Part shown: positions 1 to 64,000 of the stretch, in pieces
How positions within the stretch are numbered: the stretch's first letter is position 1
How the letters are laid out: every line of letters starts with the position of its first letter
NCBI GenBank assembly: GCA_963726255.1
Contig: CAVSBL010000002.1
Coordinates: forward strand, 2,048,001 to 2,112,000
DNA: 64,000 nt
From: Candidatus Bathyarchaeota archaeon
Lineage (GTDB): Archaea; Thermoproteota; Bathyarchaeia; 40CM-2-53-6
Reading direction: 5' to 3'
The notes under the pieces: model-generated
Told to the model about the DNA's origin: nothing
Database searches by the model: none
The model's input: only the letters and a program-made list of their open reading frames with translations
Position numbers and translations under genes: made by a program

Positions 1-76
1 TGCGGCTGCCTTTCAGTTCCACGAGAACGATCTTGCTTAGGCTCTCTTGGAAGATCTTGTCAGCAACTGCAGACAT
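1..76 (-). CDS. Sm/Lsm RNA-binding protein (5' part, runs off window)
   Basis: Manual translation from ATG at 76: MSAVADKIFQESLSKIVLVELKGSR, typical archaeal Lsm N-terminus; not in ORF track. Confidence 0.75.
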   Translation of the reverse strand, partial: MSAVADKIFQESLSKIVLVELKGSR

Positions 77-247
77 TGTTCTTTCTGACCTAACTTGTGG
101 GCGTGGGTTCCCCGTAAAGGAGGAAGCCCCAAATTAAACGTTAGGCCTACATAAACCATAGCCAAAACACGTCAGATATCAATCGCGACGGAATCCGCTC
201 TCGATCTCTGAAAATCGTACGATGTTAAGTATGAAGAATACGTTCCA

Positions 248-751
248 ATGGTTGAAGAGTATTTGCCAGCAAAGCGGCATCTCAAGGACAAGGAAGTAAA
301 ACAAATTCTAAGGGAATTTACACAGCGCTACCCGCCTTCCGAACCGTTCCTTCGTTCGGTCAATGATGTTCAGGAACAAGCCGTAGGCAAAGGGCTAGTC
401 TTTTTCTTGAATGGAAGAGCCCTATTCTTGCGCACTGGGTCCGGCTTACTTCCATCTCTGAAGTTTGACGAACTCCTGAGTTCGTTGCCCAAGATCGTCG
501 TCGATATGGGCGCAGTGGCCCACGTAGCGAATGGCGCGCACGTCATGAGACCCGGCATTAAGGTAATACCGAATGATTTCAGGAAGGGGGATTTGCTATT
601 GATAGTCGATGAAAAATTCGGGAAGAACATCGCCCTAGGCATAGCCGACGTTGATTCAAACGCAATGAAATCGGCGAATAAGGGTAAAGTGATCGAGAAT
701 ATTCACTATGTCGGCGACGACTTCTGGAAATCGTTCGTGCAAACCGAGTAA
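248..751 (+). CDS. PUA-domain RNA-binding protein (DUF1947 + PUA, MCT-1/Tma20-like)
   Basis: VVDMGAVAHVANGAHVMRPGI and IENIHYVGDDFW motifs. Confidence 0.9.
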   Translation: MVEEYLPAKRHLKDKEVKQILREFTQRYPPSEPFLRSVNDVQEQAVGKGLVFFLNGRALFLRTGSGLLPSLKFDELLSSLPKIVVDMGAVAHVANGAHVMRPGIKVIPNDFRKGDLLLIVDEKFGKNIALGIADVDSNAMKSANKGKVIENIHYVGDDFWKSFVQTE

Positions 752-959
752 ACGGTAACTGAGCTCCAGTGGAAATGAGGCTAACCTAAATTCCATTGCG
801 AGCGGTACCTTAAACGCGTGGATGACAAACTATGCACACTATCCCTAGAAGACCGTGCTAGGTCTTTACATGGGCGTGTTAGAATCCCCTCCCTTACGTG
901 CAAATGTTTAAAGTGCAATCGGCGGAGGCAAACGTAGTTGAAACCTGAGTGGCCTCTAA

Positions 960-1325
960 TTGATCAGTTCAGATGGTGAGAGAGATGAGAGGTTCCCCTT
1001 GGTGAACCCATCGATTCAACACCCGATCTACGTGAAAGCGTACCCGCTTCGCGATCCAGCGGATGTGCCCAGAATCAAAGCTGAGATAATCGAAGGCAAC
1101 ATTCTGATCGTCAAGATTACTCCCATCGCGAAACGTAGCGTCGAGGAGACAAAGTCGGCGATAAATGAACTCGTCGAGTTCATTAAGTCGATTGAGGGCG
1201 ATATTGCAAGGCTCGGCGAGGAAAGGATTGTCATGACCCCGCCAACGGTGAAAGTCTGGCGTGGGAGGGAAAGCTCCAAGCTCGAAGTTGCTGCGGCTGG
1301 CGCGGGCGCAAACGAAGAAGTATAA
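960..1325 (+). CDS. sepF: Archaeal cell division protein SepF (DUF552)
   Basis: EIIEGNILIVKITP...EGDIARLGEERIVMTPPTVKV; start codon uncertain. Confidence 0.8.
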   Translation: MISSDGERDERFPLVNPSIQHPIYVKAYPLRDPADVPRIKAEIIEGNILIVKITPIAKRSVEETKSAINELVEFIKSIEGDIARLGEERIVMTPPTVKVWRGRESSKLEVAAAGAGANEEV

Positions 1326-1361
1326 TTAATTCCGGTTCGCGTGGCCTTGAGGTTTTCCTGT

Positions 1362-3293
1362 TTACCTCAGCCTGAGTCTCTCAAGGTTGTCTGGCGCTAT
1401 AGTTCTCATCTTCAGAATCCTTGAGATTTGATGTGCGAACAGGTCTGTCTTTCGTCGTTCGCCGTGCCCGAGTATGACCCGTGACGGCCTCGGTGAGATA
1501 CGTTTCAGAAAGGCGAATAGCTGGTTTCTATCCGAATGCCCTGAGAAACCCTCCACGCTTTCGACGCGCAGGTTAACTTTCAAAGCTTCGACCTTACCGT
1601 TCCTGCCCATAAGTGAAACTTCGCGGGCACCATTCTTGAGCCTATTTCCTAATGTGCCTTCAACCTGGTAGCTCACGAAGATCAACGAGTTCCTTTCATC
1701 CGAAGCCAAGTAACGGAAATAGTCGATTGCAGGTCCGCCCTCCATCATGCCCGAAGTTGCGAGTATGATGCATGGTTCTCCAGCTGCTATCTTCTCCCGT
1801 TCGGACGGGTGGTCCACGTTCGTGAAATAATCTGACTGAAATGGGTTAATGTCCTTGTAGAGAATTTGCTCCCGTAGGTCGCGTGCGAGGTATTCAGGGT
1901 AGGCGGTGTGAATGGCCGTTGCTTCTGATATCATGCCTTCCAGGAAGATTGGAAGTTCTTTGATCTGCTTGTTCTTCATGTAAGCGTTCAGGACAAGCAT
2001 GATTTCTTGAGCGCGCCCCACGGCCAGAGTTGGAATTAAAACCTTGCCACCTTTTTCGGCGGTTTCGTTTACAATTTTCGCTAACTTGCCCTCGACAGTT
2101 TCCCTGTCGGACATAACATCGTCCGGTCCACCGTACGTGCTTTCCATGATCAAGGTCTCGGCTCTTGGGAAGGAGCAGACGGCTGGCTCCAAAAGCATTG
2201 TACGGCCAAACTTGAAGTCGCCCGTGAAGATGACGTTAGTTAGTCCTTCTCCGATGTGGAGGTGGACGATTGAGCTGCCTATTATGTGGCCAGCGTTGTG
2301 GAGGGTGAGTTTGATGTCCGGAGCCACATCCGTGACCACCCCGTACTTGACTGGAATAGTGTGCATTACTACCTCGCGCACATCCTTCTGGTCGTATGGA
2401 GGATGGCCGCCCTCCTTTCCGAAGATGTCCAAGTAATCGAGTTGCAGAAGCGTCATCAAAACTGAGGTCGGTTCGGAGCAGTAAACAGGGCCATCGTAGC
2501 CGTACTTGTAAAGGAACGGAATGAATCCGCAATGGTCAAGGTGTGCGTGAGAGATTATTACGGCATCGAGTTTGTCTATGTCGAATTCGTCGGTGTCGAT
2601 TCGAGGGAAGGCGTAAATTGGCCTGTCGGCTCCTGCGCTTATGCCGCAATCCATCAGCACGCAGCTCTCTTCAGTTTCCACCAGCATCGCGGACCTTCCC
2701 ACTTCATGGAATCCACCGAGGGGGGTTAGGTAAACGCTTGAGGTCTTCTCGAGCCTTGCGCGGAATATGCGTTCGCCAACATCGCGGAAAATTCTGCTTC
2801 TTTCCTCGCTTTCGGAATGCAGGATATGACGAGAACTCGCGATTATCTTTGATGGCAGTGGCGGGGCACGGAGGACTCGTGGCCGCCAACTTGTTTTCTT
2901 AATGATCTCTTGAAGCGTAACCCCGTCCTTGCCTATCGCCAAACCAGGTTTTTTGGCTTCAATGACCACCTCGCCCAAGCTTGGGTCGAAGTTTATCTCA
3001 GTTATCTCAGCTTCAGCAGGTACGATTCCCTTTATCAGTCGCTCAGATTCGTTTTCAGTAAGACGGATTGAGGGGTCGGAGCGTATTACAACTCGTTTGT
3101 GTAGTAGGTTGACTATGTCTGTGACCACGTAACTCTGCTCAAGAAGAAGCCCAACGTTCTTGACGTAGATTGCTAGGCGTGGCCCTTCAAATTCAATTCG
3201 GGTTATTTCGGCTTCCTTGGGCATGTGGGTGACAATGGTTTCTCGTATTCTTGCCTGTGAATCATCTACCAGTCTAGCCACTGAGGAAACCAC
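1362..3293 (-). CDS. fttA: Beta-CASP ribonuclease aCPSF1 / termination factor FttA (KH + MBL + beta-CASP)
   Basis: N-terminal KH domains (EAKKPGLAIGK), SHAHLDH, AGHIIGS, GFSGHSD; downstream of psmB as is usual in archaea. Confidence 0.96.
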   Translation of the reverse strand: MVSSVARLVDDSQARIRETIVTHMPKEAEITRIEFEGPRLAIYVKNVGLLLEQSYVVTDIVNLLHKRVVIRSDPSIRLTENESERLIKGIVPAEAEITEINFDPSLGEVVIEAKKPGLAIGKDGVTLQEIIKKTSWRPRVLRAPPLPSKIIASSRHILHSESEERSRIFRDVGERIFRARLEKTSSVYLTPLGGFHEVGRSAMLVETEESCVLMDCGISAGADRPIYAFPRIDTDEFDIDKLDAVIISHAHLDHCGFIPFLYKYGYDGPVYCSEPTSVLMTLLQLDYLDIFGKEGGHPPYDQKDVREVVMHTIPVKYGVVTDVAPDIKLTLHNAGHIIGSSIVHLHIGEGLTNVIFTGDFKFGRTMLLEPAVCSFPRAETLIMESTYGGPDDVMSDRETVEGKLAKIVNETAEKGGKVLIPTLAVGRAQEIMLVLNAYMKNKQIKELPIFLEGMISEATAIHTAYPEYLARDLREQILYKDINPFQSDYFTNVDHPSEREKIAAGEPCIILATSGMMEGGPAIDYFRYLASDERNSLIFVSYQVEGTLGNRLKNGAREVSLMGRNGKVEALKVNLRVESVEGFSGHSDRNQLFAFLKRISPRPSRVILGHGERRKTDLFAHQISRILKMRTIAPDNLERLRLR

Positions 3294-3331
3294 CCTGAAA
3301 TCGGTTAATTCAGAATTATTGGGATTGGGAG

Positions 3332-3982
3332 TTAACTGGCCTGAGTGAGGATTCCCTTCTTTTCCTGTTCACCTAGTTCCCTATAACCATCCTTTGAGAT
3401 TACGGCAACGTCGAAGCTATCGCCGCTTGCAGAGTCGCGCTTCATAGCCTCATTGACCGCGCGGACTACGAGAGGTATGGCTTCCTTTACGGACATGCCT
3501 TCCTTGTAGCCTGGTTCCAGAACGCCGTAGGCCACTGGCGAGCCAGAACCAGTCGAGACGTACTTTTCCTCAGTAACACTCCCCAGCGGGTCGAGAGCGT
3601 AAATGTGTCCGCCTTGGTCATCTATACCGCCTATAATGGATTGCAGAATGAAAGGGAAGTATCTGGACTGAAAGAGAATATTCGCAGCCAAACGTGCTAG
3701 TGCGCTGATTGGTATGGGAAGGCCTTTCTCGTACTTGTAAAGTTTGGAGTTCGCGCGTAGTGTCTCAACGACAGTTTGTGCGTCGGCAACGCCTCCAGCT
3801 ATCGTCATTGCTACGTGGTCATCGATGGGATACACTTTCTTTGCTCGCTTATGGGCCACAAAGGTCCCGAGAGTGGCGCGGGTGTCAGTTCCGAGGACGA
3901 TTCCATCTTTGCAAACAACGCCCATCGTGGTCGTCCCGGTCATCACGTACTTCGGCATGTTGGTTTTTTCTTGGTGGTACAT
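3332..3982 (-). CDS. psmB: Proteasome subunit beta
   Basis: Propeptide then TGTTTMGVVCKDG, GSGSPVAYGVLE, MKRDSASGD; start moved to ATG at 3982. Confidence 0.95.
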   Translation of the reverse strand: MYHQEKTNMPKYVMTGTTTMGVVCKDGIVLGTDTRATLGTFVAHKRAKKVYPIDDHVAMTIAGGVADAQTVVETLRANSKLYKYEKGLPIPISALARLAANILFQSRYFPFILQSIIGGIDDQGGHIYALDPLGSVTEEKYVSTGSGSPVAYGVLEPGYKEGMSVKEAIPLVVRAVNEAMKRDSASGDSFDVAVISKDGYRELGEQEKKGILTQAS

Positions 3983-4203
3983 AGGTTTGTTTTGCCCCCG
4001 AGAACAGTTTCCGGAGCATAACGCAATCGCGCAGAAGAAGGTTCTAGCGCGATCGCATAGACCGACACACGACAACGTTAAAAACGTTTCCCGAAACTTC
4101 CCGACACATTAAAGGTTCGCTCGAAACTAGGTCAATAAATAGCACAAATTTGAAAGCCGGACGAGCATATCTCTGCCGCCTCTCGCTTGCATGCATCGTT
4201 GGA

Positions 4204-4641
4204 ATGGAAATGGAAAGAGCCTACCAGCTAGAAAACAAACTGATGGAAGAAGCCTACGAGGAACTACAGTCACGCCAGCAACTTTCAGCAAGATTGAAGG
4301 CTACGCTTGAGAAAACGTTCGGTGAACGTTTCACCAACGGTTGGGAGCTGGCGAATTCAAGGAAAGTTCGCCGATACGAGTTCAAACCCAGTGGCAGAGT
4401 GGTTTGGGTTGTTCAGGGTCGGAAGAGCGAATACCAAGTTATGCCGGACATACCCTTCTGCTATTGCGACGATTACTACTTTCGAGTAATGGACAAGAAG
4501 CGAGGCCTATGCTACCACATAATAGCCCAACACATAGCAGAAGCCCTGGACAAATTCGAGAAAATATCCAAGAATGATTCCCAATACTCAAACATCACGG
4601 ATCGGTGGAGGGCCAAGGAAATCCCTGAGAGTTCGGGATGA
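4204..4641 (+). CDS. SWIM zinc-finger protein
   Basis: CYCDDYYFR...CYHIIA (CxCxnCxH); start uncertain. Confidence 0.75.
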   Translation: MEMERAYQLENKLMEEAYEELQSRQQLSARLKATLEKTFGERFTNGWELANSRKVRRYEFKPSGRVVWVVQGRKSEYQVMPDIPFCYCDDYYFRVMDKKRGLCYHIIAQHIAEALDKFEKISKNDSQYSNITDRWRAKEIPESSG

Positions 4642-4693
4642 GCAGTGTTTAAATGGGAACTTGCTTTCTACGGGGAAGGCGAGCGTTAGGAAA

Positions 4694-4804
4694 TTGACAA
4701 CGGACGAGTTCTGGGGCCTGTTCCAGATTGGAATCGTTTTTGTAGCTTTCCTAGCTGTCATTCTAATCTTCGTCTACCTCGCCTACGAGAAACCTTCCGC
4801 CTGA
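4694..4804 (+). CDS. Small single-TM membrane protein (36 aa)
   Basis: TTG start after TTTAAAT box near 4648; hydrophobic FQIGIVFVAFLAVILIFVYLAY. Confidence 0.45.
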   Translation: MTTDEFWGLFQIGIVFVAFLAVILIFVYLAYEKPSA

Positions 4805-4896
4805 TGATGTGAAGGAAGCGCGAACTGACCCTCAAAGAATACGTTCGTAAGGCGAGAAACCGCGTTTCATGAGTTATTTGATTTGAGGATCAGTAC

Positions 4897-7747
4897 TTGC
4901 TTGAGAACACATTTGCGCAGCTACACCGGCCAATACGGGCCCACTTGGAAAGGGTTGGGTTAGAGGAACCTAGCGACATCCAAAAAATCGCGATACCGTC
5001 AATTCTCCGAGGCGAGAACGTACTCGTAATAGCTCCGACCGGAACTGGGAAAACACTAGCGTGCGTGCTTCCCATCTTCAATATGTTCTTGGAGCGCAGG
5101 TCGGCTGGGGAGACAAAGGGCATCTCAATCCTATACGTGACTCCGCTCAGGGCGCTGAACCGAGACATTGTGCGGAGACTGACTGATGTAGGTAGGGAAC
5201 TTGACATCAAGGTCCAGGTGAGGCACGGAGACACGCCGACGAGCACAAGAGTGATGCAGGCCAAATCACCTCCTGAAATGCTTGTCACAACGCCAGAAAC
5301 TCTGCAAGCCATCCTGCCTGGAAAGAGGATGCGTGAGCACTTGAAGGGCGTCAGGTGGGTTGTTGTTGACGAAATTCATGAGCTTGCGACCGATGAGCGC
5401 GGTGTTCAACTCTCGATCGCTCTGGAACGATTAGTCCACCTAGCCGGCCGGAACTTCCAAAGGATTGGATTATCGGCGACAGTGGGTGAGGAGGAGAAGG
5501 TCGGAAGGTTCCTATCAGGAACTGATCGTAAGGTGGTGGTTGCGAAGTCCGAAGAGCTTAGGCAGGTTCAGATCGGCGTCGAATATGTGCCACCCACACC
5601 TGCAGATATCAAGGAGTCCGAAAAGTATGGCCTTCCACCCACAACAATAGCGAGGGCAAAGCGAGTTGCCGAAATTATCTCGGTGAAGCAGTCAACCCTG
5701 GTCTTCACAAATACACGTGAACAAGCCGAAGCTGTGGGGTCGCAGCTCCATGCCCTCAAACCGGAGCTACAGGTGCGAGTGCATCACGGTTCCCTTTCTC
5801 GAGAAATGCGAGGAGGTTGAGCAAGGATTTCAGGGTGGTTCAGTGAAAGGTGTCATTTGCACATCGTCCCTTGAGCTGGGGATGGATATTGGTAGAGTAG
5901 ACTACATTGTTCAATACATGTCGCCGAGAATGTCCACCCGCCTCATTCAGAGAGTGGGAAGAAGCGGCCACACTCTAAGAGGGCTAGCAAAAGGAACTGT
6001 GATCGGTGCATGGGCAGATGATCTGTTAGAGGCCGCTGTGCTCGCAGCGAATACTAGGGCCGGGAGAATCGAGCCAACAATTATCCACGACAAAGCTTTG
6101 GACGTACTCGCACATCAGATAGCGGGCATAACTCTAGACTTAAAGAGGGTTAAACTCGGGGAACTGTACGAAATTATTCACGGCTCCTATCCGTACCGGG
6201 ACATGACAGGCGAAGAACTTCACGGACTCGTCAAATTCCTAGACTCATTGGGAATGATCAGGTTACTAGACGACGTATTCTCCGCACGCTTTCCACGAAC
6301 ATTTCGATACTACTACGAGAACCTCTCCGTCATACCAGATGTGAAACGCTTCGATGTGTTCGATTTCTTCAGGAAGCGGAGGATTGGGACATTGGATCAA
6401 GACTTCGTGGCCAGGAAATGTAAGGGCGGTACCGTCTTCATTATGCATGGACAAACCTGGAAGATCATTAACGTCAACGAAGAGAAACTTTCCGTCGAGG
6501 TGGAACCGACAGTCCCAACCTTGGACGCCATCCCGAGCTGGGAGGGCGAGATTATTCCGGTCAGTTTCGAAACCGCGCAGGAAGTTGGCAAACTGAGGGC
6601 GGACATAGCCTCGAAGCTAGAAGATCCCGCTGGGCTTCGAGGAATCCAGGAGGAACTACAATTGTCGAATGCCGCAATTAGCAAGATCACTGAAACCGTT
6701 AGGTCGCAGTTGAAGAACTTCCCGATGCCAACAGACAAACGCATCATAGTAGAGAAGTTTGAGAACTGCATAGTCATCCATGCATGTTTCGGAAGCACAG
6801 TGAACGATACCATTGCAATGATCTTGGGATCCATGCTCAGTGCTAAGTACGGGGTAAACGTAGCAACACAAACAGATCCCTACCGAATCGCCATTATCTG
6901 CCCGTTCAAAATTGAACCGGAAACCGTCGCCCTCGAACTCTCAAAATTCACTCCGGACGATGTCGAGAAGGTTCTGGTCGAGTTCCTTCAGAACTCAGAC
7001 CTATTCGCGTGGAAGCATTGGCACGTAGCCCGCCGATTCGGAGTCGTCGAGAGAAAGGCGGAGTACAAATCCATTCGCGCCCGTATGCTCGTCCGCGCTA
7101 TGAAAGACACGCCCTTGAACGTGGAGACTCAACGAGAGGTCCTCCTCGAAAAGTTCGACTTGCCAAGAACAAAGGACATAATTGCAAAACTACAAGCAAG
7201 AGAGATAACCATCGACGTCACATCAGAAAGAGCTGAATCCTGCTCACCTTACGCTACGCCGATCATCGACAAAATAATTCCGCACGACCTGTTAAGGCCC
7301 GCCGTTCCCTCGAAATCCTTGACAGACATCGTTAGGGAACGTCTAGTCGCAAGCACTGTTCGCTTGGTATGCATTTTCAACGGGGACTGGGATGGAGTGC
7401 GGGTAGTGGGCGACCTTCCGCACAGAATTCGTTGCCCCAAATGCAGTTCGACGCTAATTGCAGCCACGTATCTGGCTAACGACACATTACTCGGCGTTGT
7501 CAGGAAGAAGAGGAAGGGCGCCAAACTAACGTCTGAAGAAGAACATAACTGGCGTCAGGCATGGCTGAGCGCAAGCCTAGTGCAAACCAAAGGAAAGGAA
7601 GCCGTCGTGGTCCTCAGTGGTCGAGGCGTGGGCCCAGCAACCGCAACCAGAATCCTAAGGAGGCTCCACAGAACTGAAGAAAACCTGTACGTGGATATTC
7701 TAAAGGCTGAACGCGAATACGCTAGAACACGACTTTTCTGGGATTAG
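4897..7747 (+). pseudogene. lhr: Lhr-family SF2 DEAD/DEAH helicase split by one frameshift near 5806-5812 (may be an assembly error)
   Basis: ORF1 has APTGTGKT, DEIH, LSAT, HHGSLS; ORF2 continues EEVEQG...CTSSLELGMDIG, QRVGRSGH, IPSWEGE, CPKC; a 2-nt restoration gives SLSREMREEVE. Confidence 0.9.
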
Positions 7748-7786
7748 GCGCTAGCCGCTGGGGATTGTTTGCGCAAGATTGTAGGC

Positions 7787-7813
7787 GTTTCTACCAAGTG
7801 GAATCATCCTTAA
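7787..7813 (+). promoter_or_regulatory. Putative TF site TTCTAC-N3-GTGGAA followed by CTTAA TATA-like box
   Basis: GTTTCTACCAAGTGGAA-N5-CTTAA, near-identical to 11061-11087. Confidence 0.5.
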
Positions 7814-7887
7814 TTGCCATAATTAGAACCGTTAGGTGTTGTGGCATGCCCCTTCCCAGTTAGGGCTCGAAAGGGGGCGATTGCTCA

Positions 7888-8115
7888 ATGATAGCTGACA
7901 TATTGATTTCGGGGATTGGATTTGGGGAATTAGTGATTTTCCTAATCCTCCTGATTATTGGTATCATAGCGATCTTGATTTTGTCGGCAGTCATACATTT
8001 CATACTTCCAATAATCGCCGCCGTTGTGGTTTGGTTCCTTACGAGTAGCTTACTTTACGCAGGAGTCGCGTTCGTAGTTGTCGCGATCTTGCAATTGATA
8101 GTTAGGAGAAGGTAG
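7888..8115 (+). CDS. Small integral membrane protein
   Basis: 75 aa almost wholly hydrophobic with C-terminal RRR; GGGGG RBS-like sequence upstream. Confidence 0.7.
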   Translation: MIADILISGIGFGELVIFLILLIIGIIAILILSAVIHFILPIIAAVVVWFLTSSLLYAGVAFVVVAILQLIVRRR

Positions 8116-8247
8116 GATGCTACCTTAGGTTGGCGGTGCGTTGAAGGTTTCGACAGTGTTGAGGCTTCTGGTTCGGGTGCCCAAGATCGGAATTATGCCG
8201 GTTCTGTGAACAGCCTCGTGCGAAAGCTAGTACCAAATTCGTGATAT

Positions 8248-10059
8248 TTACCCCACTTTTTCCTCAACTGAACTCGCATTGCTGGTTTCGGTCGGTTGAA
8301 CTCGATCCCGCTTCTCGCGTACGTACTCTATTGCTTCTTTGAACGAATGAGGCAGGAAGATTGGGTTCAGCCTTGCTCCATGAATGGCATATCCTTTCCG
8401 ACGGCTAATTAGGAACATCAGAAGCGCTACCGATATCGGAGCTAGCCAAAGGTTCGCTAGGACTTGTAACATCTGCAACCGTAGAGTGGGCACGAGACCG
8501 GTCAGTAAGAAATCTATGCTGGAGGTTAGGATCCTTGAAATTATTGGAAACACATAATGCTGAACAAAAAGCAGCAATGAGAGGGCGATTCCAATCACCA
8601 GGGCTGTCCAGCTGTATCGCCTGATATGTTCTATCGAGCCGATGCTTGAGTAAGGTATTTCCGCGGTGCTTCTTGAAAAACGACCTCGTTGAATAAACAC
8701 TCTCTTGTTCGTCGCGACAAGCTTCTGTGTGCCATGAGACCACGTACGAGCAACAATCTCCGGTTCTGAAAGCGTAGATCTAACTTCGCTTGGTAATTCT
8801 GCGAGGCCGGTCTCCTTCTCAATCGCTTTTGTGATCGCCAAATCTAACTCTTTGATCAGCTTTGTAAGAGTGAAGTCATCCGCCCTTTTTCTGGCATTGG
8901 CAGAGTACTTCTCCCTCTTTGAATCGTCGTCCACTAGTTCAACTACTGCTTGGGCTGCTCCTTCCACGTCACTTGGCCCCTTCACGTGGACGCCTTCCTG
9001 GTCGTCTCGAATAATCCAAGATTGTCCGCCGACGCCTGATGTGATTACCGGCACTCCCCGATACATGAATTCGAGCTGAGCCAATCCTAGAGCCTCCATC
9101 CGGCTCAGGATGATGTTAAGGTAGGAAGCCTCGATAAGTTGCACTTTTTCCTTTTCACCAATTTCACCAAGATACGTAACATTCGCTAGTTCCTTAGCTC
9201 TCTCCTTCACTTGTTCAGCGTACTCCGAATCACCGGCACCCGCGAGGACGAAGTGAATTTTCTTTCTATCGGTCAACTTCCCAGCAACCTCGAGAACCGC
9301 CATCGGGTTTTTTCGCTCCTCGATGGTTCCAAGGTACGAAACTATCTTTGCATCGCGTGAGAGATGATACCGTTGGAGGAATTCTTCTAAGTTTGATGAT
9401 GCAAAACGCATGAACGCATTGTCATCAACTCCTCCTGGGAAAAGAACATACTTCCGGCGGTCAGTGCCCATCTTTGTTTTAGCCTGCTCCTCGTACGGAG
9501 TTACGACTAGAACGAGGTTAGCGACACGAAGTATCGTTCTGAGTGAGAGGCGATTCCACGCCATTCTGAAAGAGCGCTCAACCACAGAGTACCTACGAGC
9601 TGAGGGTTCTTGGAAATGGGACATGTGACAAAATATCAGTGGGTCTTGAAATCCGCCTAGTTGCTTTATGTTGCGTCTCCATTCCACGAACTTCGCGACT
9701 TCCTCTGGCCCATTCCACATTGTGCTGTGGGTTATCAATACGTTAAGCTGGAAGTCGTTGACGATTCCTTCCAACGCGTGGACTACGTCTTTCAGATTGA
9801 CACGTCGGGGTGGCCAGCTCGAAGTAAAGCTGCCTACCCGAATGATTGGGATACCTAATTCACCGTCATTCGCTTCGACATAGCCTTTCTCGCCGATTGA
9901 GCCTTCACTGACGACCTGTTTTTCATCATGGTATAGGCTGGTGATTAGGTATGCTTCGTGGCCAAGTCTTCTAAAATAGCTCACCATTCTTTGGGCTACA
10001 AGCTCTTGTCCCTTGGAGCGACTCGTCTGATACATTACAACGCCGATTCTCAGCTTCAA
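8248..10059 (-). CDS. Glycosyltransferase family 4 (GT-B) with C-terminal membrane-associated domain
   Basis: YLGTIEERKN, EALGLAQLEFM..GVPVIT (ExxxxxxxE); two TM segments near the C-terminus. Confidence 0.85.
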   Translation of the reverse strand: MKLRIGVVMYQTSRSKGQELVAQRMVSYFRRLGHEAYLITSLYHDEKQVVSEGSIGEKGYVEANDGELGIPIIRVGSFTSSWPPRRVNLKDVVHALEGIVNDFQLNVLITHSTMWNGPEEVAKFVEWRRNIKQLGGFQDPLIFCHMSHFQEPSARRYSVVERSFRMAWNRLSLRTILRVANLVLVVTPYEEQAKTKMGTDRRKYVLFPGGVDDNAFMRFASSNLEEFLQRYHLSRDAKIVSYLGTIEERKNPMAVLEVAGKLTDRKKIHFVLAGAGDSEYAEQVKERAKELANVTYLGEIGEKEKVQLIEASYLNIILSRMEALGLAQLEFMYRGVPVITSGVGGQSWIIRDDQEGVHVKGPSDVEGAAQAVVELVDDDSKREKYSANARKRADDFTLTKLIKELDLAITKAIEKETGLAELPSEVRSTLSEPEIVARTWSHGTQKLVATNKRVFIQRGRFSRSTAEIPYSSIGSIEHIRRYSWTALVIGIALSLLLFVQHYVFPIISRILTSSIDFLLTGLVPTLRLQMLQVLANLWLAPISVALLMFLISRRKGYAIHGARLNPIFLPHSFKEAIEYVREKRDRVQPTETSNASSVEEKVG

Positions 10060-10234
10060 GGGGGCTCACCGGAGTATTCGTCATGCGACTGATATTACGT
10101 TAAGCCAGACTAGACCTGTTTTCTAACCTGCCGCCCAGCGTGATTCGGCAGGTGGTCTCTCAACCTAAAGGGGCCTACGAGCCATCATTGTTATAACGGC
10201 ATGTCCGCCGTTTGAAAAGGCAGGGTATACTGGA

Positions 10235-11011
10235 ATGACGCATGTAGACGCAATATTCTCCGACTATGATGGCACCCTTTGCGCGTTGGAACTTCGACGA
10301 GAAGACGCGTTCATCGCACCAAGGCTACGGCGGGTACTAATCAAAGCCAGCAAAGAGATCAAGCTAGGGATTGTAACAACCAAAGACCTCGCTTTTATCA
10401 AGGACCGGGTGCCGTTCGCGCACGGCTTCGCGGCAACATGCGGATTGGAGATGCGAGTTGGCGACAGAATAGTCGTGGACGAACGCGTTCGAGAACCAAA
10501 CAAGAAGATTGAGAAGGCATACCAAGACACCCTTAAGGCAATCCTTCAGATCCGCGACAACATTATGATTGAAAGAAAGGAAACCGAAGACGGCGACCTG
10601 ATTGCTTTCTGCATCGATTGGAGGCTGTCCCGCAATTGGGACGAAGCGCACAAGAAGGCGGCGCCCGCACTGGCACTCTGCAAGGGGGAAGGGTTGTACG
10701 TTGTTGAGTCGGAGATCAGCCCTTTCGCGAACATCTACCCATTTGAAGTGGACAAGGGCGCGGCCCTCACTAAGCTGCGGACCGAGATGGGCATTACAGG
10801 GCCGGTAATGTACATGGGCGATTCCGAGGCGGATGACCAGGCCTTCCAGCTTGCAGATATTTCAGTCGGCATCAAGCACCGGCGAATCATGCCAGCGCTA
10901 AAATGCAAATATCGGTTGGAATTCTTCGAACTCGACAGCTTTCTCTCAAAACTGATTGATTCAGATTTCAATTTTCAAGAAGGGATGTTGCAGAGAAACA
11001 CACCGGCCTAG
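10235..11011 (+). CDS. HAD-IIB phosphatase, trehalose-6-phosphate phosphatase-like
   Basis: FSDYDGTL, VDKGAAL, YMGDSEADDQAF motifs. Confidence 0.8.
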   Translation: MTHVDAIFSDYDGTLCALELRREDAFIAPRLRRVLIKASKEIKLGIVTTKDLAFIKDRVPFAHGFAATCGLEMRVGDRIVVDERVREPNKKIEKAYQDTLKAILQIRDNIMIERKETEDGDLIAFCIDWRLSRNWDEAHKKAAPALALCKGEGLYVVESEISPFANIYPFEVDKGAALTKLRTEMGITGPVMYMGDSEADDQAFQLADISVGIKHRRIMPALKCKYRLEFFELDSFLSKLIDSDFNFQEGMLQRNTPA

Positions 11012-11060
11012 AACCAAGCCTCGGGCGGGGTGGTTCCAAAGTTTCTACCGGGCACTCGAG

Positions 11061-11087
11061 GTTTCTACCAAGTGTAACTACGCTTAA
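11061..11087 (+). promoter_or_regulatory. Putative TF site TTCTAC-N3-GTGTAA followed by CTTAA box
   Basis: GTTTCTACCAAGTGTAA-N5-CTTAA; extra half-site GTTTCTACC at 11041. Confidence 0.5.
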
Positions 11088-11129
11088 CCGCTGTCAAGCA
11101 GGGGGTAGTGCTCAGGAGGTTCGAAGAAT

Positions 11130-11588
11130 ATGAATGGAATGTCGCCAGTAAAACATGGGTTCGTTGACCTAGCCGCAGTATTTTTCGTAATCGGCGGCGT
11201 CGTCAGCCTCATCATGACTCTTCTAACAGTTCCCATCGACAGCATCTATCCCTTCACACCTCCAACTAGCGTAGGCACTGAATTCCTCATCATACTCGGC
11301 ATAAGCCTCATTTGCTCCCTCGGTGCCATCCACTGCTACTCGCTTGCGACGAGACGCTTGTTATCTGAGGCAGGGATCAGAGGCCTGATCTTCGGAGCAT
11401 TACTACTGATATTCAGTTTGGGGCTGGTTGGAAGCCTTAGGACATCCAGTAGCTCTCTGCTCACCGCGTTAAGTGCCGTGCTCACTCTCATCGCCGGCAC
11501 CATCTGCTTCGTCATGCGGCATACAACCGTTTCCGAATCAGCCATCGCACGCCAACATGCTATCGCTCAGCCCACCTTCCAAGCTTAG
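11130..11588 (+). CDS. 4-TM membrane protein, paralog of 22140-22535
   Basis: Hydrophobic; shared GFxDLAAxFFVIGG and LICSLxAIHCYSLxTRRLLSxAGxRG; AGGAGG RBS. Confidence 0.8.
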   Translation: MNGMSPVKHGFVDLAAVFFVIGGVVSLIMTLLTVPIDSIYPFTPPTSVGTEFLIILGISLICSLGAIHCYSLATRRLLSEAGIRGLIFGALLLIFSLGLVGSLRTSSSSLLTALSAVLTLIAGTICFVMRHTTVSESAIARQHAIAQPTFQA

Positions 11589-11684
11589 AGCACGAACAAG
11601 CCCATTTTTTCTTCGAATTCGCAGGGATTCCTCTGTCTTCCTTCATATCGACCGCTACCTTGTTTACAAGGCTACTGTACGTAA

Positions 11685-11957
11685 GTGACGAGCCGCACAG
11701 TTTGGAGAGAAAGCGCGACGGTCGAAGTAAAGAGGTTGGCCGAGAAGATCCTTGATTTTCTTCATGAGGAAGACGAGAGGCGAGGTCACCCTAGTGTTCC
11801 CATCGCCGCGTTGTACAAGGCCTTTGAGAAGGAAGCCTCATACGATGCGGTTCAACACGCGATAAGATTCCTGGTCGATAGGGACTTGATCGCACCATTC
11901 AGCTACAGCCTTACTGCGAAAGGCAGACGAGAACGAGGGCTAAGGCTGAAGCCTTGA
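11685..11957 (+). CDS. Small winged-helix-like protein
   Basis: KILDFL...AIRFLVDRDLI...YSLTAKGR pattern. Confidence 0.6.
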   Translation: MTSRTVWRESATVEVKRLAEKILDFLHEEDERRGHPSVPIAALYKAFEKEASYDAVQHAIRFLVDRDLIAPFSYSLTAKGRRERGLRLKP

Positions 11958-12024
11958 CCACCTGAATGGTGATTGCTTTCAGTTTTGACTCGTCGGAAAT
12001 CCCAGCGGTTTTAGCATTGGAACG

Positions 12025-12990
12025 TTATTGATGGCCGATTACGGGGTGCGGTTTGTACCCTTCGTCTAATTGTTTCATGTCCTCTGCATCGAGCTTGACA
12101 TCGAGCGAACCGGCGGCTTCTTCGATGTGTTCCACCTTTGTGGCACCGATTATTGGTGCGGCCACTCCTTTATGGAGTAACCATGAAAGGGAAACTTGAG
12201 CGGGGGTAACGCCCTTCTGTTTGGCCACAGCTTCAACTGCATCCAGCACGTTGAAGTCTTCGGGTTTGAAATACCGGCCTGCGAGATACTCGTCGCTCTC
12301 AAACCGAGACGTCTTTGGTTTTTCTCCTCGCTTGTATTTTCCCGTAAGAAAGCCGCGGGCGAGGGGGCTCCACGGGATCAGTGCGATGCCTTCCTCCTTG
12401 CATAGGGGAATCATCTCCCGTTCTTCCTCGCGGTAAAGGAGGTTGTAATGGTTCTGCATGCTGACGAACCTTCCCAAGCCTAGTCGGTCACTGGTGTGGA
12501 GCGCTTTGAGAAACTGCCAAGCAAACATGCTCGAGGCACCGATGTAATGCGTGAACCCGCTATGTACAACGTCGTTTAGGGCCCGCATGGTTTCTTCGAT
12601 GGGCGTGTTGTAATCCCACCTATGGATCTGGTATAGGTCGACGTGATCTCTCTGCAGGCGTTTCAGAGAAGCCCTGATTTGGGCCATGATATGTCGCCGA
12701 GATAGGCCCGACTCATTCGGCCGTTCCCCTGTAGGAAAATAGACTTTCGTTGCGATAACGACGTCCTCGCCATACCCTTTCAAACATTCGCCCGTAATCT
12801 CCTCGGAGCGACCTGACGAGTAAACATTTGCAGTATCGTAGAAGGTTATTCCGAGGTCGACAGCCTTCTTCAACAGCTTTCGAGCTTGATCGAGTTCAAC
12901 CTTCCATGCAGCGTCGTTGCCGAATGACATGCAGCCCAAGCAAATCCGCGACACCTTGACGCCTGCTCTGCCAAGATTCACATATTCCAT
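12025..12990 (-). CDS. Aldo/keto reductase
   Basis: LGCMSFG, DTANVYSSGRSE, DLYQIHRWD, PWSPLARG. Confidence 0.95.
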   Translation of the reverse strand: MEYVNLGRAGVKVSRICLGCMSFGNDAAWKVELDQARKLLKKAVDLGITFYDTANVYSSGRSEEITGECLKGYGEDVVIATKVYFPTGERPNESGLSRRHIMAQIRASLKRLQRDHVDLYQIHRWDYNTPIEETMRALNDVVHSGFTHYIGASSMFAWQFLKALHTSDRLGLGRFVSMQNHYNLLYREEEREMIPLCKEEGIALIPWSPLARGFLTGKYKRGEKPKTSRFESDEYLAGRYFKPEDFNVLDAVEAVAKQKGVTPAQVSLSWLLHKGVAAPIIGATKVEHIEEAAGSLDVKLDAEDMKQLDEGYKPHPVIGHQ

Positions 12991-13079
12991 GACGGGCACC
13001 GTTTCGTTCCATTTTTCTTCGTTTGCAACGCGGCGACCTAGAACGCTGCCTTCAGTATAACGCTTGGCGTGCTATACGG

Positions 13080-13388
13080 TTAGGTTTGCACTTTCAATGT
13101 TATGGTTATGTGGTCGGGGTACCGCGGACGCCCCATTTCTCGGTATTCCTCTTCGGTTAGTGTGACGATCAGCCTGGGTGTGCCGAGTTGTTGGCCCACG
13201 CCGGGAAGTTGAGTTAACACCCTTTGGACGGCTATTGTTACGCCGGCCATTTCCCTATCCATTTCAAGCGGCATCGTGACTGGGCCCTTGAGCGGGTCGC
13301 CTAACGTAATTTGGACCATCGGCCTCCCTTGAGAAGATTGAATTGGTGTAACCATCAAGACGGTCCCCTCGATAGTAACCTCTCCCAT
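13080..13388 (-). CDS. Arcadin-1-like protein
   Basis: Recalled similarity to crenarchaeal arcadin-1: LPG..G..PRLIVTLTEEEY..G......I.I; about 100 aa. Confidence 0.6.
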   Translation of the reverse strand: MGEVTIEGTVLMVTPIQSSQGRPMVQITLGDPLKGPVTMPLEMDREMAGVTIAVQRVLTQLPGVGQQLGTPRLIVTLTEEEYREMGRPRYPDHITITLKVQT

Positions 13389-13475
13389 ACAGATCACGCT
13401 ATGAGGGCGCTAAACCGGTTGCCTGCTATTCTAAGCTTGCGGGAAAGATGGTACCCTCGTTCAGATGAAGCTGCC

Positions 13476-13742
13476 CTATGCTCCCGGCTTCACTTTGTAA
13501 ACGATATCGTTCTCCCTTACGTGGCCGGCAACTTTCATTCCGATGCTTTGTCCAGCTTTGGCGTTTGGGATTTGTTTGTGTTCGATTTCCATGGAGTCAA
13601 CCGTCTGTTCGATGTTGGTCGTGCTGCCTCGAATGACAATCTTATCGCCTTTGTTGAGTGCGGCAGACAACTCAACTACAGCCACGCTGGCTTTCGAGTA
13701 GAAGTGCGTGATCCTACCAACTTTCTCATATGCAGGTTCCAT
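13476..13742 (-). CDS. Translation elongation factor-like beta-barrel protein (U32 peptidase C-terminal-like)
   Basis: VGRITHFYSKASVAVVEL...GDKI...VDSME...AKAGQSIG...VRENDIVYK. Confidence 0.75.
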   Translation of the reverse strand: MEPAYEKVGRITHFYSKASVAVVELSAALNKGDKIVIRGSTTNIEQTVDSMEIEHKQIPNAKAGQSIGMKVAGHVRENDIVYKVKPGA

Positions 13743-14052
13743 ACAGAATTCCACTGAAAGAACCGCGGTCTTAGTTGAATTGTCTTGTGGTTGCTAGCGA
13801 AGTTAGATAATGGCGGCGGGGCGAGGACACGCAACCGTGCGTTTGCACGTTGAGCGTTGTCAGCTCGCCCTCCGCGCTGTGTTGGAGGGGCATGGAGTCT
13901 GCCATATTAATGTTCCGTAAAGTGAACATCAATGTACCCATCAGTTTCGGGCAGAAACCAGGCAATGAGAAGACTTAGCTTTCGCTTCCGTGAACTAGGG
14001 GCGAATATTTCGCAGCGGGGCGAACGCATTCCAGGCCTCAATCCAATCAATT

Positions 14053-16008
14053 GTGGAGGACATACTGTCCAAGCGGCCTGACCTGTCCCAGGAACAAGTG
14101 CTTGCCCTCATCGACGCGAAGAAGAAGGAAGGACGCGGCCTACTCTCAGATGAAGGCGCAGCTAGACTGGTAGCAGAGGAACTTCTGGTCCAGACACATG
14201 GAACAGAGCTGGGCAGAATGCGGGTCAAGGACCTTGTGAGCGGCCTTAATGACGTAAGCATCTCAGGACGTGTACTCTTGTCTTGGCCCCCGCAACAATT
14301 TCAGCGCCGGGACGGAACCCCGGGGCGTGTCATGCGACTGATGTTGGTTGATCGAAGTGGCCGTGTTCGTTGCGCGCTATGGGACAAGCATGTGGATATT
14401 CTTTCAAGGGCAGGGAACCTGCAGGGTAGAATACTCCGAATCGGGCACGCTTACACGAGACAAGGACTCGCAGGTGACACCGAAATTCACGCCGGAGACC
14501 GCGCAAGCATTGAGATAGACCCGCAAGACATGCCAACCGCCGACTTTCCCGAGTTCAAGGAACTATTCACACCCCTCGGCAAACTCGCAGCTGACGCGTA
14601 CCAATTGAACGTCGTTGGCGTCATACAGGCAGAGCCACGGCATTACACCTTTCAGAAAGAAGACCGACAAGGTAGCGTACTTCGAACCGCCATCGCAGAC
14701 GAATCAGGCAGTATGCCCATGGTCGCCTGGAACGAACGTGCCGAAGAGCTAAGACAGGTCAAGAAAGGCGATATCCTGCAAGTTCTGAACGCCAGAACCA
14801 AGCTAGACAATAACGGGCGCACAGAACTGCATGTTGAAAGCCGAAGCCAGGTGGCTATTCTTCCGACACCACCAGACCACCTTAGGATGCCGGTAACAAA
14901 GACATACAAGCTGTCAGACATCACAGGCCAACTCGCTTCAGTAGACCTGTCGGTTTCCTTGCTAGCCAAAGGCCCACCCCAAGAAGTCAAGAGAGCAACA
15001 GGGGAAACCACTAAGGTTGCAAGACTCATCGTCGGGGACGAAACTGAAATGGTCTCCCTATCCCTGTGGGACGACAAAGCGGAACTCGCTAACCAACTTA
15101 CAGAGGGTGAAACTGTAGACCTTCGTGGAATTTCCGTTCGCGAACGGCTAGGGGAAGTAAGCCTGAGCCTTGGAAGGTCCGGCGAGTTACAAAAATCAAT
15201 AAAAAAGATTGAAGCCCAAAAGGGAACGAAGCTCAACTGCCTGAAAAACGTGAAAGGCCTGCTAATGGTAGAAGCTGCTGTGTCCGATCAGCCACTGGTC
15301 CGGCAGGTGGTAACTGACAAGGGCGAAACGGTGAACCTCGCATCTTTCACACTCCGCGACGAGACGGGGTTGGCGAAGGTAACCTTCTGGAGAGACCAAG
15401 TCGCCGCGGTTACGCCGCTAAGGCCGGGAGTGCGCGTAAAGATCACGGGGTTAAGGGTACGGGCCGGACTCGGCGGTGAACTGGAGTTGAGCTCAGTGCC
15501 AGCCACGAAGATCGAAACCGTCGATGCCCCGGCGAGTGAGAGGCCTGCTTGGGAGGACATCCGACATGTAATCGCACTTGAACCAGGCTTGACCACATGG
15601 GTAAAGGGCGTGGTCCTAGAAACCATCGGCGCCCCCAAACTCCTCGCCGTATGCGAGACCTGCAACTCGGTGCTAAAGGTCTCCGAGAAGAACTTCACCT
15701 GTGAAAAGTGCAATTCGGGGAAGGCGGGAAGTGTCAGGTTCGCGGGAAGGTTCAAGATCGATGACGGAACAGGCGTAGCTGAGGTCACAATCTCCGACCT
15801 CGACCCTGCCCAATTTGCCTCAATGAAATCGGCGGATATTAAAGAACGAATGCTCAAAGAAGAAAAATCGGAGCTTGGGCTGGCCAAGGAAGACGTTAGC
15901 GGGATGATTGGAAAGGAACTTGAAGTCTATGGAACCGCGGAGCCAACCGGAACGAAAGGCAAGTTCGAAGTTAAGGCCAAGAAGGTTATCGCAGTTGGTA
16001 AGCTCTAG
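14053..16008 (+). CDS. rpa: Replication protein A (multi-OB-fold ssDNA-binding, Zn finger)
   Basis: Repeated D(E/R)(S/T)G...(L/A/F)W OB motifs; CETC...CEKC; IDDGTG. Confidence 0.88.
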   Translation: MEDILSKRPDLSQEQVLALIDAKKKEGRGLLSDEGAARLVAEELLVQTHGTELGRMRVKDLVSGLNDVSISGRVLLSWPPQQFQRRDGTPGRVMRLMLVDRSGRVRCALWDKHVDILSRAGNLQGRILRIGHAYTRQGLAGDTEIHAGDRASIEIDPQDMPTADFPEFKELFTPLGKLAADAYQLNVVGVIQAEPRHYTFQKEDRQGSVLRTAIADESGSMPMVAWNERAEELRQVKKGDILQVLNARTKLDNNGRTELHVESRSQVAILPTPPDHLRMPVTKTYKLSDITGQLASVDLSVSLLAKGPPQEVKRATGETTKVARLIVGDETEMVSLSLWDDKAELANQLTEGETVDLRGISVRERLGEVSLSLGRSGELQKSIKKIEAQKGTKLNCLKNVKGLLMVEAAVSDQPLVRQVVTDKGETVNLASFTLRDETGLAKVTFWRDQVAAVTPLRPGVRVKITGLRVRAGLGGELELSSVPATKIETVDAPASERPAWEDIRHVIALEPGLTTWVKGVVLETIGAPKLLAVCETCNSVLKVSEKNFTCEKCNSGKAGSVRFAGRFKIDDGTGVAEVTISDLDPAQFASMKSADIKERMLKEEKSELGLAKEDVSGMIGKELEVYGTAEPTGTKGKFEVKAKKVIAVGKL

Positions 16009-16155
16009 AACGGTGCCATTCCAAAAATCTAATAACTCCTTCAAAAGGAATTAACGGTTGGAAATCGTAACACGAAGGGAGTCCATGCAGCCCAAATGAT
16101 GCTGCTTTTCTTCTTCTGAAAAGCCGACCCGAAAGATGTCTTGTAGGTAGATTTC

Positions 16156-16611
16156 TTGTCACTCCTCCGAAATGTTATCGGCCCTCATCCCAATCTTTGG
16201 GATTACATCAACACCGTGAAGAACTCGACGGTCAAACAAACCATAAAGAAACGGATACAAGAGTACCAACCAAAAGCCGACGTGATCGACAAGTTCTCAA
16301 GCATAACTGACCGCTACTTCTTCGTTGTGTTCGCAACCGAGTGGAACGCAGAATGCCGCGCCCAGCTTCCGAACCTTGCCAAAGTCTTCGTCGCAGCAAA
16401 CAACGCCGCGTTGAACATCAAAGTCATCGATTTCGACGAGAACCGTGACATCGCCGACGAAATGAACGTACTCAGAATCCCAACCGTAATCGTCCACGAC
16501 CGCGCATGGCGTGAGATAGGTAGGTTTGTTGAAAAACCACAACACGGCGGAACGCTCGAAGAAGAACTCTGGGAAATAATCGAAAAGAACAACAACAAGA
16601 AGACGCAATGA
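16156..16611 (+). CDS. Thioredoxin-fold protein with atypical WNAEC site
   Basis: ATEWNAECR...LRIPTVIV...EIGRFVEKP resembles Thioredoxin_9 family. Confidence 0.7.
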   Translation: MSLLRNVIGPHPNLWDYINTVKNSTVKQTIKKRIQEYQPKADVIDKFSSITDRYFFVVFATEWNAECRAQLPNLAKVFVAANNAALNIKVIDFDENRDIADEMNVLRIPTVIVHDRAWREIGRFVEKPQHGGTLEEELWEIIEKNNNKKTQ

Positions 16612-16648
16612 AACGCCCAGCGACTATTGTGGAACCGGCGAGCTTACA

Positions 16649-17152
16649 ATGGACACTTTCACCTGCATCAGAACACGCCGCGAAATACGAGAATACTTAG
16701 ACAAACCCATACCTGAGGAAAGCCTGCAGCAAATCCTCGAGGCAGGCCGGCTCGCGCCGAGCTCAAAGAACTCACAGCCATGGCACTTCATGGTCATTAG
16801 AAATAAGGATACGTTGAGAAAGGTCTCTGAACTTACCCCTACGGGCGCCCACATTGCGAAAGCCCCCCTAGCACTTGCCATCCTCATGGATTGTGCAAAG
16901 CTACCGGAAATTGACGGCACACGCGCAATTCAGAACATGGTTCTTGCCGCCTGGGATCTTGGAATCGGTTCCTGCTGGGTCACTAATTTCTACGAAGATG
17001 GAGTTAAGGATCTTCTGAATGCACCGCAGAGAATGAAGCTAGTGACGGTTATGCCCTTTGGCTATCCAGCCGAACCGAAGACCAACCGCAAGAAGAATCG
17101 AAAGCCCCTACAGGAAATCGTACACTACGAGAGATTCGAAGGCCACCGCTGA
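16649..17152 (+). CDS. Nitroreductase family protein
   Basis: RREIREY, APSSKNSQPWHF, LGIGSCWV, PFGYP. Confidence 0.92.
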   Translation: MDTFTCIRTRREIREYLDKPIPEESLQQILEAGRLAPSSKNSQPWHFMVIRNKDTLRKVSELTPTGAHIAKAPLALAILMDCAKLPEIDGTRAIQNMVLAAWDLGIGSCWVTNFYEDGVKDLLNAPQRMKLVTVMPFGYPAEPKTNRKKNRKPLQEIVHYERFEGHR

Positions 17153-17222
17153 CTACAACACTAGTTTGAAGGCAACGCCCCCGATTTCTGGAAAGTGTTG
17201 CGGGAGGTGGAATTCAACGTTT

Positions 17223-17726
17223 TCAGTACGTTGAAATCTTGATTACACCGGGAATTTTGAGAAGCTTCTGCAGTATTGTTCCGGTAGGTTCCCTTTCGAC
17301 GACAAGTGTGAGTTTCGGTTCGGGTGTGAGGTCAGGGTCGTCCGCGACTGCCTGTCTTATTGCTATATTCTCTTGCGCGATCAATGACGCTGCTTTGGCT
17401 ACGATACCAACCGTATGTGGGTCGGCGTAGATTTCGATGACGCTGTAACCAAGAAACTTGGCAACATCTGCAAGGAATGGGCCTGCGGGACGGAGTTTCT
17501 CAAAGACGGGATTGAGAACAGGGTCTGAGGAAATTAGTTGGGCGGTGTCCCGTACGGTTCTTCGGTCAACATGTAGATGGCGGGCGATCTTTACGTCGGA
17601 CAATTCTATGCCGCCACAATAGATTTTGTTTCCCTCTTTGATGCTGAGGCCCAACTCTACGAAGGCCCTGGCAACCTTCTGCCTGCCAGGATATTCCTCG
17701 AGCCGCTCCGAGATCTGTCTCCACAT
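17223..17726 (-). CDS. HTH + ACT-domain regulator of amino acid metabolism (COG2150-like)
   Basis: KIARHLHVDRRTV, IRQAVADDP; divergent from trpB2. Confidence 0.82.
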   Translation of the reverse strand: MWRQISERLEEYPGRQKVARAFVELGLSIKEGNKIYCGGIELSDVKIARHLHVDRRTVRDTAQLISSDPVLNPVFEKLRPAGPFLADVAKFLGYSVIEIYADPHTVGIVAKAASLIAQENIAIRQAVADDPDLTPEPKLTLVVEREPTGTILQKLLKIPGVIKISTY

Positions 17727-17825
17727 GTTTGCGCATCCACCCTTAAGGTACAGAAATGTGCAACAAAGTCTTAAATTCTGCTATAACGTTTCCAAGCGTC
17801 ATCATTCCACAGGAAACTCTGTCCC

Positions 17826-19187
17826 ATGCCGAAGACCATAGTTGACAAGGAACACGCCGTATACTTACCCCAAGATGAGATGCCAACCCATTGGTACAAC
17901 ATACTAGCCGACCTGCCCGAGCCCCTTCCTCCGCCGCTCGACCCGCGCACTGTCAAGCCAGTCTCCCCTGAGCCGCTGTTGAGGCTCTTCGCGAAGGAGC
18001 TTATCATGCAGGAGGTTTCGGGAGAGAGGTTCATCAAAATCCCGGACGAAGTTTACGATGCTTACCTCCGCCTGCCGCGCCCCACACCTGTGCTCAGAGC
18101 GAGACGGCTCGAAAAGTACCTGAATACGCCTGCCCAAATCTACTACAAATGCGAATACGTGAACCCGACCGGGAGCCACAAGCCGAACACAGCGATTGCG
18201 CAAGCCTACTACAACATGGCCCAAGGTACTGAGCGCGTAGTGACTGAAACGGGTGCTGGGCAATGGGGCTCAGCCTTGGCGATGGCGGCAGCGATTTTCG
18301 GAATGAAGTGCAGTGTCTACATGGTTCGCGCAAGTTACGATCAGAAACCTGGCAGAAGGATCATGATGGAAGCCTTCGGCGCTGACGTAACAGCCTCTCC
18401 AAGCAAGAAGACCAAGTTCGGCCAAGGCCTCCTCGAATCTGACCCCAACAACACCGGGTCCCTTGGTATTGCCATAAGCGAGGCAATCGAAGACTGCGTC
18501 AGCCACGATGATACCAAGTACTGTCTCGGCTCCGTGCTGAACCACGTACTCCTACACCAGACAATAATCGGCGAAGAAACAAAGAAACAATTCGAAATGA
18601 TTGATGTACAGCCGGACGTGATCTGCGGTTGTATTGGCGGTGGGTCAAACTTCGCTGGCTTCGCCTACCCATTCATGGCGGATAAGCTGAAAGGAAAGTC
18701 AACTGTTGAATTCGTGGCCTGCGAACCCAAGGCCGTACCTTCAACAACCCGTGGAACTTACACATACGACTTCGGCGACGCGGCGGAAATGACTCCGCTC
18801 CTGAAGATGTACACGATTGGGCACAAGTATAAGCCACCGCCCATCCACGCGGGCGGGCTTCGGTATCACGGCAAAGCCCCCTCCCTCTCCCTCCTCATCA
18901 ACAAGGGTTACATCAAATCGGTCGCCTACTCACAAACAGAAGTTTTCGAAGCAGCGAGCATACTGGCGAAGACCGAGGGCATGATAACTGCCCCCGAAAC
19001 CGCGCACATCGTCAAGTATGCAATAGACGAGGCGTTGCGGTGCAAGAAAACTGGCGAGAAGAAGATTATCGCCTTCAACAACTGCGGCCACGGCCTGCTA
19101 GATCTACAGGCGTATGATGCATACTTCAACAGCAAGCTAGTTGACTATGAGCCAACGAACATCGAGGTTCCAAAACTAGTTCAATAA
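17826..19187 (+). CDS. trpB2: TrpB2, type-2 tryptophan synthase beta / TrpB-like PLP enzyme
   Basis: GSHKPNTA, TETGAGQWG, GGGSNF, IHAGGLRYHG, CGHGLLDL. Confidence 0.95.
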   Translation: MPKTIVDKEHAVYLPQDEMPTHWYNILADLPEPLPPPLDPRTVKPVSPEPLLRLFAKELIMQEVSGERFIKIPDEVYDAYLRLPRPTPVLRARRLEKYLNTPAQIYYKCEYVNPTGSHKPNTAIAQAYYNMAQGTERVVTETGAGQWGSALAMAAAIFGMKCSVYMVRASYDQKPGRRIMMEAFGADVTASPSKKTKFGQGLLESDPNNTGSLGIAISEAIEDCVSHDDTKYCLGSVLNHVLLHQTIIGEETKKQFEMIDVQPDVICGCIGGGSNFAGFAYPFMADKLKGKSTVEFVACEPKAVPSTTRGTYTYDFGDAAEMTPLLKMYTIGHKYKPPPIHAGGLRYHGKAPSLSLLINKGYIKSVAYSQTEVFEAASILAKTEGMITAPETAHIVKYAIDEALRCKKTGEKKIIAFNNCGHGLLDLQAYDAYFNSKLVDYEPTNIEVPKLVQ

Positions 19188-19295
19188 TCCATTCCTCTCC
19201 TCTCCGCACTTAACGCGGAGTTTCCGAAAACCTTTAGACGCCATCGGCTTACATTGATTCCAGATTTTACGCCAAACCCTTGGAGGCTGCAAGCT

Positions 19296-20201
19296 ATGCT
19301 AGGAGACATCGACACCCTACTCGCCCTAGGGATCGTTGCCGCGGTCTCCCTAAACGCGCTAACAAGCCTCTACGTTGTGCGACGTCTTCAACCAGCTCCC
19401 CCAAAGGCCTCTGCAGAAGAACAAGAAGACGAGCAGGAAGACGAAGAGAATGCTCAACCTGGTGTCCCAACCAGAGAGGAAATCCTCGCCCGCAGAGCAC
19501 AATTAATTCGCGAACTCGAACAAGAGCGTGGAAGTAGAGTTCTTCAGCTGATTCACCGAAAAGAACCTTGGAGCGCGAGTGATGAAGATCCAGAAATAGT
19601 GCTCGAAGACTCCGAGGTCATTCTTCAACAAGTTAGAGAAACGCCACGGGACAAACCGATAGACTTCATCATTCACACGGAGGGGGGACTCGCCTTCGCC
19701 GCCGACCTGATCGCGATGGCCCTAAAGTACCACCCCGCCAAGGTTACGGTCATGGTCCCCTTCTACGCCATGTCAGACGGCACGTACATCGTGCTCGCCG
19801 CCGACGAAATCATGATGCAGAAATGCAGCATCCTCGCCCCCTGCGAGCCGATCGTAGACGACATGCAGGCCAACTTGATTATGGGAATTCTAAAACGCAA
19901 ACCAGTCGAAACAATATCGGATGGCACGATCCTGCTCGCTGAAGCCGCCCGCATGGAAACAGACAACGCGAGAGAATTCGTGAAATGGCTCCTGTCGGAC
20001 AAGATGAATGAAGACCAATCCGCCCAAGTCGCCAACTTCCTAACCGGCGGATTCATGGCGAGCAGCACACCCATTACCCTAGACGTCGCCCGTGCCATAG
20101 GCCTCAACGTAGTGGAAGGCGTCCCTGAAAAAGTGATGCAACTCTTCGAAACGATCGAGTTCGGCGGCGGCAAGGTAAACCTCGGTAAACAATACCGTTG
20201 A
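19296..20201 (+). CDS. SDH-family ClpP-fold protease homolog, membrane anchored, catalytic residues degenerate
   Basis: N-terminal TM, acidic linker, HTEGG, AMSDGT, APCEP (for GPVDP), ASSTPI (for SHATPI); GGAGG before ATG 19296. Confidence 0.85.
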   Translation: MLGDIDTLLALGIVAAVSLNALTSLYVVRRLQPAPPKASAEEQEDEQEDEENAQPGVPTREEILARRAQLIRELEQERGSRVLQLIHRKEPWSASDEDPEIVLEDSEVILQQVRETPRDKPIDFIIHTEGGLAFAADLIAMALKYHPAKVTVMVPFYAMSDGTYIVLAADEIMMQKCSILAPCEPIVDDMQANLIMGILKRKPVETISDGTILLAEAARMETDNAREFVKWLLSDKMNEDQSAQVANFLTGGFMASSTPITLDVARAIGLNVVEGVPEKVMQLFETIEFGGGKVNLGKQYR

Positions 20202-20213
20202 CGTGAAACTGAG

Positions 20214-21137
20214 TTGGATATTTCCGAACTTTTTCTGGGATTCGGGCTAATTGCCGTATCTGCTCTCAACTCTGCCGCAGTAATCTACCTCGTCCGGCAA
20301 GCAAAGGGGACGACAAGGGAGAGAGAAGGCCCGAAGGAAGACCAAGAAGACACTGGCGAAGAGGAAGCGCAAAACGATGCCACTCCCGAGCTCGAACGAC
20401 CAACCACCAAAGCGGAAATTCTTGCCTGGCGGCAAAGGATAATCGAAGGATTGGAACGCGAGCGTGGTACGAAAGTCATAACGATGATTCACAAGAAAGA
20501 ACTATGGACTGAGCCTGGGGAGGACCCTGAAATTGGGATCGAAGACACCGTGAAAGTCTTGATGGAGATTCAAAAAACTCCTCCGAACAAGCCGATTGAC
20601 ATGATTATCCATACACCCGGCGGATACGCCGTCGCTGCCCAAATGATGGCAATGGCTATCAAATTTCACCCCGCCAAGGTCACCGTCATGGTCCCATTCT
20701 ACGCTATGTCGGGCGGTTCGCTCATGAGCTTGGCCGCGGGTGAAATTCGTATGGAGAAATACAGCGTGCTGGGGCCTGTGGATCCGCAGATTCCTACCCC
20801 TGGCGGCATGCACCCAGCGGGCGCCTTGGCTACTCTCATGAAGACGAAGCCGATTCAAACAATCAGTGACAGAATGGTCATTCTGGCGGAGTCTGGAAAA
20901 CTAGAGATAGAGAATGCCAAAGCGTTCGTAATGTGGCTCTTGGAAGGAAAGATGGATGAACAGCAGGCTGAACGTGTTGCAGATTTCCTAGCGCGCGGTT
21001 ACATGTCTCACGCGACCCCGATCACGCTTGACGTGGCGCGCACGTTAGGGCTTAATGTTGTTGAAGGCGTACCCGACAAGGTCTATGAACTATTCAAAAC
21101 GTTCGCGTTCACTGGGCAATCGTACAAAGGCCACTGA
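20214..21137 (+). CDS. SDH-family ClpP-fold serine protease, membrane anchored
   Basis: HTPGG, YAMSGGS, LGPVDPQ, SHATPI: Ser-Asp-His motif set intact. Confidence 0.9.
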   Translation: MDISELFLGFGLIAVSALNSAAVIYLVRQAKGTTREREGPKEDQEDTGEEEAQNDATPELERPTTKAEILAWRQRIIEGLERERGTKVITMIHKKELWTEPGEDPEIGIEDTVKVLMEIQKTPPNKPIDMIIHTPGGYAVAAQMMAMAIKFHPAKVTVMVPFYAMSGGSLMSLAAGEIRMEKYSVLGPVDPQIPTPGGMHPAGALATLMKTKPIQTISDRMVILAESGKLEIENAKAFVMWLLEGKMDEQQAERVADFLARGYMSHATPITLDVARTLGLNVVEGVPDKVYELFKTFAFTGQSYKGH

Positions 21138-21194
21138 TTTTCGAATTTGCGGTTAGAGCCCAAGTAAGAAAACGCATAACCCGCGTCTGAGGCG

Positions 21195-21521
21195 TTAGGA
21201 AGCCATCTTCCCTATTACCTTCCTTAGCTCAGACCGGCTCTTTACCCCCGTCAACCGGTCCCATTCCTTTCCGTTCCTGATCAAGACGAGTGTGGGTATG
21301 CTTCTGATGTTGAATTGGGCTGCTAAGTCTCGGTTATTCTCAACATCGACTTTTGCAAAGATAACCTGTTCGGCGAACTCCTTGGCAAGGGCCCTAAGTA
21401 TCGGTGCCATCACGTGACACGGCCCACACCATCCCGCCCAGAAATCCACAACAACTGGTTTTCCACTCTTCAAAAGTTCCGGTAGGTTTCCAATGGTGGC
21501 CTGAACGATCCGTCCGCCCAT
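21195..21521 (-). CDS. trxA: Thioredoxin
   Basis: DFWAGWCGPC, IRSIPTL. Confidence 0.95.
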   Translation of the reverse strand: MGGRIVQATIGNLPELLKSGKPVVVDFWAGWCGPCHVMAPILRALAKEFAEQVIFAKVDVENNRDLAAQFNIRSIPTLVLIRNGKEWDRLTGVKSRSELRKVIGKMAS

Positions 21522-21558
21522 GCTGGGACCCTGCGCGTGTTCTATTCATCGAACGCTT

Positions 21559-21966
21559 TTACTTGGACTTGGGGGAGGCAGTGTATTCCCGCTCCTCCCA
21601 CATGTCGTAGGCGGTTGCAACGGAAGCGACTTGAGTGATTATTGCCAGTGCTGTCACGAGGTGAAGGAACGAGATCACTGAGACTAGGGGAACGTTCACG
21701 CTGAGTCTGAGGTTCGCGTAGAGAATGGCCCCGAGAATTATCTGAAATGTCGCTAGAATGGCAGTCGACTTGACAATCCGCTTAAGCCGAACGGGAGCGT
21801 GGGTCTTCTTGATCTGAGCATTGTCGTAATGGGCCAACGCCAGAATGGCCAGACCTAGTACCACGTGCGCGTCTACGAGGTATATGGTGAAACGCGGGAG
21901 GGTGATGATGATTATCTGAAGGAAGGCAAGCCAAACGATTGCGTAGAGTTGTTTCCAAATGCTCAT
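21559..21966 (-). CDS. 4-TM membrane protein with intramembrane His residues
   Basis: Hydrophobic helices from MSIWKQ; upstream ORF extension overlaps the divergent promoter and was trimmed. Confidence 0.65.
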   Translation of the reverse strand: MSIWKQLYAIVWLAFLQIIIITLPRFTIYLVDAHVVLGLAILALAHYDNAQIKKTHAPVRLKRIVKSTAILATFQIILGAILYANLRLSVNVPLVSVISFLHLVTALAIITQVASVATAYDMWEEREYTASPKSK

Positions 21967-22067
21967 TGCGAATTCTCCGCGTTCACGCGACATTGCGTCC
22001 TCTAAAGAGTTCCCCCCAGTTCTCAGCCTCGGCCATAATCGTCTCTCTTGCGCGACGGCGAAGCTGG

Positions 22068-22082
22068 TTCTACTTAGTAGAA
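22068..22082. promoter_or_regulatory. Perfect palindrome TTCTAC-TTA-GTAGAA, putative TF site
   Basis: Lies between divergent membrane-protein genes; matches the motif at 7789 and 11063. Confidence 0.5.
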
Positions 22083-22139
22083 AATGACTCCAAGATTCAT
22101 ATCCTCTCCTGGTAATGGATTGGTCTTGATGTGATAGGC

Positions 22140-22535
22140 ATGAGTCAGGGTACCGGTACATCAGTTGTGAAAACTGGATTCTTGGATTTGGCCGCAGCAT
22201 TTTTCGTTATAGGCGGAGTCATCAGCCTCATAGTTAGCGTTCTTGCGCTTCCGATATTCAGCGTCTACCCATTCATCCTCGTTACGTTCGGGTTGGTGTT
22301 CGCGGTAATCTTCGTCGTCGGCCTGATTTGCTCCCTGGTAGCTATCCATTGCTATAGCCTCACCACCAGGCGGCTGCTTTCGCAGGCAGGAATGAGAGGA
22401 ATAATCTCCGGCGCAATTCTTCTAACCTTAAACTTAGGCCTGATTGGAATGACGCACGAGCTGACCACTGAAGTGGGCGCCGTAAGCGCGATAATCATCC
22501 TGATTGCTGGGGCCGTTTGTTTCGTACTACGGTAG
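22140..22535 (+). CDS. 4-TM membrane protein, paralog of 11130-11588
   Basis: Shared motifs with the 11130 ORF. Confidence 0.8.
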   Translation: MSQGTGTSVVKTGFLDLAAAFFVIGGVISLIVSVLALPIFSVYPFILVTFGLVFAVIFVVGLICSLVAIHCYSLTTRRLLSQAGMRGIISGAILLTLNLGLIGMTHELTTEVGAVSAIIILIAGAVCFVLR

Positions 22536-22648
22536 CAACTCAATCTGAAGGCCGGTCAAGGTCAACTGTAAGGAATATACTTTACAAGCAGTAAAAGCGC
22601 GCTGCATAAGTCGCATGCGAAGCATGGAGTGTTTCGGTTGTCTACTCC

Positions 22649-23512
22649 ATGGAATTTACTTCGAAGGAATTGCAGCCAGTCCTCAATGAGATGCTCGTTC
22701 ACGCAACTACCCAACTTCCGGCCGATATTTTGGGGGCTATCAAAGAGGCGCATGCCCACGAGACAAAGGACCTTGCGAAGAAGCAGCTCGAAGCTATACT
22801 CACCAGCGCCGGCCTGAGTGATGAGAAAGGGCTTCCATTGTGCCAGGACACGGGCTTGGTAACTCTGTTCGTGTCTGGCGAACTTGTCAATCACCTCGGG
22901 GAAGTTGAGAAAGCCCTTGCACACGTAGCTCAAGGCCTAACCGCGAAGGGCGCTATGAGGGCTAATGTCGTCCATCCTCTCACACGCAAGAATACCGGGA
23001 CAAACACCGGACTGAGCCAACCCGAAGTCCTGATTGATAAATCGACGGACAAAACTCAAATGAAGATGATTCTGAAGGGCGCCGGTTCAGAGAATTTCAC
23101 CAACCTCAAAATGATGGTTCCAACTGCGAGCAGGCAAGACATGCTCAAGCACATCCTTCAGGTATTGATTGAGGCGGGAGGAAAAACATGCCCACCGAAC
23201 ATTCTCGGAATTGGGATCGGTGGTTCAGCGATTCAGGCCATGTTCAACTCGAAACGTGCTCTACTTAGGGAGATTGGCTCGCGCCACCCGGACCCCGATG
23301 TCGCCCAGTTCGAGACTTCAATTCTGAAGGCAGGTAATGAACTTGGAATTGGGACAATGGGATTGGGTGGGGACACGACTTTGCTCGACGTTCACATTGA
23401 AACCGCTGGGACGCATACCGCATGCTTACCCATCGCGATTTCATTCGGTTGCTGGGCGAATAGGGTAGCTGCCGCGGAGCTGAAGGGACAACGCTTCAGG
23501 ATGGTAAGGTGA
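22649..23512 (+). CDS. Class I Fe-S fumarate/tartrate hydratase, alpha subunit
   Basis: PLCQDTG, KGAGSEN, CPP, HTACLP...CWANR. Confidence 0.92.
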   Translation: MEFTSKELQPVLNEMLVHATTQLPADILGAIKEAHAHETKDLAKKQLEAILTSAGLSDEKGLPLCQDTGLVTLFVSGELVNHLGEVEKALAHVAQGLTAKGAMRANVVHPLTRKNTGTNTGLSQPEVLIDKSTDKTQMKMILKGAGSENFTNLKMMVPTASRQDMLKHILQVLIEAGGKTCPPNILGIGIGGSAIQAMFNSKRALLREIGSRHPDPDVAQFETSILKAGNELGIGTMGLGGDTTLLDVHIETAGTHTACLPIAISFGCWANRVAAAELKGQRFRMVR

Positions 23513-23518
23513 TGTGGA

Positions 23519-24097
23519 ATGACTGATTTCAAACTCAACGTTCCACAAGACAATGCTCGAATAACGGAGGTCCGCGTGGGCGACGTCCTTTACGTGACCG
23601 GCGATATTGCCATAGCCCGAGACCAAGCGCACAAGAAACTCCTCGAAACATTCATCCCAGAAGTGGCTGGTCTCCCAATATTTCATTGCGGACCAATCGC
23701 CCGCAAGGTTGGCGAGGAATGGAAAATTGTGGCAGGCGGCCCAACAACAAGCACACGAATGGACGCACTCACACCCCCCATCCTAGAGAAGTACGGGACC
23801 AAGGTGGTCATCGGCAAAGGGGGCCTGGGAGAAATCGGAAAGAAGGGCCTAGCCAATTTTGGTGCCGTATACTCAGAGTTCACCGGCGGCGCTTCCGCGC
23901 TGGCTGTGTCAAAGATTGTCCGCGTGAAGAAAAGGCTGCTCGAGGAGCTAGGGCCTACGGAGCTTGTATGGATATGGGAAGTGAAAGATTTCGGGCCCCT
24001 ACTCGTGACGCAGGACCATCAAGGCGGCGATATCAAGAAGATAGTTACGACGCAAGCAACCTCAAAGCTTGATGCACTTGTAAAGGCATATGCCTAA
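23519..24097 (+). CDS. Class I Fe-S fumarate/tartrate hydratase, beta subunit
   Basis: ARDQAHK, FHCGP, GPTTSTRM, IGKGG, FGPL. Confidence 0.92.
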   Translation: MTDFKLNVPQDNARITEVRVGDVLYVTGDIAIARDQAHKKLLETFIPEVAGLPIFHCGPIARKVGEEWKIVAGGPTTSTRMDALTPPILEKYGTKVVIGKGGLGEIGKKGLANFGAVYSEFTGGASALAVSKIVRVKKRLLEELGPTELVWIWEVKDFGPLLVTQDHQGGDIKKIVTTQATSKLDALVKAYA

Positions 24098-24117
24098 GCC
24101 CACGTTCCTAGCGGAAA

Positions 24118-24480
24118 TCAAGCCGAAACGAAGTGCAGCAGTAGCGTGAACAGTATGAGGATGAGGCCGATTGCAGCTAGCTGAAAGGCTAGGCTGATAG
24201 ATTTCTCGCGGGTCGTTTGATACTGGTTCATGTCAACGCGTGCGCCAGTATTAGCCTCCCTTATGATCGTTGAATGTTCGCCAATGCCTGCGCCTGAAAG
24301 GCCAGCGATTAGTAAGCAAATTACGGCTTCGGTGAAGGTTAGAACTGCCGCCATCTGAATCCAGTTAGTGGTATTCTTGAATAGCCAATACCCTTGGGCA
24401 GGGCCGAAGAATATCGCGGCGAGAAGGTCGAACACGAACAGTACGAGCGCTGGAAGGATTACTTGCCTAATTCTGGCCAT
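24118..24480 (-). CDS. Membrane protein, unknown function
   Basis: Three hydrophobic segments. Confidence 0.65.
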   Translation of the reverse strand: MARIRQVILPALVLFVFDLLAAIFFGPAQGYWLFKNTTNWIQMAAVLTFTEAVICLLIAGLSGAGIGEHSTIIREANTGARVDMNQYQTTREKSISLAFQLAAIGLILILFTLLLHFVSA

Positions 24481-24542
24481 TAACCACGAGAGTATCAAAG
24501 TGTACGCAACCCCAAGGGCTTCGGCGGTCGTAGTCTGGTTCC

Positions 24543-24884
24543 CTAGGAAAGAAAAAGCTGTGTTGGTGCAGGTTCGACTAACATTATGAGGCGTTTGCCG
24601 TAGTCCGTTTCGAGCGAGAGGCTGTCATCATCGAAATCTAAGGCATCGATACTGATTCGCTCGGCCTTCAGACTCCTTTCGAGAGCGGGGTTGACAAATA
24701 CTCGCAACCCACCTACCTCGGCCAGGAGCGACACTGGCCAGCCGGGCTCGTTCTCTCTCAGCATAACATTGCTGTTCGAGCAGCAGCTGGTATCGTCGAG
24801 CAAAATGACGAGTCTTTCATGTTCCTTTGAAATTCTTTGCAGCAATGTTGCAGCTGCTGGTGTTAATCGTACCTCGGAGCGCAT
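24543..24884 (-). CDS. DUF779-like protein (CC motif), ALDH-associated
   Basis: VRLTPAA..L...HERL...SCC...SLETDYGKRL; 3 nt downstream of the ALDH gene. Confidence 0.7.
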   Translation of the reverse strand: MRSEVRLTPAAATLLQRISKEHERLVILLDDTSCCSNSNVMLRENEPGWPVSLLAEVGGLRVFVNPALERSLKAERISIDALDFDDDSLSLETDYGKRLIMLVEPAPTQLFLS

Positions 24885-24887
24885 CTT

Positions 24888-26399
24888 TTACTGGGGACCG
24901 TAGACCGTATAATGCCAGGGTTTCCTAACGTCGCCGCTTAGGTCGATGTAAACGTGTTTGACGTCAGTGTAGTCGTCGAACGTGTAGAGGCTCATGTCCT
25001 TGCCGAACCCGCTCTGCTTGTAACCGCCATGTGGCATCTCGCTGACGAGCGGTAGGTGGTCGTTTATCCAGACGCAGCCAAAGCGAAGTTCCGCGGCCGC
25101 CTTCATCGCTTTGAAGATGTCCTTCGTCCAGACCGAGCTTGCTAAGCCGTAGATGATGTCGTTCGATTTCTCAATGGCTTCGCTCATAGTTTTGAATGGT
25201 AGGGCGGTGAGAACCGGGCCGAATATTTCTTGCTGAACGATTCGCATGTCTTGTTTGGCGTCGGCGAATAGGGTGGGCTCGTAGTAGAAGCCCTTGCTGT
25301 TGGGGTTAGGTAGGTTTGGCCGTTTGCCCCCGACCAGTAATTTGGCTTCCTCCTTTACGCCGCTTGCCACCATATCCTCAACTTTGCGCCTCTGCGCGTC
25401 GGAAACGAGTGGGCCGAGGTCGGTTTCCCGTTTTGTTGTGTCGCCCAGTTTGATTTTCTTGATCCGTTCAACGACCAAGTTGAGGAATTTCTGGTAGACC
25501 GTTTCCTGCACGTAAAGCCTAGTTGCCGCGGTGCAATCTTGGCCGCTGTTCACATAGCCTCCCACTACGGCTCCTTCCGCAGCAGCTTCGAGGTCTGCGT
25601 CTTCGAAGACGATGAAGGGTGCCTTCCCGCCTAATTCCAATTGCACTCGCTTCACGCTTCCCGATGCGAGTTCCATGATACGCCGGCCGGTTAGTGTGTC
25701 GCCTGTTAAGCCAACGATATCTACGCCAGGGTGTGTGACTAATGCTTCGCCTAGTATTGCTCCGGGGCCGGTTACAACATTCACGACACCCTTCGGGAAG
25801 CCTGCTTTCTCAGTTAACTTCGCGAACTCTATGGTGGTTAATGGTGTGACGCTGGCTGGTTTTATTACAACCGTGTTGCCCGCAGCGAGTGGTGGAATAG
25901 CTTTCCACGCGAGCATCATGAACGGGTAATTCCAAGGTGTGATCGTGGCGACGACGCCGACGGGTTCGCGTCTGATGATACTAGTCGCAACCGCGTTGTA
26001 TTCCGTGCTCGCCCTTCCTTCTAGGCATCTAGCGGCACCAGCAAAGAAACGAATGTTATCGATTGCGAAGGGGAAGTCGCTGTCGCGGCTCAGCTTGATC
26101 GGTTTACCTTGCTGTTGAGTTTCCAATAGTGCGAGGCTGTCAATTTCTTTCTCGATAAGGTCAGCCAATTTCATGATGAGGCCAGCGCGTTCCGCCGGTG
26201 CCATCCGTGGCCAACGGCCTTTATCGAACGCCTCACGCGCCGCATCGACGGCCTTGCCCGCGTCTTTTCCGTCGCCCTTTGGAACTTTGGCGATGACTTC
26301 AGTCGTGGCCGGGTTGATTACATCATATGTCGCTTTACTTTCTGAAGGACCCCATTCGCCGTTGATGAACATCTGGTAAGGATGAACCGTTACTTCCAA
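24888..26399 (-). CDS. NAD-dependent aldehyde dehydrogenase, aminobutyraldehyde dehydrogenase (PatD)-like
   Basis: ITPWNYP, LELGGK, NSGQDCTA, EIFGPV, SEMPHGGYKQSGFGKDMS. Confidence 0.93.
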   Translation of the reverse strand: MEVTVHPYQMFINGEWGPSESKATYDVINPATTEVIAKVPKGDGKDAGKAVDAAREAFDKGRWPRMAPAERAGLIMKLADLIEKEIDSLALLETQQQGKPIKLSRDSDFPFAIDNIRFFAGAARCLEGRASTEYNAVATSIIRREPVGVVATITPWNYPFMMLAWKAIPPLAAGNTVVIKPASVTPLTTIEFAKLTEKAGFPKGVVNVVTGPGAILGEALVTHPGVDIVGLTGDTLTGRRIMELASGSVKRVQLELGGKAPFIVFEDADLEAAAEGAVVGGYVNSGQDCTAATRLYVQETVYQKFLNLVVERIKKIKLGDTTKRETDLGPLVSDAQRRKVEDMVASGVKEEAKLLVGGKRPNLPNPNSKGFYYEPTLFADAKQDMRIVQQEIFGPVLTALPFKTMSEAIEKSNDIIYGLASSVWTKDIFKAMKAAAELRFGCVWINDHLPLVSEMPHGGYKQSGFGKDMSLYTFDDYTDVKHVYIDLSGDVRKPWHYTVYGPQ

Positions 26400-26531
26400 A
26401 AGCTAAACCCGCAAACTATTCGCTTGGTTGTTCATAAAGCCCTTCCGTTTCCCGCTGCAGGCACAATGCTAACCCTCTTATGGGAGAAAACATTGCGTAA
26501 TGGTTCCACACTAGTACCAGAGTAGTTCTTA

Positions 26532-27029
26532 ATGGACCCGGATTTTGAGCGGTTTAGCGTCTACGGCTTTTCAATCGATTACCCAAAGGAGGCCCGCATT
26601 GAATTTAACCCTAAGAGCCGGCGAGGCGAGGGTGACATTGTCTTCCACTTCCCTGATAAGACGAAGATCTACCTTTCGTGGGGCGACCTTGAGAAAGCCA
26701 AGAAGAGTTTCGGGACTGTCGACGAACATGCTGACCACGGCCTTAACAGAGTGAAGACGGCGAGGAACATAAAGAGCTTTGAACTGATTTCCCACGATGC
26801 AGTGGGCATAAACTCGCATCACGGAGCCTACAACCGTGCGAAGTTTGAAGAGGTCGCCGTGGGTTTTCTCGGCGGTAGGAGCAAGAGTCCTCGAGAAGCT
26901 CATTCTATTCACGTACACTGCGAAGAGTCGTCAAGGTATTACGTAGTCTACGCACTGCTGTCAATTGGTGGAACCTACGACTACGCGAAGACGTTTACTA
27001 AAATGGCGAAGACTCTGAAATGCCACTAG
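26532..27029 (+). CDS. Hypothetical protein (possibly PsbP/Mog1-like fold)
   Basis: YGFSIDYP N-terminus, ends KMAKTLKCH; weak fold guess. Confidence 0.6.
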   Translation: MDPDFERFSVYGFSIDYPKEARIEFNPKSRRGEGDIVFHFPDKTKIYLSWGDLEKAKKSFGTVDEHADHGLNRVKTARNIKSFELISHDAVGINSHHGAYNRAKFEEVAVGFLGGRSKSPREAHSIHVHCEESSRYYVVYALLSIGGTYDYAKTFTKMAKTLKCH

Positions 27030-27124
27030 TTTACTCGCTGATGCTTACCAGTTCACGTCTGGCCAGACCCGAATAGTACAAATAGCGTAACATAATTCTT
27101 CTCGGTTTCGGCAGGCCACATTTA

Positions 27125-27907
27125 ATGGAAAAAGTTCAGGACTCCAGCAAACTAGATTCAATGATGAAAGAGGAAGGCCCGCGACTCGTTAGGGAAGGAA
27201 GCAGGCGAGGCCTGCACATCAGGCTATTGGGCGCAATCGCCTTCCAACACCATTGCCCAAAATACAATTACCTAACTGCAAAACTGCACCGACAACTCTC
27301 CGACGTTGACTTTGCAGGTTACAATTCTGAGAGGAAAGCCATCGATAAGATGATGCGCGAGTTCGGCTACGCGGACCAGCCCATGGTTTCGGCGCTGTTC
27401 GGGCACCAGCGAATGATTTGGGATAATAAATCGAATGGACTTCACGTCGACATCTTCTTTGACAAACTGGAAATGAACCATGACATCCCATTCACGGGCC
27501 GCCTAGAACTTGAAGAGACGACCATCCCGCTCGCTGATATGCTTCTTGAGAAAATGCAGATCGTTCGCATAAATGAGAAGGACATCGTAGACACCATAAT
27601 GCTCCTCCGAGAGCATACGATTGGCAATTCCGCGGCGCCCGAAACCATCGACGCAGGTTACATAGCTGAACTCCTATCAAACGATTGGGGCTTCTATCAC
27701 ACATTCACTACCAACCTCAAGAACGTTGAAGACCGACTAAACCTCTACCCGGAACTGACGGGGGAAGACAGAGCGGACGTTTCAAAGAAAATCCACGAAC
27801 TGCTCTCAATCTTGGACAAGAAACCAAAAGCACTCGCCTGGAAACTCCGAGCCCGAGTAGGGCCGAAGACCAAGTGGTACAAGGACGTAGAAGACGTAAG
27901 ACGCTAA
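27125..27907 (+). CDS. Uncharacterised nucleotidyltransferase-fold protein
   Basis: LLGAIAF...SDVDFAG...VDIFFD (G, DxD, third D). Confidence 0.65.
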   Translation: MEKVQDSSKLDSMMKEEGPRLVREGSRRGLHIRLLGAIAFQHHCPKYNYLTAKLHRQLSDVDFAGYNSERKAIDKMMREFGYADQPMVSALFGHQRMIWDNKSNGLHVDIFFDKLEMNHDIPFTGRLELEETTIPLADMLLEKMQIVRINEKDIVDTIMLLREHTIGNSAAPETIDAGYIAELLSNDWGFYHTFTTNLKNVEDRLNLYPELTGEDRADVSKKIHELLSILDKKPKALAWKLRARVGPKTKWYKDVEDVRR

Positions 27908-27928
27908 GATCGCAACCACCGTCTTCAG

Positions 27929-28473
27929 ATGGGCACTGCCACAGCGGGTTGCATTAGAGTGAAGGGAAAGAAGGTTCGAGGTTCCGTTCGCGCGCGCAGG
28001 TTGCATTTGCTACTGACCGTTGGGTTAGTGTGCGTTGTAATAGGGACGGCTTTGATTCTGTTCGCAGCCCTCTGGAACCCGGGCGCTCCGCCGGTTGAGG
28101 TTGTGCTGAGCCAGAGTGGAGCCCAGGTGTTCAAAGGCGCCTACTATGACGCGATCACGATTCAAAACCATTCAAGCCAAAATGTAACGGTAGTTGTACT
28201 GGTAAAGACGGTGCTAGACGGCTTCCCGCAGAATCCGCGCCTGTCACAATCTGTGGGCAGTGCCGGACTATAGTGAGAATTGAGGAGATTCAGCCGACCC
28301 CCGACATGAACTTGGACTACTACCAGGGCGCGATTGGCTCGCCGGAATACATTCACGTAAGATACGGGCCCACCTTACTCAGCAATATTGCAGGCTCAGC
28401 TTTGCCATCGGGTTTGAGCGTTGCGGCCGTTGGCTTCGCACTTCTAATTTACGGGCGCACGGGCAAACGATAG
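27929..28473 (+). pseudogene. Membrane protein with N- and C-terminal TM helices, frameshifted at the CCC run 28225-28227
   Basis: Adding one C joins ...LDGFP to AESAPVTICGQCRTIVRIEEIQ... of the 28273 ORF. Confidence 0.6.
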
Positions 28474-28647
28474 GGATCGCGGGATCAAATCTGTAGAGAA
28501 CCTGCGCGGAAACCCTGTAATGCGTTTGCGATGCACCCGCCCCCTAGGGGTTGAAATGTAGCCTATTCGCGGGCGAGATGATGTGGTTTCGGCCTGCATA
28601 ATGGCTCCATTCCAATCTTGGCTGGGTCAATTTCAATGCTCAATGGC

Positions 28648-28680
28648 ATACTGACTACGCCCGCGACTCTGAGGCCGTAA
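28648..28680 (+). repeat. Orphan 3'-end fragment of the LRP-terminal domain (ILTTPATLRP*), left island border
   Basis: ATACTGACTACGCCCGCGACTCTGAGGCCGTAA matches the ends of genes at 32123, 37285, 40806. Confidence 0.7.
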
Positions 28681-28762
28681 CAGTTCAGAACACTGAAGCG
28701 GGCGTTTGCAGCTGCAGCAGATTCGACACTCTAACCAGGATTAGGCCAGCCGCAGTCGAAGG

Positions 28763-29254
28763 CTATTCGACGGTGAAGTAGCAGTATCCTCTGAGTGTGC
28801 GCGGTGCGCCCGGGTAGATGACTCGGCCCCATAGTTCTACGCGGTATAATCCGGTGGGGTCGGTTGTTTTGATTTGGTATGTGGCGCTCTCAGCTATGTC
28901 CCGGTTTAGATGTAGGCTTACGTTTGCCCCGTCCGGTTTGATTATGAACAGCCCATACGCAACGCCTACGCCTCCGACGGCTGGGTAAATGTGGATAGTT
29001 ACATTTTGCCCAACATTATACACGGTCTTGTCGGGCCAAATTCGGTATGAACACGTTGAGCATGCTAGTGAAGCTATTGACGTCGCAGTTACTGAACTAG
29101 GTACGGTAGGTGGCAACATGGTTGACTGGAAAGTAGCGGCGACAAATAGGACTAGACACGTCGCAGCAACTCCAACCAATACTGGAATCTGCTTCCGATT
29201 GATCGACAAAAGAGGTGCCCCACACTCTACAGGAATGGGTTTCTCTATGAACAT
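28763..29254 (-). CDS. Secreted/membrane-anchored Ig-like (MG2-like) protein
   Basis: N-terminal hydrophobic stretch; PDKTVYNVGQNVTI...KPDG...DPTGLYRVEL. Confidence 0.65.
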   Translation of the reverse strand: MFIEKPIPVECGAPLLSINRKQIPVLVGVAATCLVLFVAATFQSTMLPPTVPSSVTATSIASLACSTCSYRIWPDKTVYNVGQNVTIHIYPAVGGVGVAYGLFIIKPDGANVSLHLNRDIAESATYQIKTTDPTGLYRVELWGRVIYPGAPRTLRGYCYFTVE

Positions 29255-29369
29255 TAAGGCGCCAAAGAAAACCTATAGATAGTCCCCGGCTCGTTCGCGC
29301 TTGTAACTACATTAGGTATTGTTCTTACAAAGAAAGTAAGTGTATCCGCTGCCGATTACGCCCTGATGG

Positions 29370-32123
29370 TTGTTGAGTAGCGTAGCTTCTCGAGGAAAAC
29401 GCCCCGACATTTTCCCCATTCCTCACACCACAATCGTCGCCCTCCTCGTTGTCTATCTTTGCCTAACGTTGGTCCTAAGCAGCGCTGTCATCCCCGCATA
29501 TTCTCAAGTCAAGAAACACGGAATCATGACGCCCAGCGAGGAAATGCTTCACCAGTGGATTACGGATTACAATACTGGCGCGAGAGTTCCTAACGCGACC
29601 TCACTCCAAATGGCAACAGTTGCACCCCCGCACTTTGACCTACTCAGCCACCTCCAGTACACGCCGGCCCAACGTGACCAGGGATGGTGCGGCAACTGTT
29701 GGAACTGGGCCAGCACCGGAGTGCTTGAAGTTGCACTTGACGTTCAAGGCATTAGGAAGGATCGCCTATCAATCCAATATCTGAACTCGTACTACGATGT
29801 GGGAAGCGGACCGGGCTCGAGCGCCACTTGGGCTTGCTGCGGCGGAAACCTGAACAAGTACGCGAACTTCTACTCGGGTAGAGCACTTACGATCCCTTGG
29901 TCCAACACGAACGCAGGTTGGCCTATTGGCTCAGGCGACTACAACAATGATAACTGCCCTGGCCATTCGAATGTGGCGGCGTCAAGCATCGGGCTCATGC
30001 CAAGGATTGGCATCAAACAGATTCAGGCTCAATGGATTAACACGCAGGGAGTTGGGCAGTCAGCCGCAATCGCCAACATCAAAAATGTTCTGCTTCAAAA
30101 CAAGGCCATTTATTATGCGTTCGACTTGGCGAACGACGCGGACTGGACCGATTTCTACAGCTTCTGGAGTTCCCAGCCGGAGAGCGCCCTGTGGAACCCC
30201 AACTCATATTCTGGACATACGTGGGTCAACGGGCAAGGAGGCGGACATGCGGTTCTGTTGCTCGGCTACGATACTAGTGATGCCAACCCTGCTAATTGGT
30301 ATTGGATTGTATTGAACAGTTGGGGAACAACATCGCCCGGGCGTCCGAACGGCTTTTTCCATCTAAAAATGAACATTGACTACGACAACTACATCTACGA
30401 GATTGGATACGGCAACTGGTATTCCCTTGAATTCGGAACATTGGCCCTAAGCTTCAGCCCGTTAGTTGTTCCGCTTACGGTTTCAGTTAGTCCTCCGACC
30501 TCAGGTTCAGTCTCCCTAACCCCTGCTGCATCTTCATACACTTTCGGAGCAACTGTTAAGGCGACTGCGAAACCGTCAGCTGGGTACTATTTCGCCGCAT
30601 GGGGACTCGACGACAAGTACGCAGGTAACAGCAACCCAATTCCATTTGTGATGAACGACACTCACAGCCTGACCGCGTACTTCGAACCCCAGAACCAATG
30701 GGTTAGAGCGAACAACAATCCAATTCTAACGCCAGCCCTAATCTCATGGGACAACTGGTTAGTTTGGAACCCCCGACTATTCACATATCCCAATGGGACT
30801 TTCGGCATGGTGTACTTAGGAACAAATGTGAATGGGACGAATGGAATCGGACTGGCAACGAGTCCAGACGGGCTTCAATGGATCAAATACCCCAAGCCAA
30901 TACTCACTAGGTCTCCTGTAGTGGGACAATGGGACAACGGCTCAGTCATTCCTGGGAATATTTTCTGGGATGGATCAGAATACGTCCTCTACTATGAAGG
31001 AAGTAATCCGGGCTCAGGCCGGGCTTTCGGATATGCCACATCGCCTGATACAATTCATTGGACCAAGTACCCCGCGAACCCTGTCATGACTCGCTCAACC
31101 TCCGCCGATACTCAGTACTTCAATTACCCGTTCACGTTGAAGGTTGGGGGAACTTACAAGATGTGGTACACGTCCGGCAACAAGATCTCTTTGGCAACAT
31201 CACCGGACGGGATAAGTTGGACTAGAGTTAATGGTGGTTCCGCTGTACTGTCGCCTTCAGGTTCCTCCACATGGGATGGCGGATATGTGTACAGCGCTGC
31301 GGTCGTCTATGATTCGGAGGCTGGCACTTACCTGATGTCCTACTCCGGCATAGACCCGGATGGCGTAACCGCCAACACAGGATTGGCAACTTCAACCGAC
31401 GGGGTATTGTGGACCAAGTATTCAGGCAACCCAATCGTAGCACTCAGCCCAGCGGGCAGTTGGGATAGTGGAGATTCCGTTGACAACCAGGGCATGTTGC
31501 TGTGGAATGGGCAATTGACCGTGTATTATTCAGGTGACGCTGCATTTCCAGTCTATCACAATGCGGCTGACTTACGCAGTTACAGCATCGGTGCCGCCTC
31601 TGTTTCCAGAATCGCTCTACGCGCCGGGTGGAACCTGATCTCCATGCCCGTCGTTCCAAGGAATAGTGCTGTGGCATCGATATTGGCGCAGTTAATTGCA
31701 GCGAAGGAAGTTTCTATCGTTTGGAGTTACACTGGCACACCGAGGACATGGAAATTCTACAAACCCGGCGTTGCAAGCTCATTGACGATGATGAAAGACG
31801 GTGAAGGTTACTGGGTCATGATGACTCAGCCCGACACGCTCTACGTTGGAGGCGACGTGATTCCGGCAGCCACCACACCACCCACCTACCCGCTTCAGCT
31901 CGGCTGGAACCTCGTGGGCTTCAAGCCTCAACCAGCAATTCAAGACGCGACCGTTCACGACTACCTCCAAAGCATCATCGGCAGCTATGATTTCAACAAT
32001 GTTTGGATATACGACAACATGAACGGCAATTGGATACGTGCAAGTCCTGACGGCTCAACCCGGCTCAAGCCCGGACAAGCCATGTGGGTCCTCGTAACCG
32101 CGCCCGCAACCCTGAGGCCATAA
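29370..32123 (+). CDS. Secreted multidomain protein: papain-like C1 peptidase + beta-sandwich repeat + GH130/GH43-like beta-propeller + LRP-terminal domain
   Basis: Signal/TM; QGWCGNCW, GGHAV, NSWG; repeated GLATSPDGxxW/NP(I/V); two GWNL repeats; ends TAPATLRP*. Confidence 0.85.
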   Translation: MLSSVASRGKRPDIFPIPHTTIVALLVVYLCLTLVLSSAVIPAYSQVKKHGIMTPSEEMLHQWITDYNTGARVPNATSLQMATVAPPHFDLLSHLQYTPAQRDQGWCGNCWNWASTGVLEVALDVQGIRKDRLSIQYLNSYYDVGSGPGSSATWACCGGNLNKYANFYSGRALTIPWSNTNAGWPIGSGDYNNDNCPGHSNVAASSIGLMPRIGIKQIQAQWINTQGVGQSAAIANIKNVLLQNKAIYYAFDLANDADWTDFYSFWSSQPESALWNPNSYSGHTWVNGQGGGHAVLLLGYDTSDANPANWYWIVLNSWGTTSPGRPNGFFHLKMNIDYDNYIYEIGYGNWYSLEFGTLALSFSPLVVPLTVSVSPPTSGSVSLTPAASSYTFGATVKATAKPSAGYYFAAWGLDDKYAGNSNPIPFVMNDTHSLTAYFEPQNQWVRANNNPILTPALISWDNWLVWNPRLFTYPNGTFGMVYLGTNVNGTNGIGLATSPDGLQWIKYPKPILTRSPVVGQWDNGSVIPGNIFWDGSEYVLYYEGSNPGSGRAFGYATSPDTIHWTKYPANPVMTRSTSADTQYFNYPFTLKVGGTYKMWYTSGNKISLATSPDGISWTRVNGGSAVLSPSGSSTWDGGYVYSAAVVYDSEAGTYLMSYSGIDPDGVTANTGLATSTDGVLWTKYSGNPIVALSPAGSWDSGDSVDNQGMLLWNGQLTVYYSGDAAFPVYHNAADLRSYSIGAASVSRIALRAGWNLISMPVVPRNSAVASILAQLIAAKEVSIVWSYTGTPRTWKFYKPGVASSLTMMKDGEGYWVMMTQPDTLYVGGDVIPAATTPPTYPLQLGWNLVGFKPQPAIQDATVHDYLQSIIGSYDFNNVWIYDNMNGNWIRASPDGSTRLKPGQAMWVLVTAPATLRP

Positions 32124-32171
32124 TTCTTGAATTCTACTCGTCGAAAAAATCGATGAATTAAGAAGTCTTCA

Positions 32172-33071
32172 TCAGAGTCTCATTGCTGCTGAGATAACGT
32201 AGCCCATGGCCAAGAGGGCGATTGTGAGATAGGCGGTTGCAATGTTTGCTGCGAGCGCTGGAACTAGCTTTCGAGTGTTTGAAAACTCACGTAATGTTAC
32301 CCTGATGGCTTTTGCGGCGAAGGGGAGCGCGGTCAGAGCGATCAGAGTGGGCGGAGGGGTAAGGCCGAAGATTACCGATACGGGGATGCAAGCAACAGCC
32401 AACGCCTCGAGGAGGGCGTAGAGTTTCGCAGAACGCCCCCTGCCCAGCAATATTGGAATGTTCTTTCGTCCGCCTGCGGCGTCAGCTTCGAGGTCAGGCA
32501 TCTCATTCAGGAAGAGCACGTTAGCAATCATTATGCCTGGCGCGAGACCCACGGCCACGGCGCCCGCACTTATGTTACCGGTTTGGACGAAGTAAGCCCC
32601 GATTATTGCTAGTGGCCCAAGGTTTAGGCCTGCCAGGAACTCTCCCAAGTAGATTCTGGCGAATGTGTTTGAGTAGAAGTAGACCGAGATGGCCGCGATC
32701 GCCACCAGACCCAGGAGCGCTATTCCCCGCGTCAATACAAAGTAGGCACCGATTGGAATCGCAAGAAGGAGCGAACCCAAGCCGAACGATAAGGCGCTCT
32801 TCGGTTTGATTAAGCCCGCGACTAGGAATCTGCTTCCGCCACTGAAGGGCGTTTTCAAAGTGGCCGCATCCACCCCGGTCTTATAGTCGTAGTAATCGTT
32901 GAGCACGTTCACTGCGTTCTGCGCTAATGTCACACCAATTATTGCGAGAACGTAGTAGGCTAGGTTGAAGAGACCCTCCCGTGCTGCAACGGCCGTGCCC
33001 AAGCTGACGAGTAGAAAACTCATCAACAAGGACGGTTCCACAGCTTCGCGGAACCAAACCTTAAGCCCCAA
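32172..33071 (-). CDS. menA: UbiA-family prenyltransferase, MenA-like
   Basis: NVLNDYYDYKTGVD, NEMPDLEADAAGGRKN; multi-TM. Confidence 0.82.
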   Translation of the reverse strand: MGLKVWFREAVEPSLLMSFLLVSLGTAVAAREGLFNLAYYVLAIIGVTLAQNAVNVLNDYYDYKTGVDAATLKTPFSGGSRFLVAGLIKPKSALSFGLGSLLLAIPIGAYFVLTRGIALLGLVAIAAISVYFYSNTFARIYLGEFLAGLNLGPLAIIGAYFVQTGNISAGAVAVGLAPGIMIANVLFLNEMPDLEADAAGGRKNIPILLGRGRSAKLYALLEALAVACIPVSVIFGLTPPPTLIALTALPFAAKAIRVTLREFSNTRKLVPALAANIATAYLTIALLAMGYVISAAMRL

Positions 33072-33197
33072 AGCAACTTTGCGCCGAGCTTACCGTTTCA
33101 GTGATTATAATGGTGACGCTTGAACCCAGAGGTTACGGCTTTGAACCTAATGTATTCTGAAGAATCTTCGATTGATTGCTTGTGACAATGGCTGCGG

Positions 33198-33791
33198 TCA
33201 AGACATGGTCATGGTTACGGTTGAGTTTGAAGGTGCCAGAACAGTAGCTATGGCGGAGACCGTCGTTCCAACGTTGTACGCGCCCGACATGAACCTGACG
33301 CCGATCGTTACGCCGTTGGAACCGCCGTTGGCAATGAGCGCGTCATTACCCATGGGGTCCTTGACTAGGAGGAAGTTCAGGTATGGTGGAATTGCGGATA
33401 TGACATCACCCACCATCAACCCGGCTGGAACCACTACAACCTTCGATGAGGTTGAGAAACCTGTGATTTGCATTACCCCCGTTCCATCGATGTTTATCGT
33501 GTCGAGGAGTATGTCGAAGTCAGCGGCCCGGTTCAGGACCAGGACAATTCTCGTAATGAAGAATGGGCCGGTTCCTTGACTTGTGATCGTAATCTTGGAG
33601 TTTCCTAGGAATTGTGTGCTAGCGTAGACTCGAACAATGCCATATTGGGATAGGGGCATTGGGACGTCTGTGGAAGGAGGAGGAGCGAGCACGTAGCTGA
33701 GGCTAATTGAGGTTAAGCCAATCAGTATGATGGCCGCTGCTAGGATTGCAATCCTAGTCCTCCGCGCTAGGATCTTCCGCATAACACTCAC
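33198..33791 (-). CDS. Membrane-anchored extracellular beta-rich protein
   Basis: Basic N-terminus, TM, Pro linker, beta-rich body. Confidence 0.65.
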   Translation of the reverse strand: MSVMRKILARRTRIAILAAAIILIGLTSISLSYVLAPPPSTDVPMPLSQYGIVRVYASTQFLGNSKITITSQGTGPFFITRIVLVLNRAADFDILLDTINIDGTGVMQITGFSTSSKVVVVPAGLMVGDVISAIPPYLNFLLVKDPMGNDALIANGGSNGVTIGVRFMSGAYNVGTTVSAIATVLAPSNSTVTMTMS

Positions 33792-33998
33792 TAAGGTGGG
33801 GAACCCGCCGACCGCACAAAATTGCGCTCTAAGGATACTTAATGCTTTGCCATCACACCGCTCCTAGGCTAACGTGTAGACAACATCAAACAAAGGGCTA
33901 ATCCAGCCGAACAATCTTTCCAGGCTTCAAAGCGTCGAACGATCCCTACTTCACGAAAGCTTTAGTAATATCCGCTTAAGTATCGCGATTTGATTTTC

Positions 33999-35132
33999 AT
34001 GAGAGCCCAAAATGCCAGTCTTCTGTTCACGGGCCTCATCTTGGCGCTTCTGGTGGCGAATTTCCCGATTCTGGTGCAGGCTCAGAGCCCTCCGCCGTTA
34101 CCTATGCTGTACACCGGGAACGTAACCCTCAACGGTTCCCCGGCGCCGGACGGCCTGAATGTCACAGCGCTAGATAACGGCGTGGTCGTGGGTTCAGCAT
34201 TAACGAGTGGCGGCACATATTCACTCTTAGCCTGTTCGCCCGAGAATTGCAATCAGGGCGATACGTTGAGTTTCAAGCTGAACGGCCAATTGACCGCGGC
34301 CCAAACCGTTGCAGTAGACACTAGCCAACGCGGAATCCCGCAAAACCAAGACCTATCCTTCACGGGAACATTATCGTCAGTCACAACAACCACGCCTCCA
34401 CCCACATCAACGACGACCGCCACGCAACAAACCACTTCAACGAGTTCGGCTGTGAGTAGCACTAGTTCAACCGAAAGTAGCGCTAGCATGACTGAGAGTA
34501 GTTCGGCTACGGTTCCAGCTACGACGAGCAATTCTAGCGCTCTTCCCACTGGCCCGAAATGCCTCATAGCCACCGCTACTTATGGGTCTGAGCTTGCACC
34601 GGAAGTTCAACTGCTCCGCAACTTCCGTGATTATTCAATCATGAAAACTCAGGCTGGGTCAAACTTCATGGTTGCCTTCAATGCCTGGTACTACTCCTTC
34701 AGCCCCTACGTTGCGAACTATATCGCTAGCCATTGGGTTGAACGAACCGTCATGAAGGGCGTCCTCTACCCGCTGATCGGAATGCTCTTCCTGACGCATG
34801 TCGTCTTCTCGGCTGCTGCCACCTCCCCCGAATTCGCAGCTCTCCTTTCTGGGTTGCTTGCGAGTTCACTAATTGGCGCATTCTACTTGGGCTTGCCAAT
34901 CGGCTTCCTCAGGGCAAAGCTCCGCCGGCTGCGCAACTGGAAAGGAGAGAGGCTATTCGAGCAATCGCTTGGGTTGATACTCCTCAGCGGAATGATTCTA
35001 CTAATCGCCGGAGAAGCCACAGCCCTTCCGGCATTGCTCATGATCTCATCGGCCGCAATCGTATTGTCAACCCTCTTCCTCTCTGCATTACTCACATCAG
35101 CGATGATTGGCAAGAAACTCCAAGCCGACTGA
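33999..35132 (+). CDS. Surface protein with Ser/Thr linker and CFI-box-CTERM domain
   Basis: Signal peptide, ST-rich linker, KCLIATATYGSELAPEVQLLRNFRD...WYYSFSP, C-terminal TMs. Confidence 0.85.
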   Translation: MRAQNASLLFTGLILALLVANFPILVQAQSPPPLPMLYTGNVTLNGSPAPDGLNVTALDNGVVVGSALTSGGTYSLLACSPENCNQGDTLSFKLNGQLTAAQTVAVDTSQRGIPQNQDLSFTGTLSSVTTTTPPPTSTTTATQQTTSTSSAVSSTSSTESSASMTESSSATVPATTSNSSALPTGPKCLIATATYGSELAPEVQLLRNFRDYSIMKTQAGSNFMVAFNAWYYSFSPYVANYIASHWVERTVMKGVLYPLIGMLFLTHVVFSAAATSPEFAALLSGLLASSLIGAFYLGLPIGFLRAKLRRLRNWKGERLFEQSLGLILLSGMILLIAGEATALPALLMISSAAIVLSTLFLSALLTSAMIGKKLQAD

Positions 35133-35278
35133 ATCTTTAGAGACCGCAATTGGCGCCGATTCCTGCGTTTGGTCATGCCTTATGGCATAATTATTCGAAC
35201 GAGTTGAATCTACGTACCTCGTGGCTCCTAGGGCAATATTCTTGTCGTTATGAAAGGCGTTAAATAACGATTCATATT

Positions 35279-37285
35279 ATGTACTGTTGGTCGATTTTGC
35301 GTTATCATGTTCGCTCAACGATTGCGGGTTTGTTATCTTTCCTATTGATAGTTAGTTTCGCAGCGTTCATACCTCCATCCGTCTTCGCTGTGAATAACAC
35401 GATTACCGTCAAGGTGCTTCCTACTGGCGCCGGCACCGCCAAAGCTCTCCCTGCTCTCTCTGTTCTCCCGGGAACGACCGTGACCTTAACTGCGGTCCCT
35501 GCAGCAGGCTACTACTTCCAAGCATGGGTCTTAGAAAATATGAACAATGGAACGTACGGGTACTATTCGAACGTCAATCCTACGATGCTCAAGACAGATT
35601 CAGCGGGAGGAGTAGCCTATGCTGTGATTGCGTATTTCCAGCAGGTGAATCAATGGGTCAGATACCAAGGCAACCCGATTCTAACACGAGCAGCTGACCC
35701 AACCTCTTGGTTTAGTGACTATGTCTATGAGCCGAAGGTCTTCGCTCGGCCCGATGGAAGTTTTGGAATGGCTTTCAGGGGATGTGGCCCACTCACATTG
35801 ACGGCTTCATTTCCTGTGTACAACTGCAGGATCGGACTAGCAACGAGCGCTAATGCATTTACCTGGACGCCGAACCTCGCCCCAATCCTCTCCCCAGGCG
35901 GAGGAAGCTCAGTCAATTCTATCATAGGTAGCTCGAACAGCCCCTACCCATGGGATAATTACAGCATGAATCTGGGCAGCGTATTCTGGGATCCTTCGTT
36001 CTCGGGAGGAAAGTTTCTGCTATACTACAGCGCCCAGAATGTTTCATCATCGAGTACTCGTCCCTTTCTCCTGTTTAGGGGAATTGGGCTGGCATCGTCA
36101 TCTGACGGAGTAACCTTCGCCCGTGAGAATGGTGGGAAACCGCTTTTGTACACACAATTCACGTGCACAAGCGGATCCTGCCCGAGTTTTGCATACCCGT
36201 CCGTGCTCAAGCACGGCTCCACGTATATGATGTGGCAAAACGGCAAGCCAACCGGCGGACAAGGAGGAGCCATATTCCTCGAAACATCAACAGACGCTAT
36301 CCATTGGAGCCTGCAAAACGGAGGAGACCCCGTGTTAACCCAAGAAGACTGGAACGATTACGACAACTATGGTCATCTGATCATCAATCCACAATCCCTG
36401 ATTGACGCCTACAAATGGGACGGCGATTTCGTATATGCTCCAAGCGTGCTCTACGACGCCCTCGCGAACAATTTCAAAATGTTCTACTCTGGAACTGATT
36501 ACAACGGGACTTCATGTTGCAGGACGGGCTTCGCAACTTCACCCGAAGGAATAAACTGGAATCCATACCCCGGCAATCCGATCATCGCACCTAATGCTGC
36601 CCCTGCATGGGATGATGGTGACAGCACAGACCTTGTCGGAGCGTTCTACCTCAACAGTACGCTCATGGTCTACTATTCAGGGGACACGTTCAACTCTATC
36701 AGTTGCATTGAAAACGGGGATACCTGCAGTCACTTCCAAGCGTACAGCATAGGTTTGCTTTACGCTTCCGAGATTCCGGTAGTTGCCGGATGGAACCTTA
36801 TCTCGTTACCCGTAGTTCCCAACAATAACAACCTGAAAACGATCCTTGCCCCACAAATCGCCACGGGTCACCTCACAATAGTCTGGAGCTATTTGACGGC
36901 TACGAAGAGCTGGATATCCTTCACGCCTCCCTCCACGGGCACGTTGACTACTCTGGTGGACGGCAAGGCATATTGGGTGAGGATGACGACCGCAGACACC
37001 ATCATCGTGGGTGGAACAGTGATACCCCCAGCCGTGGGGCCTCCAAGCTATGTGCTTCCTCAAGGCTGGAACCTGTTAGGCTTCAAACCACAACCCAACA
37101 TCGAGAACGAAACCGTATCCTTCTACCTATCCAGCATTTCATCCGGCTATGACCCCAACAGCGTCTACATCTACAACAACCTTTCCGGAGCATGGACAAA
37201 GGCGAATGGTAACACGTTGCTTCTGCCAGGCCAAGGATTGTGGATTTACGTAACCTCCGCTACACCTGTCACCTTGAGACCGTAA
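35279..37285 (+). CDS. Secreted GH130/GH43-like beta-propeller protein with LRP-terminal domain
   Basis: Same module order as the 3' two-thirds of the 29370 ORF (NQWVR..NPIL, GLATS, GWNLISLP, GWNLLGFKPQP); ends VTLRP*. Confidence 0.85.
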   Translation: MYCWSILRYHVRSTIAGLLSFLLIVSFAAFIPPSVFAVNNTITVKVLPTGAGTAKALPALSVLPGTTVTLTAVPAAGYYFQAWVLENMNNGTYGYYSNVNPTMLKTDSAGGVAYAVIAYFQQVNQWVRYQGNPILTRAADPTSWFSDYVYEPKVFARPDGSFGMAFRGCGPLTLTASFPVYNCRIGLATSANAFTWTPNLAPILSPGGGSSVNSIIGSSNSPYPWDNYSMNLGSVFWDPSFSGGKFLLYYSAQNVSSSSTRPFLLFRGIGLASSSDGVTFARENGGKPLLYTQFTCTSGSCPSFAYPSVLKHGSTYMMWQNGKPTGGQGGAIFLETSTDAIHWSLQNGGDPVLTQEDWNDYDNYGHLIINPQSLIDAYKWDGDFVYAPSVLYDALANNFKMFYSGTDYNGTSCCRTGFATSPEGINWNPYPGNPIIAPNAAPAWDDGDSTDLVGAFYLNSTLMVYYSGDTFNSISCIENGDTCSHFQAYSIGLLYASEIPVVAGWNLISLPVVPNNNNLKTILAPQIATGHLTIVWSYLTATKSWISFTPPSTGTLTTLVDGKAYWVRMTTADTIIVGGTVIPPAVGPPSYVLPQGWNLLGFKPQPNIENETVSFYLSSISSGYDPNSVYIYNNLSGAWTKANGNTLLLPGQGLWIYVTSATPVTLRP

Positions 37286-37373
37286 ACTTGGAACACGGAA
37301 ACCCGTGTTCCACTTAATTTCCACTCAAGGCATTTCTGTCATGCTCCATCCAAGCGCGTAACGCCGGGTAGTG

Positions 37374-37460
37374 TCGTCGGCCGCAATCGTATTGTCCACT
37401 CTCTTCCTATCCGCATTGCTGACGTCAGCGAAGATTGGCAAGAGACTTCACCCAGCCTAA
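37374..37460 (+). repeat. Orphan copy of the last 29 codons of the CFI-box-CTERM gene (35046-35132)
   Basis: SSAAIVLSTLFLSALLTSAKIGKRLHPA* vs SSAAIVLSTLFLSALLTSAMIGKKLQAD*; mostly third-position changes. Confidence 0.85.
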
Positions 37461-37531
37461 CTGCACGGAAAGACCGAAACAGCAGCCACGACAAACCCAC
37501 TCCGCAATTTCACGATCACACTTTCCGTGCT

Positions 37532-37729
37532 CAACGTGGAATCCCTCAAAACCAGGACCTAGCCTTCACGGGAACATTATCATCAGTCACAACAACCACG
37601 CCACTGACCACAACTAGCGAAATGGTAACGACAACTACACCCATACCTGAATTCCCGGCGTTGGCATTGGCGCTGCTTGCCGCGTTGGGCGTGGCGTTCG
37701 CAACATTCTACAAGAAGACTCGGCGTTAA
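37532..37729 (+). pseudogene. Startless cassette: 72-bp homology to 34326-34397 fused to a PEF-CTERM anchor
   Basis: QRGIPQNQDLAFTGTLSSVTTTTP then LTTTSEMVTTTTPIPEFPALALALLAALGVAFATFYKKTRR*. Confidence 0.85.
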
Positions 37730-37776
37730 CCCTTCAGGTTCTCCATTTCTTACAGGTCCTACATTTTGTCTGACAA

Positions 37777-38367
37777 CTAAGATTCAGTGTACGACAAAAT
37801 TGTGGTGTGGCACACCCAGAAACCTGGTGTGTCAAGTTTCCGGTTTCTTCGTCTTGATGTAGCCTGATTGCGTTTTTTCGGAAGCACTAACGCAATTATT
37901 AGCGTGGCCGTGAGGGTGATTCCGATTAGACCTATGATGGCTTGATCGAATTCTGGGACGGGGCGCACGCAGACTAGAAAGTTGGTTATGCTACCCGCTA
38001 CCGTGATTTGTTGCAACCCGGGCGGGTGAGAGGATGGGCTGGTGAAAGTTTGCGTATTGTTTCCTGAGATTTCCACAACTGTGATGCTGTAGTAGGAATA
38101 GGTGGTGCTGGAAGTTTGCAGAAGTTGCACGTAGATTACTCCCCTGTAATGGCCTGTGCCGTTGTAGGGGGCAAGATACCCCGTAACGGAGGTCGCAGTT
38201 CCGTTCGCAAACTTGCCTGCGACCCCGGCGAGGCTGTAGTAATCGGAAGACGGCGCAGTAAGCTGATAATTGGAGTAGCAAGTTTGTGTTGCGGCTTCAG
38301 GCAATACCAAGGCTATAGCTAGGACGGCGAACAACCCGCCCCATAACAGCACTTTCACCGGAAGCAT
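37777..38367 (-). CDS. Secreted protein with PEF-CTERM-like anchor
   Basis: Signal from ATG 38367; PVPEF + TM + KKR; upstream ORF extension is antisense to the antitoxin gene. Confidence 0.75.
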   Translation of the reverse strand: MLPVKVLLWGGLFAVLAIALVLPEAATQTCYSNYQLTAPSSDYYSLAGVAGKFANGTATSVTGYLAPYNGTGHYRGVIYVQLLQTSSTTYSYYSITVVEISGNNTQTFTSPSSHPPGLQQITVAGSITNFLVCVRPVPEFDQAIIGLIGITLTATLIIALVLPKKRNQATSRRRNRKLDTPGFWVCHTTILSYTES

Positions 38368-38587
38368 GCCCCCTAACTCGTATACGACTCGGGCCTGGAA
38401 TTTGAACCCACTTCGACCCCCTTCGACAATTGTCGTATGAAAAATCTGATTATCTGCTAATCGACGCGTTTCAATACTTAGGCTCCCATTATGCGCACTT
38501 AATGGCATCTTCGTGTAAGACGACTTCGCCAAGTAAATGAAAATATGGTTTAAGTATGCAATTGGTATCATTTGTAAACGATACGCA

Positions 38588-38908
38588 ATGACGTTGCGGC
38601 CGCTGGCGACAAGGGTGCCCAAGGAAGTCGAGCATGAGATACAAGACGTTATGGATTTCCTCAAAATCGAGAAGGCCCAGGCTGTCAGGATGATTCTGGA
38701 GATTGGAATTTCAGAGTGGAAGAAGAGAACGGCGATTGAGCTTCTAAGGGATGGAAGAGTAACCTTCGCAAAAGCCGCGAAACTAGCCAACCTGGACCTA
38801 TGGGACTTTGCGGATGTGGTAAGGGATAGGAAGGTAGAGTGGGTTAGCACCCCTGCTAGTGAGCTGGAAGTTGAGGCCAGCAAGGCCTCAAGGGCCGCAA
38901 ACGAATGA
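38588..38908 (+). CDS. UPF0175-family antitoxin-like protein
   Basis: AIELLRDGRVTFAKAAKLANLDLWDF; ATGA overlap with PIN gene. Confidence 0.85.
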   Translation: MTLRPLATRVPKEVEHEIQDVMDFLKIEKAQAVRMILEIGISEWKKRTAIELLRDGRVTFAKAAKLANLDLWDFADVVRDRKVEWVSTPASELEVEASKASRAANE

Positions 38909-39417
38909 AATCCCTCATATTCGATTCTACGCCTCTAATCTACCTGACAAGAGTTGGACTCGTCAGACTGTTCGAACTTATTCCAGCCCAGAAGTTCGTT
39001 GCCCGTTCGGTTTTCAGGGAAGTGGTCGAGCGCGGGAAAGTGAAAGGATTAGCAGATGCATTAGCGCTGGAGGCTCTTTTCGACGCGAAAACCATAACGA
39101 TCAGTGAGCCATCGAAGAAAGCAGTTTTGCGCATGTTTACCAGCATAAGCGGCTTGGAGGAAGCCGATGCTGAAACCCTGGCCATCGCGAAGGAACAGGG
39201 TTATCGTGCCGTTCTAGACGACCTTCTAGCGAGAAAGGTAGCGAGAACCTACGGGATTGATTTCGTGGGAACCCCCTACTTGCTAATGATTGCAACCAAT
39301 ACTCGGATACTCACGAAAAAAGAGGCAACGAAGGCAGTCGACGAGATGATTGAAGCCGGCTGGAGATGCGGCCCCGAGCTATACCGCGAGATCCTGCGAT
39401 TGATCGAGCATAGCTGA
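38905..39417 (+). CDS. PIN-domain toxin (DUF3368-like)
   Basis: IFDSTPLI, EADAETLAIA, LDDLLARK. Confidence 0.88.
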   Translation: MKSLIFDSTPLIYLTRVGLVRLFELIPAQKFVARSVFREVVERGKVKGLADALALEALFDAKTITISEPSKKAVLRMFTSISGLEEADAETLAIAKEQGYRAVLDDLLARKVARTYGIDFVGTPYLLMIATNTRILTKKEATKAVDEMIEAGWRCGPELYREILRLIEHS

Positions 39418-39444
39418 ATCCCGGCAAAAGAGAAAGTGACTTGC

Positions 39445-39960
39445 CTAGGCTTTGCGGCTTGACGTTCTTCTGCGCTTGAGGAAGAATAGGCTGAGCGCAA
39501 CGGCGGCGATTCCTACTACGCCAATTACAATGAGTTCGAACCCTGGGGTTGGCTGCGCTGGGTCGTGGACGTGGATTGTTGTTGAAGCCCCCAGCGTTTT
39601 CGTCATGGCATCGTTTCCCAGCAATCTCATGAAAGCAGAGGCTATGATTGTGTAGCCACCTGCAGTCGTTGGTGTCCATTTTTCGCTAACTATCAAAGCG
39701 TCGGCCGTGACGTGTGTGGATGAGTAGGTTGTTTGGTTTGAAGCGTTCAGTACTTGGATTTGGATTACGTAATTGTGGGCGATCATGGGTTGCATGCAGC
39801 CCGGAAGCAGGGGGAGAAAGGTTACGGTGATGTTCACACGCTCGCCGACAGCGTAATCGTCCCGATCGGTTTGGACGATTAGGGAACTGCACGCCCGGAC
39901 ATTAATTGAAGCAGCGCCGGCAAGGACTGGAAAAACCGACGCTAGGACTAAAGCCATCAT
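39445..39960 (-). CDS. Secreted Ig-like protein with PGF-CTERM-like anchor
   Basis: TDRDDYAVGERVNITV; PTPGF + TM + KRRR. Confidence 0.75.
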   Translation of the reverse strand: MMALVLASVFPVLAGAASINVRACSSLIVQTDRDDYAVGERVNITVTFLPLLPGCMQPMIAHNYVIQIQVLNASNQTTYSSTHVTADALIVSEKWTPTTAGGYTIIASAFMRLLGNDAMTKTLGASTTIHVHDPAQPTPGFELIVIGVVGIAAVALSLFFLKRRRTSSRKA

Positions 39961-39987
39961 TAGGCTAAGGAATACGGAACGGGCGAT

Positions 39988-40806
39988 TTGCCTTTGCGAT
40001 CATCTTGCTCCTTCAGTCCGTCACCTGCTGTTCCAGACTATATTAGCACACTCACGATAAGCACGGAGCCTTCGACGCCAGCAGGGTCTTACGACGTTAT
40101 TGTGAACGGCACAGTCGGGATCGTGACTAACTCGACTAGCTTCAACCTGGTTGTGAATCAGCATCAACAATCCTGCACGTTGACCTCTCTCCCCTCAATG
40201 TACAATTGCCCGTTACCGTTCGTGCAGGGTTGGAACCTGTTTTCACTGCCAGTCACGCCTGTGGCTAACAGCACATTCCCGAACACTGTCGACGGCATCT
40301 TCGGTTCTAACCCTCAGTTTGGTTTCATGAGCAATGTGAGCAGCATCTTCGCGTACACTTCGGGAACATGGCAAACCTGTATGGTGACTAAACAAGGTTC
40401 AGAGGCGAATGCGAAGTACACCTGCACAGGGGCTTTGAAGAACTTGGTTGACGGCAGGGGGTACTGGGTTTACGCTAAGGTAGCGTTCACTTTGAACAAT
40501 CCAAACAACCTCGCTCCGACTTGGGGTGGGCTGGTCGGTTCGGTCATTCCCTCAACCTCTACACCACCAACATACTCGCTGACTGCGGGCTGGAATCTTG
40601 TAGGGTACAAGCCGCAACCTGACCCAGCTGTGTCGGAAACGGTTTCCACATACTTGACCAGCCTGCTCGGCAGCAGCTACGACCCTAACAATGTCTGGGT
40701 CTACGATAGTGCAACAGCGCGGTGGGCTCGTGGCACGGAGACGACGCTGGAGCCCGGCCAAGCGTTCTGGGTCTTCATGCTAACCCCGGCCCAGCTCCGC
40801 CCATAA
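39988..40806 (+). pseudogene. 5'-truncated secreted protein retaining the LRP-terminal domain
   Basis: Begins mid-domain (SCSFSPS...STLTIST...PAGSY), no signal peptide, only 27 nt from the divergent ORF; two GWNL repeats, ends AQLRP*. Confidence 0.75.
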
Positions 40807-40830
40807 CCCGTCCCAATCAGTTGCCAGATA

Positions 40831-41061
40831 TACTCGCTGACTGCAGGATGGAACCTGATCGGCTACAAACCCCAACCCCGCGTTCAAAATGAAACTGTAA
40901 GTCAATACCTCATCAGCATCAGCGGAAGCTACGACCCGAACAACGTTTTCGTTTACAACAACCTAACCGGTTCATGGACTCGCGGCGGACCCTCAACTCA
41001 ACTTGTCTCTGGAGAAGTCATGTGGATTCTAATGGCCTCATCCGCTACGCTGAGGCCGTAA
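40831..41061 (+). repeat. Orphan second half of the LRP-terminal domain (76 codons + stop, no start)
   Basis: YSLTAGWNLIGYKPQP...GEVMWILMASSATLRP*, in frame after the 40806 stop; not in ORF track. Confidence 0.9.
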
Positions 41062-41171
41062 CACCCAGCCACAATGACCGGAGGGCATTCCCTCGTCAGC
41101 TTGGCAACGCCCTCAAGGTGGATGTAATCAACTGATGATTAGTGCTGTGAGCTGTCCATTCGTGAGGGCGT

Positions 41172-41597
41172 CTAATTGCGTGTCTTCTTGATTAGGTGGG
41201 AGGGTTCGGTTCTTGGAACGTCGAGTTTGTCGAAATGCTTGTCGTAGCTTACAATGGCCTCTACTCCTAATCTCTTTGCAACGTAATATTGCAGCGCGTC
41301 GTCAAAATCCAGAGATTCTCTCTCAGTTAGCATCGCTGCAGACATCTCATCCGCTACGCCGGTCTCAAAGACGGTGAGCCCAAGCGAATTATCTAGATTC
41401 CTGAGGAAGGTGAGGATTGGTTCTCCTGAGCCAAGCACAGCTTCCACTGCGTGTACGGTGAAATGGGTGATAACCGCTTCAATCCTGCCCTTTGAGACAG
41501 CACTAAGTAAAGCTTCACAATCATCAGCCCTACTTTGCCCCAGCAATAATTCAAGGAAGACGTTCGTATCCAGTAGAATCAATCTTGGTTCGACCAA
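41172..41597 (-). CDS. vapC: VapC PIN-domain toxin
   Basis: LLDTNVFLE, LDFDDALQY, SYDKHFD. Confidence 0.92.
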   Translation of the reverse strand: MVEPRLILLDTNVFLELLLGQSRADDCEALLSAVSKGRIEAVITHFTVHAVEAVLGSGEPILTFLRNLDNSLGLTVFETGVADEMSAAMLTERESLDFDDALQYYVAKRLGVEAIVSYDKHFDKLDVPRTEPSHLIKKTRN

Positions 41598-41815
41598 AGC
41601 CTATGCTGCAATTGAACAGAGGAACCCTTCTTCCCCGTCCTCAAAGTGCCCTTCAAAGAAGCCCAATCCACTGACCCTGACATGGAGAATTTCGTGATCA
41701 CATCCTCCACGGCTTTCTTGATCGTCCCCTTCTTGTACCCGTACTTTTCCATGGCCTTCTTCCTGAACTTCCTAGCAAGAGCATCATCAACCTCGACTTT
41801 TATTGTTTCGGTCAT
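41579..41815 (-). CDS. RHH-type antitoxin
   Basis: TIKVEVDDALARKFR; overlaps the vapC start. Confidence 0.8.
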   Translation of the reverse strand: MTETIKVEVDDALARKFRKKAMEKYGYKKGTIKKAVEDVITKFSMSGSVDWASLKGTLRTGKKGSSVQLQHRLWSNQD

Positions 41816-42064
41816 ATGTCCATATCCCCCAAATGTCCATTACTCGCCCAACCTAAAAGAGTTAAGGTATCTACGCGTGCAGTCACGTGTAAATCGAGGG
41901 AAATTACGCCGCCACCCTCGTTACAATAGCTGCGCCTGAGGCCGCGGCGATCTGCCGCCAACGCTTCTACGTAGAAAGTTGCGCGTCCACGAATCCCACC
42001 GGTCCGAGAATACCGACTGAGAAACCAGGAATTAATCCGTTTAAAGAACGAAATATTGCTGGCA

Positions 42065-42454
42065 CTAAAACCATGTTGTCTTCACGTTAGCTATTGATTT
42101 GATGTGGTCGTCGTCCGTGAAGCAAACCAGCTTCTTGATCTTCGCAGTTGCGGCAATTATTGCGTCTGCGATTGGAAAATCTCTGCCTTGGGAAACTTTA
42201 ACCTCAGCAGACTCGGCGGCTATGTCAGAATTAATGTCTATGACTTCAAAGTCTCTCTCAATAGCAGATTTTCTTATCTTTGCCACATCACGGCCTTCAA
42301 CTTCGAGGCTTATTCTGTATACTTCGTGAATGGTAATGGCTGATACGTATCTACGTTTTCGAGCCTGTAGTTCCGACTTGACCTTCAGTCGCAGACCACG
42401 TTCTGCAGTGTAGGTTGCGATGAAGAATCTTGTGTCATAAAGTGTGTCAGGCAT
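42065..42454 (-). CDS. vapC: VapC PIN-domain toxin
   Basis: YDTRFF, TIHEV, IADAIIAATA, TDDDH. Confidence 0.9.
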   Translation of the reverse strand: MPDTLYDTRFFIATYTAERGLRLKVKSELQARKRRYVSAITIHEVYRISLEVEGRDVAKIRKSAIERDFEVIDINSDIAAESAEVKVSQGRDFPIADAIIAATAKIKKLVCFTDDDHIKSIANVKTTWF

Positions 42455-42668
42455 CTTCTCGCCTGATCTGGTCTAGTCTTCGCTTCATTTCGTCGAAGCC
42501 TTTTTTGCTGCTTCCAATGAGGTCGATCGTCGACCGAGCTTTTCTGAACATTACTCCCTCACCGGTGTCAATTACTTGGAGCTTCGCTCCTTGGGACATG
42601 GCATACTTCTCCCGCAACTCTTTGGGGATAGTTGTCTGGCCCTTCCGGGTTACAGTGACGGTAGTCAA
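42447..42668 (-). CDS. AbrB/MazE-type antitoxin
   Basis: VTVTRKGQTTIPKELR. Confidence 0.9.
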   Translation of the reverse strand: MTTVTVTRKGQTTIPKELREKYAMSQGAKLQVIDTGEGVMFRKARSTIDLIGSSKKGFDEMKRRLDQIRREDA

Positions 42669-42714
42669 TCCTGATTCAGATCAAGTGTGGTTTGGGTAGT
42701 ATTTATCAGTGACG

Positions 42715-42739
42715 GTAGTACTGTTAACTTCGGTACTAC
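42715..42739. promoter_or_regulatory. Putative TA operator GTAGTAC-N11-GTACTAC
   Basis: Perfect inverted repeat upstream of the AbrB gene. Confidence 0.6.
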
Positions 42740-42937
42740 TTCATGCTCCTGAAGCAGGTCCGTTTCAAACCTGGGCGTTAACATGCAGTCAATGGTGCTT
42801 GATGTGTGGACAGCCGTACGGGACTCATTTAACCCAATAGATCTTGGGCTCAGACCCCATTGATCCCAAGATTGTCTGGGAATGCTGCCGGAAAATGCAC
42901 CCAGGACGAGACGATATGTGACCGGCCCCGCCCCACA

Positions 42938-43006
42938 TCAACTCAACTAGTCCATGGAGAAGTCGTGTGGATCCTAAGGGCCTCATCCGCTGCACTGAGG
43001 CCGTGA
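42938..43006 (+). repeat. Orphan 3' fragment of the LRP-terminal domain (STQLVHGEVVWILRASSAALRP*)
   Basis: 60/69 nt identical to 40993-41061 by manual alignment. Confidence 0.9.
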
Positions 43007-43165
43007 GAATTCAGTCACAAGAACCGCGCCTGAGGCCTAAACCAGCTTAGGGTTGCCTTCGCTTGGCACCGTTTGGCACCACCCCAAGATGGGTGGATCA
43101 ACCGTCCCCGCTGCGAATGGTTGCAGCATTATTTGGCCGTGAGTTCCTTCGGTCCGAACGTTTGA

Positions 43166-43555
43166 TTAGATCATGTAAACTTCTGGTAATCCTCGAAAAT
43201 GCTGGTCCCCGGTAACAACCTTCCCGCCTCTATCACGTGCAGTTGAAAGTACAATTGAATCAGCCAACCCCCAACCCGGAACACGTTTCTTCATCACCAC
43301 ATCCAGCTTAGCGGCTTCGACAGCCAATTCCTCACCGAGAACCACAAGCGCACTTCTCGATTTGATGAAAGCCCTTCGGAGCTCCGCCTTCTCGGCGGCC
43401 TCGCTTCTCAGAATCTTAGCGTATATCTCTGCCAAGCATATTGATGGTGTGAGCTTCTCATTGACTTCAGAGTCAACAATTGCTTTGACTTTCCTTCCGC
43501 CGTCGGTTCCCATGAAGTATTCTAGCCAGGCGTGGGAATCTATAATGTACTTCAA
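43166..43555 (-). CDS. vapC: VapC PIN-domain toxin
   Basis: IIDSHAWLEY, LADSIVL, VTGDQHF. Confidence 0.92.
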   Translation of the reverse strand: MKYIIDSHAWLEYFMGTDGGRKVKAIVDSEVNEKLTPSICLAEIYAKILRSEAAEKAELRRAFIKSRSALVVLGEELAVEAAKLDVVMKKRVPGWGLADSIVLSTARDRGGKVVTGDQHFRGLPEVYMI

Positions 43556-43737
43556 GTTCGGTCCCTATGGTCGCGGAGGTCCCTCAAGGACGTCTTGTCC
43601 ATTGTGCCGAACATGCTCTCTCCCTTCAGCAAGGCTTCGGCTAGGATTGCGTTAATGGCGTCTGAGATTCCTCTCGGGCCGTACTTCTTTTTGAGAATCT
43701 CATACAGGTCTTCTCTAAGCAACACTGTCGTCTTCAT
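43552..43737 (-). CDS. VapB-like antitoxin
   Basis: KTTVLLREDLYE...SMFG; 4-nt overlap with vapC; CCGTAAA/TTTACGG inverted repeat upstream. Confidence 0.82.
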   Translation of the reverse strand: MKTTVLLREDLYEILKKKYGPRGISDAINAILAEALLKGESMFGTMDKTSLRDLRDHRDRT

Positions 43738-43809
43738 GGCAAATACGTAACCGTAAACATAAACATAAACCTTTACGGCTTCGCATCTACCATGAGAGGT
43801 AACCGCGAA

Positions 43810-43968
43810 ACCTACCTAATGAGCACCACAGGAAGTTATGAAACAAACAGCATTTGGGTTTACGATAGTTTAACCTCGGTTTGCGTTTGGGCTGACTCGA
43901 GCTACATGCTTCAGCCTGGTGTGGGAATGTGGATCCTTATGACCGCGCCCGCGACGCTCAGACCGTAA
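43810..43968 (+). repeat. Orphan 3' fragment of the LRP-terminal domain (52 codons + stop)
   Basis: TYLMSTTGSYETNSIWVYDSLTSVCVWADSSYMLQPGVGMWILMTAPATLRP*. Confidence 0.9.
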
Positions 43969-43984
43969 CCCATGCTGAACTTAA

Positions 43985-44338
43985 TCAAATGTCCCGGATG
44001 ATGTTGGGAATATCGCCGAGAATTATTTGGGTGATTTCGACGAAGCCACGGAACTTCCCCGCCTTAAACCAAGGCGTTTGGCACACCAACTTTCGCACTC
44101 CCCCCTTCTGCGTAGTGTAAACGTTTGCCTGCTTTTTCTCTATAAGCTCCTTGAGTTTCGCCCGTGCCGATTCCGGGTGGCAATCAAACACATTAGTGCC
44201 AATCAGCTGCTGACCCCCATCGTCCTTGAAGTCTTCGGCCGCCTTCGCGTTCATCTCCAGAATCATTCCCGCGGAATCGCACACAGTAATTGCAGCAGGA
44301 AATTCTTCCACCCACGAATGATTAGTGACTTTCGCCAA
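43985..44338 (-). CDS. Stand-alone PAS-domain protein
   Basis: AITVCDSAGMILEMN, LIGTNVFDCHP, FRGFVEI. Confidence 0.85.
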   Translation of the reverse strand: MAKVTNHSWVEEFPAAITVCDSAGMILEMNAKAAEDFKDDGGQQLIGTNVFDCHPESARAKLKELIEKKQANVYTTQKGGVRKLVCQTPWFKAGKFRGFVEITQIILGDIPNIIRDI

Positions 44339-44501
44339 ATTCGCCTCACAACTTCCTAGTTGAATTAAAACCGAGCCCTCCTTTAGAATGCTTTACTCCT
44401 TATCCTTAGAGGAAATCACTCAAGATTAGCGGCCAAGTCTTGCAGACTTCACCGGTGGCCTCTGTAACACTGAAATCGTATGACTGACGGGCACGTTACA
44501 G

Positions 44502-44545
44502 GTTGTACGTCAGTCTTAAGTACAACACTTTAGCTAAGGTTGTAC
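44502..44545. promoter_or_regulatory. Putative TA operator GTTGTAC-N11-GTACAAC-N12-GTTGTAC
   Basis: Three alternating 7-bp half-sites around a CTTAAG box upstream of the AbrB ATG. Confidence 0.62.
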
Positions 44546-44554
44546 TGGCAACCT

Positions 44555-44791
44555 ATGTCAGACGATGTCGTTCTGGTTACAAGGAAGGGTCAGATTACGA
44601 TCCCAGTCTCAAAGAGAAACAAGTACAGAATAAAGGAAGGCATGAAGGTTCTTGTAAAGGACAGTTCTGAGGGCATTCTCATTAAGCCAATTACACCGAT
44701 AGAAAGTTTAGCGGGAGTGGATGCAGGTAAAGTAAGCATTGCGCGGATGAAGCGTAAACTGGACGACATGAGGCGACAAGATAGGTACTGA
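44555..44791 (+). CDS. AbrB/MazE-type antitoxin
   Basis: VLVTRKGQITIP; ATG at 44555. Confidence 0.9.
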   Translation: MSDDVVLVTRKGQITIPVSKRNKYRIKEGMKVLVKDSSEGILIKPITPIESLAGVDAGKVSIARMKRKLDDMRRQDRY

Positions 44792-44793
44792 AC

Positions 44794-45192
44794 ATGCCCG
44801 TCACGGTCGACACACGTTTCTTTTTGACTCATTACCTCGCGGACACTGATGAGCTTAAGTCGAGAACATCAGGAAAAATGATTGAACTTCAAAGAGAAGG
44901 CGCCGTGGTTCCTACGATCGTTCTCCATGAAGTGTATAAGTTCACTTACGAAAATGTCGGAAAGGAAGTCGCCTATCTTCGCGTCAACTCGATTATGAGC
45001 TCGGATATGAGGGTGGTTGATTTGACACCACAAATTGCTGTAGCATCAGCTAACCTGAGGTGTCGGCACAGGGGATTGCCGACAGCCGATTCGATTATTG
45101 CAGCAACGTGCATAGATACGAAATCGAAGCGCGTTCTCTCCGATGACCCACGCTTCAAGATGATCAAAGAAATCGAGGCCGAATGGCTCTAA
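44794..45192 (+). CDS. vapC: VapC PIN-domain toxin
   Basis: VDTRFF, VLHEV, TADSIIAAT, SDDPRF; related to the 42065 VapC. Confidence 0.9.
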   Translation: MPVTVDTRFFLTHYLADTDELKSRTSGKMIELQREGAVVPTIVLHEVYKFTYENVGKEVAYLRVNSIMSSDMRVVDLTPQIAVASANLRCRHRGLPTADSIIAATCIDTKSKRVLSDDPRFKMIKEIEAEWL

Positions 45193-45201
45193 CGCTCTCC
45201 A

Positions 45202-45288
45202 CGTGCCCGTACTAATGAGTACACATCGCTTCGGCCTGGGCAGGCAATGTGGATTCTTATGACCGCGCCTGCCACACTCCGACCTTAA
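45202..45288 (+). repeat. Orphan 3' fragment of the LRP-terminal domain, right island border
   Basis: RARTNEYTSLRPGQAMWILMTAPATLRP* vs RASPDGSTRLKPGQAMWVLVTAPATLRP* of the 29370 ORF. Confidence 0.9.
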
Positions 45289-45354
45289 CGCAGTCCCGTT
45301 CTCTTCGCAGTCACGGCGCCACATTGTGTATGCGCGCACGAATTAATCTGAATG

Positions 45355-45633
45355 TCATTCTAGTCTGCGAATGATGTGGTATCCGAATTGTGTTTTCACG
45401 ATGGGTGAGGTTTGTCCTTTCTGGAGCGCGAACGCGGTCTGCTCAAACTCTTTCACCATCTTCCCACGCGTGAACCAGCCGAGGTCGCCCCCACGTTTGC
45501 CCGAGCCCGGGTCGCGGGAGACCGCTTTCGCAATATTAGAGAACTTCTCACCCTTACTCAGCCGATCCAAGACCGCCTGCGCCTCCTTCTCAGTCTTCAC
45601 GAGAATATGGGTGCAGTGAACCTGATTGGGCAA
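45355..45633 (-). CDS. Parvulin-type peptidyl-prolyl isomerase
   Basis: HILVK, GGDLGWF, VKTQFGYHII. Confidence 0.95.
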   Translation of the reverse strand: MPNQVHCTHILVKTEKEAQAVLDRLSKGEKFSNIAKAVSRDPGSGKRGGDLGWFTRGKMVKEFEQTAFALQKGQTSPIVKTQFGYHIIRRLE

Positions 45634-45784
45634 AAGTAATCACTGGTACGAAACTCCGCCGAGTCCTCAATTAAGCATGTCGTCGACCTCGCCGATTACA
45701 AAGTGAGGAATCAGGGAGCATCAGGAGAGTTTGCTGAGTGGCGCGCACGGCATGTGAATCGAGGGCGTTTGCTAGTTAGTTAGG

Positions 45785-46252
45785 TTATTTGTTTCTGCGT
45801 ACGTAGTCTCTTTCCAGTGCTGACGCATACTTGTCCCAGATTTCGTGAGTATGCTTCAAATCTTGCGTTTTGGTGGGGGCGTTGCGTATCTTGTAGTGTT
45901 CTGTAAAGCGCATGTCAAGTCTGGTTCTTCGGGGGCCGAGTCTCGTTAACCTGTAATCACCCGTCTCGTCATCTTCATCGCCTATGAAGTCGAGGTGCCA
46001 CCACTTGCGGGGATACAGGGTCACTATGTTCACCCCAATCTTGGGCTTGCCTCCGCTCCTGTAAGCTGAAACGTAAATCACATGAGGTCCCCTCTTCAAC
46101 AGCATTTTCCGTTTCGCCTTCGAGCCAGTTATTTTCGGGTCGCTTTCCCGATAGTCTGTGCACCAATCGTAAACGAAGGGAAGTGGGGCGTGAATTATTT
46201 TTGAAACGCGGTAAGAGTAAGTCTTCGTGTAGCTATGCGCCAAGCCTAACAT
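45785..46252 (-). CDS. Hypothetical protein (possibly START/SRPBCC-like)
   Basis: IHAPLPFVYDWCTDY...TRLD...W..Y..ALE pattern. Confidence 0.6.
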   Translation of the reverse strand: MLGLAHSYTKTYSYRVSKIIHAPLPFVYDWCTDYRESDPKITGSKAKRKMLLKRGPHVIYVSAYRSGGKPKIGVNIVTLYPRKWWHLDFIGDEDDETGDYRLTRLGPRRTRLDMRFTEHYKIRNAPTKTQDLKHTHEIWDKYASALERDYVRRNK

Positions 46253-46404
46253 TTCCTCGTAGTTACGTACGTCCCAGCATATTTAGCGTTACGTTTGAAA
46301 ATATGATTCCATGGTGTGTGCGCATCATCAGACCCATAGTAGATTGTCGCGGGCCTTATTCTTCGATATCCGTTTCGTGATGATGACGGTGAAAAAAGTT
46401 CAGC

Positions 46405-46695
46405 CTATTTCTTTGCGGTTTTGTCTGCTATTTCCTTGGCGATTTGTTCTTTGGTTTTGCCTTCCGTGCTTATGTTGAGGCTTCGAGCAGCCACCAGGAG
46501 AGGGTCTTGCGCGGTTTCGGTTGTAGTGCCCGTCGTGGGGTTCTTGATTGACGTTATCTCCTGCGTGCTTTTCTCGAACTCTTTCTTAGCCAGGCCTAAG
46601 GATCTGGCCAGTTCGGGGAGTTTCTTGGGGCCCCACAGGAAAATGACCAGTATGATCCCGATTATGATGAGCCATTCATACCCAATTAACGCCAT
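46405..46695 (-). CDS. tatA: Twin-arginine translocase TatA/E
   Basis: TM then WGPKKLPELARSLGLAKKEF. Confidence 0.92.
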   Translation of the reverse strand: MALIGYEWLIIIGIILVIFLWGPKKLPELARSLGLAKKEFEKSTQEITSIKNPTTGTTTETAQDPLLVAARSLNISTEGKTKEQIAKEIADKTAKK

Positions 46696-46847
46696 CGGAC
46701 TTCCGCAACCATGTTTCCTCTGAGCTTAATATAAGTGAATTTCTGCTGCCTACAATCCCATGAGGCCGGGTTTACTTTATCATGCGAACTTCTTGCGTCA
46801 AATCTCGGAAATGCTCATCGTGCGCTTTCCAAATTTTCCGCGTGGAA

Positions 46848-47648
46848 CTAAGTCCTCAATTTACCGAGAAAACTCAATACGTGCATATTGAAGTCCTCAG
46901 GGTTTTCCAAGTTGCTCATGTGCGCGGCGTTAGGGATCACATGAAATTCTGAGTTTGGAATTCTGCTGTGTATCTCCTGCGAGGCTGAAGGGGGAGTAAG
47001 CGTGTCATGTTCGCCCACAAGAATAAGCGTCGGAACCTTGATGCTCGCTAGTGCTTCAGTCGTGTCCGTCCTACTGGCTAAAGCTAACAATGCTCCGCAT
47101 ATGCCGGGCGAAGAATTCCCCTGAATTATCCGCTTAATCTTCTCAACCGCAGCTTTGTTGCCAGTAAAGCTCTGTGGGGCGAACACTGATTTGACAAAGT
47201 TATCCGCATACGCATTAACCCCATTGGTTTTGACGGATTTGATTGCGGCCGCGCGCTTCAACTTGGCTTCGTTGGAATCCGCCTTGGCCTGCGTGTCAGC
47301 GAGAATCAGCGCCCCCACCCTCTCAGGGTTCCTCTCAACCGTTCTAAGCGCAATGTACCCGCCCATCGATAGCCCGCAGAGCAGCGCTCTCTCAATCTTC
47401 AGGTAGTCGAGCAGCGCGAGTAGGTCGTCCACAAAGAATTCGAGCGTGTATTGTCCGTCGCCGACCCCGCTGCTCCCGAGCCCACGAAGGTCGTAAGCGA
47501 CAATCCGATACTGTTTCTGCAGCGCCTGGATTTGCGGGGTCCACATTTCATGGCTGAAGGGAAAGCCATGAATCAGAACGACCGCCAACGCGTTTGGAGC
47601 GCTAACATCAACAAAGTTGACCTCAATCCCATTGATAACCGCCTTCAT
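46848..47648 (-). CDS. Alpha/beta hydrolase (enol-lactonase-like)
   Basis: IHGFP, GLSMGG, GEHD, AAH. Confidence 0.92.
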   Translation of the reverse strand: MKAVINGIEVNFVDVSAPNALAVVLIHGFPFSHEMWTPQIQALQKQYRIVAYDLRGLGSSGVGDGQYTLEFFVDDLLALLDYLKIERALLCGLSMGGYIALRTVERNPERVGALILADTQAKADSNEAKLKRAAAIKSVKTNGVNAYADNFVKSVFAPQSFTGNKAAVEKIKRIIQGNSSPGICGALLALASRTDTTEALASIKVPTLILVGEHDTLTPPSASQEIHSRIPNSEFHVIPNAAHMSNLENPEDFNMHVLSFLGKLRT

Positions 47649-47865
47649 CGATTGCCACTTTACCTACCGTTGCTGGCTTAGTAATCCGACAGTTCTGCTT
47701 AAGCCTCGCCCTAGCGATGTCATGCTGGAGAAAATGATGCCTAGCATATGTTATACACCCGCATTTCCCCTCCTGCCTTAAGGGCGAGTGACATGTTGTC
47801 CCCGCAAAACTAAGCCCATTAAACCTAATCGAGGCGTTTCACGCTAAGGACACTTGTGGTTGCTA

Positions 47866-48966
47866 ATGCTCAGGGTCATTATGCACATTGACATGGATGC
47901 CTTCTATTCCTCCGTCGAGCAACGCGAGAACCCAGACCTGAGAGGCCAGCCAGTCATCGTCGGCGCAGACCCGAAAGGGGGAAAGGGCAGGGGCGTCGTC
48001 GCTGGCTGTTCTTATGAGGCACGGAAGTTCGGTGTGCACTCCGCTCAACCAATCTCCATAGCCTACAGGCTTTGCCCGAACGGAGTCTACCTGAGGCCAA
48101 ACTTCACGCTCTACGAGCAGGTTTCAGAACGAATCATGGAACTGCTCAGGCGGTTCTCAGAGAAGCTCGAACCGATGAGTATCGATGAAGCCTTCATAGA
48201 CGTTTCAGACAAGCTGGCCAGCTTCGAGGAAGCCGCGGGGCTGGCCGCAAAGATAAAGCAAGAAGTGAAGGAGAAGGCTGAGTTCACCTGTTCGGTCGGC
48301 GTCGCGCCAAACAAATCAGTCGCCAAAATAGCCTCAGACTTCAAGAAACCTGACGGCCTAACCATAGTCCCACCAGAGAAAGTACAGAAATTTCTAGCTC
48401 CGCTACCGGTTGGCAAAATCAGTGGCATTGGTAAGAAGAGTTCCGAAGTTCTCGGCGCGAGGGGTATCAAAACCATTGGGGATTTAGCCGCAACCCATCC
48501 CAGCAAGTTGACTGAAGCTTTCGGCAAGTATGGGACGCGCCTATGGCAAGTTGCCAACGGCATAGATGATGAGGAGGTGATCACCTCCTTCTCGATTAAG
48601 TCCATCAGCTCCGAAACCACATTCGAAGAAGATGTGACTGACCGGGGGAAGGTAAGAGAGGCCTTTGCTTCGCTGATTCAAGACGTTCATGCCCGTGTCC
48701 AATCGCAGAATGTCCTCTTCCGCACTGTCGGCATCAAGGTACGCTTGGAAGATTTCACAACGTTCACGCGGGCCAAGACCCACCCGAGGTACAGCGACGA
48801 CAAAGCCGTCATGCAAGAATGCGTGAAGGAACTCTTCAGCGAATTCGAGAAGAGCCCGGCGAAAATTCGGTTAGTGGGCGTTCGGGTGGCTAACTTCAGG
48901 AGGATGGACGCCGAGCAGGAAACATTACTGAGTTGGGCGGCCAGGGGTTCAGGGGCGCAGGGCTAG
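47866..48966 (+). CDS. dinB: Y-family DNA polymerase IV
   Basis: HIDMDAFYSSVE, SYEARKFGV, SIDEAFID, ASDFKKPDG. Confidence 0.96.
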   Translation: MLRVIMHIDMDAFYSSVEQRENPDLRGQPVIVGADPKGGKGRGVVAGCSYEARKFGVHSAQPISIAYRLCPNGVYLRPNFTLYEQVSERIMELLRRFSEKLEPMSIDEAFIDVSDKLASFEEAAGLAAKIKQEVKEKAEFTCSVGVAPNKSVAKIASDFKKPDGLTIVPPEKVQKFLAPLPVGKISGIGKKSSEVLGARGIKTIGDLAATHPSKLTEAFGKYGTRLWQVANGIDDEEVITSFSIKSISSETTFEEDVTDRGKVREAFASLIQDVHARVQSQNVLFRTVGIKVRLEDFTTFTRAKTHPRYSDDKAVMQECVKELFSEFEKSPAKIRLVGVRVANFRRMDAEQETLLSWAARGSGAQG

Positions 48967-49145
48967 GGCCGCAAGATGCTGAGGTCAAGAGATGCCCTGT
49001 GAATGGCGCAATTATTGTCCGTAGGCGTGCCGCAACGAATACCGGCAAAGCGCCCTGCATGTCCTTGTAATTCAAGCCTCTTCGCGTTTGATTGGTGACC
49101 TGTGGCGTCATAAATGGTTTCCATGATGTGGGAGCCGTTTCGCTC

Positions 49146-49379
49146 TTACTGCTTAACCTTGGAGAGGTCGATCCTCTCCAATTCCACGCGCAATTCCACC
49201 AGCCACGCCGCGAATTGTCCTGCTTCTGGGCATACGATGCGTAGGTGTCCGTCAGGAAGAATCGTGATGCTCCCGTTCTCTTCGGTTTTTAGGGGGATGA
49301 ATATGGACTCTCGGTGCAGGTTGAATGAGTCCGTTATCTCCAGAATCCTGAGGATCTGGTCGGGGCGTAGAGCGCTCAT
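49146..49379 (-). CDS. Small hypothetical protein
   Basis: 77-aa ORF with plausible composition, divergent from hdrC. Confidence 0.55.
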   Translation of the reverse strand: MSALRPDQILRILEITDSFNLHRESIFIPLKTEENGSITILPDGHLRIVCPEAGQFAAWLVELRVELERIDLSKVKQ

Positions 49380-49527
49380 CCTTGTTCGCTGGCCTGTAGC
49401 CGGCTACTTACTGGCAATTGATTAAGGCAGCCACTGCATTTAGTTTAGTTATTCTGTAGTATCCAACTGCTACTCTATATGCTAAACATAAGACACGACC
49501 TTTCACGTAACACCTTTTGCGATATCC

Positions 49528-50133
49528 ATGCAAGCGGAGCTCGCTCATCGGAGAGTAGACTCTCTAAGCGAAGTATTTCTCGAAGACGTATACGCCATCC
49601 CCGGCGGGCACAAGGTCAAGGAATGTATTCAATGCGGCACCTGTAGCGCCTCCTGTCCCACAAGCTACGCGATGGACTACACACCAAGAGAGGTCATCGC
49701 AGCGCTCAGGGCTGGCATGCTTGACCGTGTTCTGATGAGCAACACAATCTGGCTCTGCGCCTCATGCTACTCCTGCACCGTCAGGTGCCCATCAGGAATC
49801 AAACTCACGGACGTCATGTACGAGCTCAAACGGCTGGCAATCGAGTTCAACCTCGTCCCCAAGAACGTCAAAACGCCCATAGTATCGAAACTGTTCGTCA
49901 ACATCGTCGATAAGTACGGTCGCATCTCAGAAACTGAACTCGTTAGCAAATTCATGATGAAGACGAACCCACTATCAACCCTCAAAATGATACCTCGGGC
50001 CTACAAGTTATTCATGCGGGGGAGGCTACCGCTCATTCCTCACCGAATCAAAGGAACACGCGACCTACGCAAGAGCACTGAGATGCTGGTTTCCGGCGTG
50101 CATCCGGGAACAGCCTCCAAGGGGGCGCAGTAG
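49528..50133 (+). CDS. hdrC: Heterodisulfide reductase subunit C
   Basis: CIQCGTCSASCP and WLCASCYSCTVRCP. Confidence 0.92.
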   Translation: MQAELAHRRVDSLSEVFLEDVYAIPGGHKVKECIQCGTCSASCPTSYAMDYTPREVIAALRAGMLDRVLMSNTIWLCASCYSCTVRCPSGIKLTDVMYELKRLAIEFNLVPKNVKTPIVSKLFVNIVDKYGRISETELVSKFMMKTNPLSTLKMIPRAYKLFMRGRLPLIPHRIKGTRDLRKSTEMLVSGVHPGTASKGAQ

Positions 50134-50137
50134 AAAG

Positions 50138-51043
50138 TTGCAATCTCAACTTGAATTCTCGTATTACCCTGGTTGCTCGGTTGAGGGAATGAACAAATCC
50201 TACGACAAAGCTAGCCGCTTAGTCTGCGAGGCTCTCGGCATCAACCTAGCCGAGCTCAATGACTGGAACTGTTGCGGTGCCACCTCATACATGGCCATCA
50301 ACGAACAGAGGGCGCACGTTCTCTCAGCAAGAAATTTGGCGTTGGCGGAGAAAGAGAAGAAAGACCTCGTAGTCGTCTGCCCTGCCTGCCTAACAACCCT
50401 AACCAAAACCAATCGCTACATGGGCGAAGATCCGAGGCTGAACAGAACAATCAACTCAGCTCTGAGCGCCGCGGGCCTGCGGTACCAGGGTGGCGCGAGG
50501 GTTAGGCATCTTCTAGAAGTGATCGTTAACGAGGTGGGCGAAGCCAGAGTCAAGTCCAGGGTAAGAAAGTCGCTCATGGGCCTCATGGTCGCGCCGTATT
50601 ATGGTTGCCAATTAACTCGGCCTTTCGGAGAAATCGACGACAAGGAATTCCCAACGATACTCGACAAACTGCTCTCTTGGTTAGGAGCGAAACCCGTCGC
50701 TTTTCCGATGAAGACGAAGTGCTGCGGCGGCATGCTAATGATGACTAACGAAGCCGTTGCATTGGGGTTGACGAGAAACCTTCTGGCTTCAGCGAAACAA
50801 AATGGGGCAGAGTGCATTGCTACTCTTTGTCCACTGTGCCACATGAATTTGGAAGCGTACCAAGGCAACGTGAACAAGCTCTTTGGAACAAGCTTCAACG
50901 TTCCAATACTTTACTTCACACAATTGCTGGGCCTCGCCTTCGGTTTCTCGCGAAAATCGCTAGGCGTTGACGAAGAACTCACGCCTAGCAAAGAATTGCT
51001 GAAGAAAACTTGGTGGTTGTACGAGAGTTGTCAGAAAAGATAG
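50138..51043 (+). CDS. hdrB: Heterodisulfide reductase subunit B
   Basis: YYPGC, WNCCGA, CPAC, YYGC, CCGG, CPLC (two CCG domains). Confidence 0.94.
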   Translation: MQSQLEFSYYPGCSVEGMNKSYDKASRLVCEALGINLAELNDWNCCGATSYMAINEQRAHVLSARNLALAEKEKKDLVVVCPACLTTLTKTNRYMGEDPRLNRTINSALSAAGLRYQGGARVRHLLEVIVNEVGEARVKSRVRKSLMGLMVAPYYGCQLTRPFGEIDDKEFPTILDKLLSWLGAKPVAFPMKTKCCGGMLMMTNEAVALGLTRNLLASAKQNGAECIATLCPLCHMNLEAYQGNVNKLFGTSFNVPILYFTQLLGLAFGFSRKSLGVDEELTPSKELLKKTWWLYESCQKR

Positions 51044-52986
51044 GCGTCTACGTGTGCCATTGCGGGACGAACATAGCCCGCACCGTGGACTGCAAGGCCG
51101 TCGCTGAATATGCGCGTTGCCTCCCCAACGTAGTTGTAGCCCGGGATTACCAGTACACGTGCTCCGACCCCGGCCAAGAAATGATCAGGAACGATATCAG
51201 CGAATTTGGGTTGACGCGGGTCGTCGTTGCCTCATGCTCACCCTTGATGCATGAGCCGACCTTCAGGCGCGCCGTTGCAGGTGGTGGCCTGAACCCGTTC
51301 CTGTTTCAAATGGCCAACATTCGGGAGCAATGTTCGTGGATAACCGAAGACAGAGAGTTGGCCACTGAACGCGCTAAGGCCATTGTCGGCGCAGCCGTAA
51401 TGCGCGTGATTTTCCATGAAGTGCTCGAGGTCAAGAAGGTTCCAGTGAATCCGGACGTGCTGATCGTTGGAGGCGGTATCACGGGAATTGAGGCTGCGCT
51501 TCAGATTGCGGATTCAGGGAAGAAGGTGTACCTCGTCGAGAAGGAACCCTCAATTGGGGGTTATATGGCGCGGTTCGACAAGACTTTTCCAACACTCGAC
51601 TGTGCGGCCTGTATCCTTACTCCCAAGATGGTATCCGTCGGCCAGCACCCAAACATTGAACTCCTAACTTACAGCGACGTCGTCGGCTTCTCAGGGTATG
51701 TAGGGAACTTCACCGCACGAATACGCAAGAGGCCTAGGTACGTTGACGAGGAGAAATGCACTGGCTGTGGCCAATGTGAGCAAAAATGCCCGTTGAGTGT
51801 GCCAAGCGAGTTCGAATGTGGCTTGGGTAAGAGGAAGGCAATCTACAGGCCGTTTCCACAAGCCGTCCCGGGCACACCGGTCATAGACAAGGAACACTGC
51901 CTATACTTCACAAGAGGCGCCTGTAAGGTCTGCGTCAAATTCTGCCCGAAAGGCGCAATCGACTTCGAACAAAAAGAGAGTTTCCTCGAAGTGCCGGTTG
52001 GCTCCGCAATCCTAGCCACAGGGTTTGATGTTTTCGACGGCGCGCGTGTGAAAGAATACGGGTATAGCAGATTTCCCAACGTCATAACGAGCCTAGAATT
52101 CGAGCGCCTAACGCATGCATCGGGGCCAACCGCAGGCAATATAGTTCTCAAGAACGGCAAAACCCCTGAGAGCATAGCAATCATTCACTGCGTCGGAAGC
52201 CGAGACCACAACTACAACGAGTACTGCTCACGCGTCTGCTGCATGTACTCACTGAAGACAGCTCACCTAGTTCGGGAGAAAACAGCCGGGAAGGTGTATG
52301 AATTCTACATTGATATGCGGGCGGCTGGGAAAGGCTACGAGGAATTCTACAAACGGCTACTCGAGGAAGACGTGACCTTCGTTAGGGGAAGAGTGGCCGA
52401 GGTCACAGACGTAGCCGAAACTGCCGCCGAGAAAGGCAAGCTCGTGGTTATGGCTGAAGACACACTCCTAGGCATCGTACGCAGGATCCCAGTTGACATG
52501 GTCATCCTTAGCGTTGGGCTCGAACCGAGGCGGGACGCAACAGATGTTGCCCACACATTCTCCATCAGCAGAAGCAAAGACGGGTTCTTCCTAGAGAAAC
52601 ATCCGAAACTCGCGCCCGTCTCCACAGCCGTCGACGGCGTCTTCGTGGCGGGTGCTTGCCAGGGACCTAAGGACATCCCCGATAGTGTTGCGCAGGGGGC
52701 AGCCGCAGCGGCCAACGTTCTCTCATTGATTGATAGGAAAACAGTGGAACTTGAATCAGCAATAGCGCTGATCAACGAGGCATCATGTTCCGGCTGCAAG
52801 ATATGCGTCGAATTATGCCCGTACCATGCAATAACCTACGACGAGGAAAGAAAACTCGCCGTGGTAAACGAAGCCTTATGCAAGGGATGCGGCGTCTGCG
52901 TGGCAGCCTGTCCTTCCAGTGCGATTGAACAGCAGAACTTCACGAACCCGCAGCTCCTAGCCGAGATTGAAGCTATCTGCACATGA
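51028..52986 (+). CDS. hdrA: Heterodisulfide reductase subunit A
   Basis: IGVYVCHCG, GGGITG, KTFPTLDC, CSRVCCM, GPKDIP, ferredoxin motifs; likely TTG start at 51028. Confidence 0.95.
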   Translation: MSEKIGVYVCHCGTNIARTVDCKAVAEYARCLPNVVVARDYQYTCSDPGQEMIRNDISEFGLTRVVVASCSPLMHEPTFRRAVAGGGLNPFLFQMANIREQCSWITEDRELATERAKAIVGAAVMRVIFHEVLEVKKVPVNPDVLIVGGGITGIEAALQIADSGKKVYLVEKEPSIGGYMARFDKTFPTLDCAACILTPKMVSVGQHPNIELLTYSDVVGFSGYVGNFTARIRKRPRYVDEEKCTGCGQCEQKCPLSVPSEFECGLGKRKAIYRPFPQAVPGTPVIDKEHCLYFTRGACKVCVKFCPKGAIDFEQKESFLEVPVGSAILATGFDVFDGARVKEYGYSRFPNVITSLEFERLTHASGPTAGNIVLKNGKTPESIAIIHCVGSRDHNYNEYCSRVCCMYSLKTAHLVREKTAGKVYEFYIDMRAAGKGYEEFYKRLLEEDVTFVRGRVAEVTDVAETAAEKGKLVVMAEDTLLGIVRRIPVDMVILSVGLEPRRDATDVAHTFSISRSKDGFFLEKHPKLAPVSTAVDGVFVAGACQGPKDIPDSVAQGAAAAANVLSLIDRKTVELESAIALINEASCSGCKICVELCPYHAITYDEERKLAVVNEALCKGCGVCVAACPSSAIEQQNFTNPQLLAEIEAICT

Positions 52987-53045
52987 AGCGGCCCCAGAGC
53001 TGGCCGCATACTCCAAGCCTAAGATTACATGTTTCGCTACGCTAT

Positions 53046-53381
53046 CTAGTGGACGTACCTGGAGACTAAGCCTAGAATGCCTCCAACAAGGACTAGGAGG
53101 CCGCCGATTCCTCCGCCGACCAAGCCAACAACTATCAGTACGACTGCCGAGAGAAGTTCCGTAACACGCTTCGACAAATAGATGGCTATTATACCTAGTA
53201 TGATGCCCACAATGGCTCCAAAGCCCGCGAAAAGCCCGAGCCTAGGCAGCCCAATAGATGTCATGAATGCCATCCCCACAAAACTAAGCACGCTGAGCAG
53301 AATCAGCAAAATGCCGCCAACCAAAGCCAAAACATAAGCGAGCCGACCGAGTGACGTCTTAGCCACGACTCTATCCTCCAA
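53046..53381 (-). CDS. Small Gly-rich membrane protein
   Basis: Four hydrophobic segments, GGGIGGLLVLVGGILGL. Confidence 0.7.
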   Translation of the reverse strand: MEDRVVAKTSLGRLAYVLALVGGILLILLSVLSFVGMAFMTSIGLPRLGLFAGFGAIVGIILGIIAIYLSKRVTELLSAVVLIVVGLVGGGIGGLLVLVGGILGLVSRYVH

Positions 53382-53465
53382 CTACAATTTTTCCCATCAA
53401 CTACCCAAGTTGTTCTTAAGCTTTGACAACTACATTATGGCCTCTCGCAGGCTCACGTTAGGAAA

Positions 53466-53798
53466 TCACCGTTTCACCTGTACTCTAAGGTCTTTCACCA
53501 CTGCTCTAATCACCTTGAAGTGCTGATCTCGCGTAACAAGTTGAAGACCCAGCCTGACTGTGATGGCGGAGATCACCAGATCCAAGGCCGGGACCGGCGT
53601 CCCCTGTTTCAGCATCTCGGCGGACCAAAGTAAGGCATTGTCAAAGTCCTCTCTCGTAGGGTACAATATTCCAAGTCTGATTAGTTCGACGGCTTTAGGG
53701 AATTCAATTAGATTTAGAATTGTTGTGAATCCTTCCGCTTGGACTCCTGCCCTACGTAATTCGATCAGTTCGCTTGAATCGTAGAGGTTCTCTTCCAT
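53466..53798 (-). CDS. VapC-like PIN-domain toxin
   Basis: LYDSSELI, ALDLVIS, VTRDQHF. Confidence 0.85.
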   Translation of the reverse strand: MEENLYDSSELIELRRAGVQAEGFTTILNLIEFPKAVELIRLGILYPTREDFDNALLWSAEMLKQGTPVPALDLVISAITVRLGLQLVTRDQHFKVIRAVVKDLRVQVKR

Positions 53799-54043
53799 TC
53801 CAATTCCTTCGTTTTCCGGTAGTAACGAATTGCATCCTCGACCGGAATCTTCTCAAGTTCGATGCCCGACTTTACAATCATATCTCTCAGGTCTGAAGTC
53901 GAAGCGCGAAACGCCACAGGCCCTTCAAGTCGTTCTAGTCTTTCGACTATCGCTCTTCTCGCAACCTCACTCCATTTGACGTCAGTTCGCCTCTTCATTT
54001 TCCGGTAAACCTCCTCAGGTAATGAGAGTGTGATATTTGGCAT
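53765..54043 (-). CDS. RHH-type antitoxin
   Basis: MPNITLSLPEEVYRKM...KWSEVARRAI. Confidence 0.85.
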   Translation of the reverse strand: MPNITLSLPEEVYRKMKRRTDVKWSEVARRAIVERLERLEGPVAFRASTSDLRDMIVKSGIELEKIPVEDAIRYYRKTKELEWKRTSTIQAN

Positions 54044-54115
54044 AAGTGTAAACTGTGAGTTCACATAAATAATCATTTCTTAAGAACTGCCCATCCGCGT
54101 GCGGGGCCGAACTCG

Positions 54116-54439
54116 TCAAGCGCGTATGTCGTACCAGTGTAGTTGAACTGGGACCTGCGCGAGCAGCCTTGCTTCGTTGAATAGGTCTATGACTCGTTGG
54201 ACGGGGGCGCTGTCGCCGTTTATGCCGTAGACGTACACGGGGCCGTAGCTTTTCATGTGAACAAGGTTCGCCGCTATCAGTTTCTCTAAATGTTTGCGTA
54301 TAACCTTCCTATCCAACCCGCTGAACTTTGCAATCTTATAGATCGTCAAATCCTCACCCCGATTGCGGGCGAGGACCAACAGAATCCTCAACCGGGCCTC
54401 ACTGCCCAAAGTCTTCAAGAACAGAGGTCTCAGCGGCAA
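54116..54439 (-). CDS. Winged-helix (ArsR-like) regulator
   Basis: LGSEARLRIL, IAKFSGL...HLEKL. Confidence 0.75.
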   Translation of the reverse strand: MPLRPLFLKTLGSEARLRILLVLARNRGEDLTIYKIAKFSGLDRKVIRKHLEKLIAANLVHMKSYGPVYVYGINGDSAPVQRVIDLFNEARLLAQVPVQLHWYDIRA

Positions 54440-54550
54440 GGTGCCTCACGAAGAACAAAAGACCCCCTGTAAAGATAAACAAGAGAGCTAAGTGAAAGTA
54501 TGAGCCATAGTTTTTAGCATGCACCAAGAATTCATATTGCCAGGCGTTTC

Positions 54551-54757
54551 ATGATGAAAGAGCGACGTTTCTTTGTGGCAATCAATTTCACTAAATACAA
54601 AGGCAGGTACGTCGCCATAGTCCGGAAGAGAATCGTCGCTAGCGGAAAAGACGCGAAGATTGTCTGGTTGGAAGCCAAGCGGAAACATCCAGACTCCCGT
54701 CCCGAACTGCTCAAAGTTGCAAAGGGCGAAACGCTTGTGCTTGTAATATGCGAGTAA
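54551..54757 (+). CDS. DUF5678-like small protein
   Basis: KYKGRYVAI...IVASGKD...AKRKHP. Confidence 0.75.
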   Translation: MMKERRFFVAINFTKYKGRYVAIVRKRIVASGKDAKIVWLEAKRKHPDSRPELLKVAKGETLVLVICE

Positions 54758-55146
54758 CCTTCCCATACATCAAAGAGAAGTCTTCAGTTTTCGGTGTGGT
54801 CTTCCGTCCAGTCGCAAAGGTGATTTTTGAAGGGGAATTTCCTCAATGGATGTACGTTGACTCGGGCGCGGACATCAGCCTCATTCCTCTATCAGTTGGG
54901 AAACTCATAGGGTTTCGCCGCGAAAGAGAGGAAAAACTGGAAAGAATTTTCGGTGTGGGCCACTCTTCAATTCCAATTCTGACAAGACGAGTATCAATCC
55001 GATTGGGATTGTTGGAATTTCCTGCGAGGGTTGCTTGGAGTCAAATTGAAGATGTCCCGCTGCTATTAGGACGGATGGATATTTTTCGGAGGTTTCACGT
55101 AACTTTCATGGAGAGAGAAAAAGCAACTGTCTTTTCAACTAGATGA
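54748..55146 (+). CDS. Retropepsin-like aspartyl protease
   Basis: VDSGADISL, PLLLGR; overlaps the upstream gene. Confidence 0.8.
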   Translation: MRVTFPYIKEKSSVFGVVFRPVAKVIFEGEFPQWMYVDSGADISLIPLSVGKLIGFRREREEKLERIFGVGHSSIPILTRRVSIRLGLLEFPARVAWSQIEDVPLLLGRMDIFRRFHVTFMEREKATVFSTR

Positions 55147-55232
55147 CCAAAGGAGGACAGGGCAATGGGATGTCCGGAGTTCTCCAATAAAGTGATTAAC
55201 TCTTTAGGCGCACTCCATTCACACGCTTTGCG

Positions 55233-55673
55233 ATGCTGAGGGAAGTGCTCGAATTGGGGTGCGTCTTCTGCGACCTCATTAACAGAACTACAGCTTCCTA
55301 CCTCATCTACGAAGACGCCGAGTACATAGCCTTCTTAGACAAATATCCGATTTCCGTTGGGCACACGCTCGTACTGCCCAAGAAGCACGTCGAACGCGTC
55401 AATGATTTGACGCCAGAGGAGTTCTGTGCGTTGTTCGCGCGAGTTCACGCCCTGAATCGCCATGTAACCTCAAAGCTGGGAGCCACCGCGTCCCATATTT
55501 CAATAAACGATGGCGCGGCCGCGAATCAACTCATACCGCACGTGCATGTTCACATAATTCCGCGGAACAAGAATGACAGTGCGGGATTCACGGCGAGGAA
55601 ACTACTACGCTCGGTCGAAATGCAAGAAGTCAAGAAGAAATTAGAGGCCAGTGATCTGCGCCTTACATCGTAG
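55233..55673 (+). CDS. HIT family nucleotide hydrolase
   Basis: CVFC, GHTLVLPKKH, HVHVHII. Confidence 0.93.
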   Translation: MLREVLELGCVFCDLINRTTASYLIYEDAEYIAFLDKYPISVGHTLVLPKKHVERVNDLTPEEFCALFARVHALNRHVTSKLGATASHISINDGAAANQLIPHVHVHIIPRNKNDSAGFTARKLLRSVEMQEVKKKLEASDLRLTS

Positions 55674-57408
55674 TTTGCGCAGCTACCATTTTGCCTACCT
55701 CGGGTCCGATTTGTTTTGGTTCAATGATTGGCGCGGTGCAAGCTGTTCCAACGCATATGTAGGCAGTTGGTTGTTCTGTGTTAGGGAACCCCAGGGCTGC
55801 GATTGTTTCGTAGTCCTTCTTCGGGTCTAGGACTTGTATGATTTTGCGCGGCTCATAGACTCGGTGTGCTTCTGCGAGCAGGCCTTTCGTCCCCGGTTTC
55901 TCTAGTGAGCCCAGTATTCGCAGGGTGGTTGGCTCGTTAAGGAACGTATCTACGGCTGTAGCGTATTCGGTTGCCATGAATCCGAATTGTGGGTATATCT
56001 CAACGAAACGCTTCAGTGTCCCTTCGGCCTGACTATGGTAGGTTTCATTTCCTGTCAGGTGGAATAGCTTCGTAAGCACCAGGGCCGCGGCGCTGTTCTC
56101 CTCGAGCGGCTTCGCAGGCTTACTTAGAAAACCAGGTGCGTTTGAGTCCACAACCGTGTCGAAGAAACCGCCATGTTCCGAATCATATAATTTTCGTGCC
56201 GCTATTTGCATCAATTCTTCAGCTAATTCCAAGAACTTCCGATCTGCCGTACACTCATAAGCGCAGCACAGTGTCTTCGCAGTTTGCACCTGGTCGGCGA
56301 GTTGGTTCTGGAGTTGCGGTTGCCCATCGTGGTAATGGTACATACCTTCACCCGGCTTGTAGTTAAGGGTCAGAAGCCTTCGCAAACTCTTCAGGCCAAA
56401 TTCCCGTGCAGATACCTCGCCGAGGGTGAACGACGCTTCCAGGTACGCGGAGGTCATCATGGCATTCCAATTTGTGTAGATATGTTTGTCAATGAACGGT
56501 GGTTTTAGTTTCGCGCGTTCACTCTTGCTCAGTTTGTAGTACTCTTCATCAGCGTCCTGGCTACCGTAGAAGCATCCGTTCTCCTGGTCGCTTAGCCAGG
56601 TGTTAACATAATCGATGATGCCCTTTGATATGTCGGCGTAGAATGGTTCTCCCGTAATCTGGTACGCGTGCAGATACAATTGTAACCATTTCGCGTTATC
56701 CTCGCACATCTTCTCGAAGTGTGGGACGCTCCAGTCCCTGAGGGTTGAGTACCTGAAGAAGCCCCCCATTTCCCTGTCGTATGTGCCGCTGCGGCCGACA
56801 TTCTGAAGCGTCACGGCCGCGAATCGAAGGAATTCGCGGTTGCCGCTGTAGTGATACTTGGAGAGGGCGAGTTCGTGGGCTTCGGTGTTAGGGAACTTTG
56901 GTTGCGTGCCGAAACCGCCGTAAATAGGGTCGAAATTGTTCGCTATCTCCCCAAGAATCTCATCGACAATTGAAGGCGATAGTTGGCCGATTGGGATGCT
57001 CTCAGGCTGGGGCATCTCCAGCTCGGGGGCAGGTTTACCTTGCAACTTCTCCCAAAAGGACTTGACATCCATCAAGACCTGCCTCATTTGTTCAGGTGGA
57101 AAGTATGTTCCACCGCCGATAACGTGGCCATCCGGGGCAAGGAAAGCGGTCGTCGGCCAACCGCCCATGTTATACCGCCGGTTTATGTCAGGTCGCTTAT
57201 CTGTGTCCACCCGAATTGGAATGAAATTCCTCTCAACATAATCGGCGATCTCTGGAACGGAGTATGTGTCCTGGTCCAGTCTGTGGCACCAATGGCACCA
57301 CACAGCACTAATGTCCAGAAGAACGGGTTTGTTTTCCCTCTTCGCCCGATCAAAGGCTTCGACCGTCCAATTTAGCCAACTTATTTTGGGCGATTTTTTT
57401 GCTCCCAT
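55663..57408 (-). CDS. YyaL/SPATA20-like protein (DUF255 thioredoxin + alpha/alpha barrel)
   Basis: WCHWCH, GGWPTT, GGFGTQPKFP, GGFFRYS...PHFEKM. Confidence 0.9.
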   Translation of the reverse strand: MGAKKSPKISWLNWTVEAFDRAKRENKPVLLDISAVWCHWCHRLDQDTYSVPEIADYVERNFIPIRVDTDKRPDINRRYNMGGWPTTAFLAPDGHVIGGGTYFPPEQMRQVLMDVKSFWEKLQGKPAPELEMPQPESIPIGQLSPSIVDEILGEIANNFDPIYGGFGTQPKFPNTEAHELALSKYHYSGNREFLRFAAVTLQNVGRSGTYDREMGGFFRYSTLRDWSVPHFEKMCEDNAKWLQLYLHAYQITGEPFYADISKGIIDYVNTWLSDQENGCFYGSQDADEEYYKLSKSERAKLKPPFIDKHIYTNWNAMMTSAYLEASFTLGEVSAREFGLKSLRRLLTLNYKPGEGMYHYHDGQPQLQNQLADQVQTAKTLCCAYECTADRKFLELAEELMQIAARKLYDSEHGGFFDTVVDSNAPGFLSKPAKPLEENSAAALVLTKLFHLTGNETYHSQAEGTLKRFVEIYPQFGFMATEYATAVDTFLNEPTTLRILGSLEKPGTKGLLAEAHRVYEPRKIIQVLDPKKDYETIAALGFPNTEQPTAYICVGTACTAPIIEPKQIGPEVGKMVAAQTTM

Positions 57409-57512
57409 ATTCAACCCTAACCTACTGGTTCTGCTCGCATTCGCCATAAGCATGTTCACGCAAGGACGCGAGGAGATTCTGTTTACCAGCAACCAAGAAA
57501 GCGGGCGCGCAG

Positions 57513-57866
57513 TTACGTGCGAGGTGGTGGGGGCCTGTTGGGCAGTTTTTTCTTGTACTCTTCTAGAATCTTGTCGTAAAGTCCCTTAGTGTACTTCAAC
57601 GCTTCCTGGGATTTTCCATGGCAATGCTCGTCCGGTTTCTTGGTCGAGATGCACTTTTCCTTCGCTTCCTCTATTCGCTTCAAAGCTGTTTCGAATTCTT
57701 CGCCTCTCTCAAGCTTGAGAACCGCGAGGAGTGAATTGTAGGCGGCCAGGTGAGCCCGCTTGCATTCTAAATGGCTCTTGCCCTCTCTCTCCTGGTAGCA
57801 AAGTTTGCAACAATCCATTGCCGTGCTGGCTTGGACCCACGGTTGGATGAGGAATACGGCTTCCAT
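57513..57866 (-). CDS. Hypothetical Cys/His-rich helical protein
   Basis: CCKLC...HLEC...C...HCH; start uncertain. Confidence 0.5.
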   Translation of the reverse strand: MEAVFLIQPWVQASTAMDCCKLCYQEREGKSHLECKRAHLAAYNSLLAVLKLERGEEFETALKRIEEAKEKCISTKKPDEHCHGKSQEALKYTKGLYDKILEEYKKKLPNRPPPPRT

Positions 57867-57963
57867 GGGGGCGCAGGGAAGCTCGGTCTGATTTATTGAT
57901 TATGCAACTTAAGCGAGGCATAAGCTATAGCATTCTAGGTCTGATTCAGTAGATTGATCGGCC

Positions 57964-58977
57964 TTGGAGTATTATGAGAACGTTCTCAGTCTGATCGGCA
58001 ATACCCCGCTGGTGAGGATAAACAAAGTCACTAACGGCGCCCGGTGCCTTATCCTCGCGAAGCTTGAGTACCTGAATCCCGGGGCAGCGTGAAGGACCGC
58101 ATAGGGGTTGCCATGATTGATGATGCTGAGCGAAAGGGATTGTTGAAGCCTGGCGGCACAATCGTTGAGCCAACATCCGGCAACACGGGTATGGGTCTAG
58201 CTCTCACCGCGGCGATTCGAGTGTACAAAGCTCTCTTCACAATGGCTGACAAGATGAGTGAGGAAAAGAGGCGTCTCCTCCGAGCTCTAGGCGCACGGGT
58301 TGTAATAGCACCCACGAATGTGCCTCCCGATTCGCCTGAGAACTACTACAATGTTGTAAAGCGAATCGCACGAGAAACGCCGGTTGGCAAGGGAGGAGGG
58401 GCTCTTCGTCGGCGGTTCAGCCGGCGCAGCTATGTACGCAACGCTTCAGGTCGCTGCAAAACTCCCGCAGGATAAGGTGGTTGTAGTGGTCTTCCCAGAC
58501 ACTGGCCGCAACTATCTAAGCAAGATGTACTCAGGCGAATGGATGCTCGAACTAGATTACATAGAAGCAGAAAAGGCGGAGAAGCTCACCGTGGAATTGA
58601 TACTGGAAGCGAAACCTCGTGATGTTCCAGCGATGATTGCCGTAACCCTGAATGATGCGTTGACGAAAGCGGTTGAATTGATGCGGAAGTTCGACGTATC
58701 CCAGCTACCCCTAGTCGAAGAGGGCCATGTTCTGGGCACGGTCCACGACGATACAATAATGAAGAGACTGCTAACGAAGGAGGCGTCACTAACGCAGTCA
58801 GTTCAGGAAATCATGGACGCGGCGCTTCCCACAATCGATGCAAAAGCGGAGGTATCCGAACTCTACAAACAACTTACTGGCGAACACAACGCAGTAGTTG
58901 TTGTCCGAGATGGGAAAGCGATAGGTGTCCTTACGAAGATGGGCGTGATCTCCCACCTTTCCAAGAGAGAGGCCTGA
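57964..58977 (+). pseudogene. Cystathionine beta-synthase (with CBS domains) pseudogene: frameshift plus internal deletion
   Basis: IGNTPLV...EYLNPG | SVKDR frameshift at the G-run 58081-58084; IARETP jumps to [12 protein letters not shown] near 58380, losing the central GTGGT region. Confidence 0.88.
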
Positions 58978-60169
58978 GGTTTCTGAAGTCTGGCCCTACT
59001 ATGAGAATGGCAAATGTCATTGCTGCAACTAGGATTACGATGCCGGCGTAGAAGAGGCTTGAGAAGCCATACCGGTCAAGCAGGTATCCGCCCAGCAATG
59101 GTCCTATGATCGTTCCCAAGCTTATCACAACGGTGTAAATGCCCATTGTTGTTCCACGGCCTCGCTCCGGCGCCAGGTCCCCAAGTGAGGCGAGGGCTGC
59201 AGGGGCGAAGGCGAAGCTTCCAACTCCGAATACAACGAGGAACGGAGCCGCGTACATCAAGTCTAAGCGGTGCCTGAGCAGCGTGATGACCGTTGCGAAA
59301 AGTCCGATGAGTGAGACCATTCCCAGCATCATTAGTCTATCCCGGCCATAACGATCTGAAAGGTGGCCGAAGAATGGTTGCGAAAATGCCAGAATCAGAA
59401 CAACACCCGCGATGAAGAAACTAGTGAATAGTGGCGAGGGTCCGAGGCGTGGGCCGAATGTCAGCGCCATTCCGATGAATATCGTCACTGACAACCATAT
59501 CGGAAACATCGCTGCAGCGCGCTTATCAGTCAGAAGCAGGCGCAATGTCTTAACCGGAGAGAGCGCGGAGCGCAGCGCATGTGTCTTCTTTTCTCTAACT
59601 CTCAAGTAGGCGAAGATGGCCCCAACCGCTGCCAACGCCGAGCCGAAATAGAATGGAGCGACAATAAGGTTTGTTCGTACCAAAAGCCCGGCTGCAGAGA
59701 TGCCGACCACATATCCGCCGAGGTTGGCAAAATCGTAGATTCCCATCTCGCGGCCACGGTTCGCCGCTGTGCTCATGTCAGTCACCATGGTCAAGGTGCT
59801 GACAACGATCATCGCCGCAGCCAGGCCTTGAATCGCGTGTACGATGACGAGATAGCCTACCGCGGTATTCAGCGTGAAAGCAAACAAAGCCAAAGTCGAC
59901 AACGTCAACCCAAAGTAAATCCACCTCCTTCTCCCATACCTATCCACTAACACACCAATTGCGGGGGCAGCGATGATCTCCGTAACTGGATAAGCAGCCG
60001 CAATGATTCCCACCACGAAGTTCGAGAACTCCTGCTTGGGAAGGTAGAGTGGGAGTGTGAACAGGACCAGGCCAAAGCTGAACCGCATCAAGAAGACTGA
60101 AATGTAGAGTGGTGAGGAAAGAATCAATGAGCCAACAGTCGAGATTCGCCCCGAATAAGCCCTAGCCAA
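58931..60169 (-). CDS. MFS transporter
   Basis: [10 protein letters not shown] and GHLSDRYGR motif A copies; about 12 TMs. Confidence 0.92.
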
Positions 60170-60275
60170 CTTTCCCCGCCTTCAACCCGACAGAAGCATT
60201 TTCGTTCTGTGAAGCGGCCGTCCGTATAAGTAAACTTGTAAGCGTTTAATTATATGTGAATAGAAGCCACGAACC

Positions 60276-60932
60276 ATGCCGTTGAAGACTCTTCAGATTG
60301 TAATTCTCGGCGGCAGCGATGACGCAGTTCTTGTTGGGCTCAGAAGCTTTCCCGCTCACAAACTCATCCTCCTCGCATCCCCCGATCACGCAACGCAAGC
60401 AAATGCTCTTTCAGGAAAACTTACAGACACCTTGAAACTGGCTATCGATATTGTGCAACTGAAAGACGACAGAGTCTCTACTATGCTTGAGGCTGTGGGT
60501 CAGATCGTCCGCAAGGAATCCGAGAACTACGAGGATTTCCTCATAAACGTCGGCTCCGCGGGCAAACACTTAACTTGCGCTGGTGTCACCGCCGCATTCG
60601 TTTATGGAATCAAAGCATTCGACGTGATGGGCGAACAGCCGGAAGTCCTGCCGGTAATGAAATTCAGTTACATGCAAGCAGTCACTGAATCCAAATTGGA
60701 AATACTGCGAGCCATCGAGCGTTCAGGAGGGGAGGTCGAGAGCCTGGAGAGGCTCAGTGAAACGTCGAACTATGGAAAACCGCTGCTGAGCTATCATATT
60801 AGGGGTTCAGAAGACGGGCAGGGCTTGGAGGAACTAGGCCTTGTTGAGGTTGAACGCGGAAAACGCGGGAGGCTCAGGGTGAGGCTTACGGCGCTGGGGC
60901 GGATACTGCTGTCGGCTGGGCCAGTCAAGTAG
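60276..60932 (+). CDS. CARF-like/DUF6293 + wHTH regulator (HFX_2341/Csa3-like)
   Basis: Rossmann-like N-part (INVGSAGK..TCA) and C-terminal LSYHI...LEELGLV...LTALG. Confidence 0.7.
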   Translation: MPLKTLQIVILGGSDDAVLVGLRSFPAHKLILLASPDHATQANALSGKLTDTLKLAIDIVQLKDDRVSTMLEAVGQIVRKESENYEDFLINVGSAGKHLTCAGVTAAFVYGIKAFDVMGEQPEVLPVMKFSYMQAVTESKLEILRAIERSGGEVESLERLSETSNYGKPLLSYHIRGSEDGQGLEELGLVEVERGKRGRLRVRLTALGRILLSAGPVK

Positions 60933-61116
60933 CTGGTTTGGCCTCTTTTGCGGGAGTGTTGTTCTTCTTCTTCTGCATAATCTTCAGCCTGCAGAATACC
61001 GGGTCGCCATCTTTAATCTCGAATATCTTGCGGATTTCTTCGGGTATGGTTATTCTCCCGCCTGCGGTCACTTCAGCGTAGAATGGAATATCCTCTTCTG
61101 CTAATTCTACTGGCAC
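60925..61116 (-). CDS. AbrB/SpoVT-family DNA-binding protein
   Basis: GGRITIPEEIRKIFEIKDGD. Confidence 0.82.
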   Translation of the reverse strand: MPVELAEEDIPFYAEVTAGGRITIPEEIRKIFEIKDGDPVFCRLKIMQKKKNNTPAKEAKPAT

Positions 61117-61192
61117 TAAGAAGCCACCGGCTAATGCAGAGAACGCTCTTTGCTAAAAAGTGTTTTTGACGCGAAAAATCAAGAGGTTCACG

Positions 61193-61852
61193 CTAAACAA
61201 TGCTGCTCGGGCACCACTTGTTGACTGGGCATATGCTGCATCGTGGCCTCGGTGCCTTGCAAATCGCGCGGCCGAATTCGATAATGGACAAATGCAGGCT
61301 CACCCTGTTCTTCGGAGGAATCAACGCCTCCAACGAAGTTCGGGTCTTCTCATAATCGGCGTTGGCCGGGGCGATCCCAAGCCGTTTGGTGACGCGAGCA
61401 ATATGTGTGTCAACGGGAATCACCGGGTTCTTCGCAACGAATGCCAGAAGTATGTCCGCCGTCTTCGGCCCCACCCCCGGCATCTCCATCAACTTCTCTT
61501 TTGCTTCCGCATATGGGAGGTTGAGAATGGGTGCGAGCCTCCCGCCATACTCCTCCTCGACGATTCTTGAAACCTCCTTAATCCTTGGGGCCTTCGACGT
61601 ATACAAGCCTGCTGAGCGAATGAGAGGAATGAGCTCGCTGACCTTGACTCTCGAGAGGACCTTGGGTGTGATCCTGTAGCGTTTCCGAAGTTTCCTCATG
61701 GCTGCGCCGCTGTTTCGGTCATTCGTGTTCTGCGAGAGTATCGTGCCAACCAGGGTCTCAAAGGGAGACCCAGCCTTCCAGACCTTGACTGGAAACCGGC
61801 GTCCGATTAGCCTAAGCATCATGATTTGTGTCCGTGGGTTCGAGTGTTTCAT
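61193..61852 (-). CDS. nth: Endonuclease III
   Basis: ILSQNT, PGVGPKTA, VDTH, C-terminal CxxxxxxCxxCxxxxxC. Confidence 0.95.
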   Translation of the reverse strand: MKHSNPRTQIMMLRLIGRRFPVKVWKAGSPFETLVGTILSQNTNDRNSGAAMRKLRKRYRITPKVLSRVKVSELIPLIRSAGLYTSKAPRIKEVSRIVEEEYGGRLAPILNLPYAEAKEKLMEMPGVGPKTADILLAFVAKNPVIPVDTHIARVTKRLGIAPANADYEKTRTSLEALIPPKNRVSLHLSIIEFGRAICKAPRPRCSICPVNKWCPSSIV

Positions 61853-61950
61853 CGGAATAATTCCTAATTCTGGGACGCGCTATTTCGCTAAGTTTGAAGC
61901 ACACTTTAAAGCAAGCTATCTTCGTACCCTCTTGGAGAAGCTCCAGAGAT

Positions 61951-63321
61951 ATGCGCCCTTTCCTCCTGGTAGTCGTGCTGGCATTTGTCCTGGTGGCAAG
62001 TCTGCAGCCAAGTGCTTCGGCTCAGGGTAGCGTTCTCGTTGTAAGAATAAGCTCAGACATATCGAGCCCAACAGCGGAACTTGTTTCGCGCTCCATCTCG
62101 GAAGCGCAGGCGGGTGGTGCTCGGCTGATAGTCTACGAGCTGAACACGCCCGGCGGCGATCTGGCTTCCGTAACGGAGATTATGAACAGCTTCAACTCCT
62201 CCCCCATTCCGGTCGTAGTTTGGGTTACGCCCTCAGGGGCAGCCGCTTGGAGTGGCGGAACTTACATCCTCATGGCATCCCATATCGCAGTGATGGCGTC
62301 TGGGACCACTATCGGTTCGGCGCAACCCGTGACCTCTACGGGGGAGACCGTGAACGAAACCAAAATCATCAACGCCCTCACCGGCCTAATGCGGGACAAT
62401 GCTCGGCTGCATGACCGGAACGAAACAGTTGCTCAAGAATTCATAACCCAGAACATCAACCTTGGGCCTGAAGAGGCCTTAAGGGATCATGTGATAGAGT
62501 TTGCAGCTGACAGCTTGGACAGCTTGCTCTCACAACTTCAGCCGTATACTCTAGTTCTTTCAACCGGGGAGATGGGAACATCAGTTTGGAAACTCGTTTT
62601 GACCTCTTCACTCGGGACTGTTACCTATACGAGAAGTTACGATTTTTCGGGGCTCTCTCAGGCTGCGGCGTATAACTATCAGCCCGGCATCAGCATCGGG
62701 GTGCTGCAGTTTCTTTCTAATCCTCTGATCGCAACCGTTCTCTTCTTGGTAGGTATGTATGCGGTGATTATTGGTTTCAAAACGCCCGGTTATGGAGTTG
62801 AGATAGCTGGCGCACTGATGGTGTTCCTCGCTCTAGTTGGGTATGGAATTATCGGCATCAACATTGCTGCGGTTCTCCTATTCATCCTGGGCATCATCCT
62901 AACGCTGATTGAGATTAAGACGCATATCGGGATATTCGCTCTGGCCGGCATCGGAATAATCATTCTAGGCAGTTTCTTGATGTTCCCGCTTCCAGGCTGG
63001 GAATTACTCGCCGCGAAATCCGTAGAGTCCGCTAGGCAGACGTTGATCGCTGTCGCACTCGTAATGTCCGGCATCTTCGGCTTTGTCGTTTACAAGGTCG
63101 CGCAGGCAAGGCGGATGAGGGTGAAAATGGGCCCTGAGCGACTCATGGGGAAAACTGGCACCGCTGTTTCAGCTCTCGCACCAAGGGGTGAGGTTAGGGT
63201 GGAAGGGCAGACCTGGAGGGCGGAAACTCTCGGCGAAAATGTAAAGGAAGGAGAAGAAGTGGAAATCGTCAGCAGAGAGGGACTAATCTTAAGAGTCAAG
63301 CCGAAGCAAGCCCAGAAGTGA
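61951..63321 (+). CDS. nfeD: NfeD long form (ClpP-like protease + TM + OB fold)
   Basis: LNTPGG, AAWSGGTYI, IGSAQP, GEVRVEGQTWRA; upstream of an SPFH gene. Confidence 0.92.
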   Translation: MRPFLLVVVLAFVLVASLQPSASAQGSVLVVRISSDISSPTAELVSRSISEAQAGGARLIVYELNTPGGDLASVTEIMNSFNSSPIPVVVWVTPSGAAAWSGGTYILMASHIAVMASGTTIGSAQPVTSTGETVNETKIINALTGLMRDNARLHDRNETVAQEFITQNINLGPEEALRDHVIEFAADSLDSLLSQLQPYTLVLSTGEMGTSVWKLVLTSSLGTVTYTRSYDFSGLSQAAAYNYQPGISIGVLQFLSNPLIATVLFLVGMYAVIIGFKTPGYGVEIAGALMVFLALVGYGIIGINIAAVLLFILGIILTLIEIKTHIGIFALAGIGIIILGSFLMFPLPGWELLAAKSVESARQTLIAVALVMSGIFGFVVYKVAQARRMRVKMGPERLMGKTGTAVSALAPRGEVRVEGQTWRAETLGENVKEGEEVEIVSREGLILRVKPKQAQK

Positions 63322-63332
63322 AGGCCGGGTTA

Positions 63333-64000
63333 ATGGCGTTAGAAGACCTGCTAACTCCTGAATTTATCGCTGGAATAATCCTCGTACTATTTGTTGTAAT
63401 CCTTGTGGCCTCGGGCATCAGAGTCATCAAGGAATGGGAACGCGCACCCGTTCTGCGCCTCGGACGTTTCACAGGTCTCAAAGGGCCGGGTATTTTCTAC
63501 ATCATTCCATTCGTAGATAAGATTCCGAACATTGTCTCTATGCGCATCCAAACAATTCCATTTCGCACCGAGCAGACCCTGACGAAGGACAATGTTCCCG
63601 TAAATGTCGATGCCATAATGTTCTTCCAAGCCGTTGATGTGGAAAGGGTGATCTTGAACGTCGAAAGGTACCTAGATGCAACAACCTGGGCTGCACAGAC
63701 GACGCTCAGAGAAGTCATGGGCAAGGTGAGCCTCGACGAGTTGCTCGCCGAACGTGAGAAGGTAGGAGTTGAGGCTCGAAATATTATCGACGAGAAGACG
63801 GAACACTGGGGAATCAAGGTAAGCTCCGTAGAGGTTAAGGACATAGCGATACCCCAAGCGTTGCAGGAAGCGATGTCGCGGCAAGCCTCCGCCGAGCGCG
63901 AGCGCAGGGCAAGAGTCACACTGGCCATGGCCGAATACGAGGCGGCACAGAAAATGGTCGACGCGGCGAACCTATACGAGAAGAACATCCGTGCTCTAGA
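63333..64000 (+). CDS. SPFH/band 7 (stomatin-like) protein, runs off window
   Basis: Manual translation: TM, IKEWERAPVLRLGR, GPG, LTKDNVPVNVDA, AQTTLR, ASAERERRA. Confidence 0.93.
   Translation, partial: MALEDLLTPEFIAGIILVLFVVILVASGIRVIKEWERAPVLRLGRFTGLKGPGIFYIIPFVDKIPNIVSMRIQTIPFRTEQTLTKDNVPVNVDAIMFFQAVDVERVILNVERYLDATTWAAQTTLREVMGKVSLDELLAEREKVGVEARNIIDEKTEHWGIKVSSVEVKDIAIPQALQEAMSRQASAERERRARVTLAMAEYEAAQKMVDAANLYEKNIRAL

Follow-up and report, generated by a model that had tools for sequence, protein, structure and literature searches.

Gene-end repeats and toxin-antitoxin blocks in a Bathyarchaeia surface-protein island: a possible recombination-scar accretion array

Introduction

How do copies of a gene's 3' end come to lie in series along an archaeal chromosome, with toxin-antitoxin (TA) modules between them, and do these gene ends take part in the movement of what they enclose? 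The question arises from a sequence-only reading of a 64-kb window of a Bathyarchaeia genome, which described an island of surface-protein genes, gene-end fragments and TA pairs, and took it for an integron-like array with the DNA of a conserved C-terminal domain as its landing pad. That interpretation is partly supported by the present analysis. Blocks, mostly TA pairs, have apparently been added, swapped and lost by recombination at gene ends with no dedicated integrase, and we give an even chance to the reading of the island as a recombination-scar accretion array.

C-terminal displacement, with the orphan arrays that go with it, characterises polymorphic toxin loci such as Rhs, CdiA and the Vibrio T6SS effector-immunity arrays; as outlined in one account, recombination through the conserved part of the gene installs a new 3' portion together with downstream genes, the old 3' end is moved downstream as an orphan, and serial events give rise to arrays, with no need for a dedicated recombinase and with homology-facilitated illegitimate recombination as the proposed route (PMC5361080, which cites Jackson et al. 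2009). Integrative elements and cis-mobilizable elements (CIMEs) are described as accreting in tandem where a target gene ends, on its 3' side (PMC5704250). That TA cassettes stabilise chromosomal integron cassette arrays is well established (a related preprint is bioRxiv 10.1101/2022.08.03.502626). TA-only islets of bacterial chromosomes are portrayed as compact, devoid of mobile-element genes and patchy in close relatives, their spread being proposed to occur via recombination at flanking core genes (PMC13617665).

Materials and methods

The genome analysed (G000) is a Bathyarchaeia metagenome-assembled genome of 2.42 Mb, rated 98.5% complete, and C2 is one of its contigs; coordinates without a prefix refer to the window, i.e. 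the whole 64-kb stretch of DNA. The closest relative, G021, shares ~92% DNA identity with it, aligned blocks being 89-95% identical. A third strain, X5, is represented by contigs from another study, and its arrangement was read from joint tables.

Results

Gene ends and orphan tails

All eight same-strand copies of the ...ATLRP-stop tail claimed earlier were confirmed on the + strand, with stops at 28680, 32123, 37285, 40806, 41061, 43006, 43968 and 45288. Three terminate long genes, although the gene ending at 40806 is itself a 5'-truncated remnant. The other five are orphans of ~26-231 nt, with spans of homology close to the 33, 231, 69, 159 and 87 nt first put forward: R1 (~28652-28680; ...TTPATLRP and stop, ~26-29 nt); a 231-nt tail comprising the complete second sub-domain (40831-41061) and a tail of ~70 nt (42936-43006), which are the left and right partners of the repeat D4; a tail of ~160-200 nt (43768-43968), with an orthologous orphan in G021; and one of ~87 nt (45202-45288).

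The paralogues share a conserved C-terminal part, a double beta-sandwich domain, and their N-terminal heads are not conserved. The 917-aa secreted member ending in ATLRP (29370..32123, +) combines a papain-type protease, an InlB B-repeat and a propeller region with the double domain at its C-terminus. Nearby, in the G000-specific block 28655-32137, lies the gene of a 163-aa hypothetical membrane or surface protein (28763..29254, -), for which Pfam and NCBIfam searches returned no match. The 668-aa secreted member, ending in ...VTLRP (35279..37285, +), is the cargo of a block flanked by the repeat D7. The 272-aa remnant (39988..40806, +), whose G021 orthologue is a 934-aa open frame, lost its 5' part to a plain deletion whose ends meet in ~14 nt of microhomology (39979-39992), with no cargo.

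Additional orphan tails in the island come from another gene. A surface protein of 380 aa whose tail is of the CFI-box-CTERM type (NF041770, E 4.5e-21; 33990..35132, +) contains the repeats D6 (34326-34406) and, as the gene's own 3' end, D7 (35046-35132). Downstream lie D7' (37374..37460, +), the in-frame, stop-terminated orphan 3' end of a gene like that at 33990, and D6' (37532..37729, +), an orphan 3' end with a PEF motif, a transmembrane helix and a basic tail, which in G021 is the genuine end of the orthologous gene. The island also holds a partial copy of a ~125-nt interspersed repeat with 10 genome copies (43049..43103).

In a six-frame translation of the genome, ATLRP directly followed by a stop turns up seven times (six family copies and one unrelated); chance is thus no explanation even for the 26-nt copy at 28680. 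By tblastn, the tail domain in G000 is confined to the island and one 586-aa open frame (C2:143575-144060), the fragments themselves being restricted to the island. That the tails mark both borders of the island is true only approximately, the flanks 27929-28273 and 46848-47648 being 2.5 kb apart in the relative G004. The arrangement itself, a full gene followed by same-strand orphan 3' pieces that start inside the conserved region, is the one by which C-terminal displacement is recognised.

Such leftovers might also arise by passive birth and death, in which tandem paralogues and independent TA islets decay by random deletion and the tails are merely the recognisable remains, without any role in recombination. 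The 272-aa gene was indeed cut by plain deletion, remnants of the heads would escape detection since heads are not conserved, and bacterial TA-only islets free of mobile-element genes have been described (PMC13617665). However, none of the 58 matches across seven genomes is a stand-alone piece of the conserved domain lacking the tail, though such pieces would be detectable, whereas 22 orphans retaining the tail were counted. Passive decay is possible but, given also the breakpoints described below, rather unlikely.

Two other explanations bear on the fragments themselves. As promoterless 3' fragments downstream of expressed paralogues, they could be silent partial cassettes donating to those genes by gene conversion and thereby varying the surface; yet they carry the conserved rather than the variable part, are only 26-231 nt long, and in the 43006 copy (88% identical to 40993-41059) show relaxed constraint (pS 0.2, pN 0.12 against the 41061 copy), which makes this extremely unlikely. 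Mis-assembly of paralogous gene ends is less credible still and can be given next to no weight: short-read contigs do end near the 43006 repeat, but contigs of X1, X2 and X3 with 0-1 mismatches span the tails and flanks at 28680, 32123, 37285, 41061 and 43968, and orphans occur at orthologous places in G021 too.

Toxin-antitoxin modules and other cargo

Between the orphan tails lie a PAS gene and four pairs of the VapBC type, and their earlier identification was borne out by Pfam, which recognised four PIN toxins (E about 1e-13), two AbrB/MazE antitoxins and one PAS protein; the two small upstream partner genes of the remaining PINs had no family match in Pfam. Pair 1 (41172..41815, -; PIN 41172-41597, small partner 41579-41815) and pair 2 (42065..42668, -; PIN 42065-42454, AbrB/MazE 42447-42668) are missing from G021. 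Pair 3 (43166..43737, -; PIN 43166-43555, partner 43552-43737) is also found there, as is pair 4 (44540..45192, +; AbrB/MazE 44540-44791, PIN 44794-45192), with 98% protein identity. Judging by domains and gene order, all four fit predicted VapBC type II modules, in which a small partner gene lies upstream of the PIN toxin gene and overlaps it. The 117-aa PAS-domain protein (43985..44338) is encoded on the - strand, as are VapBC pairs 1-3; of the four, pair 4 alone is on the + strand. The island holds one more TA-like pair, its fifth, made up of UPF0175 and DUF3368 (PIN-like; 38537..39417, +), with 93-98% protein identity in G021.

On contig C2 of G000, six of the nine small PIN genes are enclosed by paired direct repeats spaced at most 2.5 kb from each other, and such intervals make up only 1.2% of the contig. 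Among 80 metagenome loci (457 kb) with relatives of the pair-1 PIN, no such tail was found nearby, and direct repeats bracketed the PIN at four of the 32 usable loci, i.e. at background level. The relative G015 carries a 1.45-kb insert made of a tail, a VapBC pair and an inverted tail, the G000 counterpart being an empty site without any tail; several orphans in relatives stand alone between housekeeping genes. The C2 and G015 observations favour the scar-accretion reading, and the metagenome loci and the solitary orphans weigh against it.

Block differences among close relatives

G000 and G021 differ in the island by block indels, and several of the breakpoints fall exactly within direct repeats. 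The repeats concerned are the ATLRP tails, the TatA tail where it is duplicated, and a nested pair of tails from another surface-protein gene. The two-TA block is missing from G021, where a single hybrid tail remains, its 5' part resembling the 41061 copy and its last 15 nt and downstream flank the 43006 copy. Likewise missing is 34397-37531, with the junction inside the 81-nt D6 repeat. Conversely, G021 carries a TA insert of 1.48 kb, with a duplicated TatA 3' end of 62 nt on its flanks and beginning exactly at the stop. Outside the island, at C2:639266/641144, G021 represents the empty site, with one repeat copy.

The earlier expectation that blocks come and go at the repeats held in that block order varies and several breakpoints are exact, but only three of the nine G000/G021 indels are repeat-bounded on both sides. 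Two have a tail at the block end only, with no copy in the empty site: 28655-32137, where G021 lacks R1 and joins 28654 to 32138, and a 2.8-kb insert at 46820/46835; a simple reciprocal crossover fails to explain them. The other four (33120/33190, 33855/33926, 45209/45340 and 39979/39992) are repeat-free, a point in favour of passive decay; 45210-45339 of G000 is replaced by 233 unrelated nt in G021. Plain deletion likewise yields remnants, and some indels involve no repeat.

Strain X5 also differs from G000 by block indels. It omits 35073-37400, which corresponds exactly to the D7 repeat spacing (2328 nt), with eight letters fitting both sides. Its joints of 42427-42965 to 41021-42050 and of 40787 to 42047 together describe a circular permutation of the 1945-nt (1.95-kb) two-TA unit, one joint of which falls within the tail repeat, with 12 letters fitting both sides. 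The permuted unit is 96-98% identical to G000, compared with 89-94% for the X5 backbone pieces. A 55-nt piece (the R1 match and the next 26 nt) adjoins 32168 in X5, after ~3.5 kb unaligned. In the contigs compared from X1, the likely source population, no circles or deletion joints were seen. The exact repeat bounds of three G021 indels, two X5 joints and the C2:639266 locus, and the circularly permuted block, all speak against passive decay.

Direct repeats of a target 3' end, matched by a one-copy empty site or relative, were observed for D4, TatA (in G021), D6, D7 and C2:639266/641144. Since quite different gene ends (TatA, the CFI-box-CTERM gene and the gene at C2:641152) show the repeat-flanked pattern, the process appears general and not bound to one domain. 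The flanking repeats are 77-93% identical, and at the two X5 joints, a small number of events, 8 and 12 letters fit both sides.

Resident-like and foreign-like repeat copies

Of the 62 positions of the TatA repeat in G021, 59 agree with G000 in the orphan but only 54 in the in-gene copy. For D6, the orphan has ~3 differences in 81 from the single copy of G021, the in-gene copy ~10. At C2:639266/641144, the single G021 copy has ~2 differences from one G000 copy and ~6-7 from the other. Each of the three testable pairs consists of one resident-like and one foreign-like copy, which argues against target-site duplication and, again, against passive decay. Such a pattern would fit Campbell-type integration or homology-anchored displacement. 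The newcomer as in-gene 3' end with the former resident as orphan was found for the TatA tail (G021) and for D6; at C2:639266, it is the distal copy that looks foreign, which still fits a single crossover rather than displacement of the resident tail by a newcomer.

Tail conservation and search for a recombinase

Conservation of the tails is at the protein level and not at the DNA level: synonymous sites differ among the 56 copies listed, and beyond the stop there is no conservation. Most array tails are far apart (pS 0.5-0.96, DNA identity 63-83%), 41061/43006 being the sole close pair, and are too dissimilar to recombine with each other now. The six differences between the 43968 and 45288 copies are all synonymous, as noted earlier (last 13 codons; 6.0 synonymous, 0 non-synonymous). 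These comparisons support the view that the orphans are ends of different genes, derived from deeply diverged parents.

A genome-wide search of G000 for tyrosine recombinases (PF00589, E<=0.01) gave no match, all 14 control genomes being positive, which agrees with the claimed absence of a local integrase; nor was a reverse transcriptase found in this 98.5% complete genome, and an Rfam search of 26000-48000 had no match. These results weigh against a strict landing pad, in which the conserved C-terminal-domain DNA would be the dedicated site of an integron-like platform. One sequence family does separate cassettes whose cargo is TA pairs, but with synonymous sites near saturation and nothing conserved beyond the stop that proposal is largely refuted; other gene ends behave alike, there is no integrase, and cargo lies on both strands. 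The landing pad is very improbable, and with tails conserved only as protein, no IntI-type recombinase and mixed cassette orientation, 'integron-like' is apt as an analogy only.

Site-specific accretion, with integrase-less CIME/ICE tandems keeping attL/attR from the target gene end and integrases acting in trans, accords with the 42-87 nt repeats at gene 3' ends and the one-copy empty sites in relatives; the model is presented as established in bacteria (PMC5704250), and G003, G004, G011, G015 and G021 have 2-7 PF00589 matches each. Nonetheless it is distinctly unlikely, as G000 lacks PF00589, the relatives' integrases never adjoin a tail array (the only nearby match is under the family cut-off and has two stops), at least five unrelated targets would each need their own specificity, and the repeats, 77-93% identical, show no evident common core.

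Discussion

The island resembles polymorphic toxin loci in its orphan 3' ends in series and in apparently dispensing with a dedicated recombinase. It differs in that conservation is confined to the extreme C-terminus of proteins with variable heads, so that its orphans lack a variable toxin tip; the cargo consists of cytoplasmic VapBC pairs instead of immunity genes, the host is archaeal, and unrelated genes (TatA and the CFI-box-CTERM protein) follow the pattern too. With CIME accretion, as outlined in PMC5704250, it shares the addition of new elements beside old ones, but G000 has no integrase, many targets, imperfect repeats without an evident core and blocks of only 1.3-3.5 kb. Chromosomal integrons likewise have small cassettes split by repeat copies and TA pairs among the cargo, whereas the island lacks IntI, attI and an attC-type structured site, and its cassettes occur in both orientations. 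The compact TA loci, absence of mobile-element genes and patchiness among close relatives recall TA-only islets, from which the island is set apart by blocks bracketed by duplicated gene ends, one of them circularly permuted.

As a recombination-scar accretion array, the island would grow as follows. Incoming DNA would bring its own, slightly divergent version of a resident gene's final 30-230 nt. If the piece is circular, one crossover (Campbell type) would rebuild an intact gene and leave the other tail copy beyond the cargo; an event anchored by homology on one side only would have the same outcome. Later recombination between two similar tails may delete or circularise the intervening block, and plain deletions would wear down the remainder. 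We infer the circular intermediate, and the enzyme system would presumably be host homologous or homeologous recombination; with host recombination acting and no dedicated recombinase, any gene end should be usable, and the paralogue family would offer many similar ends in one location. TA pairs would act as stabilisers and may accumulate because they resist loss. The orphan tails would then be scars of block traffic, and the island a chromosomal recombination hot spot of Bathyarchaeia, in which surface enzymes and VapBC modules may be gained, swapped, permuted and lost.

Results

The tail family and its C-terminal domain

In the genome under study (2.42 Mb in five contigs; window, C2:2048001-2112000), the eight plus-strand copies of the 3′ end encoding ...ATLRP* reported by the sequence-only reading were all found, with stops at 28680, 32123, 37285, 40806, 41061, 43006, 43968 and 45288. 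The long open frames ending in this tail encode proteins of 917 aa (a papain-type protease with an InlB B-repeat), 668 aa and 272 aa, whose common part of about 170 residues consists of two similar sub-domains, each with a GWNL motif at its start and a hydrophobic strand at its end; the family terminus reads MW(I/V)L(M/V)T.PATLRP. The AlphaFold model of the C-terminal part was confident (pLDDT 89) and comprised two beta-sandwich units, for which a fold search against the PDB returned nothing at E < 0.01, Pfam and NCBIfam held no matching model for the double domain, and the ESM Atlas gave unnamed clusters only. A profile search with the domain (31554-32120) and its homologues retrieved 12,556 cluster representatives at E ≤ 1e-3; with few exceptions the domain stood at the extreme C-terminus, behind varied heads that include proteases, BNR/sialidase-like domains and DUF11. 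The double domain therefore looks like a large, undescribed family, a C-terminal module common in secreted proteins, which may anchor them to the surface.

Within the genome, tblastn confined the domain to the island and one gene at C2:143575-144060; ATLRP followed by a stop occurred seven times in six frames genome-wide, six of them family copies, and no stray fragments of paralogue heads or middle parts were found outside full genes. Seven of 41 genomes from the order had the domain, and all seven belong to one genus. Six genomes contained 22 orphans, that is, tails without the rest of the gene, of 8-77 residues, ten of which had a Pfam PIN gene no more than 850 nt away, the others being alone or beside other genes. 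Stand-alone domain pieces without the tail numbered none of 58 among the matches listed in the 41-genome search, the few early-stopping matches being pieces of frameshifted copies with the tail piece directly after. As the orphan list was filtered for reaching the tail, with two copies cut by contig ends excluded, the asymmetry between tail-kept and tail-less pieces rests on the 58-match search. In a related genome a similar but larger region occupies 36 kb at a contig end (G011 C1:860001-896222); its seven long paralogues are spread over both strands, and it also has two PIN genes and two orphan tails. Tiny additional tail remnants at 41920-41943 and 43014-43042 were discarded, their 12-nt core and 20/24 match being possible by chance. 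Contigs of two public runs, X1 (the likely source population of the genome) and X2, carry a variant of the 43968 orphan that lacks 26 nt at its 5′ edge (43782-43809).

Conservation of the tails and searches for mobile-element machinery

Most pairs of island tails were near synonymous saturation (pS 0.5-0.96, pN/pS 0.1-0.6), the sole close pair being 41061/43006 (pS about 0.2, ratio about 0.6). Between the 43968 and 45288 copies there were six synonymous and no non-synonymous differences, as had been read from the sequence, and the pS/pN comparison bears out the proposal that the orphans are ends of different, once-functional genes. The accompanying idea that tail DNA is a conserved landing pad did not hold: across the last 13 residues of 56 listed copies codon usage varied freely, and in the same copies no conservation was found past the stop. 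The tail is thus conserved as protein only, and its DNA is not a conserved recombinase site.

No tyrosine recombinase (PF00589) was matched in the genome, all 14 control genomes having one; reverse transcriptase (RVT_1) gave no match either, and the two TnpB-type genes are both distant from the island, so a site-specific or retro mechanism was rejected. By the tests of membership applied, the island is neither an integron nor an integrase-driven element, and the earlier description as an integron-like array holds only as an analogy, given the missing PF00589 match and the lack of DNA conservation in the tails. Integrases could have been supplied in trans, five relatives having 2-7 tyrosine recombinases each; none of these adjoins a tail array, and we regard this source as distinctly unlikely. 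Also rejected were a tRNA target (zero tRNA genes in the window), an RNA family (no Rfam match at E ≤ 1 in 26000-48000) and a compositional border (GC 0.47-0.55 throughout, without a clear step at the island edges). The archaeal AmoA profile had no match here nor in any of the 14 control genomes, and its silence is therefore not proof of absence.

Several other repeated elements were recorded. A non-coding interspersed repeat of about 125 nt, starting with a 14-nt palindrome, has ten copies in the genome at 90-97% identity, six full-length and four partial (window 43049-43103, without an Rfam match; C2 408569, 640925, 671083, 885720, 1061742, 1170262, 1209395, 1338255 and 2247536), and is far more numerous in G015, G021 and G004. 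In G021, the closest of the relatives compared, a full copy lies directly against the tail of the two-TA junction; as a cassette junction the repeat was rejected, since its presence in just three of the relatives' stretches within 430 kb, plus the known copy here, does not tie it to the tails. A 260-aa protein at 27125-27907, without a Pfam match, has family members at 14 places in this genome and at 3-18 in every one of 22 genomes from the genus. Contigs C1 and C5 gave match scores identical to those of the segment C2:2131251-2131979, and may be near-duplicate strain variants, a possible source of the 9.3% 'contamination' figure.

The island in related genomes

Flank proteins of G021 are 93-98% identical to those of the genome under study, and aligned DNA blocks 89-95%. 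In G004 the island flanks lie 2.5 kb apart, and in G015 the site holds 6.3 kb of other genes with a lone orphan tail between tatA and a hydrolase gene; with contents differing in this way, the region is a hot spot. A second variable stretch lies at 49400-54100, where G004 has the homologues of 49114-49425 and 54116-54439 adjacent and G015 retains 49528-52986.

Comparison with G021 gave nine block indels. Three have a direct repeat on both sides, with one copy kept in the shorter genome: the block with two VapBC pairs (41059-43004) between the 41061 and 43006 tails, where the single tail of G021 is a hybrid; 34397-37531, between two copies of D6, an 81-nt internal stretch of the 33990 gene; and a 1.48-kb TA insert of G021 flanked by a 62-nt duplicate of the tatA 3′ end, beginning exactly at the stop. 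Two carry a tail at the block end and none at the empty site, namely 28655-32137, specific to the genome under study, which begins with a 26-nt tail and ends 13 nt past the stop of the 917-aa gene, and a 2.8-kb G021 insert terminating at a paralogue's stop. The remaining four have no repeat at their ends: two G021 inserts (33120/33190 and 33855/33926), the segment 45210-45339 with the 45288 orphan, which is replaced in G021, and a loss of at least 4.5 kb from the genome under study, with about 14 nt of microhomology at the joint, by which a 934-aa orthologue became the 272-aa remnant. Block order is thus not shared with relatives and several breakpoints (those of three of the nine indels) fall at repeats, as the sequence-only reading had anticipated. 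The two-TA block was not found relocated in G021, G015, G004 or G003, and G011 gave a 67% partial match only.

Pure decay as the whole explanation appears rather unlikely to us. Plain deletion, as at the microhomology joint, is a second, independent origin of remnants.

Which copy is the newcomer

Nested DISPLACEMENT was found in a second gene, at 33990, which terminates in a CFI-box-CTERM domain (NF041770). Its G021 orthologue ends in a PEF motif, a transmembrane helix and a basic tail, an end that we take to be PEF-CTERM-like (without a matching model), and the orphan at 37532-37729 encodes exactly this tail. In a third strain from a separate study (run X5), 35073-37400 is skipped, the exact spacing of D7, the last 87 nt of the 33990 gene; X5 accordingly lacks the 668-aa gene, and the 37374-37460 orphan is the scar of that gene's arrival. 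The states would form a series, from the single gene of G021, through the X5 state with a newly arrived CFI-box tail and the old tail shifted downstream, to the present genome, with the 668-aa gene added and a second tail shifted downstream.

A single copy in the other genome separates the members of each repeat pair. At tatA, duplicated in G021, the orphan matches the genome under study at 59/62 positions, the in-gene copy at 54/62 and the remaining gene at 201/229; for D6 the orphan differs from the G021 copy at about 3 and the in-gene copy at about 10 per 81; and at C2:639266/641144 the single 42-nt copy of G021 is nearer to one copy than to the other. Such a pairing of a resident-like with a foreign-like copy is expected after a crossover with homeologous DNA from outside, and the pattern disfavours target-site duplication. 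The divergence of the repeats alone was not used against duplication after the split, since the 92% average understates change at neutral sites; the comparison of both copies with a relative's single copy takes its place.

The X5 joint tables showed two further joints, one within the tail repeat that returns from 42965 to 41021 and one from 40787 to 42047, giving the order 272-aa gene, pair 2 (42065-42668), tail, pair 1 (41172-41815), a circular permutation of the unit 41021-42965. The permuted unit is 96-98% identical to that of the genome under study, and X5 backbone pieces 89-94%; permutation together with this higher identity points to a recent transfer that would have passed through a circular or tandem form. 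Run X2 contains a G021-like form carrying the same joints (contigs only). No circles or deletion joints were found among the contigs of X1, which drop rare variants.

TA blocks and repeats elsewhere

The view of TA modules as cargo was upheld, with four PIN toxins, their small overlapping partners and a PAS protein between orphans; a UPF0175/DUF3368 pair lies upstream of the orphan-bounded blocks. Six of the nine small PIN genes on C2 sit inside direct-repeat pairs at most 2.5 kb apart, intervals that cover 1.2% of the contig, a tally in which the island genes are mutually non-independent; outside the island the count is three of five. At C2:639266-641185, a 1.9-kb TA block lies between 42-nt direct repeats that include the 3′ end and hairpin of gene 641152-641922, and G021 has an empty site with a single repeat copy; the AbrB-PIN unit within (C2:639541-640426) is 95% identical to a G015 copy at another locus and 92% to a G011 copy. 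In G015, a 1.45-kb insert between two convergent genes (C1:648979-650431; locus L039, 6979-8431) comprises an orphan tail, a VapBC pair and an inverted orphan tail, the corresponding site here being empty and without any tail. A general association between the tails and the pair-1 PIN family was rejected, the domain being in none of 80 metagenome loci; repeat bracketing there was at background (4/32 versus 9.8% of DNA), and for this family the repeat/tail pattern is not seen beyond the genus.

Discussion

The best-fitting reading, to which we give about an even chance, is that the island is an accretion-and-decay array produced by host recombination at gene ends, of Campbell type or homology-anchored, in which orphan tails would be the scars and TA pairs the persistent cargo. 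Against host recombination it counts that most tails are little alike and that some indels have no end repeats; the events are few, and come from contigs rather than reads and, for X5, from joint tables. Minor alternatives share the little probability that is left after pure decay and integrases acting in trans. As far as the accessible text of the sources describes them, the island works like the C-terminal displacement of Rhs, CDI and T6SS loci (PMC5361080) and resembles CIME accretion (PMC5704250). In a non-exhaustive literature search, supplements excluded, the arrangement was not found described in archaea.

A bolder proposal, which we hold unlikely as a whole, is that Bathyarchaeia have a cassette system that needs no integrase. 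Cargo joined to a gene tail of 40-230 nt would be excised as a small circle by tail-to-tail recombination, transferred between strains and re-inserted by a homeologous single crossover at a matching resident 3′ end, so that the resident gene would stay whole and its old tail remain as a scar. A family of surface-protein genes that share one conserved tail would in that case form an array of docking sites, with VapBC pairs as the most persistent passengers, and the system would functionally be an integron without an integrase. The circle route would also explain why the TA pairs of this genome sit inside short direct repeats.

Bathyarchaeia are abundant uncultured archaea of sediment and peat, and to our knowledge almost nothing is known of how they gain and lose genes. 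The locus offers a concrete, testable case in which gene ends are the points of exchange for surface enzymes, their anchoring tails (a CFI-box-CTERM tail swapped for one of PEF type) and TA modules, without recognisable mobile-element machinery. If the circle and single-crossover route is true, the logic of C-terminal displacement would no longer be confined to toxin loci of bacteria but would apply as well to ordinary surface proteins of archaea and to housekeeping genes such as tatA, and orphan gene tails would become markers of past cassette traffic in metagenome-assembled genomes.
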